Of a stretch of DNA of 64,000 nucleotides, positions 1 through 64,000 are shown one piece after another (position 1 is the stretch's first letter; every line of letters starts with the position of its first letter). Position numbers and translations under genes: made by a program. The stretch is from contig JAWLHR010000002.1 of NCBI GenBank assembly GCA_041690295.1, positions 128,001-192,000 on the forward strand, in the 5' to 3' direction. Under the pieces are notes generated by a model. It was not told the DNA's origin, did not search any database, and saw nothing but the letters and a program-made list of their open reading frames with translations. This stretch comes from Bdellovibrionales bacterium. GTDB taxonomy: Bacteria > Bdellovibrionota > Bdellovibrionia > Bdellovibrionales > UBA1609.

Positions 1-1053
1 GTTCTGCAATACATCGCGGAGGGACATATGAAAGACTTTGCCGCTGTAGACCACGCTAGAATCAGTGACTTTTTGACCAACCACTTTTTGAATCTCGCCC
101 AAAAAGATGAAGACGTCTGAATCAAAAAACTCACGTCTCGAGAGATCACTTCGGGAAAAATTGACGCCGGCACTCGCCGAGTTTTTGCTATTCGGTCTTT
201 CGAGCCATTCTGTAATGTAATGGAAATTTCTAGAGTTTACGTCGGAGTAGGGAGGACAGGGCTGATTCTTCTGGAGTTTCATCTCGAGACGAGACTCTAG
301 TGCACGACTCCAGTCTTGAACACCCTTTTCAACAAAACGGTCGAACACCGCCGGCAGTCCGCTGGTGCAATATTTCACTGTGAGAACCTTGTTTTGTGGC
401 CATTTCACTTTGACGCCGGTTCCATTCATGTACTCGTAACCGAGACTTTTCAAATCCGGATCGGCCTCAAGTTCGGAGGCGAACGGATCCAGTTTCAGTA
501 TGTACAATGTGAGCAAAAGTTTTTCCGCGCCTTCCTCCAAATAAATGAGAATGGAATGGGCGTTGGCGTCCGGTCTGCTGCTGTAATGCATGATTTGAAA
601 GTCCGACTTGGTGGCTTTCGAGTCACCAAACTGGACTTCCTCCAATTCAAGGCGGTTATTGCGGGACTTGAACAACAATTTGCTTTCTTTGTCGGCGCTT
701 ACAAAGATGACCGAGTCCCCAAGTATTTCGACCTCAAATTTATTGGCGAGGGCGTTGGCTTTCTGTTCGCCCGGGGACTGTTCCTTCACTATTTCTTCAT
801 AAGAAGCTTCTTTTTCCACGACGTTGAGTATGGCGTGTGCCATGACGTCATATGTGCCGCCGGATCGAAAAACGTTCACGTCCAAGGTGGATTGGGTGTT
901 CGAAACGGTACCTTTAAGAAAAGCGCGGGGGTCACCTTTGATGCGAACAATGTCAGCTTGTGGTTTCTTTTTCTTTGCATCAGGGCAGCCGGTCAGCCCA
1001 AACAAAGCCGATAACAGAAACACAACTACGTAACCGGTACGGGATCTTTTCAT
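1..1053 (-). CDS. Lipoprotein, partial (runs off window start); possibly a matrixin-like secreted protein
   Basis: Read manually and absent from the ORF track. ATG at 1053 opens a frame to base 1: MKRSRTGYVVVFLLSALFGLTGC|PDAKK... with a lipobox (LTGC). The + strand 316..1014 ORF is its antisense shadow. No HExxH motif is visible inside the window. Confidence 0.75.
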   Translation of the reverse strand, partial: MKRSRTGYVVVFLLSALFGLTGCPDAKKKKPQADIVRIKGDPRAFLKGTVSNTQSTLDVNVFRSGGTYDVMAHAILNVVEKEASYEEIVKEQSPGEQKANALANKFEVEILGDSVIFVSADKESKLLFKSRNNRLELEEVQFGDSKATKSDFQIMHYSSRPDANAHSILIYLEEGAEKLLLTLYILKLDPFASELEADPDLKSLGYEYMNGTGVKVKWPQNKVLTVKYCTSGLPAVFDRFVEKGVQDWSRALESRLEMKLQKNQPCPPYSDVNSRNFHYITEWLERPNSKNSASAGVNFSRSDLSRREFFDSDVFIFLGEIQKVVGQKVTDSSVVYSGKVFHMSLRDVLQN

Positions 1054-1232
1054 TGGACCTATTCCCTTGTCGTCAGCCTTCTAGTACATGGATTTCTGTG
1101 GGTCAGCAATTCCAATGCCCGGTAAGCACAGGTTAAATTGGAGCGGATTTCGGGCAGGCCTAAAATTGTCACCCAGTCCATTGGCAAAAATAGTCCATTG
1201 GCGTGGGGCCCCGGCCGTGCTAAACCACGGGC

Positions 1233-2750
1233 ATGTCTAAGCACTTTAAAAATGCGTTGGTCAGCGTCTCCGATAAAAGCGGCCTGGTGGATTTCCTAAA
1301 ACCTCTCCAGCAAAATGGACTCCGTATCGTCTCCACGGGCGGTACCGCTCGCCTTTTGCGTGAAGCCGGTCTGAAAGTGGTTGATGTCAGCGAGCAGACG
1401 GGTTTTCCCGAAATCATGGACGGCCGGGTGAAAACGCTCCACCCCAGGGTCCACATGGCCCTGCTCGCTCGGGCGGATCATCCCGAGGACGAGCGGCTCT
1501 TGCTCGAACACGGTCTTGAACCTTTCGACTTAGTGATAGTGAATTTGTATCCGTTTGAACAAACCTTGGCCACCAAGGCGGAACAATCGGAGCTGATTGA
1601 AAACATCGACATCGGCGGGCCCAGTTTGTTGCGGGCCGCGGCCAAAAATTTCGAGCGCATGGCCGTGATCGTGGATCCAGAAGATTACAAGAAGTATTCC
1701 GAAATGCCGTCGTTGGCGGACCGGCAAACTCTGGCGGCGAAGGCGTTCGCCCATGTGAGTAGCTATGATGCGATGATCAGCCAGACGTTAGCGCCGAGGG
1801 AATTATTCACCAACTTCCCGTTGGGCGGAACTCTCCAGCAAACACTCCGGTATGGTGAAAATCCCCATCAAAAAGCCAACTGGTATAAGCGACGGGGAGC
1901 GCCGACCGGCTGGCATGACGCCAAAGTCCTCCAAGGCAAAGAACTTTCATTCAACAACCTTCTGGATTTGGAATCGGCCCTTTTACTTTTGCGCGAACTC
2001 GATGGGCCGTCAGCGGTCGCGGTGAAGCATAATAATCCTTGCGGTGCCGCCACGGCGGACACACTCGAAGCCGCGGTGGAACGTTGTATTAAAGCCGATC
2101 CGGTCAGCGTGTTCGGTGGCATCGTGGCTCTCAATCAACCGGTCAGCGCCCGGGCGGCAGAGGCTTTGAATCAAGTTTTTCTCGAATGTGTGGTGGCGCC
2201 GAAGTTCAACGCGGATGCCCTGGCTGTTTTATCCAAAAAGAAGAATCTCCGTTTGTTGGAGTGGCCGGAACTCGCCATCAAGGATGAGTTTTGGCGAATT
2301 CAAACCATTCAGGGTGGAATTCTGGTGCAGGAACCGGATCGCATCTTGGCGTGGAGTCCGGAATGGAAAGTGCTTGGCGAAACACCGAGCCCGCATGTTC
2401 GGGCGGACTTAAGTTTCGCCTGGGCGGTTTGCGCTCAGCTCAAGAGCAATGCCATCGCTATCGCCGCGAATAAACAAACACTGGGCCTTGGTATGGGTCA
2501 GGTGAACCGGGTTGACTCGGTCGAGCTGGCGATTTCGCGAATGCGAAAATTCCATCCCGAAGCCGCGGAGCCCGTCTTGGCCAGTGACGCGTTTTTCCCG
2601 TTCCCGGATTCGATTGAATTGATTCACAAGGCGGGAATTCGTTGGATCATTCAGCCGGGCGGATCCGTGCGGGATGAGGAAGTGTTTCAGCGCGCGCGAG
2701 ACCTCGGTCTAAATATGGTCCTGACCGGTCAGCGACATTTCAGACATTAA
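1233..2750 (+). CDS. purH: Bifunctional AICAR transformylase/IMP cyclohydrolase
   Basis: ALVSVSDK, STGGT, GRVKTLHP, IDIGGP, LRYGENPHQ, KHNNPCG and ASDAFFPF motifs. Confidence 0.98.
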   Translation: MSKHFKNALVSVSDKSGLVDFLKPLQQNGLRIVSTGGTARLLREAGLKVVDVSEQTGFPEIMDGRVKTLHPRVHMALLARADHPEDERLLLEHGLEPFDLVIVNLYPFEQTLATKAEQSELIENIDIGGPSLLRAAAKNFERMAVIVDPEDYKKYSEMPSLADRQTLAAKAFAHVSSYDAMISQTLAPRELFTNFPLGGTLQQTLRYGENPHQKANWYKRRGAPTGWHDAKVLQGKELSFNNLLDLESALLLLRELDGPSAVAVKHNNPCGAATADTLEAAVERCIKADPVSVFGGIVALNQPVSARAAEALNQVFLECVVAPKFNADALAVLSKKKNLRLLEWPELAIKDEFWRIQTIQGGILVQEPDRILAWSPEWKVLGETPSPHVRADLSFAWAVCAQLKSNAIAIAANKQTLGLGMGQVNRVDSVELAISRMRKFHPEAAEPVLASDAFFPFPDSIELIHKAGIRWIIQPGGSVRDEEVFQRARDLGLNMVLTGQRHFRH

Positions 2751-2801
2751 GACGATCTGCCCGCGTGACATTGCGCCTATTTTGGGTTCACCATAATAAG
2801 G

Positions 2802-4571
2802 ATGGCGGATGATTATTCTTGGCTGGTTAAAAGTAGTGGGCGGGTACTAGGTCCCTTCACCTCTGAAAGAATCGCCGAGCTTCTGCGCACCCGTGAAATT
2901 TCGGTTCTCGACGAAATTTCACAGCCGATGAGGCGTTGGCAAACCATCCAGTACCATTCCGAATTTCGCGATGTGGTTGAAAGCCTTCGCAAAGCCACGC
3001 TCGGCGAGAAAACGGAAGCCACGTGGACGCCCGCGGGACTTACGGGAATCACGCAAACACTCACCGATCTGAGTGACGGCGACGCCGATCTGACCGAAGA
3101 AATCACGATGGATTTGGAAGGATTCAACACCGCCAAAGAAATCGTGATTCATGATGTGAAAGAGCAAAACCTGAATTCATCCTCGCTGTCAGCGGCGCGC
3201 TTTCAGCCACAAATGGGGCAGAACACGGCCATTCAACGGCAGGTGGAACGCACGACCAAAGGTCTTTGGTTTATCACCATTTTCGTTTTGGCTCTGGTCA
3301 GTGCCTATATCATTCACCGCCGCCAGGCCACGCAAAACCCCGAAGGCTACATGTCGGCGCAGAGCCTGAAACAAGTCGTCGTGAATCTGGTGCAGATCGG
3401 GCATTATCACGAGGCGCTCAACAAATTGAAATCGCATATTCCGGATCCCAATCTGGCCGGTGATCTCGCCATCTACTACGGTCCGCTGGTGATTCAGGTG
3501 GAGGGCCAAACGGTTCTGGGGCGACGGCTGTTGAATGCCGCCCTGGCCGCCAAGCGGCCGGAAGTGAAACAAGCTTATTCGGGGTTGGGAGTTGCGGATT
3601 TGATCGACGGGCAGCTGGATTCCGCCGAGGCGAATTTTGAAAAGGCCATGGCGCTGGATCCGGATTATGTGCCGGCCATCACCAACATGGCGGCGGTCGC
3701 TTTGCAAAGAGGCGATTACACGCGCGCCAAAAATTTGGCCCTTCGCGCGCTGACATTAAGTCCCTTCCAAGGCGAAGCGCTGATCATTCTTTGTGAGGCC
3801 CAACTTTATTTGTTTAAAGCCAGCGGTCAACTTCGTGATCTCGCGCAAGTGTCGCGCATGATCCGCGAATTTCAGGCGCGCCAGTTTGACTATCACGCCG
3901 AGGTCGGATTTTACGGTTTGTATTTTGATTTCCTGAAACGGGAGAGAGGACTTGAGGAGTCCATACGCGCGTATCTGGATGCCGATCCCCGCTTGACCCA
4001 GGATCACCGCCATAATGTTTTTATCTATAAGGGCCGCGCGAATTGGAAAATCATGGCCCGGTTCTGTGAACAAATGGTGGAAAAACTCAGCGGAAGCGCG
4101 CGGCACACGACGCTTCTGGCATCATGTTATTCCCGCGAAGGCAAGTGGGATATGGCCCGTCGTTTGATCGAAAAGGCGGTGAACCAGGCTCCCAAAGATC
4201 CACTGGTGCAAGCGTGGTACTCGCACATTCTTAACGAGAGCGGTGACGCCGATCAGGCCAGTGTTGTTTTCGGTCGGGCCACTGAATTCAACCGGCGAAA
4301 TGAGTTCGCATTGCCCACGGTATTGCAAGCGCGCTTTTCGCAGGCCAATGACGATATTGAAAACGCTCGCTCTTCCTGGCAGCAGTTGATTGAGAGAGAC
4401 ATCAACTACCTTCCGGCCATCGCGGGTCTGGCTTGGGTGCACACGCGCAAGAAGATTTTCGCTGAGGCCAGCCGCTGGATTGAAAAAGGACTCCGCATTT
4501 CGCCCGATTACATTCCTCTCTTGGAGCTCAAACAAAAAGGAGAGTCCGAGGGCTGGTATGCGGTTCGTTAG
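2802..4571 (+). CDS. Membrane-anchored TPR protein with an N-terminal GYF-like domain
   Basis: N-terminal WLVKSSGRVLGPF (GYF_2/DUF4339-like), one TM helix (LWFITIFVLALVSAYIIH), then multiple TPR-like repeats. Confidence 0.75.
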   Translation: MADDYSWLVKSSGRVLGPFTSERIAELLRTREISVLDEISQPMRRWQTIQYHSEFRDVVESLRKATLGEKTEATWTPAGLTGITQTLTDLSDGDADLTEEITMDLEGFNTAKEIVIHDVKEQNLNSSSLSAARFQPQMGQNTAIQRQVERTTKGLWFITIFVLALVSAYIIHRRQATQNPEGYMSAQSLKQVVVNLVQIGHYHEALNKLKSHIPDPNLAGDLAIYYGPLVIQVEGQTVLGRRLLNAALAAKRPEVKQAYSGLGVADLIDGQLDSAEANFEKAMALDPDYVPAITNMAAVALQRGDYTRAKNLALRALTLSPFQGEALIILCEAQLYLFKASGQLRDLAQVSRMIREFQARQFDYHAEVGFYGLYFDFLKRERGLEESIRAYLDADPRLTQDHRHNVFIYKGRANWKIMARFCEQMVEKLSGSARHTTLLASCYSREGKWDMARRLIEKAVNQAPKDPLVQAWYSHILNESGDADQASVVFGRATEFNRRNEFALPTVLQARFSQANDDIENARSSWQQLIERDINYLPAIAGLAWVHTRKKIFAEASRWIEKGLRISPDYIPLLELKQKGESEGWYAVR

Positions 4572-5199
4572 CCTCTTTTGTATCTTTCTCTTTCATTTTT
4601 TGTCTTGGGGGAATGATTTCGTCGATCACAGCGCGAAAACCGGAAGCCGCGATGTGATGATTCCCCGCGCGCTGGTGGCGCGGATCGAGAAAGATTATCA
4701 GGAATTTCTCGAGAAAGAAGGGGTTCTCACGCCAGGACCGATTCAGCGTATGTTATTGAACGTTCGCGCGGAACTCTGGCAAGAGCGGCCCGGAGCATTG
4801 CATGAGAATGCGAGAATTCTGACTCCGCTTGGCGGCGGAGTGGTGGATCTGGCGGATATCGTGACACCGCTTCGTGGATCTTTTTGGATGAAGATCCATC
4901 CTTACTCCGAAAAAAGCGGCGGAAAACTGGATAACGCGCGTTTCTTCTTTGTCAGTCGGGCCAAGGTGAGGTCCATTCAGGGCGAGACTTACGGTGCCGG
5001 TTGTGATAGATGGATGGATATCACGTCGTATTTCAACCAAGTTATGGCTGGAAAAGGGTTCCAGCTTTACAGCACTGATCAACGATATTTGTCCGTGGTA
5101 GGGGGAACATTCTTGGCTGTGAACTTCACGAAAGAGGCCATCGCCGTGGCCAGTTTGACATTCACTGATTCACGGTACCCGGAAATGTTGTGTGAGTGA
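4558..5199 (+). CDS. Hypothetical exported protein
   Basis: ATG 4558 overlaps the upstream gene end. Signal-peptide-like MRFVSLFCIFLFHFLSWG. Appears translationally coupled in an operon. Confidence 0.7.
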   Translation: MRFVSLFCIFLFHFLSWGNDFVDHSAKTGSRDVMIPRALVARIEKDYQEFLEKEGVLTPGPIQRMLLNVRAELWQERPGALHENARILTPLGGGVVDLADIVTPLRGSFWMKIHPYSEKSGGKLDNARFFFVSRAKVRSIQGETYGAGCDRWMDITSYFNQVMAGKGFQLYSTDQRYLSVVGGTFLAVNFTKEAIAVASLTFTDSRYPEMLCE

Positions 5200-6175
5200 G
5201 ATGAAGACATTTATCAAAGATTTAAAAGAGAAGGACCAGGTCCAATCCATTTTTTTGGTGACGGAAAAGAATTCGGGAACGGACCGTAACGGCAAAACGT
5301 TCTTGAGTCTCACGCTGTCGGATGCTTCGGGTCATATCAATGGCCGCATGTTCGAGCGTGCGGCGGAAGCGGGTCAGGGTTTCGATGTGGGCGATCCGGT
5401 ATGGATCAAGGGATTCGTGCAATTGTTTCAGAACCGGCGACAAATGATTCTGCATGAAATTCGCCGCGCGACGGACGGTGAATTTGAAATGACGGATTTG
5501 GTGGCTGAGCTGGGCGGTGACCCGAAAAAACATCTCCAGGAACTTCTGGAGATCGTGGATTCGCTGGACAATTCCTTCGCGCGTGAACTTTTGCGCCGGA
5601 CTCTCAATGATCCGGAGATAAACGCGTTATTACTTCGGGCGCCGGCGGCGAAAACCATTCATCACGCCTATCGGGGCGGATTGATCGAACACATTCACTC
5701 GATCACCAAAATGATGGTGTGGTTATCCGAGCATTACCCGTTCCTGGATAAGAACCTTTTGGTTTTCGGTGCGATTTTCCATGATCTGGGCAAGGTTTTC
5801 GAACTGGGAATGGACGACGGAATTCAGTACACACAAAGCGGGCGTTTGATCGGACACATGGTTTTGGCCTGCGAGATCGTGGATCGCATCGCTGGCGGCA
5901 TTCCTGATTTCCCGGTTGATTTGCGAGATGTGATGAAGCACATCATTCTCTCCCATCACGGAAAACTGGAGTACGGTTCGCCGAAGCTGCCGATGATTTT
6001 GGAAGCGGTGGTGGTGTCCATGATCGATGATCTGGACAGCAAGGTGAACACGATCTCCCGCTTCTTAAAGTCGGAAGTGCAGAGTCTTCCCCCGAATGAG
6101 AAGTGGAGTCATTACCACGCGGGATTCGAGCGCTATTTCTTCCTCGACTTTTTCCGTAAGCGGGTGGAGTCTTGA
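5192..6175 (+). CDS. yhaM: 3'-5' exoribonuclease YhaM family (OB fold + HD domain)
   Basis: N-terminal OB fold, PAAKTIHHAYRGGLIEH, FHDLGK, ILSHHGKLEYGSPK and IDDLDSK motifs. Confidence 0.9.
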   Translation: MSEMKTFIKDLKEKDQVQSIFLVTEKNSGTDRNGKTFLSLTLSDASGHINGRMFERAAEAGQGFDVGDPVWIKGFVQLFQNRRQMILHEIRRATDGEFEMTDLVAELGGDPKKHLQELLEIVDSLDNSFARELLRRTLNDPEINALLLRAPAAKTIHHAYRGGLIEHIHSITKMMVWLSEHYPFLDKNLLVFGAIFHDLGKVFELGMDDGIQYTQSGRLIGHMVLACEIVDRIAGGIPDFPVDLRDVMKHIILSHHGKLEYGSPKLPMILEAVVVSMIDDLDSKVNTISRFLKSEVQSLPPNEKWSHYHAGFERYFFLDFFRKRVES

Positions 6176-6354
6176 TGCGCGCCCGCTTCTGCGCGCTCAA
6201 TCATATTTAGAAGTGGAATCTTGATGCGCTCCTGCTTCCGATTTGGAAGTGGAATCTTGATGCGCTCCTGCTTCCAATCGGGAACTGGAAGCTTGACGCG
6301 TGCCCACTTCCGAATCGGAAGTGAACTCTTGATGTGCTCCACCCCGAATCGGAA
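6164..6354. repeat. 36-bp tandem array containing the palindrome CACTTCCGAATCGGAAGTG
   Basis: Units begin at 6213, 6249, 6285 and 6321 (approximately GTGGAATCTTGATGCGCTCCYRCTTCCGAATCGGAA). A related head at 6164 includes the yhaM stop. Perfect 19-bp palindrome at 6305-6323. Confidence 0.9.
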
Positions 6355-6364
6355 CGTGTGAGGT

Positions 6365-7018
6365 CTAAATGATCAACACGACCGGTTCCGCGTCGTCCAA
6401 ATCAGTGACAGCTGTCAAGTCACGACCCTTGCCGCGGATCACCCGCTCATTTTCCTGGGTGAGGTTCAATCCTAAAACGCAATTCCGCTCAGCGAAGTGG
6501 GTGGCCAGTTCTTGCGCGAGAATTCCCGCGCGATAAGGTGTTTCAAGAAGAATGATGGGTCGGTTTTCCTTGCGCAACTCACGCCAGCGGCGTTCGCGCT
6601 CTTCTTTTTTTGTCGGCAAAAAACCGGCGAAGAAAAAACTTTCCAATCGATGACCGGCCACCGAAAGGAGAGCCATCAAACTCGATGGTCCGGGGAGACC
6701 GTAAACCGGAATTCGCGCGCGATGGCAGGCGTCGACCAATTCCGCTCCGGGGTCGCAAAAACCGGGCGTGCCGCAATCGCTGACCAAGACGACATTTTTT
6801 TCGCGGCATTCACCGACAAAATACTGCACATCGTCTTGGGTCGAATGTTCATTGAGTTGATCCATGACTTTGGCTTGAACTCCCGCGGCCTTGAGAATTT
6901 GGCGCAACGCTTTGAGTTCTTCGCCGATGATCAAATCCGCATTTTTCATCGATTCAATGGCCCGCAAGGTGAAATCCTTGGGGTTTCCAATTGGTGTTGC
7001 GACCACGAAAAGCGCCAT
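6365..7018 (-). CDS. rsmI: 16S rRNA (cytidine1402-2'-O)-methyltransferase
   Basis: MALFVVATPIGN, LVSDCGTPGFCDPG, GFLP and ETPYR motifs. Start placed at ATG 7018. Confidence 0.9.
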   Translation of the reverse strand: MALFVVATPIGNPKDFTLRAIESMKNADLIIGEELKALRQILKAAGVQAKVMDQLNEHSTQDDVQYFVGECREKNVVLVSDCGTPGFCDPGAELVDACHRARIPVYGLPGPSSLMALLSVAGHRLESFFFAGFLPTKKEERERRWRELRKENRPIILLETPYRAGILAQELATHFAERNCVLGLNLTQENERVIRGKGRDLTAVTDLDDAEPVVLII

Positions 7019-7040
7019 GGTACTGTCGGTATCACATCTT

Positions 7041-7766
7041 ATGGCGCGGTGGAAAGTCCTCAAATCACAGGATTTATTTAAATCGGGCTTTTTCAGGCTC
7101 CGCGTGGACGAATGCGAACTTCCCGACGGCCGTATAATGCCTCGATATTATGTGATCGAGTTCCCTGACTGGGTGAATGTGGTGCCTGTGACCGATGACG
7201 GCCAAATGGTTCTGGTGGAGCAGTACCGGCATGGAGTGGTACGGCTAAATCAGAATCCGAACGGCGATCCCGCGCCGGCCTCGGATCAAGACTCCAAATC
7301 TCGCGCGCCGGCCTCGAATCAGGCCTCCAATGATCGTGCATCCACCGGTGAGAATCCAGGCCACTTTGGTTCAGTGGCCAACAATGGTTCTACCGCCAAT
7401 CACAAAGAAATATTCCTCGAGATTCCGGGTGGAAGCACTGATCCGAAAAATCACGAAGACCCGCGTTTGGCGGGCGTGCGCGAATTGCGCGAAGAAACCG
7501 GATATGAAGCGCGCGAATGGGTTTATTGCGGTTTTCACTATCCGAATCCCGCACTCCAAACCAACAAGATGCACACCTTCGTGGCGTTCGGTTGCACCAA
7601 AGTGGGAGAGCCGATGTTGGATCCCTACGAGGACCTGAAGGTGAGTGTGCTCCCCGTAAAAGAGGTTTATCGCCGTTGGTATGCGGGTGAAATCAAACAC
7701 TCGTTGATCTTCACATCGCTTGGCCTCGCCATTCCGCACTTGCGTAAGGCGGGCTTTGAGGTTTGA
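7041..7766 (+). CDS. Nudix hydrolase (ADP-ribose pyrophosphatase-like) with a low-complexity insertion
   Basis: VLVEQYRHG...LEIPGG...AGVRELREETGY Nudix box. Start placed at ATG 7041. Confidence 0.9.
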   Translation: MARWKVLKSQDLFKSGFFRLRVDECELPDGRIMPRYYVIEFPDWVNVVPVTDDGQMVLVEQYRHGVVRLNQNPNGDPAPASDQDSKSRAPASNQASNDRASTGENPGHFGSVANNGSTANHKEIFLEIPGGSTDPKNHEDPRLAGVRELREETGYEAREWVYCGFHYPNPALQTNKMHTFVAFGCTKVGEPMLDPYEDLKVSVLPVKEVYRRWYAGEIKHSLIFTSLGLAIPHLRKAGFEV

Positions 7767-7857
7767 TGGATTCCCCATCTGCGTAAGGCGGGCTTTGAGG
7801 TGTGATGGACCCATCCGTGTAAGGCGGGGTTGAGCTGTGATTGCGGGCGCTTTGAGC
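7741..7857 (+). repeat. Degenerate tandem duplication of the Nudix 3' end
   Basis: TGCGTAAGGCGGGCTTTGAGGTKTGATGGA at 7741 and 7780 (39-bp period), with decayed copies near 7816 and 7843. Confidence 0.85.
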
Positions 7858-7927
7858 TTTTTAGTGGCGGCGATCGGCGAGATTTTTTGCACTAGACGTA
7901 CGAGTTCAATGGTTGCGCAGGATCCAC

Positions 7928-9046
7928 TTAAAATATGCCTCGCGCGTTCCAACTATCAAATTGCTTTTCAAGCTCACACTTAAACTTTAATCGATTGTGA
8001 ACCGCGCACAGCAACTGTAGATTCTCCGGCTCGTTACCGCCTCCCGCGGATACTGACCGAATGTGATCCAATTGTAAGAGAAATCTCGAGCCACACTTCT
8101 TACCCGTAACCGGGTCCCGCCATTGGCAGCATCGGTCTCTTTGATAAATTTCGCGCCTCACATGAACCGGAATAGGCTGTCGTTTTCCGGTTAGTTTCAC
8201 ATGAGCAACAATGGATTTCACATTGCCAGCTCTCAAACCTGCAAACGTTGGCATCGGTTTCTTACGTGAGAGCTGATTCCTTGCGACTTCCGATTCGGAA
8301 GTGAAGTTCCGCCCTAAGGTTTTCTGGGTTTGGCGCGCTGAGGCCGGTTGCAAAACTTTTTCCTCAGCTTGTATCACCGGAAAGGACTTAACCGTTTTGG
8401 ACTTCGGACGAGTGGACTTCTTTAATAGCGGATCCTTACGTTTGACAAACTCCTCGGTAAGTGCCGCAAACAGCTCGGCCCAACCGGCTCGGGGAATTTT
8501 GTGCGACAAAAGCTCTTTCGCGCGATTGATCTGTTCAATCTGTTCTTTGGTCAAGGTAAACTCAATCCGCACCGACTCATCTTGCTGCACGCGCTTCTTT
8601 TCATATTGAATCGGCTTCACGTCGAGAACCCGCGCCAACACCTTTTGCGTCTCATTCACGTCCCGGCCCTTGATTCGTTGTAAGAGCTGACGCTTTTCCT
8701 GGTTTGAGAGTGAAACCTCCGGCGATTCTTTTTTCTTTTGCCTAAGACTTTGTGCCATCAATGACATTCGGCTCACGTTAAGCTGGCCAGACTCCAGGTC
8801 GTGTTTGGCCTCAGGAACCGCCCGGAGAATGCGAGCGGCATCAATTCGCCTTTGCGCCGAAGCGGGAGTGTAGCCGATCCCGTCTGTGAGATAAGCAAAC
8901 AAACTCGAATAGCCCAGTTTTAAATATAACTTTCGACGATCGATCTCTTTGATGTGCTCCAGAATCTCGGCAGTCGTTCGTCGCTCGACCTTCACAAGTT
9001 CGATCAGGCGTTGAACTAAAGATTGATCGGTTAAATTGGAAATCAA
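7928..9046 (-). CDS. HNH endonuclease with a helical (DUF222-like) N-terminal domain
   Basis: C-terminal RREIYQRDRCCQW...CGS..LQLDHIRSVSAGGGNEPENLQLLCAVHN. N-terminal LYLKLGYSSLFAYL..IGYT...AQRRI.AAR. Likely TTG start at 9046 after AAGGGGG; the ORF track extends it to 9115. Confidence 0.88.
   Translation of the reverse strand: MISNLTDQSLVQRLIELVKVERRTTAEILEHIKEIDRRKLYLKLGYSSLFAYLTDGIGYTPASAQRRIDAARILRAVPEAKHDLESGQLNVSRMSLMAQSLRQKKKESPEVSLSNQEKRQLLQRIKGRDVNETQKVLARVLDVKPIQYEKKRVQQDESVRIEFTLTKEQIEQINRAKELLSHKIPRAGWAELFAALTEEFVKRKDPLLKKSTRPKSKTVKSFPVIQAEEKVLQPASARQTQKTLGRNFTSESEVARNQLSRKKPMPTFAGLRAGNVKSIVAHVKLTGKRQPIPVHVRREIYQRDRCCQWRDPVTGKKCGSRFLLQLDHIRSVSAGGGNEPENLQLLCAVHNRLKFKCELEKQFDSWNARGIF
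8286..8302. repeat. Palindrome ACTTCCGATTCGGAAGT inside the HNH CDS
   Basis: Perfect 8-bp arms with a 1-nt centre. Encodes TSESEV in the HNH reading frame. Confidence 0.95.
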
Positions 9047-9177
9047 GCAAGCCCCCTTGAAAGCGAATTCACTTATAAAAAATCGGTTTGAAAAATGCGA
9101 GCACTTATGCGCCAAGTAAATAAAAATATTTTATCCGAACTTCGGACATTGGGAAGAGAGAAAAGGTTATCAGCGTT

Positions 9178-9386
9178 GGCTCATATTCGCACTTCCGAAT
9201 CGGAAGTGAGTAAGAGTAATTCTCACTCGAATCGGAAGTACGGGTGCATCGGCAAGGTAATTACCAATACCAATGCGCGGCTCATGCACTTCCGAACTGA
9301 AAGCACGGGTGCATCGGCAAGTTAGCTGCGAATTGAACTCGAATTGGGGCGCGACTCACGCCTTCCTCACTTCCGAATCGGAAGTT
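9178..9386. repeat. Cluster of four related palindromic units upstream of the HNH gene
   Basis: Perfect ACTTCCGAATCGGAAGT at 9191 and 9369, degenerate copies at 9224 and 9287. Direct repeat ACGGGTGCATCGGCAAG at 9240 and 9305. Confidence 0.9.
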
Positions 9387-9508
9387 CTGTCGCCTCATTC
9401 TTCAAAAAGCCGAAGCGGAAACCCATGCGCGTTGATCTTAATCCAAGAGATGCCAGCAAACGGAAGGAGGACCACCGAAACCACAAGCAAAAAAATGCTC
9501 TCGAAACC

Positions 9509-10285
9509 TTATCCCGCCTTCCGCAAGCGCTTGCGGAACCGGTGATCCACGGGCGTGGTCAGGGAATGCGCGCCGATCTTGTACTCGTTCTTGCGATACT
9601 TCTCGCGCAGGCGAACGATTAAGTTCAAACAAAACACCAAACTCACCGCCAACGGATCGAACACCGAAACAAACAACACGATCAACCACTTGACGGCGCG
9701 GTCCGGGTCCACATCGAAGGCGCGGGCGATGTACATCACCGGACCGACCTTGGCGTTCAAACCGATCATCGACTGGCGCTTCAATTCCACTTCGTGCAAA
9801 ATCGCATCAGAGCGTGCATGCAGCTCATCGATCTTGGGCTGGTATTCCTTCTGAAACTCAAACTTGCGGGAAATCCGTGAAGGCGGAATCTGATCGATGA
9901 ACCGCCGGTACTCAGCCGCCTGAGCCAGAACTCGATCGTTTTCACGCAGTAAAGCTTCGATTTCCATTCGGCGTAAATGCAGGTCACCCGCCGCCACGTC
10001 ATAGGCGTGGGATAAATAGCCGAAGATCCCTATGCTCGTGATGGCCATGAGAACCACCACCGAAAAAATCAAATAACTCCGCAGGGGCCGGTGGATATGA
10101 CCCCAATAACGATACACGAAGCCCACAATAATGAATTTACTCAACTCCAGCGCGCCCGCCATGACCGCCACGGACTTGGGCGCGCCACCGAAGAGCTGGG
10201 CCAATCCGGTGATCGAAAATAAGGCGCCCGTGATTGAGACGATCACCGTGGCGACTAATAGCAGCACCAAATAAACAACACTCAT
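9509..10285 (-). CDS. Membrane protein (3 N-terminal TMs, coiled coil, C-terminal TM)
   Basis: Hydrophobic segments, with GALELSK, ITSIGIFGYLS, VGPVMYIA and VFDPLAV motifs. Confidence 0.8.
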   Translation of the reverse strand: MSVVYLVLLLVATVIVSITGALFSITGLAQLFGGAPKSVAVMAGALELSKFIIVGFVYRYWGHIHRPLRSYLIFSVVVLMAITSIGIFGYLSHAYDVAAGDLHLRRMEIEALLRENDRVLAQAAEYRRFIDQIPPSRISRKFEFQKEYQPKIDELHARSDAILHEVELKRQSMIGLNAKVGPVMYIARAFDVDPDRAVKWLIVLFVSVFDPLAVSLVFCLNLIVRLREKYRKNEYKIGAHSLTTPVDHRFRKRLRKAG

Positions 10286-10341
10286 GCACTATATTGATCG
10301 GCCCATCTCGGCTCGAAATAAAGCCAGGCTAAGGTCCTGGA

Positions 10342-11862
10342 TTATTGAGTGGTGATGCCCATGCACGTCGGCTCACCAGTGAAATCAGCGAACACGATCG
10401 GCGAAATGCCTAGGTGATCGACGGTTCGAGAAACCGCGACGATCTGGTTCTGCCACGGGTCCGAGTGGGCCGTAGAAGGCCTGAGATAAAGGCATCTCTC
10501 CTGGTCTGTGATTCTGCCCTTTACGAAGTCCCAAGTGGAGCCTTCCGGTTTTTTAATTTCAACTTTGGCGACAACATTTTGGAATATGAAAACGCCAGCA
10601 AAATTCAAGCGCAGACTGGGATCACGAGCTTTGTTAAAATTGGGAGACGGATTGAACTCGAAAATAATCATGGATTGACGATCTCCGATTTTTTTCTCGT
10701 GTTTGAAATCCAATTCGGCGAACGTAACCATGAAGTAGTCGCGATTTAAATCGCGCGCGGAAGAAATAGTCACTTTGTCGGGTGTGTGGGCGGCGAACAC
10801 TTTTGTTTGACCACCCGCTCGCAGCGCGATTTTCAGTTTCTTCATAGGATATTCGTCTACGATTTCGAATTGCGCCTCACAATCCGCGATCTTTTCGCCC
10901 GTGGGCGTTCGGCACACGTCAACCTTGCGGCCGAGGCTTTCCTCAACCGTGAGAAGCTTTAAGAAATCGGCGAGAGGCATCTCTTTAATCGAGTCGAAGC
11001 CTTCGGGAACGGTGCTTTGCTCATTATCCAAGAATCTTTTGTCGAAATTGTTATAACGAAGGAGATCATCGAACTCCCGCCAGGTCATCGTGCGCCCACG
11101 TTCGAACAGAATGTCGGTGACACGTCGAATGGCGAAGTAATCTTGCCGGTTCAGCGGGCGTCGCGGTTCGGCTTTAAGCACAACGTCCATGTGGTTGAGT
11201 TCCCCGTCCGCGAAGTCAATTTTGGCTTTCGGATCCACCTGTTTGAACCGCCGCAGGATATCCGAGAATTTTTCGAATCGCAGGAGATAAAGTTGCATCA
11301 CGATTTCATGCAGGATGAGACGGGCGAATTCGCGGTCGTTGGTGTTATCGGTCTTCTTGGAGTCAATCCAAATTTCTTCGCGATCCTGACAGGCGAGTTG
11401 TTCCACGCCGTTTCCGGCGAAGCTTACGCCCAAGGTGTCTTTGTCCACGCAACTCATGTTCAAGGGGATTAGGTACCAGCGCTTTAATTTCAGCCAGATG
11501 CCGAGGTCATTCATGCTATCGTTTTCCGACGATTCCTCGGCTTTCTCTGACTTATTCAAATTGTCGATGATCGGCTGAATGTACTCCTTAAAACCCCGGA
11601 GCTGGGTGGGGTCCACGATGTAGGATTCGAACGGCTGACCAAGGACTCCATTGCCGCCACCACCATCGGTTGTGCCCTGAAATTTCCCGTTGCCTCCTGG
11701 ATTCGGCGACTGACCGCCTGGGCCATGGGCGTCCTCTATGGCCGGAGCGACACCCTTCACTTGGCGGCGGTTGTCCCGGTGACAGGCGCCGATAAAGGTC
11801 ACCATCGCCAATAAAAGGCAAAACAGCGTCCGGCTTGAGAGGTTAATCGCTTGTAAAACCAT
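10342..11862 (-). CDS. Hypothetical lipoprotein
   Basis: Lipobox FIGAC, G-rich linker with GGGGNG, LILHE motif, RBS AAGGAG. Confidence 0.75.
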   Translation of the reverse strand: MVLQAINLSSRTLFCLLLAMVTFIGACHRDNRRQVKGVAPAIEDAHGPGGQSPNPGGNGKFQGTTDGGGGNGVLGQPFESYIVDPTQLRGFKEYIQPIIDNLNKSEKAEESSENDSMNDLGIWLKLKRWYLIPLNMSCVDKDTLGVSFAGNGVEQLACQDREEIWIDSKKTDNTNDREFARLILHEIVMQLYLLRFEKFSDILRRFKQVDPKAKIDFADGELNHMDVVLKAEPRRPLNRQDYFAIRRVTDILFERGRTMTWREFDDLLRYNNFDKRFLDNEQSTVPEGFDSIKEMPLADFLKLLTVEESLGRKVDVCRTPTGEKIADCEAQFEIVDEYPMKKLKIALRAGGQTKVFAAHTPDKVTISSARDLNRDYFMVTFAELDFKHEKKIGDRQSMIIFEFNPSPNFNKARDPSLRLNFAGVFIFQNVVAKVEIKKPEGSTWDFVKGRITDQERCLYLRPSTAHSDPWQNQIVAVSRTVDHLGISPIVFADFTGEPTCMGITTQ

Positions 11863-11887
11863 GGCGGGTTTCTCCTTTCAAATTCCG

Positions 11888-11937
11888 TGCAAAACTGACC
11901 GGTCCGGAGCGTGAGGCGCCGGACCGGCGGTTTTGCA
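11888..11937 (-). terminator. Long hairpin just after the stop of the 11941 gene
   Basis: TGCAAAAC..CCGGTCCGG...CCGGACCGG..GTTTTGCA inverted repeat. Confidence 0.5.
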
Positions 11938-11940
11938 ACC

Positions 11941-12348
11941 TTAGAAGCGGAAGCATGAGACCGAGACTTTATTGGGCTCGGAAATCAAGGTCAAAGCTCT
12001 AGAGCCCCACGCGGTCGAATGGGATTGCAGAAGCTCGTCCAAGTTGCTGGCCGTCACCTTGCCGATCGAAACGATCAATTGTTGCGGGTCGTTCTCGGGC
12101 TTTGACGTGTAAACCAAGGTGGCGCCGTCGATGGCTTTCCAGTCTTGATAGGCCATGTCGTCGAACTTCTTCAGGGTCACCTTCTTGCCTTGGATGATAA
12201 TCGCCTGACCGGTCACATCCTGAGCGGACATGACTTCCTGATCATATGAACCCTTCTCGTTGGGGTTCTCACCGTAAACGGCGCACATGATTTTCGCATT
12301 GGCGTTCAATCCGGCGATCATGAGAGCGGCTAAGACTAACTTTTTCAT
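11941..12348 (-). CDS. Small secreted hypothetical protein
   Basis: AAGGAG RBS followed by the signal peptide MKKLVLAALMIAGLNANA. Confidence 0.8.
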   Translation of the reverse strand: MKKLVLAALMIAGLNANAKIMCAVYGENPNEKGSYDQEVMSAQDVTGQAIIIQGKKVTLKKFDDMAYQDWKAIDGATLVYTSKPENDPQQLIVSIGKVTASNLDELLQSHSTAWGSRALTLISEPNKVSVSCFRF

Positions 12349-12455
12349 TTTCTTCTCCTTTGTTTTTGTTCGCGGCTTCATGCCGCGAGTTCGAAGCCAA
12401 TATACCGGCTCGACCTTCGTCGAAATAGATGGAGTTTAGTAAAAAGTAATGAAGA

Positions 12456-12476
12456 ACTTTTACCGATAGTAAAAGT
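12456..12476. promoter_or_regulatory. Inverted repeat abutting a start codon (candidate operator)
   Basis: ACTTTTAC-cgata-GTAAAAGT lies immediately before ATG 12477. Confidence 0.45.
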
Positions 12477-13277
12477 ATGGTTTCGGTTTTCGACTTCCAT
12501 GATTACCGGGAATTCTTAAGCGAATGGATTAAATCCGCGAAAATTCGAGGGGTTAAGTCTCGCTTGGCCGCCGCCGCCCAAGTCAGTCCGGCGATGATGA
12601 GTCTGATCTTCAAAGGCGAAAAACAAATGTCCATGGAACAAGCGGCTGAGGTGGCGGAGTTCCTTAATCTCAACGACTCGGAAACAGATTATTTCTTACT
12701 CTTAGTGGAACTGGGGCGCGCGGGCTCGTTTAAGCTCGAACAAAAGCTCAAGCGCAAAATGCGCGAGATGCAGAAGGAGGCGAGAAAAATCGCCAAACGC
12801 GTGCGCAAGGATCGTGATCTCTCCGACGAAGAAAAGGCGATTTATTACTCGAATTGGCTTTACACGGCCGTCCGCAATCTCTGCGCCATCGAGGAGTACG
12901 CGAATGTTCATCAAGTGTCGGCGCGCCTGGGATTGCCGGAATCACAAGTGGTGCGTGTGGTGGATTTTCTCCTCGAGCACGGGCTCTTGAAGAACGAAAA
13001 AAATCGTCTGACCTACGGCCCCGCGCACCTTCATATCAGTTCCGATTCGCCGTTCGTGAGTCGTCACCATCAGAACTGGCGGCTTCAAGGATTCAAACAC
13101 ATGGACCAACTCACGGAGAGCAATCTCTTCTATACCTGTCCGATGTCGCTTTCCAACGAGGCGGTCGAGAAGGTGAGAAAGCTTTTGCCCACCGTCATCG
13201 ATCAGGTTTTGAAGATCGTCGGCCCCTCCAAATCGGAGCGCGCGTTTTGCTTTAATATTGATTGGTTTGAGTATTGA
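12477..13277 (+). CDS. TIGR02147/DUF4423 family protein with an N-terminal HTH
   Basis: FDFHDYREFL start, HTH-like SRLAAAAQVSPAMMSLIFKGEK, YYSNWLY, HHQNWR, C-terminal FNIDWFEY. Confidence 0.85.
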   Translation: MVSVFDFHDYREFLSEWIKSAKIRGVKSRLAAAAQVSPAMMSLIFKGEKQMSMEQAAEVAEFLNLNDSETDYFLLLVELGRAGSFKLEQKLKRKMREMQKEARKIAKRVRKDRDLSDEEKAIYYSNWLYTAVRNLCAIEEYANVHQVSARLGLPESQVVRVVDFLLEHGLLKNEKNRLTYGPAHLHISSDSPFVSRHHQNWRLQGFKHMDQLTESNLFYTCPMSLSNEAVEKVRKLLPTVIDQVLKIVGPSKSERAFCFNIDWFEY

Positions 13278-13287
13278 TCACATCATA

Positions 13288-13304
13288 ACTTCCGATTCGG
13301 AAGT
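13288..13304. repeat. Palindrome ACTTCCGATTCGGAAGT between convergent genes
   Basis: Perfect copy in the 32-bp gap between the stops at 13277 and 13310. Confidence 0.95.
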
Positions 13305-13309
13305 CGCTA

Positions 13310-14059
13310 TCACCCGCTCCGCCGCGAATCCAGCCAATCGCCATGAAAGCCCATTCCGATCGTCGGCAAATCCGTGGGCGTCGGCGCCCGGCCCGAATGA
13401 ACGGAATTCACGAACACGATTCGCACATTCGGGACCGCCGCGCGCACTTCGTTGATGATCACCGGCTCGTTCTCAAAAAACCAGATATGATCGAACTTCG
13501 GCGCAAGGCTTTTTAACGTCGTGGTTTTGTAATGCTCATCTGTTTCCACTTCGAGCGGTTTCATGAGAAGTCGCGAATCGGAAACCAGAGGAAAGCCGAA
13601 CTTCGCCAGGGACGACAAAGTTCCCGAACGCATCAAAGTTTCGGGTCGACCCGTCAGGTAAAAAACGTCGGCTCCCAATTCGTGCAAATGCCGAACATAC
13701 TCATTGGCCGCCGGGTAAATCTGATCGTGATCGAGAAAATGACTGCTGAAAAACCGACTGCGCCAGTAATCGCGAACCTGCTTAAAAAATTCCTGGGGTC
13801 CCTCGGGATGGTAACGCTGCATCAGCGAGCGCAGTCCCCAATCCGTCGGTAACACTTCCACTTCCGCGAGTACCGCGGCCTGCTTCTCAAATTGCGCTTG
13901 AAATTTGGGATCGCGGCCCAGCGAGCGAAGGATCGCTTGCGTGCGAAAACTCACACAAAACAAAGTCGAGTCCAAGTCAAAAAAGACTCCCACCCGAGAG
14001 TTTCGCGCGTGTATCCGCACGAACTCACTCACCATTTTTAGTGCATCAGTTTGAGACAT
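13310..14059 (-). CDS. HAD-superfamily phosphatase
   Basis: FFDLDSTLF (motif I) and YLTGR (motif II). Confidence 0.8.
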   Translation of the reverse strand: MSQTDALKMVSEFVRIHARNSRVGVFFDLDSTLFCVSFRTQAILRSLGRDPKFQAQFEKQAAVLAEVEVLPTDWGLRSLMQRYHPEGPQEFFKQVRDYWRSRFFSSHFLDHDQIYPAANEYVRHLHELGADVFYLTGRPETLMRSGTLSSLAKFGFPLVSDSRLLMKPLEVETDEHYKTTTLKSLAPKFDHIWFFENEPVIINEVRAAVPNVRIVFVNSVHSGRAPTPTDLPTIGMGFHGDWLDSRRSG

Positions 14060-14248
14060 CCCGGCGTAAGTTTACGAAAATCGTCAAACCCTTGCAAACC
14101 GCACTGAAGCGCACTTTGACAGTTTTCGTGAACTTTCCAAAAACTGCCTCAAGATCTGACATCCAGCTGTAATCGTTAGCGTTTTCAGGGCATTGGCCTT
14201 GAGACGAGGCCCCGCCCGTCCGAGAAGGAGGGGCAGAAGGGGAGCGGT

Positions 14249-15058
14249 ATGAAATATAAAGTATCCCGCCAGGGTGAAGAACTGGGCTCATTCGATTTGG
14301 ATCAAATCGCCACGATGATTCGCGCGCGGGAAATCGAGCTTTTCGATTACATCTTCGATGAAGACAAAAACGACTGGATTCTCCTCATGGAGCATCCGGG
14401 TGTAACGGCGAAACTGAAAAGCAACAAGCCCGGCAAACCGCCGAAAAAAGAAACCACCGCTGAACCGCGGAAGTCCACCACGGAAACCGTGGTCACAGCC
14501 GAGGCTCCGGTTCAGCAGGCTGCCGCCGGTGGTGAATGGTTCGTGTTGAAAGGCGAGCACCGCTTTGGACCTTTTGAATTCGCTGAACTGATTCGCATGC
14601 TTCAGCAAAAAGTGGTTTACCCGTTTGATTTCGTTTGGCACGCCGGACTCAGCGATTGGAAACGTCTCGCCGAACTCCCGGAATTCCAGCCGGACGCCAT
14701 TCGCGGCTTGATGGCGGGCAAAGACAAAAAAACCTCGGAAGTGTTCGTGCCCCGCAAGCACAAGCGCAAAAAACACAACACCCGCGTGATCATTCACGAC
14801 AATCTCTCGTTGTGGAAAGGACAAAGCTTCGAAGTTTCCAAGGGCGGCCTTGGAGTCACGCTGACCAACGCCTTGGTGGTTCCCGGTCAACAGGTGTTTC
14901 TGCACTTCTCCGGCGGCGAAGGTTGGCCGACGTTCAATGCGGTCTGTGAGGTCGTCAGCAAGACCTACGTTGATAAGAATGCTCCTGTTCAATACGGTCT
15001 AAAGTTTTTGAGCGTCAGCCAGGAAGCCCTGGCTGAATTCCAGAAGAAGGTGAGTTGA
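14249..15058 (+). CDS. GYF_2 (x2)-PilZ domain protein
   Basis: Two GYF-like repeats (GEELGSF; WFVLKGEHRFGPF...FVWHAGLSDWKRL). PilZ motifs RKHKR, EVSKGG and YGLKF. Confidence 0.8.
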   Translation: MKYKVSRQGEELGSFDLDQIATMIRAREIELFDYIFDEDKNDWILLMEHPGVTAKLKSNKPGKPPKKETTAEPRKSTTETVVTAEAPVQQAAAGGEWFVLKGEHRFGPFEFAELIRMLQQKVVYPFDFVWHAGLSDWKRLAELPEFQPDAIRGLMAGKDKKTSEVFVPRKHKRKKHNTRVIIHDNLSLWKGQSFEVSKGGLGVTLTNALVVPGQQVFLHFSGGEGWPTFNAVCEVVSKTYVDKNAPVQYGLKFLSVSQEALAEFQKKVS

Positions 15059-18042
15059 TCGTGAAACCGGCGCTGACTTCGATTCTCATTCAGATCCTGC
15101 TCGTCGGATCGATGGCTTTATCGGTCACGGCTGAAGCGCGCGCCAAAAAAGACACCAAAAAGGTGGAGCCGCTTTCGGATTTGAAACTGGTCGAGGGCGA
15201 TGAAAAAGGCAACGAAGTGCGCTCGCTGAAAACCGAGCTGCTCGTGGCCAGCGCCGAAAAGAAAGCCATCGAGCAAGCCCACCGTTTAATCCGTAAATAT
15301 CGCGGAATGCCGATGGAAGCCGAGCTTCATTTCCGATTGGCCGAACTTTACATGCGTAAGGCGAAAACCGATCGGTTCTTTGAGATTCATCGTCACTCGG
15401 AAACCGTGGTGAAGTTCGCTCCGCGGTTGGCGCGTTCAGCCTCATCCAAGGCCACGATCCGCGACGCGATTTCGCGTTATGCGATGATTCAAAAGCGTTT
15501 TCCCGGATTCGAGCAGATGGACTTGGTGATTTTCAATCAGGCCTTCGCGTATCAGACCCTGGGTGACGACTCCAAAGCCGAGCCGCTTTATCGCCATCTG
15601 GTTAAGAAATACCCCGATTCCCTCCTTGTTCCCGATTCTTATCTGGCGCTTGGTGAAATAGAATTTAACCGCAACCGTTTCTCGGTGGCCTTGGAGCATT
15701 TCAACGCCATCCGGAAATATCCCGACAGCCGCGTTTATCCTTATGGTTTATATAAAGCCGCGTGGACACATTATAATCTGAGGGATGCGCTCAAAGGGTT
15801 AAAAACCCTTGAAGAGGTTGTGGCCTACGGCAAAATGGTCGCGGAAAAAGGCATCGACGCGCGATTGGATCTTCGCAAAGAAGCTTTGGAAGATATGACG
15901 CTCTTTTTCGAGGAAGTCTATCCTTCGAAGAACGCGTACTCTTATTTTCTCAAGCAAGCGGGCAAAACGGAAGTGGGGCCGATCCTCTTGCGTCTCGCCT
16001 CGCTTTATGAACGCCATTCGCGATTCAGTGATCAAAGAATCGTTTTGGATCAATTCATCGACGACCTTCCGCACTCGCCGCTTTTGCCGCAGGTTCATAA
16101 TGATCTCGTCTCCGCGCACGATCATATGCGCGAGAAACCCAAGGCCGTCGCGCGAATGGAAGACTTTTACCGTCTTTGCCAAAAAGACGCCCGTTGGGTG
16201 AAGAGCCAAGGTAAGACCGACCAAGAACGCGTCAAGGCGGCCGAGGAATGTATCACCTCGCTCAATACACTGGCTCTGCGTCTGGCGAGAAAATGGCTTT
16301 CGGCGTGGAAGAAGATCCCGGCCGATACAACCTACGCGGACTCCTCCGAACAGGCCTTTGAAATCTATCTACGCACTCCCGCGACCACTGAAGAATACGC
16401 GACCTCGCGTTTCGCTTATGCCGAACTTCTTTTCGCGCGTAAGAAATTCCGCAAGGCTTCGGATGAGTACGCCAAGGTCACCGAACATGGTAAAGCGCCG
16501 AAGCTCAATCATGACGCGTCCTACGCCGCGGTGCTGAGTTTGGAAAAAGCCGTGGGTGACAAGTGGAGCGCGGAGGATGAAGCGCGATTCCATGATCTGG
16601 CCAAACGCTACGTGACTCAGAATCCTAAAGGGAAATACCGTCTTGATGTCGAATATAAGATGGCGCTCCTGGCTTATGAGAAAAACCGCTACGATGAAGC
16701 CGCGCCCATCTTCCTCAAGCTCGGCTCCGAGTTCGCCGGCCAGGAAAAAGGACTTAAATCCCAGGATCTGTACCTCGATATCCTTAATATAAAGAAGGAT
16801 TATCAGGGCATCCGCGATTACACCAAAAATCTTCTGAAGTCGGCGAAAAACGGTGATCGCCAGCAGAAACTGAGAAAGCTCACCGAACAGGCGCACTTCC
16901 TCCAGGTGCAAGGACTTGAGGAAAAAGGTCAGCTTAAAGAAGCTTTAAATGAGTACCAGGCCTTCACCAAGCAACATCCCAAATCCGAACTTCTCGAGCC
17001 GGCCATTTGGAACACCATGCAGTTGCAGTTCAAGTTGAATGAAATCCGGGCTGGATCGGAAACCGCGGTTGAATATGCCACCAAGTTTCCCAAGGCCAAG
17101 AACGTGACGGAAGCTCTCCTGAAGGCGGCGCAATCCTTCGAAACCATGGGGCAACTCAAGCGGGCGGCGCAGGTTCTCGAAATGTTGGCCGCCAAGGATG
17201 AAAAATCAGCTCGCAAGTGGAAAGAGTTGGCGGCGGATTTTTACGCGCTCGACGGCCAACCGGATTCGGCCCGCAAGATATATACCTCTTTGAATAAAGA
17301 AAAAATCGGCTCTGATTTACGCGTGAGTTTGATGACCAAATTGGATGCGCTGGAAAAATCCTATGGTGATAGCAGATCGCAGGCCGCCATCCAGAGACAA
17401 ATCATTGAAATGAACATCCAGCCCCAGGCGGGACTGGCCAAGGTGGCCCGGGTGGAAAGTCTTTTTGAACAAGGTAAATACGCCGACGCCTTCAATGAGG
17501 CTCGCCAAAACCTAAGCTCCAAGCAATTGAACGCCCATCACAAGGCGCGTTTGCGCCTGGTTCAGGCCAAGGTACTCGAAAAAGAATTCATGGATCAAAG
17601 CGTGAAGGCCCGGGCCGAAAAAGTGGTCACCGTGCTGGCGATCAAGACCGAAAAACTGCAGAAGGCGCAAGAGGCCCTGCAATCGGCGATCAAGTTCGGC
17701 GACCCCAAAGTTTCCATGGATGCCTTCGAGCGGCTCTACCGCATCTATCATCATTACGTGAAAGCACTGAAAGAGATGCCGACGCCCACCGGACTTAGCG
17801 CCGAGGACGCTCAGGCGTTTCGCACCGAGATCGACAACCTGGTGATTCCGCTTGAAGAAAAAAGCGTCGAAACTTTGGCGCAGGCGTTTGAGTTCGCCCG
17901 TAAGAATTCGGTTTTGGATGATACGGCTATGCGGCTCGAGCGTGAATTGGATCAAGTGAATCATCAGACACCGACGAATTATACGATGCCGTTGTCGCAA
18001 CCTGAAATCATGTTGCCGGTCGTGGCGGGAGTTGGATCATGA
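15055..18042 (+). CDS. Large periplasmic TPR protein, GltD/AgmU-like
   Basis: Signal peptide and about 1000 aa of TPR-like repeats (FRLAELY, YKAAWTHYNL); lies in a gliding-type cluster. Confidence 0.75.
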   Translation: MIVKPALTSILIQILLVGSMALSVTAEARAKKDTKKVEPLSDLKLVEGDEKGNEVRSLKTELLVASAEKKAIEQAHRLIRKYRGMPMEAELHFRLAELYMRKAKTDRFFEIHRHSETVVKFAPRLARSASSKATIRDAISRYAMIQKRFPGFEQMDLVIFNQAFAYQTLGDDSKAEPLYRHLVKKYPDSLLVPDSYLALGEIEFNRNRFSVALEHFNAIRKYPDSRVYPYGLYKAAWTHYNLRDALKGLKTLEEVVAYGKMVAEKGIDARLDLRKEALEDMTLFFEEVYPSKNAYSYFLKQAGKTEVGPILLRLASLYERHSRFSDQRIVLDQFIDDLPHSPLLPQVHNDLVSAHDHMREKPKAVARMEDFYRLCQKDARWVKSQGKTDQERVKAAEECITSLNTLALRLARKWLSAWKKIPADTTYADSSEQAFEIYLRTPATTEEYATSRFAYAELLFARKKFRKASDEYAKVTEHGKAPKLNHDASYAAVLSLEKAVGDKWSAEDEARFHDLAKRYVTQNPKGKYRLDVEYKMALLAYEKNRYDEAAPIFLKLGSEFAGQEKGLKSQDLYLDILNIKKDYQGIRDYTKNLLKSAKNGDRQQKLRKLTEQAHFLQVQGLEEKGQLKEALNEYQAFTKQHPKSELLEPAIWNTMQLQFKLNEIRAGSETAVEYATKFPKAKNVTEALLKAAQSFETMGQLKRAAQVLEMLAAKDEKSARKWKELAADFYALDGQPDSARKIYTSLNKEKIGSDLRVSLMTKLDALEKSYGDSRSQAAIQRQIIEMNIQPQAGLAKVARVESLFEQGKYADAFNEARQNLSSKQLNAHHKARLRLVQAKVLEKEFMDQSVKARAEKVVTVLAIKTEKLQKAQEALQSAIKFGDPKVSMDAFERLYRIYHHYVKALKEMPTPTGLSAEDAQAFRTEIDNLVIPLEEKSVETLAQAFEFARKNSVLDDTAMRLERELDQVNHQTPTNYTMPLSQPEIMLPVVAGVGS

Positions 18043-18860
18043 AGCGATTGAGTTGGATCGCGATTTCCATTTTAGTCACCGGTTGCGCCTCGCAATCGAT
18101 GAAATCGGCGAAGTCCACGGGTTCGGACCACGTCAAGCCGAGCTATGACGAAAAAGCGGGCGTGGTCGAAGCCGATGCCGTGAAACCGCGAGCCTGCCCG
18201 GCGGACGGCGCGTGGGAAAAGGTTGAATGGCGCAAGGTCATTCCCATGGCCAATGCCTGTGTCAGCGCGAAAGACTGGCGCAAGGTGGAACTGATCGGCC
18301 GCCATCTGGGGCAAAATGCTCCGCTCACGCCTTGGGGAGCTTATTACATGAGTCTCGCGGCCAACGCGCGCAAAGATTATCCGCGGGCGGTGTGGATGAT
18401 CCAATTGGCTTTGAAAAAGGCGCCGAAAGAGGGGCTCTTCAATTATCAGCTCGGCCGGTTGCATTGGGAAATGGAAGACGACGTGGCGGCTCTGCAGGAG
18501 TTGGAAAAAGCCATTGAACTGAATCCCAAACTGACGGACGCCCAATGGATCATCGGTCAGATCGCCTTGAAACGCGGTGATCACAAGAAGGCCGAACGGC
18601 ATTTGACGATGGCGCTTGAACAGAATTCGAAGCATGCCCAAGCTCTTCTGGCCATGGCCTCATTGCGGGCCAAACAGAAGAACTGGGTGGATGCGGAATC
18701 TTTTTTAACTCGAGCCCAGAGGGTTCACCCGCGCGATGCGAACATCCAAGCGGCGCTGAATCATGTGAGGGAAAATCGAGCCAAGATGAAGGCGGCGGAG
18801 GCGCCGGTTAAAACGGTGTCCACGCGCGCACCCACGGGCGAGGGAAAGGTGGCGGATTAA
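18039..18860 (+). CDS. TPR lipoprotein, GltE/AglT-like
   Basis: Lipobox LVTGC and TPR repeats; cluster position. Confidence 0.7.
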   Translation: MKRLSWIAISILVTGCASQSMKSAKSTGSDHVKPSYDEKAGVVEADAVKPRACPADGAWEKVEWRKVIPMANACVSAKDWRKVELIGRHLGQNAPLTPWGAYYMSLAANARKDYPRAVWMIQLALKKAPKEGLFNYQLGRLHWEMEDDVAALQELEKAIELNPKLTDAQWIIGQIALKRGDHKKAERHLTMALEQNSKHAQALLAMASLRAKQKNWVDAESFLTRAQRVHPRDANIQAALNHVRENRAKMKAAEAPVKTVSTRAPTGEGKVAD

Positions 18861-19114
18861 TGAAATACCTGATCTGTTTAATCATCGCTTTCGTCGCGAT
18901 CGCGGCGCAGGCGCAGGCGAAAAAAGGCAAGAAGAAAGTCGAGTACCGCAAAACTCAGGAAGTGAACTTCGATGCGGCGGATATCGACGGGCAAGTCCGC
19001 TCTCCCGACGGCGCTTATCTTTTGCAAAAGCGCGGAGTGCGGTTCATGCCGATTTATAAAGTGAACAATCAATTTGAGAAAAACATTCTCGAGTCGGTGG
19101 AATATCTGAGGTAG
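18860..19114 (+). CDS. Small secreted protein, GltF-like
   Basis: Signal peptide and a NFDAADIDGQVRSPDG motif resembling GltF; cluster position. Confidence 0.7.
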   Translation: MKYLICLIIAFVAIAAQAQAKKGKKKVEYRKTQEVNFDAADIDGQVRSPDGAYLLQKRGVRFMPIYKVNNQFEKNILESVEYLR

Positions 19115-19119
19115 TTTGA

Positions 19120-20607
19120 ATGAAGAAGGCGGCCCTTCAAGTTGAACATAGGATCAAGAACCGGTTCGTCGGTTCCTGCCTGCTCTCCGCGGAGAGCGGA
19201 CTGACGACGATTGGTTCTGCGCAGACCGCGAAGATCCGCGTGCTGGGCGAGGAGATCGCCGGACTCCACGCCGCCCTTGAATTTCACGAGGGCGAATGGC
19301 ACATCTGCGACTTGGGGAGCAAGACCGGGACCTGGATAAACAAACAATCGATTATCGAGGAAAAAATATCCGAACCGACCACCATTCAGGTGGGTGCTCA
19401 CGTATTGAAAGTGACGCCTCTGGAAATGGAGCGGAATCTTTTTGAAAAGAACGACGAAGTTAAATCCGCGCAGGGCCCGGTTTACCATCAAGTGGTGGTG
19501 CTGAAGAACGGTGTCCTGATCGAGTCTTCGCTGCTTCCGCAAACCGAAAACTTCGAATTCAACGGCCAGGTTTATCCGGCGCCGAAAGACCACGATTGGG
19601 TGGTGACCGAAGCGGCACCGTTCGTTTTGAAACAACGGCTGGTGAACGCGGAAGTCCTTCCCGAGACGCGCTTCAAAGAAACCATCGGTGAAGGATGGAA
19701 TCGTCCGGCGCCGCTGATTGCCTTGGGCTTGTTCGTGATCGTCATGCTGGCTTTCATGCTCGCGCCCCATAAGCCCGACGACGAGCTGAAGACGCTTAAA
19801 CCTACCATGCAGAACCAATACACGCGCATGATTTTCGACGGCAAAAAACTGCGCGAGAAAAAAGTGGCGGCCGAGAAAATGCGTAAATCTCTGCAAGGTC
19901 AGACCCGCCAGGGCGTTCCCAAACCCACGCCGGGTGGTGACGCCGGGGCGAAGCTCGCCGGCGGAAAAGGAAAACCAGCTCCCAAAGTCGTAACTAACAT
20001 TCGCGCCGCGGGCCTTGGAGCCTTGATCGGTAAAGTGGCCGCGCGCGCCAGCAAGAACGCGCAGCTGGTCCAAGCCGCGGGTCTTGCCGCGGACAACGCC
20101 CGCTCCGGTCGCGCGTTGGCGCTGGGCGGAGGTTCTTCTTTGGATAAGCTCGGTGGCGGCACGTCCGGTGGTGACACCAAGAAAATCGGTGGTCTGGGAA
20201 CGGCCGGTAAAGGCGGCGGTACGACCGGTTATAAGGGCACGGGCAGTTTGAGTTTAGGTAACACGGGAAGCGCGGAAGTCGGTATTCTTGACGAGGAAAC
20301 GGAAGTGGCCGGCGGTCTGGATAAAGAAGTGATCGCCCGCGTGATCAAATCCCAATTGGGTCAGATCCGCTATTGTTATGAGCGCCAACTGAGCGCGAAC
20401 CCGGATTTGTACGGAAAGATTTTAGTTAAATTTACGATTGGTGCGACGGGAAGTGTGGTCGCCCAATCGATAGGCACAACGTCATTAAATAACGCCATGG
20501 TTGAAGGATGTATTCTGAGGCGTATCGCGGGATGGAAGTTCCCCACTCCGAAAGGTGGAACGAACGTCCTGGTGACTTACCCGTTCTTGTTTAAGAGCAA
20601 CCGGTAA
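19120..20607 (+). CDS. FHA-TM-Gly-rich-TonB_C protein, GltG/PglI-like
   Basis: FHA-like DLGSKTGTWIN, a TM helix, a G-rich linker and C-terminal IRYCYERQL...WKFPTPKGG..VTYPF. Confidence 0.85.
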   Translation: MKKAALQVEHRIKNRFVGSCLLSAESGLTTIGSAQTAKIRVLGEEIAGLHAALEFHEGEWHICDLGSKTGTWINKQSIIEEKISEPTTIQVGAHVLKVTPLEMERNLFEKNDEVKSAQGPVYHQVVVLKNGVLIESSLLPQTENFEFNGQVYPAPKDHDWVVTEAAPFVLKQRLVNAEVLPETRFKETIGEGWNRPAPLIALGLFVIVMLAFMLAPHKPDDELKTLKPTMQNQYTRMIFDGKKLREKKVAAEKMRKSLQGQTRQGVPKPTPGGDAGAKLAGGKGKPAPKVVTNIRAAGLGALIGKVAARASKNAQLVQAAGLAADNARSGRALALGGGSSLDKLGGGTSGGDTKKIGGLGTAGKGGGTTGYKGTGSLSLGNTGSAEVGILDEETEVAGGLDKEVIARVIKSQLGQIRYCYERQLSANPDLYGKILVKFTIGATGSVVAQSIGTTSLNNAMVEGCILRRIAGWKFPTPKGGTNVLVTYPFLFKSNR

Positions 20608-20653
20608 GTCGCACGATACGTAAAACCCACGGCAGATCCTAAAGGAGGGATCT

Positions 20654-21442
20654 ATGGGAACTCGGAATGCAACAATGATCGGCATCGCGGTTATTGCCTT
20701 CTTCGCCACTTTGCCCGCCGCCCATGCTCAAGCCAAAGGCGCGGCGGCCAAAAAAGGGGCCGCGGCCAAGCCGGCGGATGACGGCAAAGTCGATATTTCC
20801 GATCTCGAAAATAAATACTGGGCTCCGAAAGACACGGACTTTTCCGTGGTTCAAAATCGGACTTACGCGAAAGAGAAGAAATTCACCATCACGCCGCAAT
20901 GGGGAACATTGATTAACGATCCTTACAGCGACGGTACCATCTTCGGACTGACCGGCAACTATTTCTGGTCGGAGCGGATGGGCGTTCAGGTTTCCTATTA
21001 CAACGCTGACCTGCGAAATAACAACGCGGTTAAGGACCTTGCGGAATTGGCGACCACCACGGGCGCCCGTCCGGACCACGGTAAAATCACTGGCTACTAC
21101 GGCATTGGTTATAACTTCGTGCCGTTTTACGCCAAGATGAGCGTGATGAGTTCGAAGATCATTTACTTCGACATGGCCTTTACTCCCACGATCGGTATGA
21201 CCACTTATGATCAACAAATCGAGTCGGGGAATAAGTCCAAAACGGCGTTCACCTACGGGCTTGATGTGACCCAGTTTTTCTTTTTTTCCAAGTGGTTCGC
21301 CGTCAGGGCGGATTTGAGAAACCAATGGCGTTCAGAGGAAGTCGTTAAATACCGTGGAACTTCGATCGGCCGAAAGGTCAAAGACAAGTTCCAGCACGAC
21401 ACCATGTTCTTCATCGGCGCGACTTTCTATTTTGGAACTTAA
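20654..21442 (+). CDS. Outer-membrane beta-barrel, GltA/B/H-like
   Basis: Signal peptide, VVQNR...INDPY, PFYAKM...IYFD and an aromatic C-terminus. Confidence 0.8.
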   Translation: MGTRNATMIGIAVIAFFATLPAAHAQAKGAAAKKGAAAKPADDGKVDISDLENKYWAPKDTDFSVVQNRTYAKEKKFTITPQWGTLINDPYSDGTIFGLTGNYFWSERMGVQVSYYNADLRNNNAVKDLAELATTTGARPDHGKITGYYGIGYNFVPFYAKMSVMSSKIIYFDMAFTPTIGMTTYDQQIESGNKSKTAFTYGLDVTQFFFFSKWFAVRADLRNQWRSEEVVKYRGTSIGRKVKDKFQHDTMFFIGATFYFGT

Positions 21443-21469
21443 AGGTTTGGAACCAAAAGGAGCGGGGAC

Positions 21470-23896
21470 ATGAAAACTCGCATTTTAACCATACTGATTC
21501 TGGTGGCCGTGAGTCTCTCGGGCGCTCAAGCGCTCGCGGACGAACCCCAGGGTTTCGTCGCTCGGTTGAAACAAAAATGGACCGAAGTTTCAACCGAAGT
21601 GAAAGCGAAGGTGAAAGCCAAAGTCGACGAGTGGATCGATTATTGGCAAGGCGGTGATAAAACCAAAACCGCTCAGCAGCAGCAACAGCCACAGGCTCCC
21701 GGCCAGTGGACACCGCCGCCGGTGAAGATCACGGAAACCAATGAGCAGGCTCAGTTGCGCGCTCAACCGATTTATGAGGAAAAAGCGCCGAACAGCACCC
21801 TCGACGATGTGAAGCGGGTGCAACAGACGGTGAAGGATACGCCTGTTCTCTCGGTCGCGACACCCGCGGTGCCGGGCACGAGCAATCTGCCCAAAACCAA
21901 GGCGGGCGTGCCCAAGGCGGACTTCAAACAGTTTAAAGTGACGAAAAAAATTCCGCGTCTGGATATCGGAACCGAGCCCACGATTTCGGCGAAAGATTTC
22001 AACTACGGCCACTTGAACTGGAATCCACACACGGGCGCTGAGTTTCAACGCCTGCCGCCCGTGCCGGAAATCAAAAGCCAGGAATTGACAGCCGCTTTAA
22101 CCATGAAAGTGGCGCCGGCCAAAGATCCCAAGGAACCCCCGATCCAAAAACAGGTGATGAAAGCGGTGAACCAGGGAACCATCGACGCCATCACGTATAA
22201 CCTCGAAGTGGGTGAGGAAGCCAATCCCTTGCCCTACCAGGCGCTCACGCCTGACGAACTCAAGATGGTGGCGGCTTTGATCCTTTATGAAAAGGGCAAT
22301 AATTGCCCCGTGGTGATGGGTCATTTTCATGAGTTGGCGCAAAAAGCGAAGACCAAACTTGAGGCGACCTTTCACTTGGGCGCCTGCGCCCGCGAACTTA
22401 AAATGCACCAGGCGGCCTTTGATTACTTAAGCGAAGTCATCCGCGCCAACGACAGTGAATACTCAGCGGCCGCGTTGGAAATGCTCGCGCGGGATTTGCA
22501 GCCGATTTACGAGCGTGATTTTTATAATCTCGCTAAGTCCGTTCCCAATTTCAAATCGTTGATTGGTGAGAAATCCAGGGATCTGATCACTTATCGGATG
22601 GCCAAAGGGGCTTACCGCGCGAAAGATTACAAAACTTCGATTCTTTACGCGGATCAGGTTTCGGAAAAGTCGGATCTTCACGACGACGCCCGCGTTCTTT
22701 CGGCCATGAACAGTTTCGCCATGGGTGAAAAGTCAAAAGCCCTCAAGAAACTTGAGACCACCTGGGCTTCATTGCAGGCCCGAAAAGGCCCCACGAGCAA
22801 CATCAGAGCTCTGGTGGCCGTGAATCTGGCGCGGATGTATTTCTCGCAAAAGAAATATCCGAAAGCGCTGGAATCGTACATGCAAGTGCCCAAAGATCAC
22901 GCGCTCTGGGTTCAGGCTTTGATTGAACAAGGTTGGACTCAAATCGCGATCGAGGACTATCCGGGCGCCATCGGAAACATGTACTCACTGCATTCACCGT
23001 ACTTCAAAGCGGTCTATCAGCCCGAGTCTTTCGTGGTGCGCACGATCGGCTACCTGAACATCTGCCAATACGGTGACGCCTATAAGACTCTGACCTGGCT
23101 CGAGAAGGATTATCGCAAATGGTATGATCATCTTGACGCCTATTTGAAAACCAAGTCGCAAGGTCCTTTGGTTTACGAATCGGTTAAATCGTACATTCGC
23201 GGTAAAAGTACGGAGAGCGTGGATGGAGTTCCCTTCCAGCTCTGGCGTGAAATGGCTCGAGGTAAGGAGTTCCTGAACCTTCAATCCGCCATGAATGACA
23301 AACTGGATGAAGTGAGACGCTTTTCGGAAGCTCATGAACGGATGAACAAAGCCAAAGCCAGCCTCTTGAACCGCGTGGCCCAGGCGAACCGCCGGATGGC
23401 TGAACTTCGCGCCAAAATCGCGCAGGTGAAAGTGGATAAGACGCTCGCCAAGGAAGTTCCCGGATGGAGGAACAGCTTGAAACTGGAGCAGGATCTGGTG
23501 ACCGGTCTCCGGTATCAGGCCGCCATGATCGATGAGAATCGCAAGACGTTCAGCCGATTCGAACGCCAAAGCCGGAGCAAGATCGACGGCATGGTTTCAA
23601 GGCTTTCCAAGCAGGCGGGATCGGTGTTGCTCGCGCGCGCTAAAGAAATGCGGCAGGAAATGGCTCGCGTGCTCGAGAACAACGAGCTTCTTCGCTATGA
23701 GGTTTTCGCCGGCAGCGGTGAAAACATCCGTTATCAAGTGGCGGGCGGTGAAGCGGCGGGTTCCAATCGCGTTCCGGCCCACATCAAACCCACGAAGATG
23801 ATGAATTGGTCGTTCGACGGTGAGTTCTGGGAAGACGAAATTGGAAGTTATCGGTCATCGCTTCAGAACAACTGCCCCAAAACGGCAAAGCGATAA
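21470..23896 (+). CDS. TPR/coiled-coil protein, GltC-like
   Basis: WVQALIEQGW, LHSPYF, YLNICQY and C-terminal WSFDGEFWEDEIGSYRSSLQNNC. Confidence 0.8.
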   Translation: MKTRILTILILVAVSLSGAQALADEPQGFVARLKQKWTEVSTEVKAKVKAKVDEWIDYWQGGDKTKTAQQQQQPQAPGQWTPPPVKITETNEQAQLRAQPIYEEKAPNSTLDDVKRVQQTVKDTPVLSVATPAVPGTSNLPKTKAGVPKADFKQFKVTKKIPRLDIGTEPTISAKDFNYGHLNWNPHTGAEFQRLPPVPEIKSQELTAALTMKVAPAKDPKEPPIQKQVMKAVNQGTIDAITYNLEVGEEANPLPYQALTPDELKMVAALILYEKGNNCPVVMGHFHELAQKAKTKLEATFHLGACARELKMHQAAFDYLSEVIRANDSEYSAAALEMLARDLQPIYERDFYNLAKSVPNFKSLIGEKSRDLITYRMAKGAYRAKDYKTSILYADQVSEKSDLHDDARVLSAMNSFAMGEKSKALKKLETTWASLQARKGPTSNIRALVAVNLARMYFSQKKYPKALESYMQVPKDHALWVQALIEQGWTQIAIEDYPGAIGNMYSLHSPYFKAVYQPESFVVRTIGYLNICQYGDAYKTLTWLEKDYRKWYDHLDAYLKTKSQGPLVYESVKSYIRGKSTESVDGVPFQLWREMARGKEFLNLQSAMNDKLDEVRRFSEAHERMNKAKASLLNRVAQANRRMAELRAKIAQVKVDKTLAKEVPGWRNSLKLEQDLVTGLRYQAAMIDENRKTFSRFERQSRSKIDGMVSRLSKQAGSVLLARAKEMRQEMARVLENNELLRYEVFAGSGENIRYQVAGGEAAGSNRVPAHIKPTKMMNWSFDGEFWEDEIGSYRSSLQNNCPKTAKR

Positions 23897-23937
23897 TTTG
23901 GTGAAGAATTATGAATTTTAAAAAAGGGAGAATGCCC

Positions 23938-24576
23938 ATGTGTAAAAAAACAATAGCCGTAATGACAGGCTTCCTGCTGTTGAGCTTGTCGGCCGCGGCC
24001 AAAACCAATGTGAAAAGTTCGTTGGAACAGCTCAAGACCAACGAGGAGAATTCCAAGGCGAATCTGAAACAATATCAGACGAACGCCGAGATCTCCGATA
24101 AAAACGTCAAAGAGGTCGATAAGGCGATTAAAGAAATCAAAACCCAGAAAAAGAATCTGAACCAGAACGCTCAGAATCTGGAAAAGAATCGCCAGACGCT
24201 CGACAAAATGAAAGCCAAGCTGGAGGAGTATAAGAACGACGAAATGAAGCTCCTTCAAAAAGAAGAGGAGCAGATCAAACAACTTCGCAAAATGCTGACG
24301 ATTCTCGAAGAGAATAAAATAAAGCGTCAGGCCAATATCTCCGCTTACGATCAGAAGATCGCCGAGGTGGAGCAGGAAAAATCCGACTGGGATTCGCAAA
24401 AACAAGCTTTCGCGACCTTGCAAGCCGAGCTGGACAAAAAGGAAAAGGCCGCGACGGCTGAGCGCGCCCGCTGGATTGAAAAACGAAACGGCTACCGCAC
24501 TGAGGCCAACAAATGGGCCAAAGAGGCCAAACTCGCTGAACAAACGCGGATCCGCTTCGATAAGCTTAAAGATTAG
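23938..24576 (+). CDS. Secreted coiled-coil protein
   Basis: GGGAG RBS before ATG 23938, signal peptide, K/E/Q-rich heptads. Confidence 0.75.
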   Translation: MCKKTIAVMTGFLLLSLSAAAKTNVKSSLEQLKTNEENSKANLKQYQTNAEISDKNVKEVDKAIKEIKTQKKNLNQNAQNLEKNRQTLDKMKAKLEEYKNDEMKLLQKEEEQIKQLRKMLTILEENKIKRQANISAYDQKIAEVEQEKSDWDSQKQAFATLQAELDKKEKAATAERARWIEKRNGYRTEANKWAKEAKLAEQTRIRFDKLKD

Positions 24577-26368
24577 TTTTTTCGAGTTCCCGTTCGCGCG
24601 TGAGCGCGAACTGGGAGCGATAGAGGTCGTGGTATATCCCTTTTAGGGCGAGCAGTTCCTCATGCCGCCCTTTTTCCATGATACGCCCCTCACTCAGCAC
24701 CACAATCAAATCACAATGAAGAATGGTGGATAACCGGTGCGCGATGATGATGCTGGTTCGGTCTTTGGTCACGATTTCAGTGGCCTTTTGAATGGCTCGT
24801 TCGCTCACCGAATCGATATTCGCGGTGGCTTCATCCAGGATCAAAATGTCGGGGTCGAAAGCCAGGACCCGGGCAAAGGCGAGAAGCTGCCGTTCTCCCG
24901 AACTGAGATTGGCTCCGCGCTCCTGAATTAAACCTTCAAGTCCGCCATGCAATTTAAGTATTTCGTGGCATTGGGCCTGGTGAGCCGCCCAAAGGGCGCG
25001 ATCACGCGTGATGTTGGGATCAAAGAGAGCGATGTTGTTGAAAATGGTTCCACTGAACACGAATCCATCCTGCTGAACTACGCCCACTCGAGGTCTGAGC
25101 GAGCGTGGTGAGATTTCTTGCAATGGGACTCCATCAATCAGAATGCGGCCTTCTTCGACGTCATAAAATCGTTGCAGCAATGACACCATGGTGCTTTTAC
25201 CGCTTCCGGTTCTTCCGACGAGGGCCACGGACTGACCCGGTTCAATGGATAAATTGATCCCGCGCAATGCGTAGGGAGCGTTTTCGTGATACCGGAAATG
25301 AACGTCTTTGAACTCGATTCGTCCCGCGAGTCTCGGTTGCTCCAGCGAGCGGCCTTCGGTGTTTTCGGGAGCCTCATCCAAAAGATGAAAAACGCGATCG
25401 GCGCTCGCCAAGCTGTTTTGCAATTGGTTGTAGCGTTCAAGAATGGTTTTTAACGGTTTGAAAAAGCTTTGCAGCAAGAGCAAGTAGGCGACCAGCGAGC
25501 CCATCGATAGCCCGGCGTTCTTGTGCAGATAGGCGCCGACAAAAAGGGCCACGGCCAAAGTGAAAATATTGAAACCTTCGATCACCGGCCAGAGTGTGGC
25601 GAAGAGTTTAACCGTTGAGAGTTGCAAATCGCGATAATCCCGCGAAATTTTCTGGAAGAACTCGCGCGATTCATCAGTGCGATTAAAGAGCTGCAGGATT
25701 TTTATCCCGCCGAATGACTCCGCGCTAAAGGCGTTGATCATCGACAGTTTCCGTTTCGTGGCGCCGAATTGAAAGCGAATGCGACGGCTGATCTTCATGC
25801 AAATCCAAACCAGAGGCGGAAGAACCAACGTGGTGATGCCCGTCATCTGCCAGCTGATCAGAGTCAAGGCCACGAAAATGGAGATCATCTCCACCAAATT
25901 CACGAAAATGGCGGCGAATCCATGGGAGAAAAGCTCACCCAGAGCGAAGACATCATTCGTCACACGAGTGACAATGCGGCCTGCTGGATTTATTTCGAAG
26001 AAACGCACCGGCAGGCGTTGCGCATGGCTGATTAGCCGCTCGCGCATTTCAAAAAGAACTTGGTTGCCGAAGCACTGGATGTACCGGCTTTGCATGAAGG
26101 CGAGATAGGCGCGCACGGTTTCAAGCAGCAAATAAGCGATCGCCACCTGCCAGATCACCGACCACTCGTTTTGCTGAACTCCCTGGTCGATGGCGTAACC
26201 GAAGAGAAAGGGGAGAAGGCGCCCGACGCCCACGAAAGCGCCCACCAGCAACAGCGAATAAATGACCCGGGATTTATGCCGCCACAGATACGGCCAGATT
26301 TTTAAAAATAATTTTTTGAACGTAAGTTCGAGAGCGACATTGTCCTCGGTGAAAAAGTGATGGGTCAT
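24566..26368 (-). CDS. ABC exporter, fused permease/ATPase (heterodimer subunit)
   Basis: GRTGSGKS, LSSGERQ and ILILDEAT motifs; N-terminal TM domain. Confidence 0.95.
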   Translation of the reverse strand: MTHHFFTEDNVALELTFKKLFLKIWPYLWRHKSRVIYSLLLVGAFVGVGRLLPFLFGYAIDQGVQQNEWSVIWQVAIAYLLLETVRAYLAFMQSRYIQCFGNQVLFEMRERLISHAQRLPVRFFEINPAGRIVTRVTNDVFALGELFSHGFAAIFVNLVEMISIFVALTLISWQMTGITTLVLPPLVWICMKISRRIRFQFGATKRKLSMINAFSAESFGGIKILQLFNRTDESREFFQKISRDYRDLQLSTVKLFATLWPVIEGFNIFTLAVALFVGAYLHKNAGLSMGSLVAYLLLLQSFFKPLKTILERYNQLQNSLASADRVFHLLDEAPENTEGRSLEQPRLAGRIEFKDVHFRYHENAPYALRGINLSIEPGQSVALVGRTGSGKSTMVSLLQRFYDVEEGRILIDGVPLQEISPRSLRPRVGVVQQDGFVFSGTIFNNIALFDPNITRDRALWAAHQAQCHEILKLHGGLEGLIQERGANLSSGERQLLAFARVLAFDPDILILDEATANIDSVSERAIQKATEIVTKDRTSIIIAHRLSTILHCDLIVVLSEGRIMEKGRHEELLALKGIYHDLYRSQFALTRERELEKTNL

Positions 26369-28110
26369 CAGCCGTTCTCCCGGGTTTGCATGTCCTGCAG
26401 TATGCGGTAACTGGCGGATTCGCGGAGAAGAGTTTGGTGATTGCCCATCGACTCGATTCGCCCTTTGTTCAAAACCAGAATCTGATCGGCTTCGCGCACG
26501 CTGGCCAGCCGGTGCGAGACCACGATCGACGTGGTTTTCTTCAGCTCTCTTCGTAATCTATGAAGGATGGCTTCTTCCGTCTTGGCGTCGACGGCGCTCA
26601 AAGCGTCATCCAAAATCACCAAAGGATACTCACAGATAATGGCGCGGGCGAGGGTAAGGCGCTGTTTTTGTCCGCCCGAAAGATTCACACCGCGTTCCCC
26701 CACCAGCGCGTCGTAAGCGCCCGGCCAAGAATCGATTTCATGATTCATGTCCACGCTTTCGGCCGCCATACGAACGTCTTCCAGCTCCCACTGATTCAGC
26801 CCGAGAGCCACATTCTCACTGACCTTGCGGGAAAAGAGAAAGGCTTCCTGTGGAACCACGCCGATCAGACGGCGAAGCGATGAGGTTTTGATTTTCTCGA
26901 TGGGAACGCCGTTGATCAGAATGGAACCGCTCGGGACAGCGTATTGGCGCGTGAGCAATTCAATCAGGGTGGATTTTCCCGATCCGGTCATCCCCACGAT
27001 GCCCAGACATTGCCCCCGTTCCAGCCGGAATGAAATGTTTTTCAAAGCCGGCTGATTGGCATCGGGATAAGTGAACGAGAGATTTCGCACTTCCAAACTT
27101 TCAAGTTCGGAGATTTCGATTTCGCCTTCGTCCGGCACGTCGGGACGGGCTTCCAGAACGTCGCGAATCCGGCGAAAGGCCGCGTGGCCTTCTTGCATAT
27201 GGCTGAGCCCGATTCCGATCGCGGACATCGGCCAGATCATGCGCTGGATGTATTGGTAAAACGCGATGAATTGCCCGAGCGAAACTTCATTTGACATCAC
27301 CAAAGGTGTGCCAAGTAAAAGAAGGATCACGCTTCCCAGCGCCACCGGCAACTCCAGTGACGGACCGAATAGGGCATCCCAAAACGCCACCTTGTCGCAA
27401 GCGGCGCGAAAAGCGCCGGAGTGTTTATTGAATTGAACGGTTTGGTTGTGCTCTTGGGCGAAACTTTTGATCACCCGTATGCCCGAGATGATTTCTTGCG
27501 CAGAACCCGAGAAGTCCGCGAACCGTTCCTGCCGGGTGTGGTAGGCTCCATGGATCCGGTCGAGGATTTTTCGCACCATGAATGGCACGAAGGGCATCAG
27601 GATGAGCGTTTGCCAGGTCCACGTCGGCGAAATGTAAATCATCTGCGGCAACACCAGCAGGATAAGAAAAATTCCATCGAAGAGAATCAGATGTCCCGGT
27701 CCAATTCCCATGCGAAAGGAATTGACGTCGTTGGAAATCAACGAAATCAGTTGACCCACTTTGCGCGGCCGGAAAAACGACGGTCCGAGATCCATCATTT
27801 TATCGAAAAGCCGGTTGCGCAGATCATCGGCGGTGGAGTGATGAAAGGTCGCCCAGAACAGCCGCCACAAGAATCGGAAAATCGAAATGACAATGATCAC
27901 GCCGAAAATCCAGCCCACCATCTCGGCCACGTCGGTGAGCGGACGTCCTTCGGCGATGCGGTCGATGGTCAGGCCTGTCAGCATCGGCACGAGCGAATCC
28001 ATCAAATTGGTGAAGAATAGGCAGGTGAGTCCCAGGATCACGAGGCGCAAATGCCGCTTCATGTAGTACCCGTAGGGTCTCTCCAGTAGCTCCCTTGGAT
28101 TTTCCGGCAT
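26368..28110 (-). CDS. ABC exporter, fused permease/ATPase (heterodimer subunit, degenerate Walker B)
   Basis: GMTGSGKS, LSGGQKQ and VILDDALSAVD motifs. Confidence 0.95.
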   Translation of the reverse strand: MPENPRELLERPYGYYMKRHLRLVILGLTCLFFTNLMDSLVPMLTGLTIDRIAEGRPLTDVAEMVGWIFGVIIVISIFRFLWRLFWATFHHSTADDLRNRLFDKMMDLGPSFFRPRKVGQLISLISNDVNSFRMGIGPGHLILFDGIFLILLVLPQMIYISPTWTWQTLILMPFVPFMVRKILDRIHGAYHTRQERFADFSGSAQEIISGIRVIKSFAQEHNQTVQFNKHSGAFRAACDKVAFWDALFGPSLELPVALGSVILLLLGTPLVMSNEVSLGQFIAFYQYIQRMIWPMSAIGIGLSHMQEGHAAFRRIRDVLEARPDVPDEGEIEISELESLEVRNLSFTYPDANQPALKNISFRLERGQCLGIVGMTGSGKSTLIELLTRQYAVPSGSILINGVPIEKIKTSSLRRLIGVVPQEAFLFSRKVSENVALGLNQWELEDVRMAAESVDMNHEIDSWPGAYDALVGERGVNLSGGQKQRLTLARAIICEYPLVILDDALSAVDAKTEEAILHRLRRELKKTTSIVVSHRLASVREADQILVLNKGRIESMGNHQTLLRESASYRILQDMQTRENG

Positions 28111-28172
28111 TCCACTACACTAGGATGAGGACCGGGGAATTGCAATTCACACTGTCGTGCGATGATTTAGAC

Positions 28173-28199
28173 AAAAAAAGCCCGCCATCATGGCGGGCT
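28173..28199 (-). terminator. Intrinsic terminator of the S8 protease gene
   Basis: AGCCCGCCA-tca-TGGCGGGCT hairpin with an A7 tract (U-tract on the minus strand). Confidence 0.8.
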
Positions 28200-28229
28200 A
28201 AAAGATAACAACCGAGCTTTGGGAGAAGA

Positions 28230-29687
28230 CTAGTAACGAATCAAGCTTTGGACGTCCAATTGGCCGCCCGAAACTGTCTTACCGTTCAAAACGCTGGTCT
28301 TTTTAACGCTCATCAAGATGGCGTTTTTCACTTCCTGCCAAGTTTTGGTCGGATGCAAGCTCCAGTACAGAGCCGCGGCACCGGCCACATGGGGAGTCGC
28401 CATCGAAGTTCCATCCCAAGTGGCGGTGATCAATCCGGGAATGTCGATCACCGTGTCGGTGTACTTCACCGACTGAGTGACCGTGCTGAACACCTTCACG
28501 CCGGGAGCGCCAAGGTCCACCGATCGCGCGCCCCAGTTAGAAAAGCTGCCAAGCTGCCCGGCCTCGTTGATCGCGGCCACGCTGATGATGTTTTCATGCG
28601 GATAGCTCGCGGGATAAGCGGGTTTGGAGTCACGGTCATTGTCGTAGCCCACGCCTTGGTGTCCGTTACCGGCGGCGGCGATGAAGAGCACGCCTTTCGA
28701 CTGCGCATAAGAGATCGCGTCTTTGAGAGCGCCGGAGTCGGGGTCATTCGGATCTTCGCCTTCCGAACCCCAGGAGTTTGAAGTGACTAAAGCGCCGTTA
28801 TCAACAGCGTACTTAATGGCCTTGATCGCGTCGGCGGTCGTGCCCTGGCCTTTTTCACTGATGAACCGCAGAGCCATGATTTTCACGTTCGGTGCGACGC
28901 CGGCGATGCCTTTGCCGTTGTCGCCACGAGCGGCCACGTTACCCGCGCAGTGCGTGCCGTGACCGGGATTGCCGCCGCTGAAGAGCATTTCAAAGAGGTT
29001 GGCGGTGAGGTCATAAGGCTTGTTGTCGTTGGAAACAAAGTCCCAACCGACGATATCATCGACATAACCGTTATTATCGTCATCGATGCCGTTTCCGGGA
29101 ATTTCGCCGGGGTTACGCCACATATTGTCCACCAAGTCTTCGTGAGTGTAGTCGACTCCGGTGTCGATCACCGCGACCACCACTTCGGGGTTTCCTTTGG
29201 TGTAGTTCCATGCGTCCTTAACGCCCATTTGGTTCATACCCCATTGATTGCTGAACAAGGGGTCGGGGCCCGAGCCACCGCTACCGTTGCTGGGAATTTC
29301 CGGATTGTCCGGAGCGGGAGTTTCACCGAAGCCGGGGAATCCGCCGTCATCCATGATTTTGCTTAGAATCTCGGCGCGAACCTTCGGGTTCGAAAGCGCG
29401 GGATTATCGAACAGCCGGATCGTGTAGTTGGGCTGCACTTTTAAAACGCCCGGCATCTGCTTAATTCGCGCCTGGGTGAAATTCGCCGCCACGCTCGGGG
29501 GAAACTTGACGTGAGTCCAACCGTCCACGCCCAAGTTCTCCATCTGAACTCCGGCCGGCAGTTTGGCGGAAAACGCCACCGCAGCCGCTGGGCTGGACTT
29601 AAGTTTCACCAGGTAATCGCCGGGTTCGGCTTTGGCGAAGAGACTGCCTGAAAATAGGGCAGCCATAAGAACGGTAATGAATTTCAT
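28230..29687 (-). CDS. Secreted subtilisin-family (S8) serine protease
   Basis: VAVIDTG, HGTHCAG, AAAGN and GTSMATPHVAG motifs; signal peptide. Confidence 0.95.
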   Translation of the reverse strand: MKFITVLMAALFSGSLFAKAEPGDYLVKLKSSPAAAVAFSAKLPAGVQMENLGVDGWTHVKFPPSVAANFTQARIKQMPGVLKVQPNYTIRLFDNPALSNPKVRAEILSKIMDDGGFPGFGETPAPDNPEIPSNGSGGSGPDPLFSNQWGMNQMGVKDAWNYTKGNPEVVVAVIDTGVDYTHEDLVDNMWRNPGEIPGNGIDDDNNGYVDDIVGWDFVSNDNKPYDLTANLFEMLFSGGNPGHGTHCAGNVAARGDNGKGIAGVAPNVKIMALRFISEKGQGTTADAIKAIKYAVDNGALVTSNSWGSEGEDPNDPDSGALKDAISYAQSKGVLFIAAAGNGHQGVGYDNDRDSKPAYPASYPHENIISVAAINEAGQLGSFSNWGARSVDLGAPGVKVFSTVTQSVKYTDTVIDIPGLITATWDGTSMATPHVAGAAALYWSLHPTKTWQEVKNAILMSVKKTSVLNGKTVSGGQLDVQSLIRY

Positions 29688-29896
29688 AAAGGACCCCTCC
29701 TTGGTTGACGGGATTGCACAAAGCGTTACCCGCCCAGTTCACACTCCATAGGGAACTGTGAAGACAATTTTATTAGCCCATTGGCTGGTTTCAATTTGTA
29801 ACCGGAAAACTGGACCTTTTAGTGCTCGGCAGCATTGAAGCGCTCCTTATATTTTGCTAAGCACTTGATGAATGCTCATTGATAAAGGAGTTCCAG

Positions 29897-30430
29897 TTGG
29901 CTGAGGCTCTCAGGCAAGTGGACCGCGAACTCGTCGAGAGTACTCGTACGTTTGCGTTCACCACAAAATTAGAAAAGATCGTGGCTTGGGGAAGGAAGAA
30001 TTCCCTGTGGCCTTTACCTTACGGTACGGCTTGTTGCGGAATTGAGATGATGTCGGTTATGGGACCGCGCTACGATCTCGCGCGATTCGGCGCCGAAGTC
30101 GTCCGCTTTTCTCCGCGCCAAGCGGACATGATGATTGTCGCCGGCACCATCACCGAAAAAATGGCGCCAGTGATTTTGCGAATCTATCAGCAAATGCTTG
30201 AACCGAAGTACGTGATCGCCATGGGCGCTTGCGCGAGCTCCGGAGGCTTCTACAGATCATACCACGTTCTTCAAGGTGTGGATAAAGTGGTGCCCGTGGA
30301 CGTTTACGTTCCCGGATGTCCGCCGACACCCGAAGCGGTTTTGGATGGGGTCATGCGAGTGCAGAAGATGATTGAGGACGGATCACCCCGTCCGTGGAAA
30401 GAACACTGGCAACCAGGCGTTTATCGATGA
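29897..30430 (+). CDS. nuoB: NADH-quinone oxidoreductase subunit B
   Basis: [24 protein letters not shown] and PGCPP motifs. TTG start after AAGGAG. Confidence 0.95.
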
Positions 30431-32112
30431 GCGCGAATACGATTGAGTCGGTTCGTACCGACCTGAAAACCAAATTCCCGAACGTCAACTTTGATTACGC
30501 TTATGAGAATCACGCCAACATCCTTCATATTCCCAAAGAATATGTGGTGTTGGTGATGAAGCATTTCAAAGACAGCGGCCGCTTCGATTTCCTGATGAAT
30601 ATTTCAGGTGTCGATTATCCCGAACGCGAGAAGCGCTTTGAAGTCGTCTACGAACTTTTCTCCTCGCGAACCATGGAGCGCCTGCGGGTCAAAACCAAAG
30701 TCGGCGAAGACGAAGAAGTCCCGACCATCATTCATTTGTGGCGGGGAGCGGATTGGTTTGAGCGTGAAACCTGGGACATGTTCGGCATCAAATTCGCCGG
30801 TCATCCGAATTTACGGCGCCTGCTGGTGCATCACCAGTTTCAAGGATTTCCCCTGCGCAAGGATTATCCGGCGGATTTGCAGCAACACTGCACTGAAGCC
30901 ACGCCCATTCATTTCGACGTGGATCCCGAGTACACGGCGCCTCCCGATAAGGATTTGGTCCCGCTGAATATCGGTCCGTCCCATCCGGCCACGCACGGAA
31001 CTTTGCGGGTGATGGTGCAACTTGATGGCGAAAAAGTTCATCGCGCGACGGTTGAAATGGGTTACCTGCACCGCTGTTTTGAAAAAATGGCGGAAACCCA
31101 TCCTTACAATCAGGTGATTCCGTACACGGATCGTTTGAACTACTGCTCGGCGCCGATGAACAACGTGGGCTACTGCAAAGCCGTCGAGAAACTGCTCGGC
31201 GTGGAAATCCCGCCGAAGGCGCAGGCGATCCGGGTGATTTTGTGCGAGCTTTCGCGCATCATCGATCACATTGTTTGTATCGGCGCCAACGCGGTGGACC
31301 TCGGTGCTTTGACGGGATTTTTCCATCTCTTCACTTATCGCGAAAAAGTCTATTCGCTTTTCGAACAACTCTGCGGGGCGCGTTTGACGGTTTCACTCAC
31401 GCGCGTGGGCGGAATGGCCAATAATCCTCCCGAGGGTTGGTATAAGAACGTCCTTCAGTTCGTGAAGGAAATGCGCAAGGGCGTTGACGAACTCGATCTT
31501 CTTCTCACCGAGAATAAAATCTGGATTCAACGGACACGGGATGTCGGCAAGATTTCCCCGCAAGAGGCGATTGAATGGGGATATACGGGTCCGTGCTTGC
31601 GGGCCGCCGGTGTGGGATTGGATTTGCGTAAAGCCCAGCCCTATTACGGCTACGATCAACTCGACTTCGACGTTCCCGTGGGAACCACCGGTGACGTTTA
31701 CGATCGCTATCTCGTGCGGGTCGCCGAAATGCGCGAGTCATTGAAGATCATTGAGCAGGTGGCGAAAAACATTCCCGAGGGCGATTACACGATTCGCGAC
31801 AAGAACATCGTCTTACCGGAAAAGAAGGACGTCTACGGCAACATCGAGGGCTTGATGAACCACTTCATGCTGGTGATCAAAGGCCTTAGGCCGCCGGCCG
31901 GCGAAGTCTATGACGCCACCGAAGCCGCCAACGGGGAACTTGGATTTTACCTGGTCAGTGACAACAGCGCGCGTCCCTACCGTTTGAAAGTGCGCGCGCC
32001 CTGCTTTGCCATTTACCAATCGTTCGCCAAACAAATCACCGGCGGGCTTGTGGCTGATGTGATTTCCATTTTAGGCAGTATGAATATCATCGCCGGGGAA
32101 TTGGAGCGCTAA
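30427..32112 (+). CDS. nuoCD: NADH-quinone oxidoreductase fused subunit C/D
   Basis: [12 protein letters not shown]...PLRKDY (C part); [20 protein letters not shown] and GELER (D part). Confidence 0.95.
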
Positions 32113-32585
32113 TGTTTACTTTGTCGCCTGAAGGTCAGGAATTCGTAAAAAAAGAGCTTAAACGCTATGAAACGCCCTATTCGGCGATCATCCCGGCGCT
32201 TTATCGCGTGCAAAAGGAACATGGCTGGGTACCGCCCGAGGCCGTGGATTATTTAAGCGAGCTGATGCAACTGCCGGCCGCCCATATTAAAGAAGTTCTG
32301 TCGTTCTACACGATGTTCAACAAAAAGCCCGTCGGTCATTTGCACGTTCAGGTCTGCACCAATATTTCGTGTTCAATGAACGGCGGTCGCGAGTTGGCGG
32401 ACGCTTTATGTAAGGCGTTTAAGGTCAACTACGACGAAATCAGCCCTGATAAGAAAATCACCATCTCCAGGGTGGAATGCCTGGGTTCATGTGGAACCGC
32501 GCCGATGATGCAGGTGAATGATAAGTATTATGAAAACCTGACACCTGAAACGGCCATTCAAAAGCTCAAAGAGCTGGGGGCCTGA
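32112..32585 (+). CDS. nuoE: NADH-quinone oxidoreductase subunit E
   Basis: CTNISC...CLGSC 2Fe-2S motif. Confidence 0.95.
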   Translation: MFTLSPEGQEFVKKELKRYETPYSAIIPALYRVQKEHGWVPPEAVDYLSELMQLPAAHIKEVLSFYTMFNKKPVGHLHVQVCTNISCSMNGGRELADALCKAFKVNYDEISPDKKITISRVECLGSCGTAPMMQVNDKYYENLTPETAIQKLKELGA

Positions 32586-32590
32586 GAATC

Positions 32591-33868
32591 ATGCAAACGA
32601 AACTTCTCACTGAACATTACGACAAGCCGGAATTTCAGACTCTGGAAGGCTACAAAAAATACGGGGGCTATTCCGTTCTTCCCAAGGCCTTGAAGATGGA
32701 TCCCAAAGCCATCATCGAGGAAGTTAAAGCTTCGGGGCTTCGCGGCCGCGGTGGCGCGGGATTTCCGACTGGCACCAAATGGAGTTTCTTGCCGGCGAAC
32801 GGCGAACCTCGCTATCTGCTTTGCAATGCGGACGAAGGCGAGCCCGGGACATTCAAAGACCGCTTGATGATGGAGCGGGCGCCGCACCAGTTGATCGAAG
32901 GCATGCTGATCTCCGCCTTCGCGATCGGTTCGAAAAAATCCTACATCTACATTCGCGGTGAATACAATTATCCCACCGAGTGCGTGCGTAAGGCGATCGA
33001 TGAGGCTTACAAGGCCGGTTATCTGGGAAAAAACATTCTTGGTTCGGGTTTTGACCACGATATGGACGTTTACTCCGGAGCGGGTGCGTACATTTGTGGT
33101 GAGGAAACGGGAATGATTTCCTCGCTCGAAGGTTTGAAGGGTCAGCCCAAACTGAAACCTCCGTTTCCGGCCGTTCAGGGTTACTTGCGTAAACCCACCA
33201 TCGTGAACAATGTGGAAACGTTGGCGGCGGTGAAATACATCATCCGCGACGGAGCGGCGGCTTATCGTAAATATGGAACCGAAAAATCACCGGGGACCAA
33301 ATTGTTCTCGGTGAGTGGCAATGTGATGAAACCCGGAAACTATGAAGTCCCGCTCGGAACTCCGCTCAAAGACATTATCTTCGATCTTTGCGGGGGATTG
33401 AAACCCGGTCGCAAGTTGAAAGCCGTGATTCCCGGTGGTTCCAGCGCGCCGGTATTGACTGCGGACGAGGCCATGCGCGCCACCATGGATTACGAATGTC
33501 TCGCGCAAATGGGTTCCATGTTGGGTTCGGGCGCGATCATTGTCATTGATGACTCCAACAGCATGGTCGATCTCCTTGATGTGATCATGCATTTCTACCA
33601 TCACGAATCCTGCGGTCAGTGCACGCCCTGCCGCGAAGGTACCGGCTGGCTTTCGAAAATCGTTCATCGCATCCACCATGGACGCGCGGAAGCCAAGGAC
33701 TTGGATCTGATCAAGAAAGTTTCGGAACAAATGATGGGCAAAACGATCTGCGCGCTGTCTGACGCCGCGGCCATGCCCGCCATTTCATTTGTGACGAAGT
33801 TCCGCGACGAATTCGAGCGGCATATCGAGAGAAATCCGTCGCGCACGCAAGAGGAAGCTCATGCCTAA
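32591..33868 (+). CDS. nuoF: NADH-quinone oxidoreductase subunit F
   Basis: GRGGAGFPTG, NADEGEPG, YICGEET and CGQCTPCREG motifs. Confidence 0.97.
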   Translation: MQTKLLTEHYDKPEFQTLEGYKKYGGYSVLPKALKMDPKAIIEEVKASGLRGRGGAGFPTGTKWSFLPANGEPRYLLCNADEGEPGTFKDRLMMERAPHQLIEGMLISAFAIGSKKSYIYIRGEYNYPTECVRKAIDEAYKAGYLGKNILGSGFDHDMDVYSGAGAYICGEETGMISSLEGLKGQPKLKPPFPAVQGYLRKPTIVNNVETLAAVKYIIRDGAAAYRKYGTEKSPGTKLFSVSGNVMKPGNYEVPLGTPLKDIIFDLCGGLKPGRKLKAVIPGGSSAPVLTADEAMRATMDYECLAQMGSMLGSGAIIVIDDSNSMVDLLDVIMHFYHHESCGQCTPCREGTGWLSKIVHRIHHGRAEAKDLDLIKKVSEQMMGKTICALSDAAAMPAISFVTKFRDEFERHIERNPSRTQEEAHA

Positions 33869-35417
33869 AATCAAGATCAACGGCAAAGAATACGAAGTTC
33901 CACAGGGCTCAACCGTGATGCAGGCCTTTCATGAGGCCGGAATCAGCATAGCGCACTATTGCTGGCACCCGGGCCTGAGCGTGGCCGGCGTCTGCCGCCT
34001 CTGCATGGTGCAAATCGAAGGCATGCCCAAGCTGCAAATCGCCTGTAACACCGAAGTCAAAGACGGCATGGTGATCAACAACACATCCGATGTGGTGAAA
34101 GAAACGGTGAAATGGATTTTGGATTTTCACCTGATCAATCATCCGCTGGATTGCCCGATTTGCGACCAAGCGGGAGAGTGCGGCTTACAAGATCACTATA
34201 TGGAGTTCGGCGCGTACAATCCCGAGATGGCCGAGGATAAAGTCAAAAAGTCCAAAGTGGTCGATTTGGGTCCAACGGTGGTTTTGGATTCCGAACGTTG
34301 CATCTTGTGCGCGCGCTGTGTTCGCTTCACCGACGAAGTGTCGAAAACCCATGAATTAGGAATTTTCAATCGCGGTGATCGCAGTGAAATCGGCATTGTT
34401 GATGGTAAGCCGCTCAATAACAACTACTCATTGAACACGGTTGATATCTGTCCGGTGGGCGCGTTGACCTCCAAGGACTTCCGTTTCCGCCAGCGTGTTT
34501 GGTACCTCAAAGAGGCCGATTCGATCTGCCCCGGATGCTCAACCGGATGTAACGTGAAGGTCCATTACAACGAGGAAGGTCTCTGGCGGATCAAGCCTCG
34601 GGTGAATATGGAAGTGAACGGCCATTGGATGTGCGATGTGGGCCGTAGCACCTATAAGTATGTGAACATCAAAAACCGTTTGCTTAGCGGACGGGTGGGC
34701 CGTCGCGATTCGTGGAAAGAAATGTCTCCCGCCTCGACCGCGCGCATGGCGGGACTGAAGCTCAAAGAAATCGTCGAGGCCCATGGGCCGGATTCAGTGG
34801 CGTTGGTGCTGACCGGACAATATACCAATGAAGAGTACAAAGACCTTCTGGTGTATTTCGTGACCGGATTGAAATCCAAGAACGTTTATCACTGGATCAA
34901 TAACCCTGAAAAAATAAACGACTTCGACGGACTTCTCTTCCGCGGCGATCGCAACCCGAACACCAAGGGTGTGGAAGCGGCTCTCAAACGCGCGGGCGTA
35001 CAGGGCAAATGGGAAGACCTGCAGGCGGCGCTCTCTGGCGGAAAAATCAAAGCCGTGGTTGTGGCCGGGCCTGAGGACCAAAGCGTGTTTCCGGACATGG
35101 AAGAAAAGCACGCCATGTTCTCGCAGGCCGAAAATCTGATCTGGTTCACGGCTTGTCCGTCGGCCGTGCTTGAGAAATCCGGCTGCGAAACTTTTCAGAT
35201 TCCAGTAAAAACCCATGCGGAAAAAGCGGGAACATTCACCAATTATCAAGGTCGGGAACAGAAATTTCCGCTCGTGACCACCATCGTGCCGCAAGCGCTG
35301 ACATTGTCCGAAGTCGCCGAAATATTCAGTGGCAAGGAATTGAACTGGAATTTGCGGCCGAAGAGCTTGGGTGGCACTAAAAACAACTACGCCACGACCG
35401 AACGGGGTGCGCTATGA
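33861..35417 (+). CDS. nuoG: NADH-quinone oxidoreductase subunit G (short form)
   Basis: CRLC, HPLDCPICDQAGEC, CILCARC and CPGCSTGC cluster motifs. Confidence 0.93.
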   Translation: MPKIKINGKEYEVPQGSTVMQAFHEAGISIAHYCWHPGLSVAGVCRLCMVQIEGMPKLQIACNTEVKDGMVINNTSDVVKETVKWILDFHLINHPLDCPICDQAGECGLQDHYMEFGAYNPEMAEDKVKKSKVVDLGPTVVLDSERCILCARCVRFTDEVSKTHELGIFNRGDRSEIGIVDGKPLNNNYSLNTVDICPVGALTSKDFRFRQRVWYLKEADSICPGCSTGCNVKVHYNEEGLWRIKPRVNMEVNGHWMCDVGRSTYKYVNIKNRLLSGRVGRRDSWKEMSPASTARMAGLKLKEIVEAHGPDSVALVLTGQYTNEEYKDLLVYFVTGLKSKNVYHWINNPEKINDFDGLLFRGDRNPNTKGVEAALKRAGVQGKWEDLQAALSGGKIKAVVVAGPEDQSVFPDMEEKHAMFSQAENLIWFTACPSAVLEKSGCETFQIPVKTHAEKAGTFTNYQGREQKFPLVTTIVPQALTLSEVAEIFSGKELNWNLRPKSLGGTKNNYATTERGAL

Positions 35418-35938
35418 GTCTCGTGAAACGTCCAAGTCCGGTGGCCGCCTGGTATTTGCCCGGCATTCTCGCGGGAATGTGGTTCACCTTACGGAAAATG
35501 TTCTACAACCTCTTCAACCGCAAAAAGATGCCGACGCTCAATTATCCCGAGGAGAAGTACGAGTATTCGCCCCGGTTTAAAGGCAATCACATCTTAACGG
35601 TGAAAAAAGACGGCAGCATCCGCTGTACGGCGTGCATGCTCTGCGCGACCAATTGTCCCGCTCAATGTATCAAGATTATCGCGGCGGAGCATGATGACCC
35701 GACGGTTGAAAAATATCCGATTTCCTATGAGATCGACGTTCTCCGCTGTGTTTATTGCGGTTTCTGCGAGGAAGCCTGCCCGGTGGATGCGATCCGCATG
35801 GGACCGGAATGGCAAGCCGCTGGTTTGAACGGCTCCAAGTTCACCTACGACATTCAACAATTGGCCTACAGACCGCAACTCAAAGGCGGAATCCAGAGCG
35901 TTCTCGACGACACCGAACGCCACCGCGCCGGCATTTAG
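35414..35938 (+). CDS. nuoI: NADH-quinone oxidoreductase subunit I
   Basis: CTACMLCATNCP and CVYCGFCEEACP motifs. Confidence 0.95.
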   Translation: MSLVKRPSPVAAWYLPGILAGMWFTLRKMFYNLFNRKKMPTLNYPEEKYEYSPRFKGNHILTVKKDGSIRCTACMLCATNCPAQCIKIIAAEHDDPTVEKYPISYEIDVLRCVYCGFCEEACPVDAIRMGPEWQAAGLNGSKFTYDIQQLAYRPQLKGGIQSVLDDTERHRAGI

Positions 35939-36353
35939 TAGGCCGTTCCAAATCAGGATGCATAGCAGCTTTTCTTGATCCTGTCCGCCCCTCACCCTGA
36001 AATGGAATCGGGGAAAAGGGGATGTCGATGAAGCAAATCAGAGCGGGCATCGCCAATGCGGTGACTGCGATTTGCGATCCCCATAACTTCGACCATGACG
36101 AACGCCCGCTCAGTTATTTCCGGCACCCGTCAACGTTAGAGCGGGTTACGAAAATCCTGCTCGTGAATCCCACCATCCGCGAACGGTTGGCGTGCCGAAA
36201 ACAACCGGCCTTTCCCTATTGCGGAGAATGAGGTGCTCTTGAATAGAGCTCTTTCCAAGGGTTCCGGTGAGTTCCCTTTGAGGTCAGCCTGTGTTTCGCG
36301 CGGGGCAACGGGGCCTGATGAGTTCGCCTGATGGCATATAGATTAAATTTATT

Positions 36354-36405
36354 TATTCCGAATCGGAAGTCACTCACGGCGCTATTCCAAACGGAAGTCA
36401 CGGCG
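36354..36405. repeat. Two degenerate copies of the palindrome family
   Basis: TATTCCGAATCGGAAGTCAC (36354) and TATTCCAAACGGAAGTCAC (36383). Confidence 0.75.
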
Positions 36406-36453
36406 AGCAAAAGTGAAGATCGGAAACCACGTGAGTCGAATCAGCCCGCGACC

Positions 36454-37764
36454 TCACTCCGCTCGCACTTGGCGGCCGATGCCGTAGTATTCGACGCCGG
36501 CGGATTTCATCTTGGCGGGGTCGAAAAGGTTACGGCCGTCAAACACAAGGGGTTGCTTCATTTTTGATTTCAGTGAGGTCCAATCCGCCGAGCGGAATTC
36601 CGGCCACTCGGTCACTATCAAGAGCGCATCCGCGCCTTCAATCGCCGTCACCGCTGAATCGCAGGCTTCAAAGGGAACACGACTCGACTCAATCGCGTTT
36701 TGCGTCGCCACCGGATCAAACGCGCGCACCTTGGCGCCGTTTAGGAACAGCTCTTCCATGATTTTCAAAGAGGGCGCCCGGCGCACGTCATCGGTTCGCG
36801 GCTTGAAGGCCAGTCCCCACAAGGCGATCGTGCGGCCTTTCAATGAGCCCAGGCGATCCATCAACCGATTGGTCAAAATGGTTTTTTGCCGCTCATTCAC
36901 GTCATCGACAGCGCGCAGGAGTTTCAGTTCCAAATCATTGGCTTTTCCGGTGTGCAAGAGCGCGCGCACATCTTTAGGGAAACACGAACCGCCGTAACCG
37001 ATCCCAGGATTGAAAAAGGAAGGGTTGATGCGGTTATCTGACGTGAAGCCGGCTTTCACTTCCTCGATATCAGCGCCGAGCTTATCGGCGAGCAGGGCCA
37101 GTTCGTTGATAAATGAAATCTTCAATGCCAAAAACGAGTTGGCGGCGTATTTCGTCATTTCCGCCGAGACATTAGCCATGAACAAAATGGGCTTTCGGCC
37201 GTTACGGGAAACGAAAGGCTCATAAAGTTCCTGCATCAGATGTTTGGCTTTTTCACTTTGGCAACCGATCACTACCCTGTCGGGCTTTAAGAAATCCTCA
37301 AGGGCGGCTCCTTGGCGCAAAAATTCCGGATTGTTGATGATCTCGATCGGATGGGCGCAGTGTTCCTTGCAGAACGCGGCTGCTCGTCTGGCGGTGCCCA
37401 CCGGAACCGTGCTCTTTAACACCACGTATTTCGGTTCCGTCGCGGCCTTACAAATCTCACCCAAAGCCTTGAACGTGGGCTCCATATCGGCCGAACCGTC
37501 GGTCAGTTCCGGCGTTCCAACAGCGATAAAAATTATCGGCGCCCGTTCAACGGCCTCTTTCACATTCATCGTGAAAGACATACGTTTGCGATTCAATGTG
37601 AACAGATCGTCCAATCCAGGCTCATAAAAGGGGACCTTACCATCGAGAAGTGAGTTGATTTTGCTCTCATTGGAATCAACGCAAATCACTTCATGACCGG
37701 CGTCGGCGAAGCAGACTCCCGCCACCAGCCCCACATATCCGGTACCCAAAATGGCGATATTCAT
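36454..37764 (-). CDS. ugd: UDP-glucose 6-dehydrogenase
   Basis: ILGTGYVG, KSTVPVGT, NPEFL, GYGGSCFPKD and FDGRN motifs. ATG 37764 follows AAGGAG. Confidence 0.95.
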   Translation of the reverse strand: MNIAILGTGYVGLVAGVCFADAGHEVICVDSNESKINSLLDGKVPFYEPGLDDLFTLNRKRMSFTMNVKEAVERAPIIFIAVGTPELTDGSADMEPTFKALGEICKAATEPKYVVLKSTVPVGTARRAAAFCKEHCAHPIEIINNPEFLRQGAALEDFLKPDRVVIGCQSEKAKHLMQELYEPFVSRNGRKPILFMANVSAEMTKYAANSFLALKISFINELALLADKLGADIEEVKAGFTSDNRINPSFFNPGIGYGGSCFPKDVRALLHTGKANDLELKLLRAVDDVNERQKTILTNRLMDRLGSLKGRTIALWGLAFKPRTDDVRRAPSLKIMEELFLNGAKVRAFDPVATQNAIESSRVPFEACDSAVTAIEGADALLIVTEWPEFRSADWTSLKSKMKQPLVFDGRNLFDPAKMKSAGVEYYGIGRQVRAE

Positions 37765-37831
37765 CAGAAATCTCCTTTGGCTTTGGACAGGCTGCCAAAT
37801 TAACGGTAATTTGGTCCCAAGTAAAAGCGAT

Positions 37832-38833
37832 ATGGCGTCAAAAACCAAGGAATTTATTAAAGTTGGCTTAAAGATCGCGATAGCGGCGGCCCTGGTGACC
37901 TTTATGGTTAAGTCCGGCCATCTCGATCTAAAAGGCCTCTGGCAGCTCATGACGCCCATGAATATCGCCCTGGCTTTGACCCTTTGCGGCCTTAACGTGG
38001 CGATGGCGGCCTGGCGTTGGATTTTGCTCCTAAAAGCGCGCGGTTTTCAAATTGGATTCGGCTACGGCTTTTCCCTTTATCTGATCGGACTCTTTTTCAA
38101 CCATGCCCTGCCTGGGGCGGTCGGGGGCGATCTGATCCGGGGCTACTATCTGGTGGTCGATAATCCCGAGCGCAAGGTGGATTCCGTCTTATCGATCATT
38201 ATCGATCGCGTGCTCGGGCTTTACTCGTTTTTTCTGTTGAGTCTCATCGCGGTGGCTTTTGATTTCCAATTCGTGATCGCCAACGAGAAGATCCGCTTGG
38301 TGGCTCTTCTTTGTTTCATAATCTTTGTCGGATTGACCATCTTATTCACCATCACGTTTTCGAAACGCCTCACCAAGGCTTCGGGGCTTCATTTTTTCAT
38401 GAGCCGGATTTCCGCGTTGAATAAATTGGTGGAAGCCTTCCAACGTTTCGGGCGGGATCGCAAAGTGATCGCCGCCTCGGTGTTGGTCAGTGTTCTGGCG
38501 CAGCTGATTACAATGCTGTTTTTCTATCAGGTGGGAATCGTAACGGGTGAAACCGGAATGACCTGGAAAGCGGTGATGTTCGCCGTGCCCATGGGATTTG
38601 TGGTCACGGCGGTCCCGATTTCTCCCGCTGGTATCGGTGTGGGGCAGGTGGCCTTTCACTATCTTTTTCAGATTTATCTTGATAAGCCGACTTCCGTGGG
38701 ATCAATGGCCATAACGGCTTTTCAGCTTTGTCTCGCCGCCTGGGCCCTTTTAGGCGCGTTCTTCTATTTGCGCCGGGGTAAACCCCGAGAGCTTTCCGCG
38801 GTCGGTGCGGCCATGGAAAGCTCGGCTTCATGA
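37832..38833 (+). CDS. Lysylphosphatidylglycerol synthase TM / flippase-like (UPF0104) protein
   Basis: WRW, LPGAVGGD..R, DR..G and PISPAGIGV motifs; multiple TMs. Confidence 0.85.
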   Translation: MASKTKEFIKVGLKIAIAAALVTFMVKSGHLDLKGLWQLMTPMNIALALTLCGLNVAMAAWRWILLLKARGFQIGFGYGFSLYLIGLFFNHALPGAVGGDLIRGYYLVVDNPERKVDSVLSIIIDRVLGLYSFFLLSLIAVAFDFQFVIANEKIRLVALLCFIIFVGLTILFTITFSKRLTKASGLHFFMSRISALNKLVEAFQRFGRDRKVIAASVLVSVLAQLITMLFFYQVGIVTGETGMTWKAVMFAVPMGFVVTAVPISPAGIGVGQVAFHYLFQIYLDKPTSVGSMAITAFQLCLAAWALLGAFFYLRRGKPRELSAVGAAMESSAS

Positions 38834-39426
38834 CACTTAAAGAACGAATCCTCGTACTTAAGGTTTTCAAGCACGGCGAAGCGGATTTGATCGTGCACGG
38901 GTTGAATCCATTGGGCGCGCGCATGAACTTTTTCGCCCGAGGAGCCGCGAAGAGCCGCAAACGCTTTGCCGGTGGGATTTTGGAACCCACCCATTATCTT
39001 GAGGTGACCTATCGCCAAAGCACCCGGCAGGATGAAGATCCTTTGCACTCACTGCTCGAGGCGCAGTTGATTCGCGAATTCCCTAAGCTGCGCAGTGATT
39101 ATGAGCGCCTGGATGTGGCCTTGCACTTGTGCAAGATCGTGCACAAGCTCAGCCGGCAGGGCGTGGTGGATTCGCCGGAACTGTTTAACCTTCTTGGCAA
39201 TGCGCTGGCCGCGGCCGAGGTGAGCCGGGATCTTCCCAAACTGAAATCGCACTTCGAACTCAAACTTTTGGCCACGCAAGGCGTTTTACCGGACGAGCCG
39301 CAGTTTCAACCATGGCTGGCGGCAAGTCTTGCGCAGCATGAACAAATCCACATGAATGGCGAGGAACGGCGCCGGGTGGAGCAGCAGGTTCATGAGCATC
39401 TTCGCCAGTATTTGGGCTTGCTCTAA
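38830..39426 (+). CDS. recO: DNA repair protein RecO
   Basis: HGEADLIV...ARGAAKSRKRF.GG.LEP and FELKLL motifs. Confidence 0.88.
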   Translation: MTLKERILVLKVFKHGEADLIVHGLNPLGARMNFFARGAAKSRKRFAGGILEPTHYLEVTYRQSTRQDEDPLHSLLEAQLIREFPKLRSDYERLDVALHLCKIVHKLSRQGVVDSPELFNLLGNALAAAEVSRDLPKLKSHFELKLLATQGVLPDEPQFQPWLAASLAQHEQIHMNGEERRRVEQQVHEHLRQYLGLL

Positions 39427-41492
39427 AAATTCGTCGTGAATGTCGCGGTCGTCATGATCGTGTACTTGCTGTACTCGTAGGACGCTTCTTCAGTGGAATC
39501 ATTTTTGGTGTAACTGGCGGTAACGCCCCAGCTGACCCATTCACGTATGGGTTTATCCACACCGGTTGTGATGGTTATGTTGAAGTCTTTTCGGCTGTCA
39601 TCGGAGTCGGCGTAGTTCAAGTCATAAGCCGACAGACCGAAGTTCCATGAATAACCCCATTTCATCGGGCGGATATAAGTGGCCCCGATATCGATACGAT
39701 TGAACTTCTTGTTCTTTCCGCTGGCATTGTTCATGGTGTAGCCGAGGTTCGCCACCAAAGCTTCTTTTCGCGCTTTATCCATGTAAAAGCTCTGCGTGGT
39801 CTTGAGCGTGTATTTCATCGCATCGTAGTTGTTATCGCCCACGGAATCGCCCAATTCGAAGTCGTCCCGGCGCACTTCCAGTGAATAAATGGCGAACCAG
39901 TTGTTCCGCATGACGAACAGGTTATCAAAACTCACCAACTGCGAAGCCAAAGTGCGCGACTTGGTCCCTTCCTTATTCGCATCCATGAACAGGAGTTCGT
40001 AGGCCGGTTTCACGGTGAAAACGTAGCCTTTGCCCCAGACCACGGTCTTATAGCTGTACGGAGCGTTGAAATTGTAGAGAAAGGGGTCGGCGTGGGCGAC
40101 CTCGGATTTCGAAGAGTTGGTGAGGCTGGCCGTGCCTTTCAATGAAAATTCATGGTGTTGATTGTAGACCGCGCGGTAAGTGAGATCGCCGACCGTGATC
40201 AGACGGGCGTCGGCCTCTTTGGTGGCCGTGGAGCTGACGGTATCAGGCGTCAGCAAAACGTTCGAGTCGTAACTCAATCCCAGAACGCCGTTGGCGGTCC
40301 AACGCTTTTCCTGGAGTTTCTTGAACATCAGAGCTTGCGCGATCCGATCCAGATATTCTTCCGCCTGTTGATCCATGCGGGCGTCGCGGGATGTATCGAT
40401 CACGCGTTCAAAACTCTTCTTCGCCGCCTCGAAATCGGATTGCGAATACTGAACCACTCCCAAATAAAAGGCGGCTGAAGGACCCATTATGGGGTCGCTG
40501 GATTCAGCGGCCTTGGCCAGCGCGGCCCGTGCGTTATCCAGCTCGTTCAAGCGGTAATGGGTCAAGCCGATGAAATATTGCCGTTCGGTTTCGAGCTTTG
40601 GTTCCACGGTCGCCAGCTTCAGGATCACCAAAGCTTCATTGAACTTGTTTCTCCGATAAAGCGTCACGCCGTAACGGAAATAAAAAGTTTTGTTTTCAGG
40701 ATCGAGTTCAACGGCTTCGCGAAACTTGGCTTCGGCTTTTTCGAATTCACCTTGCGTGTAAAAAGCCATGGCCGCATCGGCCGCCGCCACCGCTTTTCTC
40801 CGCCGGGCCGCGCGTTCACGCTCGGAAGCTAATTTGGCTTGGCGCGCGCGTTCCTCGGCTTTTTGACGCTCGATTTGCTCCAGGCGAATGCGCTCGGCCT
40901 CCCGTTCGGCGGCCTCGATGGCCAATTTCGCCAATGCGGCTTTATGGGCGGCATCCTGTGCGGCCGCCACGGCGTCTTTGTCGGGGACTTGCTTCAGCAG
41001 TTTTTGTTTTTTGGCTTCCGCTTCAAGCCGCTGCTTTTCCTGATAGGCTTTGAGCGCGGCTTCGGCCTGTTCTTTGGTGTCATAGACATCAATCAGCGCG
41101 CGCCCACTGGGATCCTTTTTGATGATCAGGGGTTTGCGGGGAAGCTGCTTACTTTGAATCAGCTGGTGGACTTTTCTGTAGTCCTTTTCCGAGCGAAGGT
41201 GCTTGGGCGGAATATAAACCTCAGGCTGCAAAGGCTGGCCGCCGAGGCTCACACTGAACTGACCGGTGAAGTTTGAAGAATCCGGTTCCGTCTCCTCCAG
41301 CTGGATCTGAACGATTTTTCCAGTGGATTTATCCTTCACGACCATGAAGGCGGAATCGATCTTGCGGCTGTCCGTATTCCAAGATGGTGATCCATAATTA
41401 ATGTTGATCGGGTGATGATCGACGAGAATTTTCTCGTTTGCCCCTGCGGAAGGGGAAAACGCACCTAGCCAGAATGCGAGAAGAATAACCAA
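39423..41492 (-). CDS. TPR + outer-membrane beta-barrel protein
   Basis: Signal peptide, coiled coil, TPRs, YDSNV barrel start, terminal Phe. Confidence 0.75.
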   Translation of the reverse strand: MVILLAFWLGAFSPSAGANEKILVDHHPININYGSPSWNTDSRKIDSAFMVVKDKSTGKIVQIQLEETEPDSSNFTGQFSVSLGGQPLQPEVYIPPKHLRSEKDYRKVHQLIQSKQLPRKPLIIKKDPSGRALIDVYDTKEQAEAALKAYQEKQRLEAEAKKQKLLKQVPDKDAVAAAQDAAHKAALAKLAIEAAEREAERIRLEQIERQKAEERARQAKLASERERAARRRKAVAAADAAMAFYTQGEFEKAEAKFREAVELDPENKTFYFRYGVTLYRRNKFNEALVILKLATVEPKLETERQYFIGLTHYRLNELDNARAALAKAAESSDPIMGPSAAFYLGVVQYSQSDFEAAKKSFERVIDTSRDARMDQQAEEYLDRIAQALMFKKLQEKRWTANGVLGLSYDSNVLLTPDTVSSTATKEADARLITVGDLTYRAVYNQHHEFSLKGTASLTNSSKSEVAHADPFLYNFNAPYSYKTVVWGKGYVFTVKPAYELLFMDANKEGTKSRTLASQLVSFDNLFVMRNNWFAIYSLEVRRDDFELGDSVGDNNYDAMKYTLKTTQSFYMDKARKEALVANLGYTMNNASGKNKKFNRIDIGATYIRPMKWGYSWNFGLSAYDLNYADSDDSRKDFNITITTGVDKPIREWVSWGVTASYTKNDSTEEASYEYSKYTIMTTATFTTNF

Positions 41493-41579
41493 GATGTCGA
41501 CTCCTTAGCGCGCTCAAAAAATTGATTCTCTACCGAATAGGATAGCCAATTCCGACACAGCAAGGAACGGTTTTATTCC

Positions 41580-42698
41580 TTATTGGGTATTGACATGAAT
41601 GATCAGGCGGCTGTTGCCCTGTTCGATTCCCGAGCGGCATCCGTCGCCACAGACGGGAATCACACCGCCGATGGGCGGGAGTACAGGAACCGGAGCCGGA
41701 GGCTCGGGTGGTTTAGGCATCGCACCAGTGCCTGGACCTGCGTCGGGCACATTGCACATCGTACAAGCCGATTCCGAAGCTGGAGCGTTGGCCGGTGAAC
41801 GACCACCTTCGCCTCCAGAAGAACCACCAGCACCACCGGCGCCGCCAGGACCACCGGTTCCGGCGGATTGACCTTCACCGCCGCCGCCACTGGAGCCCGT
41901 GCCTCCGCTTTCACCTTCGTTAGCGCCGCCGGTTCCCGCTTGCTTATCGGGAGCACCGGATTGTTCGTTCTTTGCTCCACCTTCCTCTTTCTTACCTGAA
42001 TCGTCTTGCGTGTTACTTGCGGTGTTCTGAGTGTTAGAGCCGCCGGTAGGCGCGTCGGCCTGAGTCTCCGAATCCAAGCTGTTCAACTGTTCTTTGGGTA
42101 CCGGAGCTGGAGGCGTGGGCGCCGAACCAGGCGAGTTGGTCGCGGACATACCGGGAGTCACAATGACCGGATTGGCGATGGTGCCGCCGGGGCCGGGCAA
42201 TCCGAATTCGACCTTACCGGAAAAGGTCACGACCTGACTTTGATTGTTCTGGAAGCCGACCATGAAGTCGGTTCCGCGCACGCCCGCCACCGCGGAGGGC
42301 GTCTTGATCTGGAACTTGCTGCTCTTCGTGCCGTCGTATTTTTGTTCCACTTTGGAACGCACTTTTCCGTAGATCACATTGAGAAGAACGTCTTTCTTGT
42401 TGGCTGACGGATTGTACTCGTAGTGCTGGATCTCAATTTGAGAATCGGGGGAAACGTTGATTTCGTTATTGTCGATCATAACGATTTTGGCGCGGGAGTC
42501 TTTGCCGGTGATCACGGTGTCTTTGGGAAAAACCTTGGCGCCGACGCGGGCTCGTGATTGCTGTCCGTTTTTGCCGGATTTAATCTGGACATCGCCCTTC
42601 ACAACCCGCAACACGCCATGCACGTTTTGCGCGTAAGCGTCGGGAATTGAGAAAGCGACAAAGAAAATCGCACAAACCCACGCGTAACATACGTTCAT
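41580..42698 (-). CDS. Secreted FecR-domain protein with a G/P-rich tail
   Basis: VITGKDSRAKI and FQIKTPSAVAGVRGTDF (FecR-like); low-complexity C-terminus. Confidence 0.85.
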   Translation of the reverse strand: MNVCYAWVCAIFFVAFSIPDAYAQNVHGVLRVVKGDVQIKSGKNGQQSRARVGAKVFPKDTVITGKDSRAKIVMIDNNEINVSPDSQIEIQHYEYNPSANKKDVLLNVIYGKVRSKVEQKYDGTKSSKFQIKTPSAVAGVRGTDFMVGFQNNQSQVVTFSGKVEFGLPGPGGTIANPVIVTPGMSATNSPGSAPTPPAPVPKEQLNSLDSETQADAPTGGSNTQNTASNTQDDSGKKEEGGAKNEQSGAPDKQAGTGGANEGESGGTGSSGGGGEGQSAGTGGPGGAGGAGGSSGGEGGRSPANAPASESACTMCNVPDAGPGTGAMPKPPEPPAPVPVLPPIGGVIPVCGDGCRSGIEQGNSRLIIHVNTQ

Positions 42699-42802
42699 AA
42701 TTTCACCCCGGTTTGGATTGTCCGCGCCAACAGCGGATCCATCTTCTTTTCGGAATATATTGAAGAAAGCTCAACAGTTGCGCCAATTTGAGAACGAGTG
42801 TC

Positions 42803-43339
42803 TCAGTCCCGTAAAATGATCTCTTCCGCGACGGACAAGAGATTGGTGGAATGGACTTCCGGCGGAAGAAACGGGGAGTTTTCCGGGGATTCCATCGTTC
42901 CGACCAAAGCCGAGCGGCATCCCGCCCGGTGACCGGCCTCGACATCGGTCATACGATCACCGATCATCCAACTCCGCTTGAGATCCAAGTTATGCCACCT
43001 GGCCGCCTCGAGCAGCATTCCCGGATTCGGTTTTCGCATGGGATGATTGAAATCCGTCATGTAAGGCGCACTGTGAAAGGTGAGAAAATCAACGCCTTCA
43101 CTGCTGAATTTTTCGCGAATGCGGCGGTGAATTTCATCCAAGTTTCGCACGTCCACGATTCCGCGGGCTACGCCGGATTGATTGGTGGCCACGCAAAACA
43201 CGAAATTGTGATCGCGTAAAAGTCTGAGCGCTTCAAAAACTCCGGGTAGATATTCGATTTTGTCGGGTTCATTCAGATACACCATATCCACGATTAAGGT
43301 GCCGTCCCGATCCAACAAAATCGCTTTTTTTGCCGACAT
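42803..43339 (-). CDS. gmhB: D,D-heptose 1,7-bisphosphate phosphatase (HAD IIIA)
   Basis: LDRDGTL, TNQSG, RKPNPGM and IGDRMTD motifs. Confidence 0.85.
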   Translation of the reverse strand: MSAKKAILLDRDGTLIVDMVYLNEPDKIEYLPGVFEALRLLRDHNFVFCVATNQSGVARGIVDVRNLDEIHRRIREKFSSEGVDFLTFHSAPYMTDFNHPMRKPNPGMLLEAARWHNLDLKRSWMIGDRMTDVEAGHRAGCRSALVGTMESPENSPFLPPEVHSTNLLSVAEEIILRD

Positions 43340-43348
43340 GAAGGCACC

Positions 43349-44404
43349 TTATCCGAGTTCTTCATCCTTTTTGAGCTTTGACACAAGGGCGCCCTTGGAC
43401 TTTGAGAGCGGATGATGTTTTTCGATTTTTTCCGCGAGTAAATCCAGACTGAGATGAGTGTACTTTTGGGTCGCGGCCAGTGATCGATGTCCAAGCAACT
43501 CCTGAATCACTCGCAGATCAGCGCCTGAAGTGAGCAGGTGAGTGGCATAGCTATGACGTAGAGCATGTGGATTCAACGGACGGAGTAGACCCGCGCGGGC
43601 GCCCGCGGCTCGCACCCAGCCATAGGCTTTGCGTGGCGAGAGTGGCTGATCGGTATCGGTGAGCACATAGGGCCCGCTCCGCGAAGATTCCAATTTCCTT
43701 AAAGCCTCCCAACAAAGCTCGGGAAGAGTCACCAATCGCTGCCGATCACCCTTACCGTGCACGAGAAGGGTTCGATTCGATGGTTTTAAATCAGACCACT
43801 TTAGCCGGCAGGCCTCGCTCACGCGCAGCCCACCGCCGTAAAGGAGCAGCACCAAGGCGGTGACCCGGGGCTCGTCGAGCGCTTTCAAAAGCGCCAGCGC
43901 TTCGTCGACGGAAATGAAGTGGGCCAATTGCTGCGGCCGTTTCGGTGAATGAATTTGGAGAGCCAGCGGTTCATCGATCCATTTCTTTTCATAGAGCCAT
44001 TTGAGAAAGCCGCTGACCACGGCCCACTTGCGATTTCGTGAGCTGGCTTTAAGATCGGCCCACCGGAATTTGGCTTTTTGCAGAAGGTCTTTTAACGATT
44101 TTTCATCCCACGTGGGGCAAATACTTTGATTTTCTTTCTCGATGATTTGGTAAGAAGTAACTGGGGTTACCGAGGTGTATAAAATCTTTTGTACCCCTAT
44201 TGGAGCCAGGAATTGAGCCAAATCATTGGCATAAGACTTGGATGTATGATCGCTTGCAGTCCGCTGTACACTTAAGTATTTCAGGTACTTAAGTGCAAGA
44301 ATGGCCAAATTTGGTCGCTCTTGAGGTGACAATGTGGGGCGCTCCGAAAGGATTAAATTTCCTACATTTCCCTTGCAAAAAAGACTTGCACAAACGCTCA
44401 GCAT
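43349..44404 (-). CDS. xerC: Tyrosine recombinase, XerC-like (true start probably about 44308-44332)
   Basis: GLRVSE, GKG, HALRHSYATHLL, IQELLGH and TQKYTH give an intact R-K-H-R-H-Y set. Confidence 0.75.
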   Translation of the reverse strand: MLSVCASLFCKGNVGNLILSERPTLSPQERPNLAILALKYLKYLSVQRTASDHTSKSYANDLAQFLAPIGVQKILYTSVTPVTSYQIIEKENQSICPTWDEKSLKDLLQKAKFRWADLKASSRNRKWAVVSGFLKWLYEKKWIDEPLALQIHSPKRPQQLAHFISVDEALALLKALDEPRVTALVLLLYGGGLRVSEACRLKWSDLKPSNRTLLVHGKGDRQRLVTLPELCWEALRKLESSRSGPYVLTDTDQPLSPRKAYGWVRAAGARAGLLRPLNPHALRHSYATHLLTSGADLRVIQELLGHRSLAATQKYTHLSLDLLAEKIEKHHPLSKSKGALVSKLKKDEELG

Positions 44405-44489
44405 CTGTTAGAACACCGTGTCGACTTAAGACGCGCTGAGTTGTAACGGCGGGGGGAGCTGAAGCAACACTTAGGAAGGGGTTGTACGT

Positions 44490-45575
44490 ATGTCGGGTAT
44501 GGATAAATCTTCTCACTTTCCCTCCGCTGGAACAGGTGAGAGCACTTCACTTCCCACCGCGAATCCATCCGCGGTCGCCTCGGGTTCAAATACCAATGTT
44601 AATGAGAATCGACGCATTGTCTACAAGTCCGAGGTCATGCGCCAGCTCATGCGCATGGTGGATCGTGTGGCTCCCAGTAACGCCACGGTCCTGATTTTGG
44701 GTGAAAGTGGAACAGGAAAAGAGCTGGTGGCGAACGCCATTCACGAGCGTTCCAATCGCCGGCATAAGCCGTTCGTCGCGATCAATTGCGGCGCTCTCCG
44801 CGAGACGCTTTTGGAGAGCGAGCTCTTCGGACACGAAAAAGGCGCTTTCACCGGCGCGTATTCGCGCAAAATCGGATTGGCTGAAGTGGCCAATGGCGGA
44901 ACTTTGTTCCTCGACGAGATCGGTGAGTTGAGCCCTGGCATTCAAGCCAAGTTGCTCCGCTTTCTGCAAGAAGGCGAAATCTATCGCGTGGGCGGCAAAG
45001 ATCCGATTCGCGTCGACATCCGCTTGATCAGCGCGACCAATAAAGAATTGGATAAAGAAGTTCTGCGCGGCAATTTCCGCGAGGACCTCTTCTACCGCAT
45101 CAACACCATCATGGTTCATTCACCTCCGCTCCGTCGCCGCAAGGAAGACATTCCGGCGTTGATCGAGCACTTCCTGAGCACGAACACCGCGGGTTTCTTG
45201 AACCGCGGCCGTCAGATGTCGGAAGAAGCGATGAAGATCATGATGAAATACGACTGGCCGGGCAACATCCGTGAACTGCAAAACGTTTGCGAGCGTTTGC
45301 AGATTCTCTCCGAAGGCCACGTGATCATGCCGGGTGATCTGCCGGATCATATTCGAAATCCCGATCACAAAGTGGTGATCGATGATTACGATCCGACGAT
45401 GACTCTGCACGAATTGGAAAAGCGCTACATCTTGAAGGCGCTCAATTACTTTGACGGCAACAAAACTCAAGCCGCCAACGCTTTGGGCATCACCATCAAG
45501 ACGCTTTACAATAAGCTTCACGAGTACGGCGAGTTCGAAAAGTACGCCGTTCACTCCAAGCCGGCCGTTAAATAA
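44490..45575 (+). CDS. Sigma-54 enhancer-binding protein without an N-terminal regulatory domain
   Basis: GESGTGKE, GAFTGA, LFLDEIGE, WPGNIREL and a Fis-type HTH; only an S/T-rich N-terminal tail precedes the AAA domain. Confidence 0.92.
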   Translation: MSGMDKSSHFPSAGTGESTSLPTANPSAVASGSNTNVNENRRIVYKSEVMRQLMRMVDRVAPSNATVLILGESGTGKELVANAIHERSNRRHKPFVAINCGALRETLLESELFGHEKGAFTGAYSRKIGLAEVANGGTLFLDEIGELSPGIQAKLLRFLQEGEIYRVGGKDPIRVDIRLISATNKELDKEVLRGNFREDLFYRINTIMVHSPPLRRRKEDIPALIEHFLSTNTAGFLNRGRQMSEEAMKIMMKYDWPGNIRELQNVCERLQILSEGHVIMPGDLPDHIRNPDHKVVIDDYDPTMTLHELEKRYILKALNYFDGNKTQAANALGITIKTLYNKLHEYGEFEKYAVHSKPAVK

Positions 45576-45605
45576 CAGCGGGTTTTAGAGCCTAAAAGAA
45601 CTTGG

Positions 45606-45640
45606 AACCCACTTCCGAATCGGAAGTGGGTTTTGTTTTT
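45606..45640. repeat. Extended palindrome copy acting as a probable terminator
   Basis: AACCCACTTCCGA-A-TCGGAAGTGGGTT (45606-45632) followed by a T-rich tract, between convergent genes. Confidence 0.9.
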
Positions 45641-45672
45641 GCCCGGTAAGAAGCCAAAAAACTATTGGTGGA

Positions 45673-46482
45673 TCACGACAAAAATTCTTTCGGAATATCG
45701 CGATTCTTTCGGGCCACGATTCCGACGTAATAAATCGGTTGGCCGAGCGTGTTCAGACGGTGCTGATAACGCTTGAGCAGATCAACTTCGATGACATCTT
45801 GATCCATCATATTCGTGATCAATTTGGCGAAAGGACTTCCGGACGATCGCTTCATGAATTCATCGCGGATATTAAATGCCAACAATCCGCCCGTTTGCAG
45901 CAGATTAAAAACATTAAAAAACGCGAGAGGCGGAATATCGCCGAAGCCAAGCGCGGCAACGGTCGTCAATAGATTGATCTTGTACCCACGAAGAAACTCG
46001 ATGGTTTCCTGGCTGGGTGAGGTCAAATCTTCAACGAGATACTCGTCATAGACCCAAGGCCGGTCTCTCATGACGGCCATTTTGGCTTCGGGGAGTAAAT
46101 CGATTCCCACGATCTTTCGAATCCCTAAATTTTGCAGAGCCTCTCCCGACATGCCGTTGCCCGCGCCCACATCGATGGCGCGAATGCTCTCCGGCTTTAT
46201 TTCCCTTTCAACCATCACATCATTTAAGAAATTAGAAACTCGGTTAGGGGAATTGCAGCGCAGAGTGCGATAGAAAAGGGTTTCGTAAAGTCCGGGGACT
46301 TTATAAACATCGTGATAATCGTGAAAGCGGATTTTTTTCCACTGTGAATCGATCTGAACTTCGCACCACTCTTCATCCTGAGGCAATCCCTTGGGTGGGA
46401 ACCGGATGGGAAAAGGACCGTTTTTTATGATTTCCTGTAGCTGTGAAACTAAATCCGTGACCTCTGATTTGAATGGGCTCAC
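45673..46482 (-). CDS. Class I SAM-dependent methyltransferase
   Basis: AIDVGAGNG and IVGID motifs. Confidence 0.8.
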   Translation of the reverse strand: MSPFKSEVTDLVSQLQEIIKNGPFPIRFPPKGLPQDEEWCEVQIDSQWKKIRFHDYHDVYKVPGLYETLFYRTLRCNSPNRVSNFLNDVMVEREIKPESIRAIDVGAGNGMSGEALQNLGIRKIVGIDLLPEAKMAVMRDRPWVYDEYLVEDLTSPSQETIEFLRGYKINLLTTVAALGFGDIPPLAFFNVFNLLQTGGLLAFNIRDEFMKRSSGSPFAKLITNMMDQDVIEVDLLKRYQHRLNTLGQPIYYVGIVARKNRDIPKEFLS

Positions 46483-46515
46483 TACCGAGTGACTCCTTTG
46501 AACCTCGTTATTGAA

Positions 46516-46818
46516 TTAAGGAAACTCACACTTTTCGTTAACGCACATGCCTTGCATCGAGCGGCAGTCCGAGCGGAAGCGGCAGGATTCGCCGGTCAGT
46601 TTACATGTTCCGCTGACACAGGAATTTTGCGCCCGGCAATCGGCATCGAACTTACATTTAATAACAGGTATGGAAATGTCTTTCACTTCTTTCTTTCGAC
46701 TCTTCATCGTGTCGCTCGAATCGGCTTTTTTGGTTTGAGTCGCCGTCGGCGATTGAGTGCTGGTTGTACCGCAACTCAATAAACCCAATGCGAATGTGAT
46801 CAATATCAGAATTCGCAT
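46516..46818 (-). CDS. Small Cys-rich lipoprotein
   Basis: AAGGAGG RBS, lipobox LLSC, and two Cys4 units (C-x4-C...C-x4-C). Confidence 0.8.
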   Translation of the reverse strand: MRILILITFALGLLSCGTTSTQSPTATQTKKADSSDTMKSRKKEVKDISIPVIKCKFDADCRAQNSCVSGTCKLTGESCRFRSDCRSMQGMCVNEKCEFP

Positions 46819-46936
46819 AATTTCCTCCTTGATGTATCAAATCCGGAAAGAACAGAACCGTCGTAAACAATTTAATACTTTCGTCCGAAAAAGATGCAAG
46901 CAACCCGGCGTCGAAAGTTCGTTCTGGAGGCAGAGA

Positions 46937-47857
46937 GTGCGGCTCGGAAATCGGGGTAACGTCCTCATGATGGTTTTGATCGCGATACCGATTGCAGGGG
47001 TTCTTACGGCCGCCATCAGCACCATACTTCACCAGTATCAATCACAAGTCGCCTCATTAAGCCGAAAGCTGGAAGCGACTCAAGCTGAGATGTTCCTCAC
47101 CCAAGTGCTGGCCGATAGTGCTAAGTGCGCAGAGATCTTCAGCACGACCACAGTGAACCTTTCGGGACTTACGGTGGGCGTTCCAAGTTCACAGCCGGTT
47201 TCGATTCCGGAGTTAAAAACCGCCAATGGGATGTCTTATTTAAAATAAAACGCCGCCGTTAACGCGAGCTCCACTCTTAAAGTGAAGGCGATTGAGCTTG
47301 CGGATATCACGCTCTCCGGTCAGCCGAGTGAGTTCAAAGCCCTTCTCCGAGTTTCATGGGAGGATCCCTCTCAAGGTCAAATCCCCATCCAGCCGATTGT
47401 GTTTGAGCGGATTTTCCTAGTTAACGCGACTGATCCACCCAACGCCGCGAGAATCGCATCATGTGGGGGCGGTGGCGGCATAGCTCCTGGGGGCGGAATA
47501 ACCGCATGCCCGAGCGGCTGGACGATGATCGGGGATGCGGGTAAATGGGCGACGTTTTGTATCGAAACTGACCAGCGACCCTCCCGGCCTTGGAAGACGG
47601 CGGCATCCACGTGTAGCGGAATTAATGACCAGAATTTGGGCCGCGCCCATTTATGCTATTACAATGAATGGATAACCGCGTGTCTCCGAGGATCAGGCCT
47701 TTCAAGAATGACGAACGACTCTGAATGGGTCACCATGGTGGTGGATTTTCCCAATACGGGTGGAATCGATGGAATCACCGTAGGGCATGGAAGCTGTAGT
47801 TCCATGGGTTACACATACCATGGCAATAGTCGCGCTTTTCGCTGCTGCCTGCCTTGA
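46937..47857 (+). pseudogene. Prepilin-like protein with a C-type-lectin/FGE-like C-terminus, interrupted by an in-frame TAA
   Basis: GGAGG RBS, GTG at 46937, MRLGNRG|NVLMMVLIAIPIAGVL. TAA at 47246-47248 is in frame with the 47282 ORF. C-terminus reads CPSGW...FCIE...W..A...C...EW...FRCC. Confidence 0.65.
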
Positions 47858-47860
47858 TCA

Positions 47861-48158
47861 CATGAAATCCTTCTTGATGTTTCAAATCCGAAAAGAACGG
47901 GAGCTTTCGAATATCACGTTGACCGGTCAGCCGAGTGAGTTCATAAGCCTACTCAGTGTCTCGTGGGAAAATCCATCCGAGGGTCAACTAGCCATCCGAC
48001 CGCTTGCGTTTTAGCGGATTTTCCTGCTCAATCCGGCTGATCCCCCAATGCCGCGCGAATCGCTGCGTGTAATGCCGGGTCGGGAGCCGCGGCTACAGGT
48101 GGCATAACTAGTTGCCCGAGTGGCTGGACAATGATGGGTGATTCGGGGAAATTTGCGG
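47861..48158 (+). pseudogene. Decayed, internally deleted tandem paralog of the preceding locus
   Basis: 47866-47900 resembles 46820-46855, and 47900-48158 resembles 47294-47551. It contains TAG at 48012-48014 and a 1-nt deletion near 48042. Confidence 0.8.
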
Positions 48159-48188
48159 TGTTGTCTCCGATGAAGGTCAGCCGTTAAC

Positions 48189-48220
48189 AAATAACCCCGC
48201 CTTGTGAGCGGGGTTATTTT
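48189..48220. terminator. Bidirectional intrinsic terminator
   Basis: AAATAACCCCGC-cttgtga-GCGGGGTTATTT hairpin. Confidence 0.8.
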
Positions 48221-48248
48221 ATGTTCGAAATCAACTGATCAGACGAGC

Positions 48249-48734
48249 TTAGAAGTAACCTTCGTCGTCGTCATCATCCGAATCCAGATCGGTGTCGTCC
48301 TCATAGCTATCCTCGGGTTCACCGAAGGTTTCGTCCTCCAGTGACTCCATATCATCATCTCCGACCATGGTTTCACTCATGCCTTCGAAATCCATGGATT
48401 CTTCGTTCGTGCCGAAATCTTCATTGTAGGGATTCAGATCCGTCGTGCTACCCATAGTTCCAGCGCCAAATCCTGTCACCGCGGCTTCAGCCACCGGTGC
48501 TTTTTTCTTGGGTTCGGCTTTTTTTGTGGCTACTTTCTTGGGTGCCGCCTTCTTAGTTGCGGCCTTCTTTTTGGTGGTTTTTTTCTTGGCGCTCGCGCGT
48601 TTGGCGGTCGACTTGCGGGCGGCCGATTTTTTGGTTGCTTTCTTAGTGGCTTTTTTCGCGGTTTTCTTTTTCGCGGCCTTTTTCGTGGCGGACTTTTTGG
48701 TTGCTTTTTTCTTTTTCGATTTTGCCTTAGCCAT
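48249..48734 (-). CDS. Histone H1-like Lys/Ala-rich protein with an acidic tail
   Basis: KKAA/KKAT repeats in the N-terminal half, D/E-rich C-terminal half, GGAG RBS. Confidence 0.8.
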   Translation of the reverse strand: MAKAKSKKKKATKKSATKKAAKKKTAKKATKKATKKSAARKSTAKRASAKKKTTKKKAATKKAAPKKVATKKAEPKKKAPVAEAAVTGFGAGTMGSTTDLNPYNEDFGTNEESMDFEGMSETMVGDDDMESLEDETFGEPEDSYEDDTDLDSDDDDDEGYF

Positions 48735-48849
48735 GAGAACTCCCGTTTTGAATTCGGTTAAAGCGTCATTACAAATTCGCTTTATGACCTTTTCAGTTAT
48801 GCCATGAATTCACGAGGAGTGAAGAAAAAAGCTTTTCTTGCAAAGCGTC

Positions 48850-48884
48850 AAAAAGGGAAACCCGGCTGAGAGGAGCCGGGTTTC
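48850..48884 (-). terminator. Intrinsic terminator of the flagellin gene
   Basis: GAAACCCGGCT-gagagg-AGCCGGGTTTC hairpin with a nearby A-tract. Confidence 0.7.
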
Positions 48885-48928
48885 GAACGAACGAGATCGA
48901 GTGCAGTACACTCGACCTCAACGAATCA

Positions 48929-49762
48929 CTAACCGATGAGTTTCAGTGCCACGGAGTTGGACTGATTGGCCTGAGTCAACGCCGCGGTCGAAGCCTGCAA
49001 CATGATGGTGTTGCGGGTCAGTTCGGACGAAGCGTGGGCCATGTCCGTATCGCGGATACGGCTGTTGGCGGCGGACTGGTTCTCTTCGAAGACGCCCAAG
49101 TTTTGAACAGTCGAAACCAGGCGGTTCTGAAGGGCACCGAGGTTCGCACGCATTCCGTTGACTCTCTCTTGAGCGGCGTCGAGGAGGGCCATCGCTTCTT
49201 GCGCGCTTTCTTTTTGCGTGTAATCCAAACCTTCCAGGCCGAGCGCGTCCAAAGTGGCCACGTTAACCGACGAGTCGAACGAGATACGGTCTTCGAAGTC
49301 GTCGTTGTAAATACCAACTTGGAAGTCGAAAACGGGTGTCGAACCGTCTAATAGTTTGGTTTTACCCCAAGTCGTCACTGAAGCGATCCGCTGCATTTCA
49401 GACTTGAGCTGTTGGATTTCTTTGTCGATGAAGCCGCGCTCAACGTCGGAAACAGTGTCGGAAGAAGCCTGGATACCCAGTTCGCGCATACGTACGATGA
49501 TGTTTCCGATTTCGTTCAATCCACCTTCCGCGGTTTGCACCATCGAGATACCGTCGTTGGCGTTGCGGTTGGCTTGACGGGTCGAGCGGATCTGCGCTTT
49601 CAAGTTTTCACTGATCGCGAGTCCGGCGGCGTCGTCGGCGGCTTTATTGATTCGGGATCCTGAAGACAACTTAGCTAAGCTGTCCTGAATGTTTGATTGG
49701 CTGCCGAACAGATTTCTTTGAGCATTGACGGCAGCGATATTTGTCGAAATTCGCATTCCCAT
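48929..49762 (-). CDS. fliC: Flagellin (277 aa)
   Basis: RISTN, LSSGSRINKAADDAAGL, QTAEGGL, RANLGALQNRL and SRIRDTD motifs; GGAGG RBS. Confidence 0.97.
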   Translation of the reverse strand: MGMRISTNIAAVNAQRNLFGSQSNIQDSLAKLSSGSRINKAADDAAGLAISENLKAQIRSTRQANRNANDGISMVQTAEGGLNEIGNIIVRMRELGIQASSDTVSDVERGFIDKEIQQLKSEMQRIASVTTWGKTKLLDGSTPVFDFQVGIYNDDFEDRISFDSSVNVATLDALGLEGLDYTQKESAQEAMALLDAAQERVNGMRANLGALQNRLVSTVQNLGVFEENQSAANSRIRDTDMAHASSELTRNTIMLQASTAALTQANQSNSVALKLIG

Positions 49763-50045
49763 TGTAATTTTCCTCCAAAATAAATTTCTTTTTCGATTTA
49801 CCTCCTTGTTCGTTGCTCTTCTCTGGAAGAGTGGCATCCCGCCAAAGTTTAAGGGTACGTATAAAACTTACCTCTCACTCAGTTTTCCTTGTACGACTTT
49901 GTCGTCCCTGATCCTCCTTTCACTCGTTATCCAGAGGTTCAATGCTCTCTGTTTATTCCATTCACTTTATTCTTTTCGTGAAGCCGGTAGGTGAATGTGT
50001 ACAACCGTCCTCACTCACGCATAACAATTCGGGTTCGCTATCGGA
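49763..50045 (-). promoter_or_regulatory. Long GGA-rich flagellin leader with a sigma-28-like -10 element
   Basis: TCCGATAG at 50045-50038; 11 GGA triplets and several short hairpins on the minus strand. Confidence 0.5.
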
Positions 50046-50174
50046 TTCTTGACGGGTCCCAAGTCTAAATTGGACTAGAGTCAATGAAGATTGGTCCTTC
50101 GATGGAGTGCCCATCGTCGGGAAAAGGATGAAAGTTATAGGGAGTTTCGTCGGGTTTGCGAGGGGAATCTGGCC

Positions 50175-51083
50175 TTAGTGTCTGGCAAAAAATCGGCTGA
50201 TGTGGTGGCTCACCCACTCCGGATCATCCTCCTGAAGATGGTGTCCACCGCTTTCGTGAATGTGTGTCTCCGAGGCCACCAGAGCGGCTTTCAGCTGATC
50301 GATAACTTTCCTTGGAACGAGCCGGTCGTTCTTTCCCCACAAGATCAAAACTTTGAAGCCGATGCTCTTCAGCGCTTCGGGCAAGCGGGAATCGCGAATG
50401 GCTTCCGTGGCGCGGATGAATGACTTGACCGCTTCCGGGTCTTGATAAGTCCTGTAACTTTCTTCGACTCGCTCTTCCGACACGACTTCCTTATGGCTGA
50501 CGGTCCGGCGGTGGGCCCAGGAGATCGCGCGCCGGGAGAGGAGCAGAGAAAACGGCCGGGCAAGAAAAGCCAGGTTGGCCACATTGACCGGGACCAGCGT
50601 CGGACTCGTCGCGGGAGCGATCGCGCACACTCCAAGAATCCGCTCGGGCGAACATCGAGCCAGCCATAGGGCGATATTGCCGCCCATCGAATTCCCGACC
50701 AAATAAGTTTTATCAATTTTCATCCGGTCCATGAACTGAACCAGCCGTTCGCATTGCTCATCCAGTCCGTAACGTTCGGAGTTGAGTTTCGAGCTGCCGC
50801 CGAATCCGGGCAAGTCCAAGGCCCAAACGCGGAAGTAAATGGAAAGATGTGGGATGAGGGATCGCCAACAATAAAGGTCGGCGCCGATGCCATGGATGAG
50901 CACCAGGTCGGGGCCCCGCCCTGAAACATGGTAGCGATAGGTCCAGTCGCCTATGTTTACCGTCTCGGTCCACAGGCCCAGTGAAGCCACAGCCTTCCGT
51001 CCACGGCGGAACCAGAAGAACAGAAAAAGTCCCAGGGCAAGGGCTGCGGCCACCACCCAGAAGGCAATGAGAATCGGGGTCAT
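50175..51083 (-). CDS. Alpha/beta hydrolase with an N-terminal TM anchor
   Basis: LIHG, DLPGFGGS, GNSMGG, WGKND and GHHLQED motifs. Confidence 0.9.
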   Translation of the reverse strand: MTPILIAFWVVAAALALGLFLFFWFRRGRKAVASLGLWTETVNIGDWTYRYHVSGRGPDLVLIHGIGADLYCWRSLIPHLSIYFRVWALDLPGFGGSSKLNSERYGLDEQCERLVQFMDRMKIDKTYLVGNSMGGNIALWLARCSPERILGVCAIAPATSPTLVPVNVANLAFLARPFSLLLSRRAISWAHRRTVSHKEVVSEERVEESYRTYQDPEAVKSFIRATEAIRDSRLPEALKSIGFKVLILWGKNDRLVPRKVIDQLKAALVASETHIHESGGHHLQEDDPEWVSHHISRFFARH

Positions 51084-51095
51084 CGGGATTTGATT

Positions 51096-51332
51096 CTAAT
51101 CGATTTCACAGAAGCGGCAAAAGGCGACTTTCCCATAAAGCCGGTAATTTCGATCCTGAGCCTCTTTCACATGTTTGGAAGCGTCATATCCAATCGTGCA
51201 AGTGCCGTTTTTCGGCGCGAAATGGGAGCACTGCTCGCAATAATAAATCACATTGAGTTCGCGATAGTCCCTGGGATGAATCGGATCGAGAATCAAACTG
51301 CGTCGAATTAAGGGTTTAGTGGGTGCCGGCAT
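51096..51332 (-). CDS. Small Cys-rich, putatively metal-binding protein
   Basis: CEQCSH...CTIG...CRFCEID; ends 12 bp before the hydrolase gene on the same strand. Confidence 0.6.
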   Translation of the reverse strand: MPAPTKPLIRRSLILDPIHPRDYRELNVIYYCEQCSHFAPKNGTCTIGYDASKHVKEAQDRNYRLYGKVAFCRFCEID

Positions 51333-51390
51333 TGACTTTCCTCAATTGAGCTTCACATTTAGAACAAGATCAAATGAGGTCAAGGCAAAG

Positions 51391-53967
<2,577 letters not shown>

Positions 53968-54058
53968 TTCGCGCGCAAGTCCTATAAATACGCGAACTAT
54001 TACTTGACGCGTTAATGGGATCCCTATAGCTTGCCACCATCTCAGGCGGTAGGGCGCA

Positions 54059-54655
54059 ATGTTTTCAGGAATTATTGAAACCGTCAGTTCCATCATTGGC
54101 CAGAGCGAGGGCCCGGGCACACTCACAATTTCAGTTCGTAAACCAAGTGAATTCAATGACTTATCTGTGGGCGACAGCATCGCCGTGGACGGGGTTTGTC
54201 TGACTTTGGAGGCTTTTGACGACGAACGGATGGTTTTCACCTGTGGGCCGGAAACTTTACGAATAACCGGTTGGACCCCGCAAAACGTCCTTCATAGGGC
54301 AGTTAATCTGGAACGTTCCCTGCGCTTCAACGGGCGGATTCATGGGCATATCGTCACCGGACATGCCGATGCCCGGTCACGTGTGCTGGCGGTTGAAAGA
54401 CAGGGTGAAACCATCACCTTGACGATTGAAATCCCGGAAAAGCTCGCCCCGTTTATTTGGGCCAAGGGCAGTGTGGCGCTCAACGGTGTCAGTCTCACGG
54501 TCAACCGTTGTGAAGCGCGTGAGTTCACCGTCGGGTTGATTCCCGAAACCACCAAACGCACCAATCTCGGTGAGTTGAAGGCGGGAGATCCGGTGAATCT
54601 TGAAGTGGATAACATGGCCAGGGCGTTTGTTCGCCAGAGGGAATTGGAAGCATGA
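54059..54655 (+). CDS. ribE: Riboflavin synthase alpha chain (ribC in E. coli nomenclature)
   Basis: MFSGII, GVCLT, VNLER, GH..TGH and GVSLT motifs. Confidence 0.95.
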   Translation: MFSGIIETVSSIIGQSEGPGTLTISVRKPSEFNDLSVGDSIAVDGVCLTLEAFDDERMVFTCGPETLRITGWTPQNVLHRAVNLERSLRFNGRIHGHIVTGHADARSRVLAVERQGETITLTIEIPEKLAPFIWAKGSVALNGVSLTVNRCEAREFTVGLIPETTKRTNLGELKAGDPVNLEVDNMARAFVRQRELEA

Positions 54656-55818
54656 GTCTCAACTCGATTCCAGAACTGATCGAAGACATTAAATCCGGAC
54701 GTCCGGTGATTTTGGTGGATGACGAAGATCGCGAGAACGAAGGCGATCTGGTCGTCGCCGCCGACTACATCACGCCGCAAATGGTGAACTTCATGGCCAC
54801 GGAAGCGCGCGGCCTGATTTGTTTGTCACTCACCTCGGCGCAGATCGAGCGGCTCGGCCTTCCGATGATGACCAAAGAGGAAGGCAACCGTTCGCCCCAT
54901 CGCACGGCCTTCACCGTGAGCATCGAAGCGGCGAAAGGAGTTTCCACCGGAATTTCCGCCGCGGACCGCGCTTTGACCATCAAAGTGGCCGCGAATCCTT
55001 CGGCCACGCCTGAGGACATCATCGTCCCGGGTCACGTTTTTCCCATTCGCGCGCAAGAGGGCGGTGTGTTGAAGCGCGCCGGCCACACCGAAGCCAGCGT
55101 TGATCTGGCCCGCATGGCGGGTTTGAATCCGGCGGCGGTGATTTGCGAAATCATGAACCCCGACGGCACCATGGCGCGCATGGGTCAGCTGGTTGAATTC
55201 GCCCAAAGACACAATATCAAAATCGGCACCATTGAATCTCTAATCCGATACCGGATTCAAAACGAATCTTTCTTGATCGAACGGGCGCAAGCGAGACTGC
55301 CTTGCCGCTACGGCAAGGACTTCCATATTCATGTTTTTGAAAACACATTGGATGGACGGGAACACGTGGCCGTGGTCAAAGGCGATATCAGCGGGGATGA
55401 GCCGATTCTGGTCCGTGTGCATTCCGAATGTCTGATGGGCGACGTTTTCGGAAGCCTGCGAACGCGCACCGGAGATTACCTGGACGCTTCATTCAAAAAA
55501 ATCAACGAGGCCGGTCGCGGCGTCGTGGTTTACCTGAGGCTCGAAGACATGGGCCAGCGTTTGCGCCAGCGGGTTCAGCGCTACCACCAGATCGACCAGG
55601 GCGAAACACTCAATGAAGAAAGCAAAAAAGTTTTCCACTCCGATGATCGCGATTACGGCGTCGGTGCTCAGATCTTGCGGGCTCTCGGGGTGAGGAAATT
55701 GCGTCTGATCACGAACAGTCATGCCAAACGCGTGGGTCTTCGCGGTTACGGACTCGAAATCGTCGAGGAAGTCGCGCTACCCATCGAAACGGAACCGCTA
55801 CTGGGATTGGGGGATTGA
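54652..55818 (+). CDS. ribBA: DHBP synthase fused to a degenerate GTP cyclohydrolase II domain (RibBA/RibBX)
   Basis: DDEDRENEGD, PGHVFP and RAGHTEA are intact. The RibA part RVHSECLMGDVFGSLRTRTG lacks the CDC motif. Confidence 0.9.
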   Translation: MSLNSIPELIEDIKSGRPVILVDDEDRENEGDLVVAADYITPQMVNFMATEARGLICLSLTSAQIERLGLPMMTKEEGNRSPHRTAFTVSIEAAKGVSTGISAADRALTIKVAANPSATPEDIIVPGHVFPIRAQEGGVLKRAGHTEASVDLARMAGLNPAAVICEIMNPDGTMARMGQLVEFAQRHNIKIGTIESLIRYRIQNESFLIERAQARLPCRYGKDFHIHVFENTLDGREHVAVVKGDISGDEPILVRVHSECLMGDVFGSLRTRTGDYLDASFKKINEAGRGVVVYLRLEDMGQRLRQRVQRYHQIDQGETLNEESKKVFHSDDRDYGVGAQILRALGVRKLRLITNSHAKRVGLRGYGLEIVEEVALPIETEPLLGLGD

Positions 55819-55821
55819 ACC

Positions 55822-56283
55822 GTGTTACCGCTGCAAGGTTCTTTGCAAATTCAGTCTCGCTGGAAAATCGCTCTTGTGACATCGAGATTCAATCAGGAGA
55901 TCACCGAGCTTCTTGAAAAAGGCGCCTATGAAAGATTGTTGGAGCTTGGGGTAAGTCCCGAACGAATCATTCGTGTTCGCGTGCCCGGCGCGGTTGAGAT
56001 TCCCCTTGCCGCTTTGCAACTTTTGGATTCCGATTGTGACGCGGTGATCGCATTGGGCGCGGTGATTCGCGGCGAAACCAGCCATTATGATTATGTGTGC
56101 AACTCGGTTGAACGCGGTTGCTCACAAGTTATGCTGCAAACTAAAAAACCAGTGGTCTTTGGCGTCTTAACCACCGACAATGAAGAACAGGCTCTGGCGC
56201 GCGTCGGAGGCGCGCACGGACACAAAGGTCGTGAGGCGGCCGAGGTGGCGGTGGAAATGTTAAACCTGGCGGATCTGATCTAA
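55822..56283 (+). CDS. ribH: 6,7-dimethyl-8-ribityllumazine synthase
   Basis: SRFN, VPGAVEIP, GAVIRGETSHYD and FGVLT motifs. Confidence 0.96.
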   Translation: MLPLQGSLQIQSRWKIALVTSRFNQEITELLEKGAYERLLELGVSPERIIRVRVPGAVEIPLAALQLLDSDCDAVIALGAVIRGETSHYDYVCNSVERGCSQVMLQTKKPVVFGVLTTDNEEQALARVGGAHGHKGREAAEVAVEMLNLADLI

Positions 56284-58542
56284 ATGGACAACAAGCGGGA
56301 CGAGATCGTCAATGAACCGCTCAAGCGGCGGCGTGAGCTGGCCACGGTTTTTTTCTTGGCCGTTCTTTTTCTCGTTCTGACGGCGATTGAATACAAGCTG
56401 TTCGGCATGAGCCAGCAGCTGCCGTTCGCCCACTCGATCTTCTTTCTCGGACTGGTCAACTTCAACATCATTCTCTTTCTGCTTCTCTTCTTCCTGATCT
56501 TCAGGAACGTGGTCAAAATCTTCTCCGAGCGCCAGACCGGTCTCGCGGGAAAAACGTTGAAAGCCAAACTGATCGTCGCGTTCGTGGCCTTCAGTTTCAT
56601 TCCCACGACACTCATGTCGTTGGTTTCGGTTTTTTACATCAACAACAGCTTCGATAAATGGTTCTCGGAAAAGATGGCGGGCGTTTTAAAAAGTTCGCTT
56701 GAAGTCACGAACGCCTATTACCTGACGGCGAAGCGTAAGAACTATCATTTCGCTGAACGGGTGGCCAAAGAGCTTCGTGAGACGCCGAAACCCGACTGGG
56801 AGAAAAAGCTGGTTGAGCTCCGCTCCCGCTACAGCCTAGACGCGGTCGAATATTACCCGTCACTTTTCGGCAAACGGGTGGTGAGTGTCAGCTCCGATGA
56901 GGCCTTGCCCGAAGTTCCTCCGCTTTCACTGGAACTTCTTGAACGGGGGATCGAGGACCGCAATGAAGCTTCCACCATCCACCAGTTTGAAAATGGTAAT
57001 CTGGTTCGCGTGATCTTTCCGGTCGGGCGCACGAAGAATTCCGGTGCGGTGGTGGTTTCCACGTTTATTCCACTTTCGTTGATCGCCAAAATGGACGACA
57101 TCGCGTCAGCCTATGAGGACTTTCGCGATGTGAACCCGCTCGAATATCCAATCAAGTCCATTTACCTGATCATTCTGCTCTTAATGACACTGACCATTCT
57201 TCTCGGCGCCACCTGGTTCGGGTTTTACTTGGCCCGCCAGCTTTCCATTCCGCTTGAAGAATTGGGTCAGGCGGCGCAACGGGTGGCGAACCATGATTAT
57301 AGCCCGGTGCTCGCCACTAGCGGTTCCGTCGAGATCAATGAACTGGTCCGACACTTCAATCAGATGACGCAGAATCTCGCCAGCTCCGAGCGCGAAGTGA
57401 GTGAAGCCAACCGTTCTCTCCGTGAAACATTAAGCCGACTGGACGAACATTCGCGCTACATGGAAGTGGTGCTCTCAACGGTCAGTACGGGCGTGATCAC
57501 GCTGGATCCCGAGGGCCGGGTCACCATGATCAACCGGCACGCCTGCAAGCTTCTTGAACTTAAACCCGATCGGGTTTTGAACCAGAAGCTTTCCAAAGTT
57601 TTGCAAAAGGAATTTTACAACGTGGTTGAAAACATGATCGAGCAGATGCGGGAATTGCGCGCCGAGAGCATCCAGCGCGAGGTGCGGGTGCAAATTCGTA
57701 ATCGCTCCATTCCCTTGCAGACCACATTGTCGTTTTTGACCGATGAGCGACAGACCGTGATCGGTAAAGTTTTGGTTTTCGACGACTTAACGGCGGTGCT
57801 CGGGGCGCAACGGGCGGCCGCATGGACCGAAGTGGCCCGCCGGATCGCCCATGAAATTAAAAATCCGCTCACACCGATTAAGCTGTCCGCCGAGCGCCTG
57901 GAGAAAAAGTTCGGCGGTCAAATTCAAGACTCCGCTTTTCACGAATCCATCCGTCGCATCATCGACCAGGTGGAAAGCCTTAAGAATCTGGTGAATGAAT
58001 TCAATCAATTCGCCCGGTTACCGAAATCGAATCCGGTGCCCGGCGATCTGAATAAGGTCATCAGTGAATCCTTGGGGTTGTTTGAACGTGAGGATGACGA
58101 CGCCCTTCGGGTCGAATTCACTCCGGATATGGAGCTTCCGGCGTTTGTCTTCGATCCGGATCAAATCCGCCGGATTATCAACAATCTCGTCGACAACGCG
58201 GTGGCGGCCGTGAACGGCAAGCCCGACGGGCGTATTGTGATCCGCACCTCGTATGATAATGTACTGAGAATCGCTCGCATCGAGGTTGAGGATAACGGCC
58301 CGGGCATCCCGGTCCATATGCGTGAGCGGATATTCGAACCCTATATGACGACGAAAGAGCACGGAACCGGACTGGGGCTCGCCATCGTGAAACGTATGGT
58401 CGAAGATCATCATGGATTCATTCGCGCGTTTTCCGATGGACAAAGCGAGACCAAAATCGTTATCGAACTTCCCGTGGTGGAGAGTACGGAGCGCCCGAAC
58501 ATCGTTCGCCAGGGCGGGCGGATAGGAGAAACTCAGGTATGA
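56284..58542 (+). CDS. ntrY: NtrY-like sensor histidine kinase (TMs, HAMP, PAS)
   Basis: AAWTEVARRIAHEIKNPLTPIKLSAERL, DNGPG and GTGLGL motifs. Confidence 0.88.
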   Translation: MDNKRDEIVNEPLKRRRELATVFFLAVLFLVLTAIEYKLFGMSQQLPFAHSIFFLGLVNFNIILFLLLFFLIFRNVVKIFSERQTGLAGKTLKAKLIVAFVAFSFIPTTLMSLVSVFYINNSFDKWFSEKMAGVLKSSLEVTNAYYLTAKRKNYHFAERVAKELRETPKPDWEKKLVELRSRYSLDAVEYYPSLFGKRVVSVSSDEALPEVPPLSLELLERGIEDRNEASTIHQFENGNLVRVIFPVGRTKNSGAVVVSTFIPLSLIAKMDDIASAYEDFRDVNPLEYPIKSIYLIILLLMTLTILLGATWFGFYLARQLSIPLEELGQAAQRVANHDYSPVLATSGSVEINELVRHFNQMTQNLASSEREVSEANRSLRETLSRLDEHSRYMEVVLSTVSTGVITLDPEGRVTMINRHACKLLELKPDRVLNQKLSKVLQKEFYNVVENMIEQMRELRAESIQREVRVQIRNRSIPLQTTLSFLTDERQTVIGKVLVFDDLTAVLGAQRAAAWTEVARRIAHEIKNPLTPIKLSAERLEKKFGGQIQDSAFHESIRRIIDQVESLKNLVNEFNQFARLPKSNPVPGDLNKVISESLGLFEREDDDALRVEFTPDMELPAFVFDPDQIRRIINNLVDNAVAAVNGKPDGRIVIRTSYDNVLRIARIEVEDNGPGIPVHMRERIFEPYMTTKEHGTGLGLAIVKRMVEDHHGFIRAFSDGQSETKIVIELPVVESTERPNIVRQGGRIGETQV

Positions 58543-59891
58543 AAACCAAAATTCTCGTGATTGATGACGAAAAGCCGATCGTTGAGGTTTTATCCGCGGC
58601 TCTGATCGACGAGGGCCACATCGTTGATGTCGCCTACAGTGGCCGGCAGGGATTGGAAAAAATCCGTGAGTTCGCACCGGACATCATTCTTCAGGACATC
58701 TGGATGCCGGGCGATATGGATGGCCTGCAGGTCCTCGAAGAGGCCAAGAAAGGCGGGTATCCGGATGGGCAATTCATCATCATGTCCGGTCACGGAACGA
58801 TTGAAACGGCGGTTCGCGCGGTTAAAAACGGCGCGTGGGATTTTGTGGAAAAGCCGCTGTCCATGGACAAGATCAATATTCTCATCGCCAACATTTTGAA
58901 TTTCAAAAAAGAACAAAGCGAAAAGAACGCCTTGCTCAACCGCTTGCGTAAGAACATCGCGCTCATCGGCGAAAGTCCGGTCATGGTGAATCTGAAGCAG
59001 ATGATCGCGCGCGTGGCGGGGTCCAACGCGTGGATTTTGATTTCGGGAGAAAACGGCACGGGCAAGGAGCTGGTGGCGCAAAACATCCATTATCTCAGTC
59101 ACCGTGCCGGCCGTCCCCTGGTCGAAGTCAATTGCGCGGCCATCCCCAAGGACCTCATCGAGGCGGAACTTTTCGGCTATGAGAAGGGCGCGTTCACCGG
59201 GGCCGAACGGGCGAAAAAAGGGAAATTCGAGATGGCCAGCGGTGGAACTCTTTTTCTCGATGAAATTGGCGATATGAGCCTTGATGCTCAAGCGAAAATC
59301 CTGCGAATTCTGCAAGAGGGTCAGTTTTACCGGTTGGGTGGTGAGGACCCGATTGAATGTGATGTGCGCGTGATCGCCGCCACCAATAAGAATCTCGAGG
59401 AGGAAATCAAACAGGGTCGCTTCCGCGAGGACCTTTATTACCGTTTGAACGTCGTGCCTCTGACGGTCGCGCCTCTCAGACAGCGCAAGGAAGATATTCC
59501 GCTTCTGGCGGAGTATTTCGGCGACCAATTCCTGCGCAATAACGGTTACAAGAGAAAAGTTTTTTCCGAGGACGCCATCGCGCGAATGCAGAATCACAGC
59601 TGGCCCGGAAACGTGCGTGAGTTGCGCAACTTTATCGAGCGGGTCTACATCCTCACGCCGGGGGATTACGTGGATGTGCACGACTTGAAATTCGCCGGTC
59701 TCACCGAACCCGCCGAGTCCGGCACCGAAGGCGTTATGACCTTCCGAGAAGCCCGGGCGCGGTTTGAGCGGGAGTTTTTGATTCAGAAAATCGAAGAAAA
59801 TCAGGGTAACATCTCAAAAACGGCGGAGAACATCGGACTGGAGCGCAGTTATCTGCACCGGAAAATCAAATCTTACGGCATCGAGGTTTAA
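58539..59891 (+). CDS. ntrX: NtrX-like sigma-54 response regulator
   Basis: Receiver (DDE, DIWMP, MSGHG), [14 protein letters not shown] and HTH (LERSYLHRK). Confidence 0.88.
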
Positions 59892-59900
59892 GGACATCTC

Positions 59901-61628
59901 ATGAAATGGTCTTCAGGTTATTTGTTCACACTCAAGGAAGCGCCCGCGGACGCGGAAATTCCCAGTCACATTTTGCTTGTTCGAGGCGGTTACGTCCGTA
60001 AGTTGGCGCCCGGTATTTTCACCTACGGTCCGCTGCTTTTGCGCAGCATTCGAAAGTTTGAGAATATCGTCCGCGAGGAGCTGAATAAGCGCGGCTGCAT
60101 TGAATTGCTGATGCCCATTGTTCATCCCCGAGAGCTTTGGGAAGAGACGAACCGATGGGCGGAAATGGGCGAAGGCCTGCAGAAGTTCAAAAACCGGAAT
60201 GGCCATGAATTCTGTCTGGGAGCGACCCATGAAGAGGTCATCACGGATTTCGTCCGGCGTGACGTCAAAAGTTACCGGGACCTTCCGGTGAATCTTTACC
60301 AGATTCAAACTAAGTATCGTGACGAGATTCGCCCCCGATTCGGTCTCTTACGCGGGCGTGAGTTCATCATGAAGGACGCTTACAGCTTCGATATTGATCA
60401 AGCCGGGGCCGAGCGCTCTTACCAACTGATGTTTGAAGCTTACACCGCCATCTTTAAACGCTTGGGCGCGCGTTTTCGCGTGGTCCAGGCCGATAGCGGA
60501 AATATCGGCGGCAATAAATCCCAAGAGTTTCACATTCTGGCGGATAGCGGTGAGGACCAGTTGCTGGTTTCCGAGGACAGCGACTTCGCCGCCAATATCG
60601 AGGTGGCCCCCGCGATCGACGCTGAACCCGAGGTGAGTCAAGCGGAAATGGCGCCTCTCGAGGAGTTCGCGACTCCGGGGTTGAAAACGATCGACGATTT
60701 ATCCAAAGCGTTAAAGATTCCCGCCCGGCAATTGGTGAAGACCATGTTCTTTTCCGCCAGTGATGATCCGGCTAAAAATCTGAATCCCGTGGCGGTTCTC
60801 CTCAGGGGCAGCGATGAAGTGAACCCCATCAAGCTCAAAAATCACTTCGGTCTGGCCAATCCGCCCCAGCTTTTGAATGATACGGAAGTGCGCGAGATCA
60901 CCGGCGCCTCGCCCGGCAGCTGCGGACCGGTGGGTCTTCGCATTCCTATATTGATGGATAAAGGCGTTGAAGGCCTTCGTAATTTTATTGTTGGGGCGAA
61001 CAAAGACGATTTCCACCTGAAAAACGTCAACCACGGGAGGGATTTCAAAGTCACCACGGTCGGAGATTTTCGCATGGCCCGCGAGGGGGACCTGAGCCCC
61101 GACTGCAAAGGAAAGCTGAAATCCTACAGGGGCATTGAAGTCGGTCACATTTTCTATTTGGGAACCAAGTACTCCCAGAAAATGGAAGCCAACTACCTCA
61201 GTCAGGAAGCCGTATTGAAGCCCATTGAAATGGGTTGTTATGGAATTGGTATCACCCGCACGGTGCAGGCCGTGATTGAACAAAACCACGACAAAGATGG
61301 AATCATTTGGCCGGTGTCGATCGCGCCTTACACCGTTCACATCGCCTTGCTGGATCCGGACAACGCGGAAGCGCGGGCTTTGGCCGATCAATATTACGAT
61401 CAGCTGAATGCCAAGGGCATTGATGTGTTGATGGATGATCGCGCTGAACGGCCTGGCGTGAAATTCAAGGATGCCGATCTGCTGGGAATGCCCTTACGCC
61501 TCAACATCGGCGCGCGCGGTTTGGCCGCCGGTGAAATTGAAATGATCGAAAGAAAAACCAAAACGGTCACAAAAATTCCGCCCAATGCGGTGGTCGAAAA
61601 AATCCAAGCCTGGCTGAGGGAACAATGA
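59901..61628 (+). CDS. proS: Proline--tRNA ligase (with editing domain)
   Basis: ATHEE, RDEIRPRFG, EFIMKDAYSF, GIEVGHIF and MGCYGIG motifs. Confidence 0.97.
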   Translation: MKWSSGYLFTLKEAPADAEIPSHILLVRGGYVRKLAPGIFTYGPLLLRSIRKFENIVREELNKRGCIELLMPIVHPRELWEETNRWAEMGEGLQKFKNRNGHEFCLGATHEEVITDFVRRDVKSYRDLPVNLYQIQTKYRDEIRPRFGLLRGREFIMKDAYSFDIDQAGAERSYQLMFEAYTAIFKRLGARFRVVQADSGNIGGNKSQEFHILADSGEDQLLVSEDSDFAANIEVAPAIDAEPEVSQAEMAPLEEFATPGLKTIDDLSKALKIPARQLVKTMFFSASDDPAKNLNPVAVLLRGSDEVNPIKLKNHFGLANPPQLLNDTEVREITGASPGSCGPVGLRIPILMDKGVEGLRNFIVGANKDDFHLKNVNHGRDFKVTTVGDFRMAREGDLSPDCKGKLKSYRGIEVGHIFYLGTKYSQKMEANYLSQEAVLKPIEMGCYGIGITRTVQAVIEQNHDKDGIIWPVSIAPYTVHIALLDPDNAEARALADQYYDQLNAKGIDVLMDDRAERPGVKFKDADLLGMPLRLNIGARGLAAGEIEMIERKTKTVTKIPPNAVVEKIQAWLREQ

Positions 61629-62338
61629 ACTCACGCGCCCAGCTGTCCAATCCGCTGTTCGTGGCTCTCGATGTTGATGACGCCGAAGCCGCGCTCCATC
61701 TGGCGACTCAATGCCGGGCCTTCGTGGGTGGTTTTAAGGTCGGCCCCCGTCTGGCCATCCGCTACGGGGAAAGCCTGCTTAAAGAGGTCGCCCGCCACGG
61801 CAGTTTGTTCGTCGATAATAAATACTTCGATATTCCCTCCACCATGGAATCCGCTGTCCGCGCTTCGTTTGAAATGGGCGCGAGTTTTTGTACGGTGCAT
61901 GCCCATGCCGGCCGCGAGGCTTTATCGTTACTGGCCAAGGTGGAAGAAGAGCTTTGCCAAAAGCGGCCGTTTCGAATTCTCGCGGTCACCGTGTTGACCA
62001 GTTTCAAGCAGGAGACCTTGCCGCCGATGCTTCGCCAGCAACCCATTGCCGAACAAGTGCGGACCTTGGCGAAACTGGCCATCGAAAGCGGAATTTCTGG
62101 ATTGGTTTGCTCACCCGAGGAAGTCGAGATGCTGCGCCAGCTTTTTCCCGACGCTTATCTGGTCACGCCGGGTGTGCGCTTAAGCCATGAAGATCGTGGC
62201 GATCAAATCCGGGTTTCCGATCCTCTGACGGCGCTCCGCCGAGGGGCATCCGCCCTGGTGGTCGGGCGTCCCATTTACGATTCCCTTGAACCGGCTTTAG
62301 CCGCCAAAACCTATTATGAAGAAATTCAAAAGCGCTAG
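61625..62338 (+). CDS. pyrF: Orotidine-5'-phosphate decarboxylase
   Basis: VALD, DNKYFDIPST, AVTVLTS, TPGVR and VVGRPI motifs. Confidence 0.95.
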   Translation: MNSRAQLSNPLFVALDVDDAEAALHLATQCRAFVGGFKVGPRLAIRYGESLLKEVARHGSLFVDNKYFDIPSTMESAVRASFEMGASFCTVHAHAGREALSLLAKVEEELCQKRPFRILAVTVLTSFKQETLPPMLRQQPIAEQVRTLAKLAIESGISGLVCSPEEVEMLRQLFPDAYLVTPGVRLSHEDRGDQIRVSDPLTALRRGASALVVGRPIYDSLEPALAAKTYYEEIQKR

Positions 62339-63107
62339 ACGGGGACCTCAGGATCGGCCGTCACGTGGGCCGCAGGTGCCGCGCGGCCGGTGTGTCGTGG
62401 GAATTCACGCCGTGAACGAAGCTTTGAAGGTTCGCCCGCGCGCCATCGAGGCTGTATGGCTGCGTGAACGTCACACCGATCATCCCGAGCTCAAGCGTCT
62501 TGGTGAGCTGGCTCAGAGGCTCAATGTTAAGGTGGAGATCAAACCGCCCGGCGTTCTGGATAAAATCATCGGTTCAAATCAAGGCATCGTGGCGTTCGTC
62601 TCCGAGAGGCCCGAAATCGATTGGCCGGCCATCGAAAAAGCCGAGCGCGCCGTGCTTTTGGCTTTGGATGAAGTCGAAGATCCGCACAACCTGGGAGCCG
62701 TGCTCAGGACCGCCTGGCTGCTCAATGCCCAAGGCGTTCTGGTGCCGGAGCATCGAAGCGCCGACCTGTCCCCGGCGGCATCGAAGGTGGCGCAAGGGGC
62801 CACCGAGCACGTGCCGGTGGAAAAAGATCACGCCCTCCCGCAGCGCCTCGAACGGCTCAAAGAGCATGGATTTTGGATCCTCGGACTCGCTCACAACAGT
62901 CGGCAAAATTTATTTACTCTGGACATTCCCCCAAAGGTGGTTTGGGTGTTGGGCTCGGAATCGGGCGGTTTGCGCAAATCTGTGGCCGCGGTCTGTGATG
63001 ACCTGATCGCGATCCCCCAATCCAACCCGGACGCCAGCTATAACGTCTCCGTCGCCGCCGCCATCGCCCTGTCCGAAACCTTCCGCCAGGCCCAGGCGAA
63101 GACCTGA
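62316..63107 (+). CDS. rlmB: 23S rRNA 2'-O-methyltransferase, RlmB/TrmH family
   Basis: GIHAV.EAL, DPHNLGA..R, GSESGG and SYNVSVA motifs. Confidence 0.85.
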   Translation: MKKFKSARRGPQDRPSRGPQVPRGRCVVGIHAVNEALKVRPRAIEAVWLRERHTDHPELKRLGELAQRLNVKVEIKPPGVLDKIIGSNQGIVAFVSERPEIDWPAIEKAERAVLLALDEVEDPHNLGAVLRTAWLLNAQGVLVPEHRSADLSPAASKVAQGATEHVPVEKDHALPQRLERLKEHGFWILGLAHNSRQNLFTLDIPPKVVWVLGSESGGLRKSVAAVCDDLIAIPQSNPDASYNVSVAAAIALSETFRQAQAKT

Positions 63108-63196
63108 GTCATCGGTTCGAATTCGGTCGCCGACGCCAAAGTTCCCTCAAGTAATGCGTTTTAATCCCTCAGTTCGAATATATGCGAGTTGAGTGA

Positions 63197-63226
63197 TTGA
63201 CAGCGCGCTGCACGATCACCTATTTT
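63197..63226 (+). promoter_or_regulatory. Sigma-70-like promoter of the tRNA-tuf operon
   Basis: TTGACA-18 nt-TATTTT. Confidence 0.45.
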
Positions 63227-63389
63227 AAACCCTCAACGCAACCGGCTCTGAAAACCATAACCTCTCAATTTTCCGTGGAAATATATTTTGACTGCAATTG
63301 TGATGCTTGAGTAGAAGAGTTGTTTGCAAATCGACTTAGGAGCATTTTTTTGCCTTTTTCCGGCAGAGAAGTGTTTTCTTCGGCGAGAC

Positions 63390-63465
63390 GCTGGCTTAGC
63401 TCAATTGGTAGAGCAGCTGATTTGTAATCAGCAGGTTGCGGGTTCGAGTCCCATAGCCAGCTCCA
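63390..63465 (+). tRNA. tRNA-Thr(TGT)
   Basis: Cloverleaf, anticodon arm GCTGA-TTTGTAA-TCAGC, GGTTCGA T-loop, CCA end. Confidence 0.97.
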
Positions 63466-63472
63466 ATGGCAC

Positions 63473-63558
63473 GGAGAGGTGCCCGAGTGGCTAAAGGGGA
63501 CGGACTGTAAATCCGTTGGCTTATGCCTACGTAGGTTCGAATCCTACCCTCTCCACCA
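63473..63558 (+). tRNA. tRNA-Tyr(GTA)
   Basis: Anticodon arm ACGGA-CTGTAAA-TCCGT, long variable arm, CCA end. Confidence 0.97.
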
Positions 63559-63580
63559 GGTTGTTTGCGAAGGAGCATGA

Positions 63581-63657
63581 GCGGGAGTAGCTCAATTGGC
63601 TAGAGTATCAGCCTTCCAAGCTGAGGGTTGCGGGTTCGAGACCCGTCTCCCGCTCCA
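63581..63657 (+). tRNA. tRNA-Gly(TCC)
   Basis: Anticodon arm TCAGC-CTTCCAA-GCTGA, CCA end. Confidence 0.97.
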
Positions 63658-63675
63658 AATTGGGTGTGAAGTGAC

Positions 63676-63750
63676 GCCCATGTGGCTCAGGGGTAGAGCA
63701 CACCCTTGGTAAGGGTGAGGTCGTGAGTTCGAGTCTCACCATGGGCTCCA
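63676..63750 (+). tRNA. tRNA-Thr(GGT)
   Basis: Anticodon arm CACCC-TTGGTAA-GGGTG, CCA end. Confidence 0.97.
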
Positions 63751-63808
63751 GTAATTTGAGTTAGTTTAGTAAAGGTGTTTTTAAAAGCGAATCAGGAGGA
63801 GATTCAAA

Positions 63809-64000
63809 ATGGCAAAAGAGACCTTTAAGCGGGACAAGCCGCACGTCAACATCGGGACCATCGGACACGTGGACCACGGGAAAACCACATTGACCGCGGC
63901 CATCACAACTGTCCTTGCGAAAAAAGGTGGCGCGAGCGCTATGGCTTACGATCAGATCGATAAAGCGCCCGAAGAAAAAGAGCGCGGAATTACGATCTCC
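63809..64000 (+). CDS. tuf: Elongation factor Tu, partial (5' end)
   Basis: [33 protein letters not shown]...[19 protein letters not shown]. Confidence 0.98.

Follow-up and report, generated by a model that had tools for sequence, protein, structure and literature searches.

A palindrome within DUF222-like HNH nuclease genes of Bdellovibrionales and its dispersed copies, a likely binding site of the encoded protein

Palindrome copies in the window and the genome

The window, meaning the whole 64-kb stretch (64,000 nucleotides) of contig JAWLHR010000002.1 analysed here, derives from a Bdellovibrionales genome (GCA_041690295.1; G000) and contains a DUF222-like/HNH nuclease gene with a 17-bp palindrome inside its reading frame and further copies of that palindrome nearby and farther along the contig. 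The features are listed below, with strand where one applies.

6205..6356: 36-bp tandem array in the yhaM/rsmI gap, the unit being a TGAYGC arm, 6 nt, the core and 7 nt, with a perfect core at 6306-6322
7767..13309: lineage-specific block of the HNH gene and four ORFs, between NUDIX and HAD genes
7928..9046, minus strand: DUF222-like/HNH nuclease gene of 372 aa with a PF01844 match, one of 12 HNH-family loci in the genome
7961..8179, minus strand: HNH domain, in which D327, H328, N342, C347, H350 and N351 do not vary across an alignment of 36 sequences
8286..8302: perfect 17-bp palindrome, in frame, at codons 249-254 (TSESEV) in a low-confidence linker between the predicted ParB-like region and the HNH domain
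8432..8575, minus strand: predicted strand-helix-helix (ribbon-helix-helix-like) module, residues 158-205, with matches to TraM, NikR, MazE6 and pCXC100 ParB (Z 4.3-4.5)
8615..8989, minus strand: predicted ParB/KorB/SopB-like helix-turn-helix domain, residues 20-144 (to 146 in fold-search matches), matching 6s6h at Z 6.3 (rmsd 3.5, 98 aligned), below trusted Z
9052..9077, minus strand: putative -10-like hexamer (TATAAG) and ribosome-binding site, read from the sequence
9191..9207: perfect copy upstream of the HNH gene, 145 bp 5' of the start, with the central base in the opposite orientation to that of the internal copy
9223..9304: two partial copies with four mismatches (9223, 9288), inside short local duplications
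9369..9397: perfect copy with an outer arm (GCCTCA, 5/6) six bases off
13288..13304: perfect copy, a solo, at the right-hand edge of the lineage-specific block
36354..36398: copy with two mismatches, together with a weak partial repeat, between nuoI and ugd
45605..45640, plus strand: perfect copy (45611-45627) within a longer stem that has a T run after it, at a place where many congeners have ordinary terminator-like hairpins

The six perfect copies reported in the first-pass annotation (6306, 8286, 9191, 9369, 13288 and 45611) were all recovered and their excess over chance was confirmed, with eight matches at up to three mismatches in the window against a shuffle mean of 0.26 and a maximum of 2. 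The degenerate copies that it also listed held in part: those at 6234 and 36354 have two mismatches, and 6234, 6270, 6306 and 6340 are units in register within the 36-bp tandem array, but the remainder have four (9223, 9288), five (6270) or six (6340, 36382) mismatches and are individually weak, the window containing 27 matches at up to five mismatches and 90 at up to six.

Genome-wide, the perfect 17-mer occurs ten times, five of them inside or within 5 kb of the HNH gene at 7928-9046, and ACTTCC-N5-GGAAGT occurs 17 times, every other spacing from 0 to 20 giving 0-1. The proposed enrichment near HNH genes was thereby found at one paralogue but not at the rest, as the other 11 HNH-family loci of G000 have no exact or one-mismatch 17-mer within 38 kb of their match; the enrichment is limited to the one matching HNH paralogue. 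Of 41 genomes, 10 contain an exact TGACGC-N29/30-GCGTCA, and only in G005 and G007 does it enclose a palindromic core, so the outer arm is not universal. Eight exact matches in viral contigs, with no HNH-family or Y1 match in the surrounding 1.5 kb, were taken as background. Symmetric flank extension was considered as a sign of fold-back repair and rejected, reaching at least 3 bp at 26% of 86 sites, mostly as longer shared units, and at 2 of 17 G000 sites.

The four convergent gaps named in the annotation (yhaM/rsmI, TIGR02147/HAD, nuoI/ugd and sigma-54 activator/methyltransferase) are as described. By crude gene calls, which are not relied on here, five of ten two-neighbour sites (counting the Y1 gene at C14) lie in convergent gaps, which make up 26% of gap DNA. 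Comparison of filled and empty sites gave no HNH gene at any of the 11 congener loci in which both flanking genes (NUDIX and HAD) are present; contigs from sequencing runs, which were short and of low depth, spanned no empty site. The same junctions also vary in congeners without the word, and a causal role of the palindromes in gene gain is therefore not established.

The HNH gene and its predicted protein

The PF01844 match agrees with the original assignment of the gene to the HNH nucleases. Its DUF222-like label stands less directly, PF02720 (DUF222) being unmatched on the 372-aa protein at E<=0.001, though precomputed annotations assign it to many homologues, and 12% of an Atlas neighbour cluster carries it. 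The nearest HNH fold is that of GVE2 phage HNH, and the Gme nickase is also among the matches. For the N-terminal region, ParB, KorB, Spo0J and SopB came up in both fold searches and VirB in the first. These five ParB-type proteins align over about 90-100 residues with Z 4.4-6.3, which is short of the trusted level, and the best ParB score (Z 6.3), likewise below that level, is a tie with Raf1; Foldseek gave no match on the HNH protein at E<=0.001, the best ParB-type match having an E of 0.03. As modelled, the N-terminal fold resembles palindrome-binding ParB domains, with modest scores. The ParB CTPase domain was not detected, the ParB-like match starting at about residue 20 and no ParB Pfam match being found.

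A one-nucleotide centre had been thought to suit a dimeric double-strand-binding protein better than a hairpin. The single strand can form a 7-8 bp stem with a 3-nt loop, so the centre is no bar to a hairpin. A promoter and terminator consensus scan of 5800-14200 gave chance level, and the TTGAC left-end motif of the HNH family is not in the 7928-9046 copy.

The linker palindrome as a family trait

A strict 17/18-bp palindrome lies in the linker of 62 of 189 homologues, against about 16 (maximum 19) in control windows, and is missing in 127; with clustering at 60% identity it is present in 38 of 79 clusters. The same codon phase is shared by the ends of 56 of these 62 palindromes, and 35 of 4865 frame-0 linker positions are palindromic, compared with 0.0-0.7 per 1000 in other frames and domains. 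Synonymous shuffling gave a mean of 11.2 and a maximum of 19 genes with a linker palindrome where 35 of 119 were observed, and in a peptide-defined test 20 of 26 linker motifs had both silent position pairs complementary, compared with 11 of 68 in the other genes of G000. The linker site is an inherited part of the HNH gene family, and its symmetry is kept at the DNA level, silent positions included. Different HNH clades inside G040 have different words, and no simple protein-DNA code was found, one recognition helix going with several centres and near-identical words occurring in distant clades (L001, L010).

Co-variation with dispersed copies in related genomes

The first-pass annotation predicted that the dispersed word would change together with the HNH homologue, and this was supported in several relatives. 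G002 has 21 copies of a G-C-ended variant, one of them within its HNH linker; the 18-mers of G005, G007 and G040 match their own HNH linkers; and four solo copies in G009 match a linker at 15/17. Solos reach about 20 per genome and retain, along with the linker word, as much as 41 bp of its arms. All five copies in G003 are in HNH genes or contig-end HNH fragments, and neither this genome nor one HNH family of G009 has solos. In G012 (80% complete) there are 20 copies, and none of its 11 HNH matches has a linker with the same word; contig ends truncate two of these matches. Inheritance alone makes an in-gene word track the gene tree, and the loci are not independent; with this caveat, co-variation of the dispersed repeat with the repeats at the HNH gene is supported across genomes, G012 being the exception.

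Upstream copies and mobility of the HNH genes

Homologue loci in the contigs were found by an alignment-based search, a single-protein search having given none. A gene's own palindrome recurs in the 1 kb upstream of it in 12 of 29 independent clusters and in the 1 kb downstream in one of 29, and own-core copies number 30 in 53.6 kb of upstream DNA against one in 54.8 kb downstream, with foreign cores at 0.02 per 10 kb. Three genes have their upstream copy immediately after a -10-like motif.

Relatives of G000 give up to 36 HNH-family matches each (matches, not copy numbers), near-identical paralogues occur at unrelated sites, and the paralogue families have about 250-270 bp of common upstream leader, the unit ending near the stop codon. 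The HNH genes of these predatory bacteria behave as mobile units, with a fixed leader of about 260 bp and an ORF, many copies and no transposase. Among 34 paralogue copies there was no consistent target-site duplication, and most elements are not bounded by a terminal repeat; one MAG family departs from this pattern in having inverted ends and what looks by eye like a duplication of 8-10 bp. A structured RNA in the leader was sought, and the mean folding z was -0.5 and -0.2, with no Rfam match in seven loci.

Explanations for the palindrome

The palindrome is probably a cis-acting binding site for the predicted ParB-like domain of its own HNH protein, in a selfish element that would copy itself via site-directed nicking and seed stray sites. 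Related gene families carry and scatter different words, which makes the word a likely docking site of the gene's own protein. A dimer would bind the 17/18-bp core and perhaps also the outer TGACGC/GCGTCA arms, and copies beside the -10 box could repress the promoter. The tethered HNH domain may nick near bound sites, and repair of the nick could copy in the element, short linker pieces or local tandem duplications such as the 36-bp array.

It is unlikely that the palindromes are instead REP-like hairpins moved by a host RAYT-like Y1 (HUH) enzyme, with HNH linkers and leaders as tolerant landing sites and the HNH elements maybe moved in trans by Y1. The annotation saw no RAYT and named one flanked by the motif elsewhere as grounds for refuting its proposal; such grounds exist in part, as G000 has seven Y1/RAYT-like genes, of which one is preceded by a perfect copy at a distance of 191 bp, and G012 has four such upstream copies, these genes belonging to one Y1 clade in which each genome's own palindrome lies upstream (one gene in G000, four in G012). 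Y1 genes are present in 32 of 41 relatives and also missing in six of nine genomes without the HNH family, the word is able to form a hairpin, and RAYT subclass 2.4 provides a precedent of REPs inside the cognate gene in the part of PMC6006769 that concerns it. However, none of 58 Y1 genes in G002, G040, G005, G007 and G009 has a listed palindrome within 2 kb, and three of the G012 cases have one leader in common and may therefore be a single capture. The Y1 proteins of G000 score far below RAYT and IS200 cut-offs, no recurrent GTAG-type tag lies 5' of the stem, the flanks of G000 sites vary, and palindromes were not found on both flanks. The fixed linker position and phase are at odds with independent landings.

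Less probable still is an autoregulatory operator alone, promoter-proximal with an in-gene auxiliary site, in which the solos would be inert linker debris from illegitimate recombination and the HNH domain would have no role. This agrees with the upstream bias of the extra copies, with the three that follow a -10-like motif and with the absence of solos from G003 and one G009 family, but leaves the spread of a transposase-free gene without an account and fits poorly with the number of solos elsewhere and the length of linker arm that they retain; in addition, none of 12 gap or contig-end sites in G000 lies between divergent genes.

The preference of those sites for gene 3'-end gaps, and the terminator-like stem and T run of the 45611 copy (-22.2 kcal/mol), could point to an unrelated host factor (ParB-, Noc- or MatP-type) or a plain bidirectional terminator, a very improbable reading that is largely refuted by the lineage-specific turnover of the word, which changes between congeners and is missing in orthologous gaps, while the parS-like sites of G000 are a different word on another contig and the in-frame linker copy is conserved across the family.

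Comparison with known systems

The IS200/IS605 OMEGA elements include IscB with its omegaRNA, and HEARO. Like them, the present unit appears mobile and has an HNH nuclease gene and a conserved upstream non-coding region; the match to IscB differs in covering the HNH stretch only (21 bits against a cut-off of 175), and the combination of RuvC and HNH with a structured guide RNA was not found, the leader having neither an Rfam match nor a folding signal. Insertion by homing destroys the target site, whereas here the gene retains the putative site and further copies are found at many unrelated loci. The layout of an HNH fold with a DNA-binding domain is shared with free-standing HNH homing endonucleases and phage HNH nickases, as outlined in sections of PMC3592412. 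The transposase, terminal inverted repeats and target duplication of DDE insertion sequences were not found, apart from the inverted ends and apparent duplication of the one MAG family.

REPtrons, formed of REP/REPIN sequences and RAYT (TnpA-REP), are similar in the accounts excerpted from PMC8266576 in that short intergenic palindromes cluster at a nuclease gene, the repeats beside it match the dispersed family of the genome, and the two co-vary between lineages. They differ in their enzyme (HUH/Y1, where the gene associated here is HNH, although some Y1 genes of G000 and G012 also have the word upstream) and in the single-copy, non-mobile RAYT, the HNH gene being multi-copy and apparently mobile; here, moreover, the site is inside the coding sequence, lacks a GTAG tag and is present in tens and not hundreds of copies (PMC8266576). 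CGTC-tagged REPs were considered and set aside, since their tag, in the portion of PMC3733652 describing it, has an orientation opposite to that of the outer arm.

ParB-parS, Noc-NBS, KorB-operator and SopB-sopC, within the scope of the relevant sections of PMC7383237, may share the helix-turn-helix fold, predicted here with scores under the trusted level, and have a palindromic site of similar length, which would be read by two monomers; here, in contrast, the search for a CTPase domain gave none, an HNH nuclease is fused to the binding domain in a multi-copy gene, and the sites change from one gene clade to another and differ from the parS-like word of G000. DUF222-HNH/REP13E12 loci of mycobacteria, which are said to lack a defined function in excerpts of PMC13061034 and PMC3592412, are also multi-copy DUF222-type HNH genes, and PF02720 occurs on many homologues here; they differ in that no cognate palindrome is described for them in those excerpts, and PF02720 has no direct match on the present protein. 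The literature search found no published description of an HNH gene with its own dispersed palindrome, and the element is likely to be an undescribed kind of selfish DNA.

Significance for the family

Clusters at 50% identity that match the N-terminal profile number 10,824 (E<=1e-10), and they are annotated to date as HNH or DUF222 only. We propose tentatively that the element may represent a new class of transposase-free mobile element, which would join a ParB-type site-binding domain to an HNH nickase, keep its target in its own gene and bridge donor and target DNA. Its seeded, clade-specific palindromes could then be entry points for accessory genes, and the family would be a natural library of >10,000 nuclease clusters, many of which carry a 17-41 bp target of their own in the gene. 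Should every gene spell out the site that its protein binds, short oligonucleotides would allow a direct test of what the family does. If the proposal is true, it would provide a second route, besides RAYTs, for the origin and spread of bacterial palindromic repeats, and many paired DNA-binding domains and sites for the study of how specificity evolves.

Palindrome copies in the window and its genome

The first-pass annotation listed six perfect copies of a 17-bp palindrome around an HNH endonuclease gene, and all six are present exactly where claimed. The features concerned are:

6306, 8286, 9191, 9369, 13288, 45611: perfect palindromes
6234, 36354: copies with two mismatches
7928-9046, minus strand: HNH gene
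6205-6356: tandem array of a 36-bp unit (outer arm plus core) in the yhaM/rsmI gap
7240-7410: in-frame insert of ~55 codons in the NUDIX gene, internally duplicated and absent from most congeners
7742-7841: final 39 bp of the NUDIX gene repeated 2.7 times, just past the HNH stop side

These eight matches compare with a shuffle mean of 0.26. The other degenerate copies claimed carry 4-6 mismatches and are relevant only as local-repeat units. The perfect 17-mer has 10 copies in the 2.88-Mb genome, and ACTTCC-N5-GGAAGT occurs 17 times genome-wide, versus 0-1 at other spacings. Excluding the in-gene and two upstream copies, 3/7 perfect copies lie within 40 kb of the HNH gene (p ~7e-4, post hoc). 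The proposed enrichment near HNH paralogues holds at the one matching gene and fails at all 11 other family loci of the genome, which have no exact or one-mismatch copy nearby.

The 36-bp array begins with the yhaM end, and at 6181-6241 a single shallow contig of run X4 (depth 3, a hint only) is about one array unit shorter. In another genome (L262, G013:C66), an HNH gene of a different subfamily occupies the same rsmI/yhaM gap. Read by eye, one dispersed copy in the window's genome immediately precedes a toxin-antitoxin-like gene pair (G000:C9:118664) and another immediately follows a tRNA-like sequence (C25:38535). Elsewhere, the palindrome is found within ORFs of unrelated genes, among them polyphosphate kinase and a TPR protein (L173:2097, L174:2109, L358:1337), and a Fic-domain gene (L163:2110-3964, G009:C55) sits between two direct repeats that each consist of a tRNA-Cys 3' end and the palindrome.

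The HNH protein and its linker palindrome

The HNH gene encodes a 372-aa product with a C-terminal HNH domain, in which catalytic and zinc-site residues are conserved. Its named homologues are Bdellovibrionota, from which the genome can be placed in that phylum as likely, and family matches are present in 32 of 41 relatives. The AlphaFold model is confident for the N-terminal region and of low confidence for the linker, in which the 8286 palindrome forms the TSESEV codons; the HNH domain follows.

In the first homologue set (119 intact genes from 156 loci), near-perfect 17-mers occupy 35 of 4865 frame-0 linker positions, compared with 0.0-0.7 per 1000 elsewhere, and 35 genes carry a linker palindrome versus 11.2 after synonymous shuffling. 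Of the 189 genes in the wider set, 62 contain a 17- or 18-mer in which no more than one position is unpaired, versus 16 in control windows; these 62 span 38 of 79 clusters (60% identity), and 56 share the same codon phase at the palindrome end. When sites were picked by peptide alone, both silent pairs were complementary in 20/26 linker motifs versus 11/68 in other genes. This complementarity, together with the shared position and phase, indicates that the conserved feature is the DNA symmetry and that the palindrome is inherited with the HNH gene. Some subfamilies have a longer palindrome of ~41 bp, with TGACGC/GCGTCA as outer arms separated from the core by 5-6 bases.

When 55 N-terminal domains were placed on a tree (a single short row was omitted), word class grouped with clade, as expected under inheritance. 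Several palindrome centres occur with one recognition helix, and the near-identical words of the window's genome (G000) and a relative (G002) fall in distant clades.

Structural matches for residues 20-146 are the DNA-binding domains of ParB (Z 6.3, rmsd 3.5, 98 residues), KorB, Spo0J and SopB, joined by VirB in the full-length search; residues 158-205 match ribbon-helix-helix proteins. All these scores are below the tool's trustworthy level. Raf1 shares first place with ParB, and Foldseek returned nothing at E<=0.001. A ParB-like fold of the modelled N-terminal region is a consistent lead, short of assignment. Two copies of TGTTCCACGTGGAACA at G000:C3:102743-102796 are likely parS sites of the window's genome.

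Co-variation with dispersed copies

Within 1 kb of family genes, the core that a gene itself carries occurs 30 times in 53.6 kb upstream versus once in 54.8 kb downstream (12/29 versus 1/29 when counted per cluster), and foreign cores are nearly absent from the flanks. In three upstream copies the palindrome directly follows a -10-like motif; others lie 34-59 bp before the TTGAC of the leader, the conserved segment upstream of the HNH ORF. Among relatives, G002 has 21 copies of a G-C-ended variant, one within an HNH linker, and no HNH domain at 8/9 loci examined. One 18-mer has four copies in G005 and five in G007, with one per genome in a linker; two other 18-mers in G040 (9 and 6 copies) match two of its HNH clades; four dispersed copies in G009 match a linker at 15/17 positions. 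The upstream excess and the matches in G002, G005, G007, G040 and G009 support the earlier expectation that the gene's palindrome co-varies with its genome's dispersed repeat. Two genomes are counter-cases: G012 (80% complete), whose 20 palindrome copies match the linker in none of 11 HNH matches, and G003, where all five copies lie within HNH genes or fragments.

The palindromes could instead belong to RAYT-like Y1 genes, and a RAYT elsewhere flanked by the same motif had been named as evidence against an HNH-centred system. Such cases exist in part: a perfect copy precedes one of the seven Y1 genes in the window's genome by 191 bp, and in G012 four copies precede related Y1 genes. However, three of the G012 cases share one leader, no listed copy lies within 2 kb of any of 58 Y1 genes in the five genomes with matched words (two assemblies fragmented), the GTAG tag is absent at the palindromes, and a fixed linker position and phase are not expected from independent landings. 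Y1 genes with the genome's own palindrome 150-400 bp upstream (G000:C14:20880-21547, L166, L170, L353, L355) are themselves multi-copy, some genomes having as many as 24 matches, and score under NCBIfam family cut-offs.

A probable mobile unit

Where paralogues of 80-97% identity occupy unrelated sites, they usually also have ~250-270 bp upstream in common, with similarity ending near the stop codon; no consistent target duplication was found among 34 paralogue copies. At 11/14 congener loci the NUDIX and HAD genes are both present with no HNH gene between them, and in five they are directly adjacent. In the window they are separated by a 5.5-kb block that has the HNH gene and the 13288 copy at its opposite ends. 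Since this junction also varies in congeners without the word, the comparison shows gain at the site rather than what caused it.

In homologue leaders (e.g. L014, L032, L178), some 190-240 bp before the ORF, the conserved motif TTGAC(G)-nnn-TTTT precedes an extended -10-like box at constant spacing (182-184 nt in 69/92 scored leaders), with phased A tracts and an unconserved spacer. This motif, which resembles the outer arm of the linker unit (TGACGC-nnn-TTT), may be the left end of the element; the window's HNH copy lacks it. Seven HNH copies from one MAG (L042, L047, L049, L050, L053, L059, L078), 87-97% identical, have ~260 bp downstream in common. Several of them show inverted ends and what looks like a target duplication of 8-10 bp, a pattern resembling capture by an IS-type element.

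Known systems and proposed mechanism

A literature search, thin for subscription papers, found no published description of the HNH/palindrome pairing. REP13E12 regions are described in one report as having no defined function (PMC13061034), and the ParB-CTPase-HNH fusions reported in PMC12704722 differ in domain pairing. REP/RAYT systems have the same overall pattern, but the HNH/palindrome system lacks that family's tag and copy-number behaviour. The association is real, general and not explained by a known family.

What the sequences show is the anatomy of the system, its inheritance and symmetry, the enrichment upstream of the genes, and its co-variation and dispersal. For its mechanism we favour, with moderate confidence, a reading in which cognate binding carries more weight than nick-driven spread. 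A dimer of the N-terminal region would bind the core much as ParB binds parS (PMC7383237), and promoter-proximal copies would repress. The tethered HNH domain would nick DNA, as has been described for related HNH domains both on their own and joined to a binding domain (PMC3592412), and repair at the nicks may copy either the element itself or fragments of its linker.
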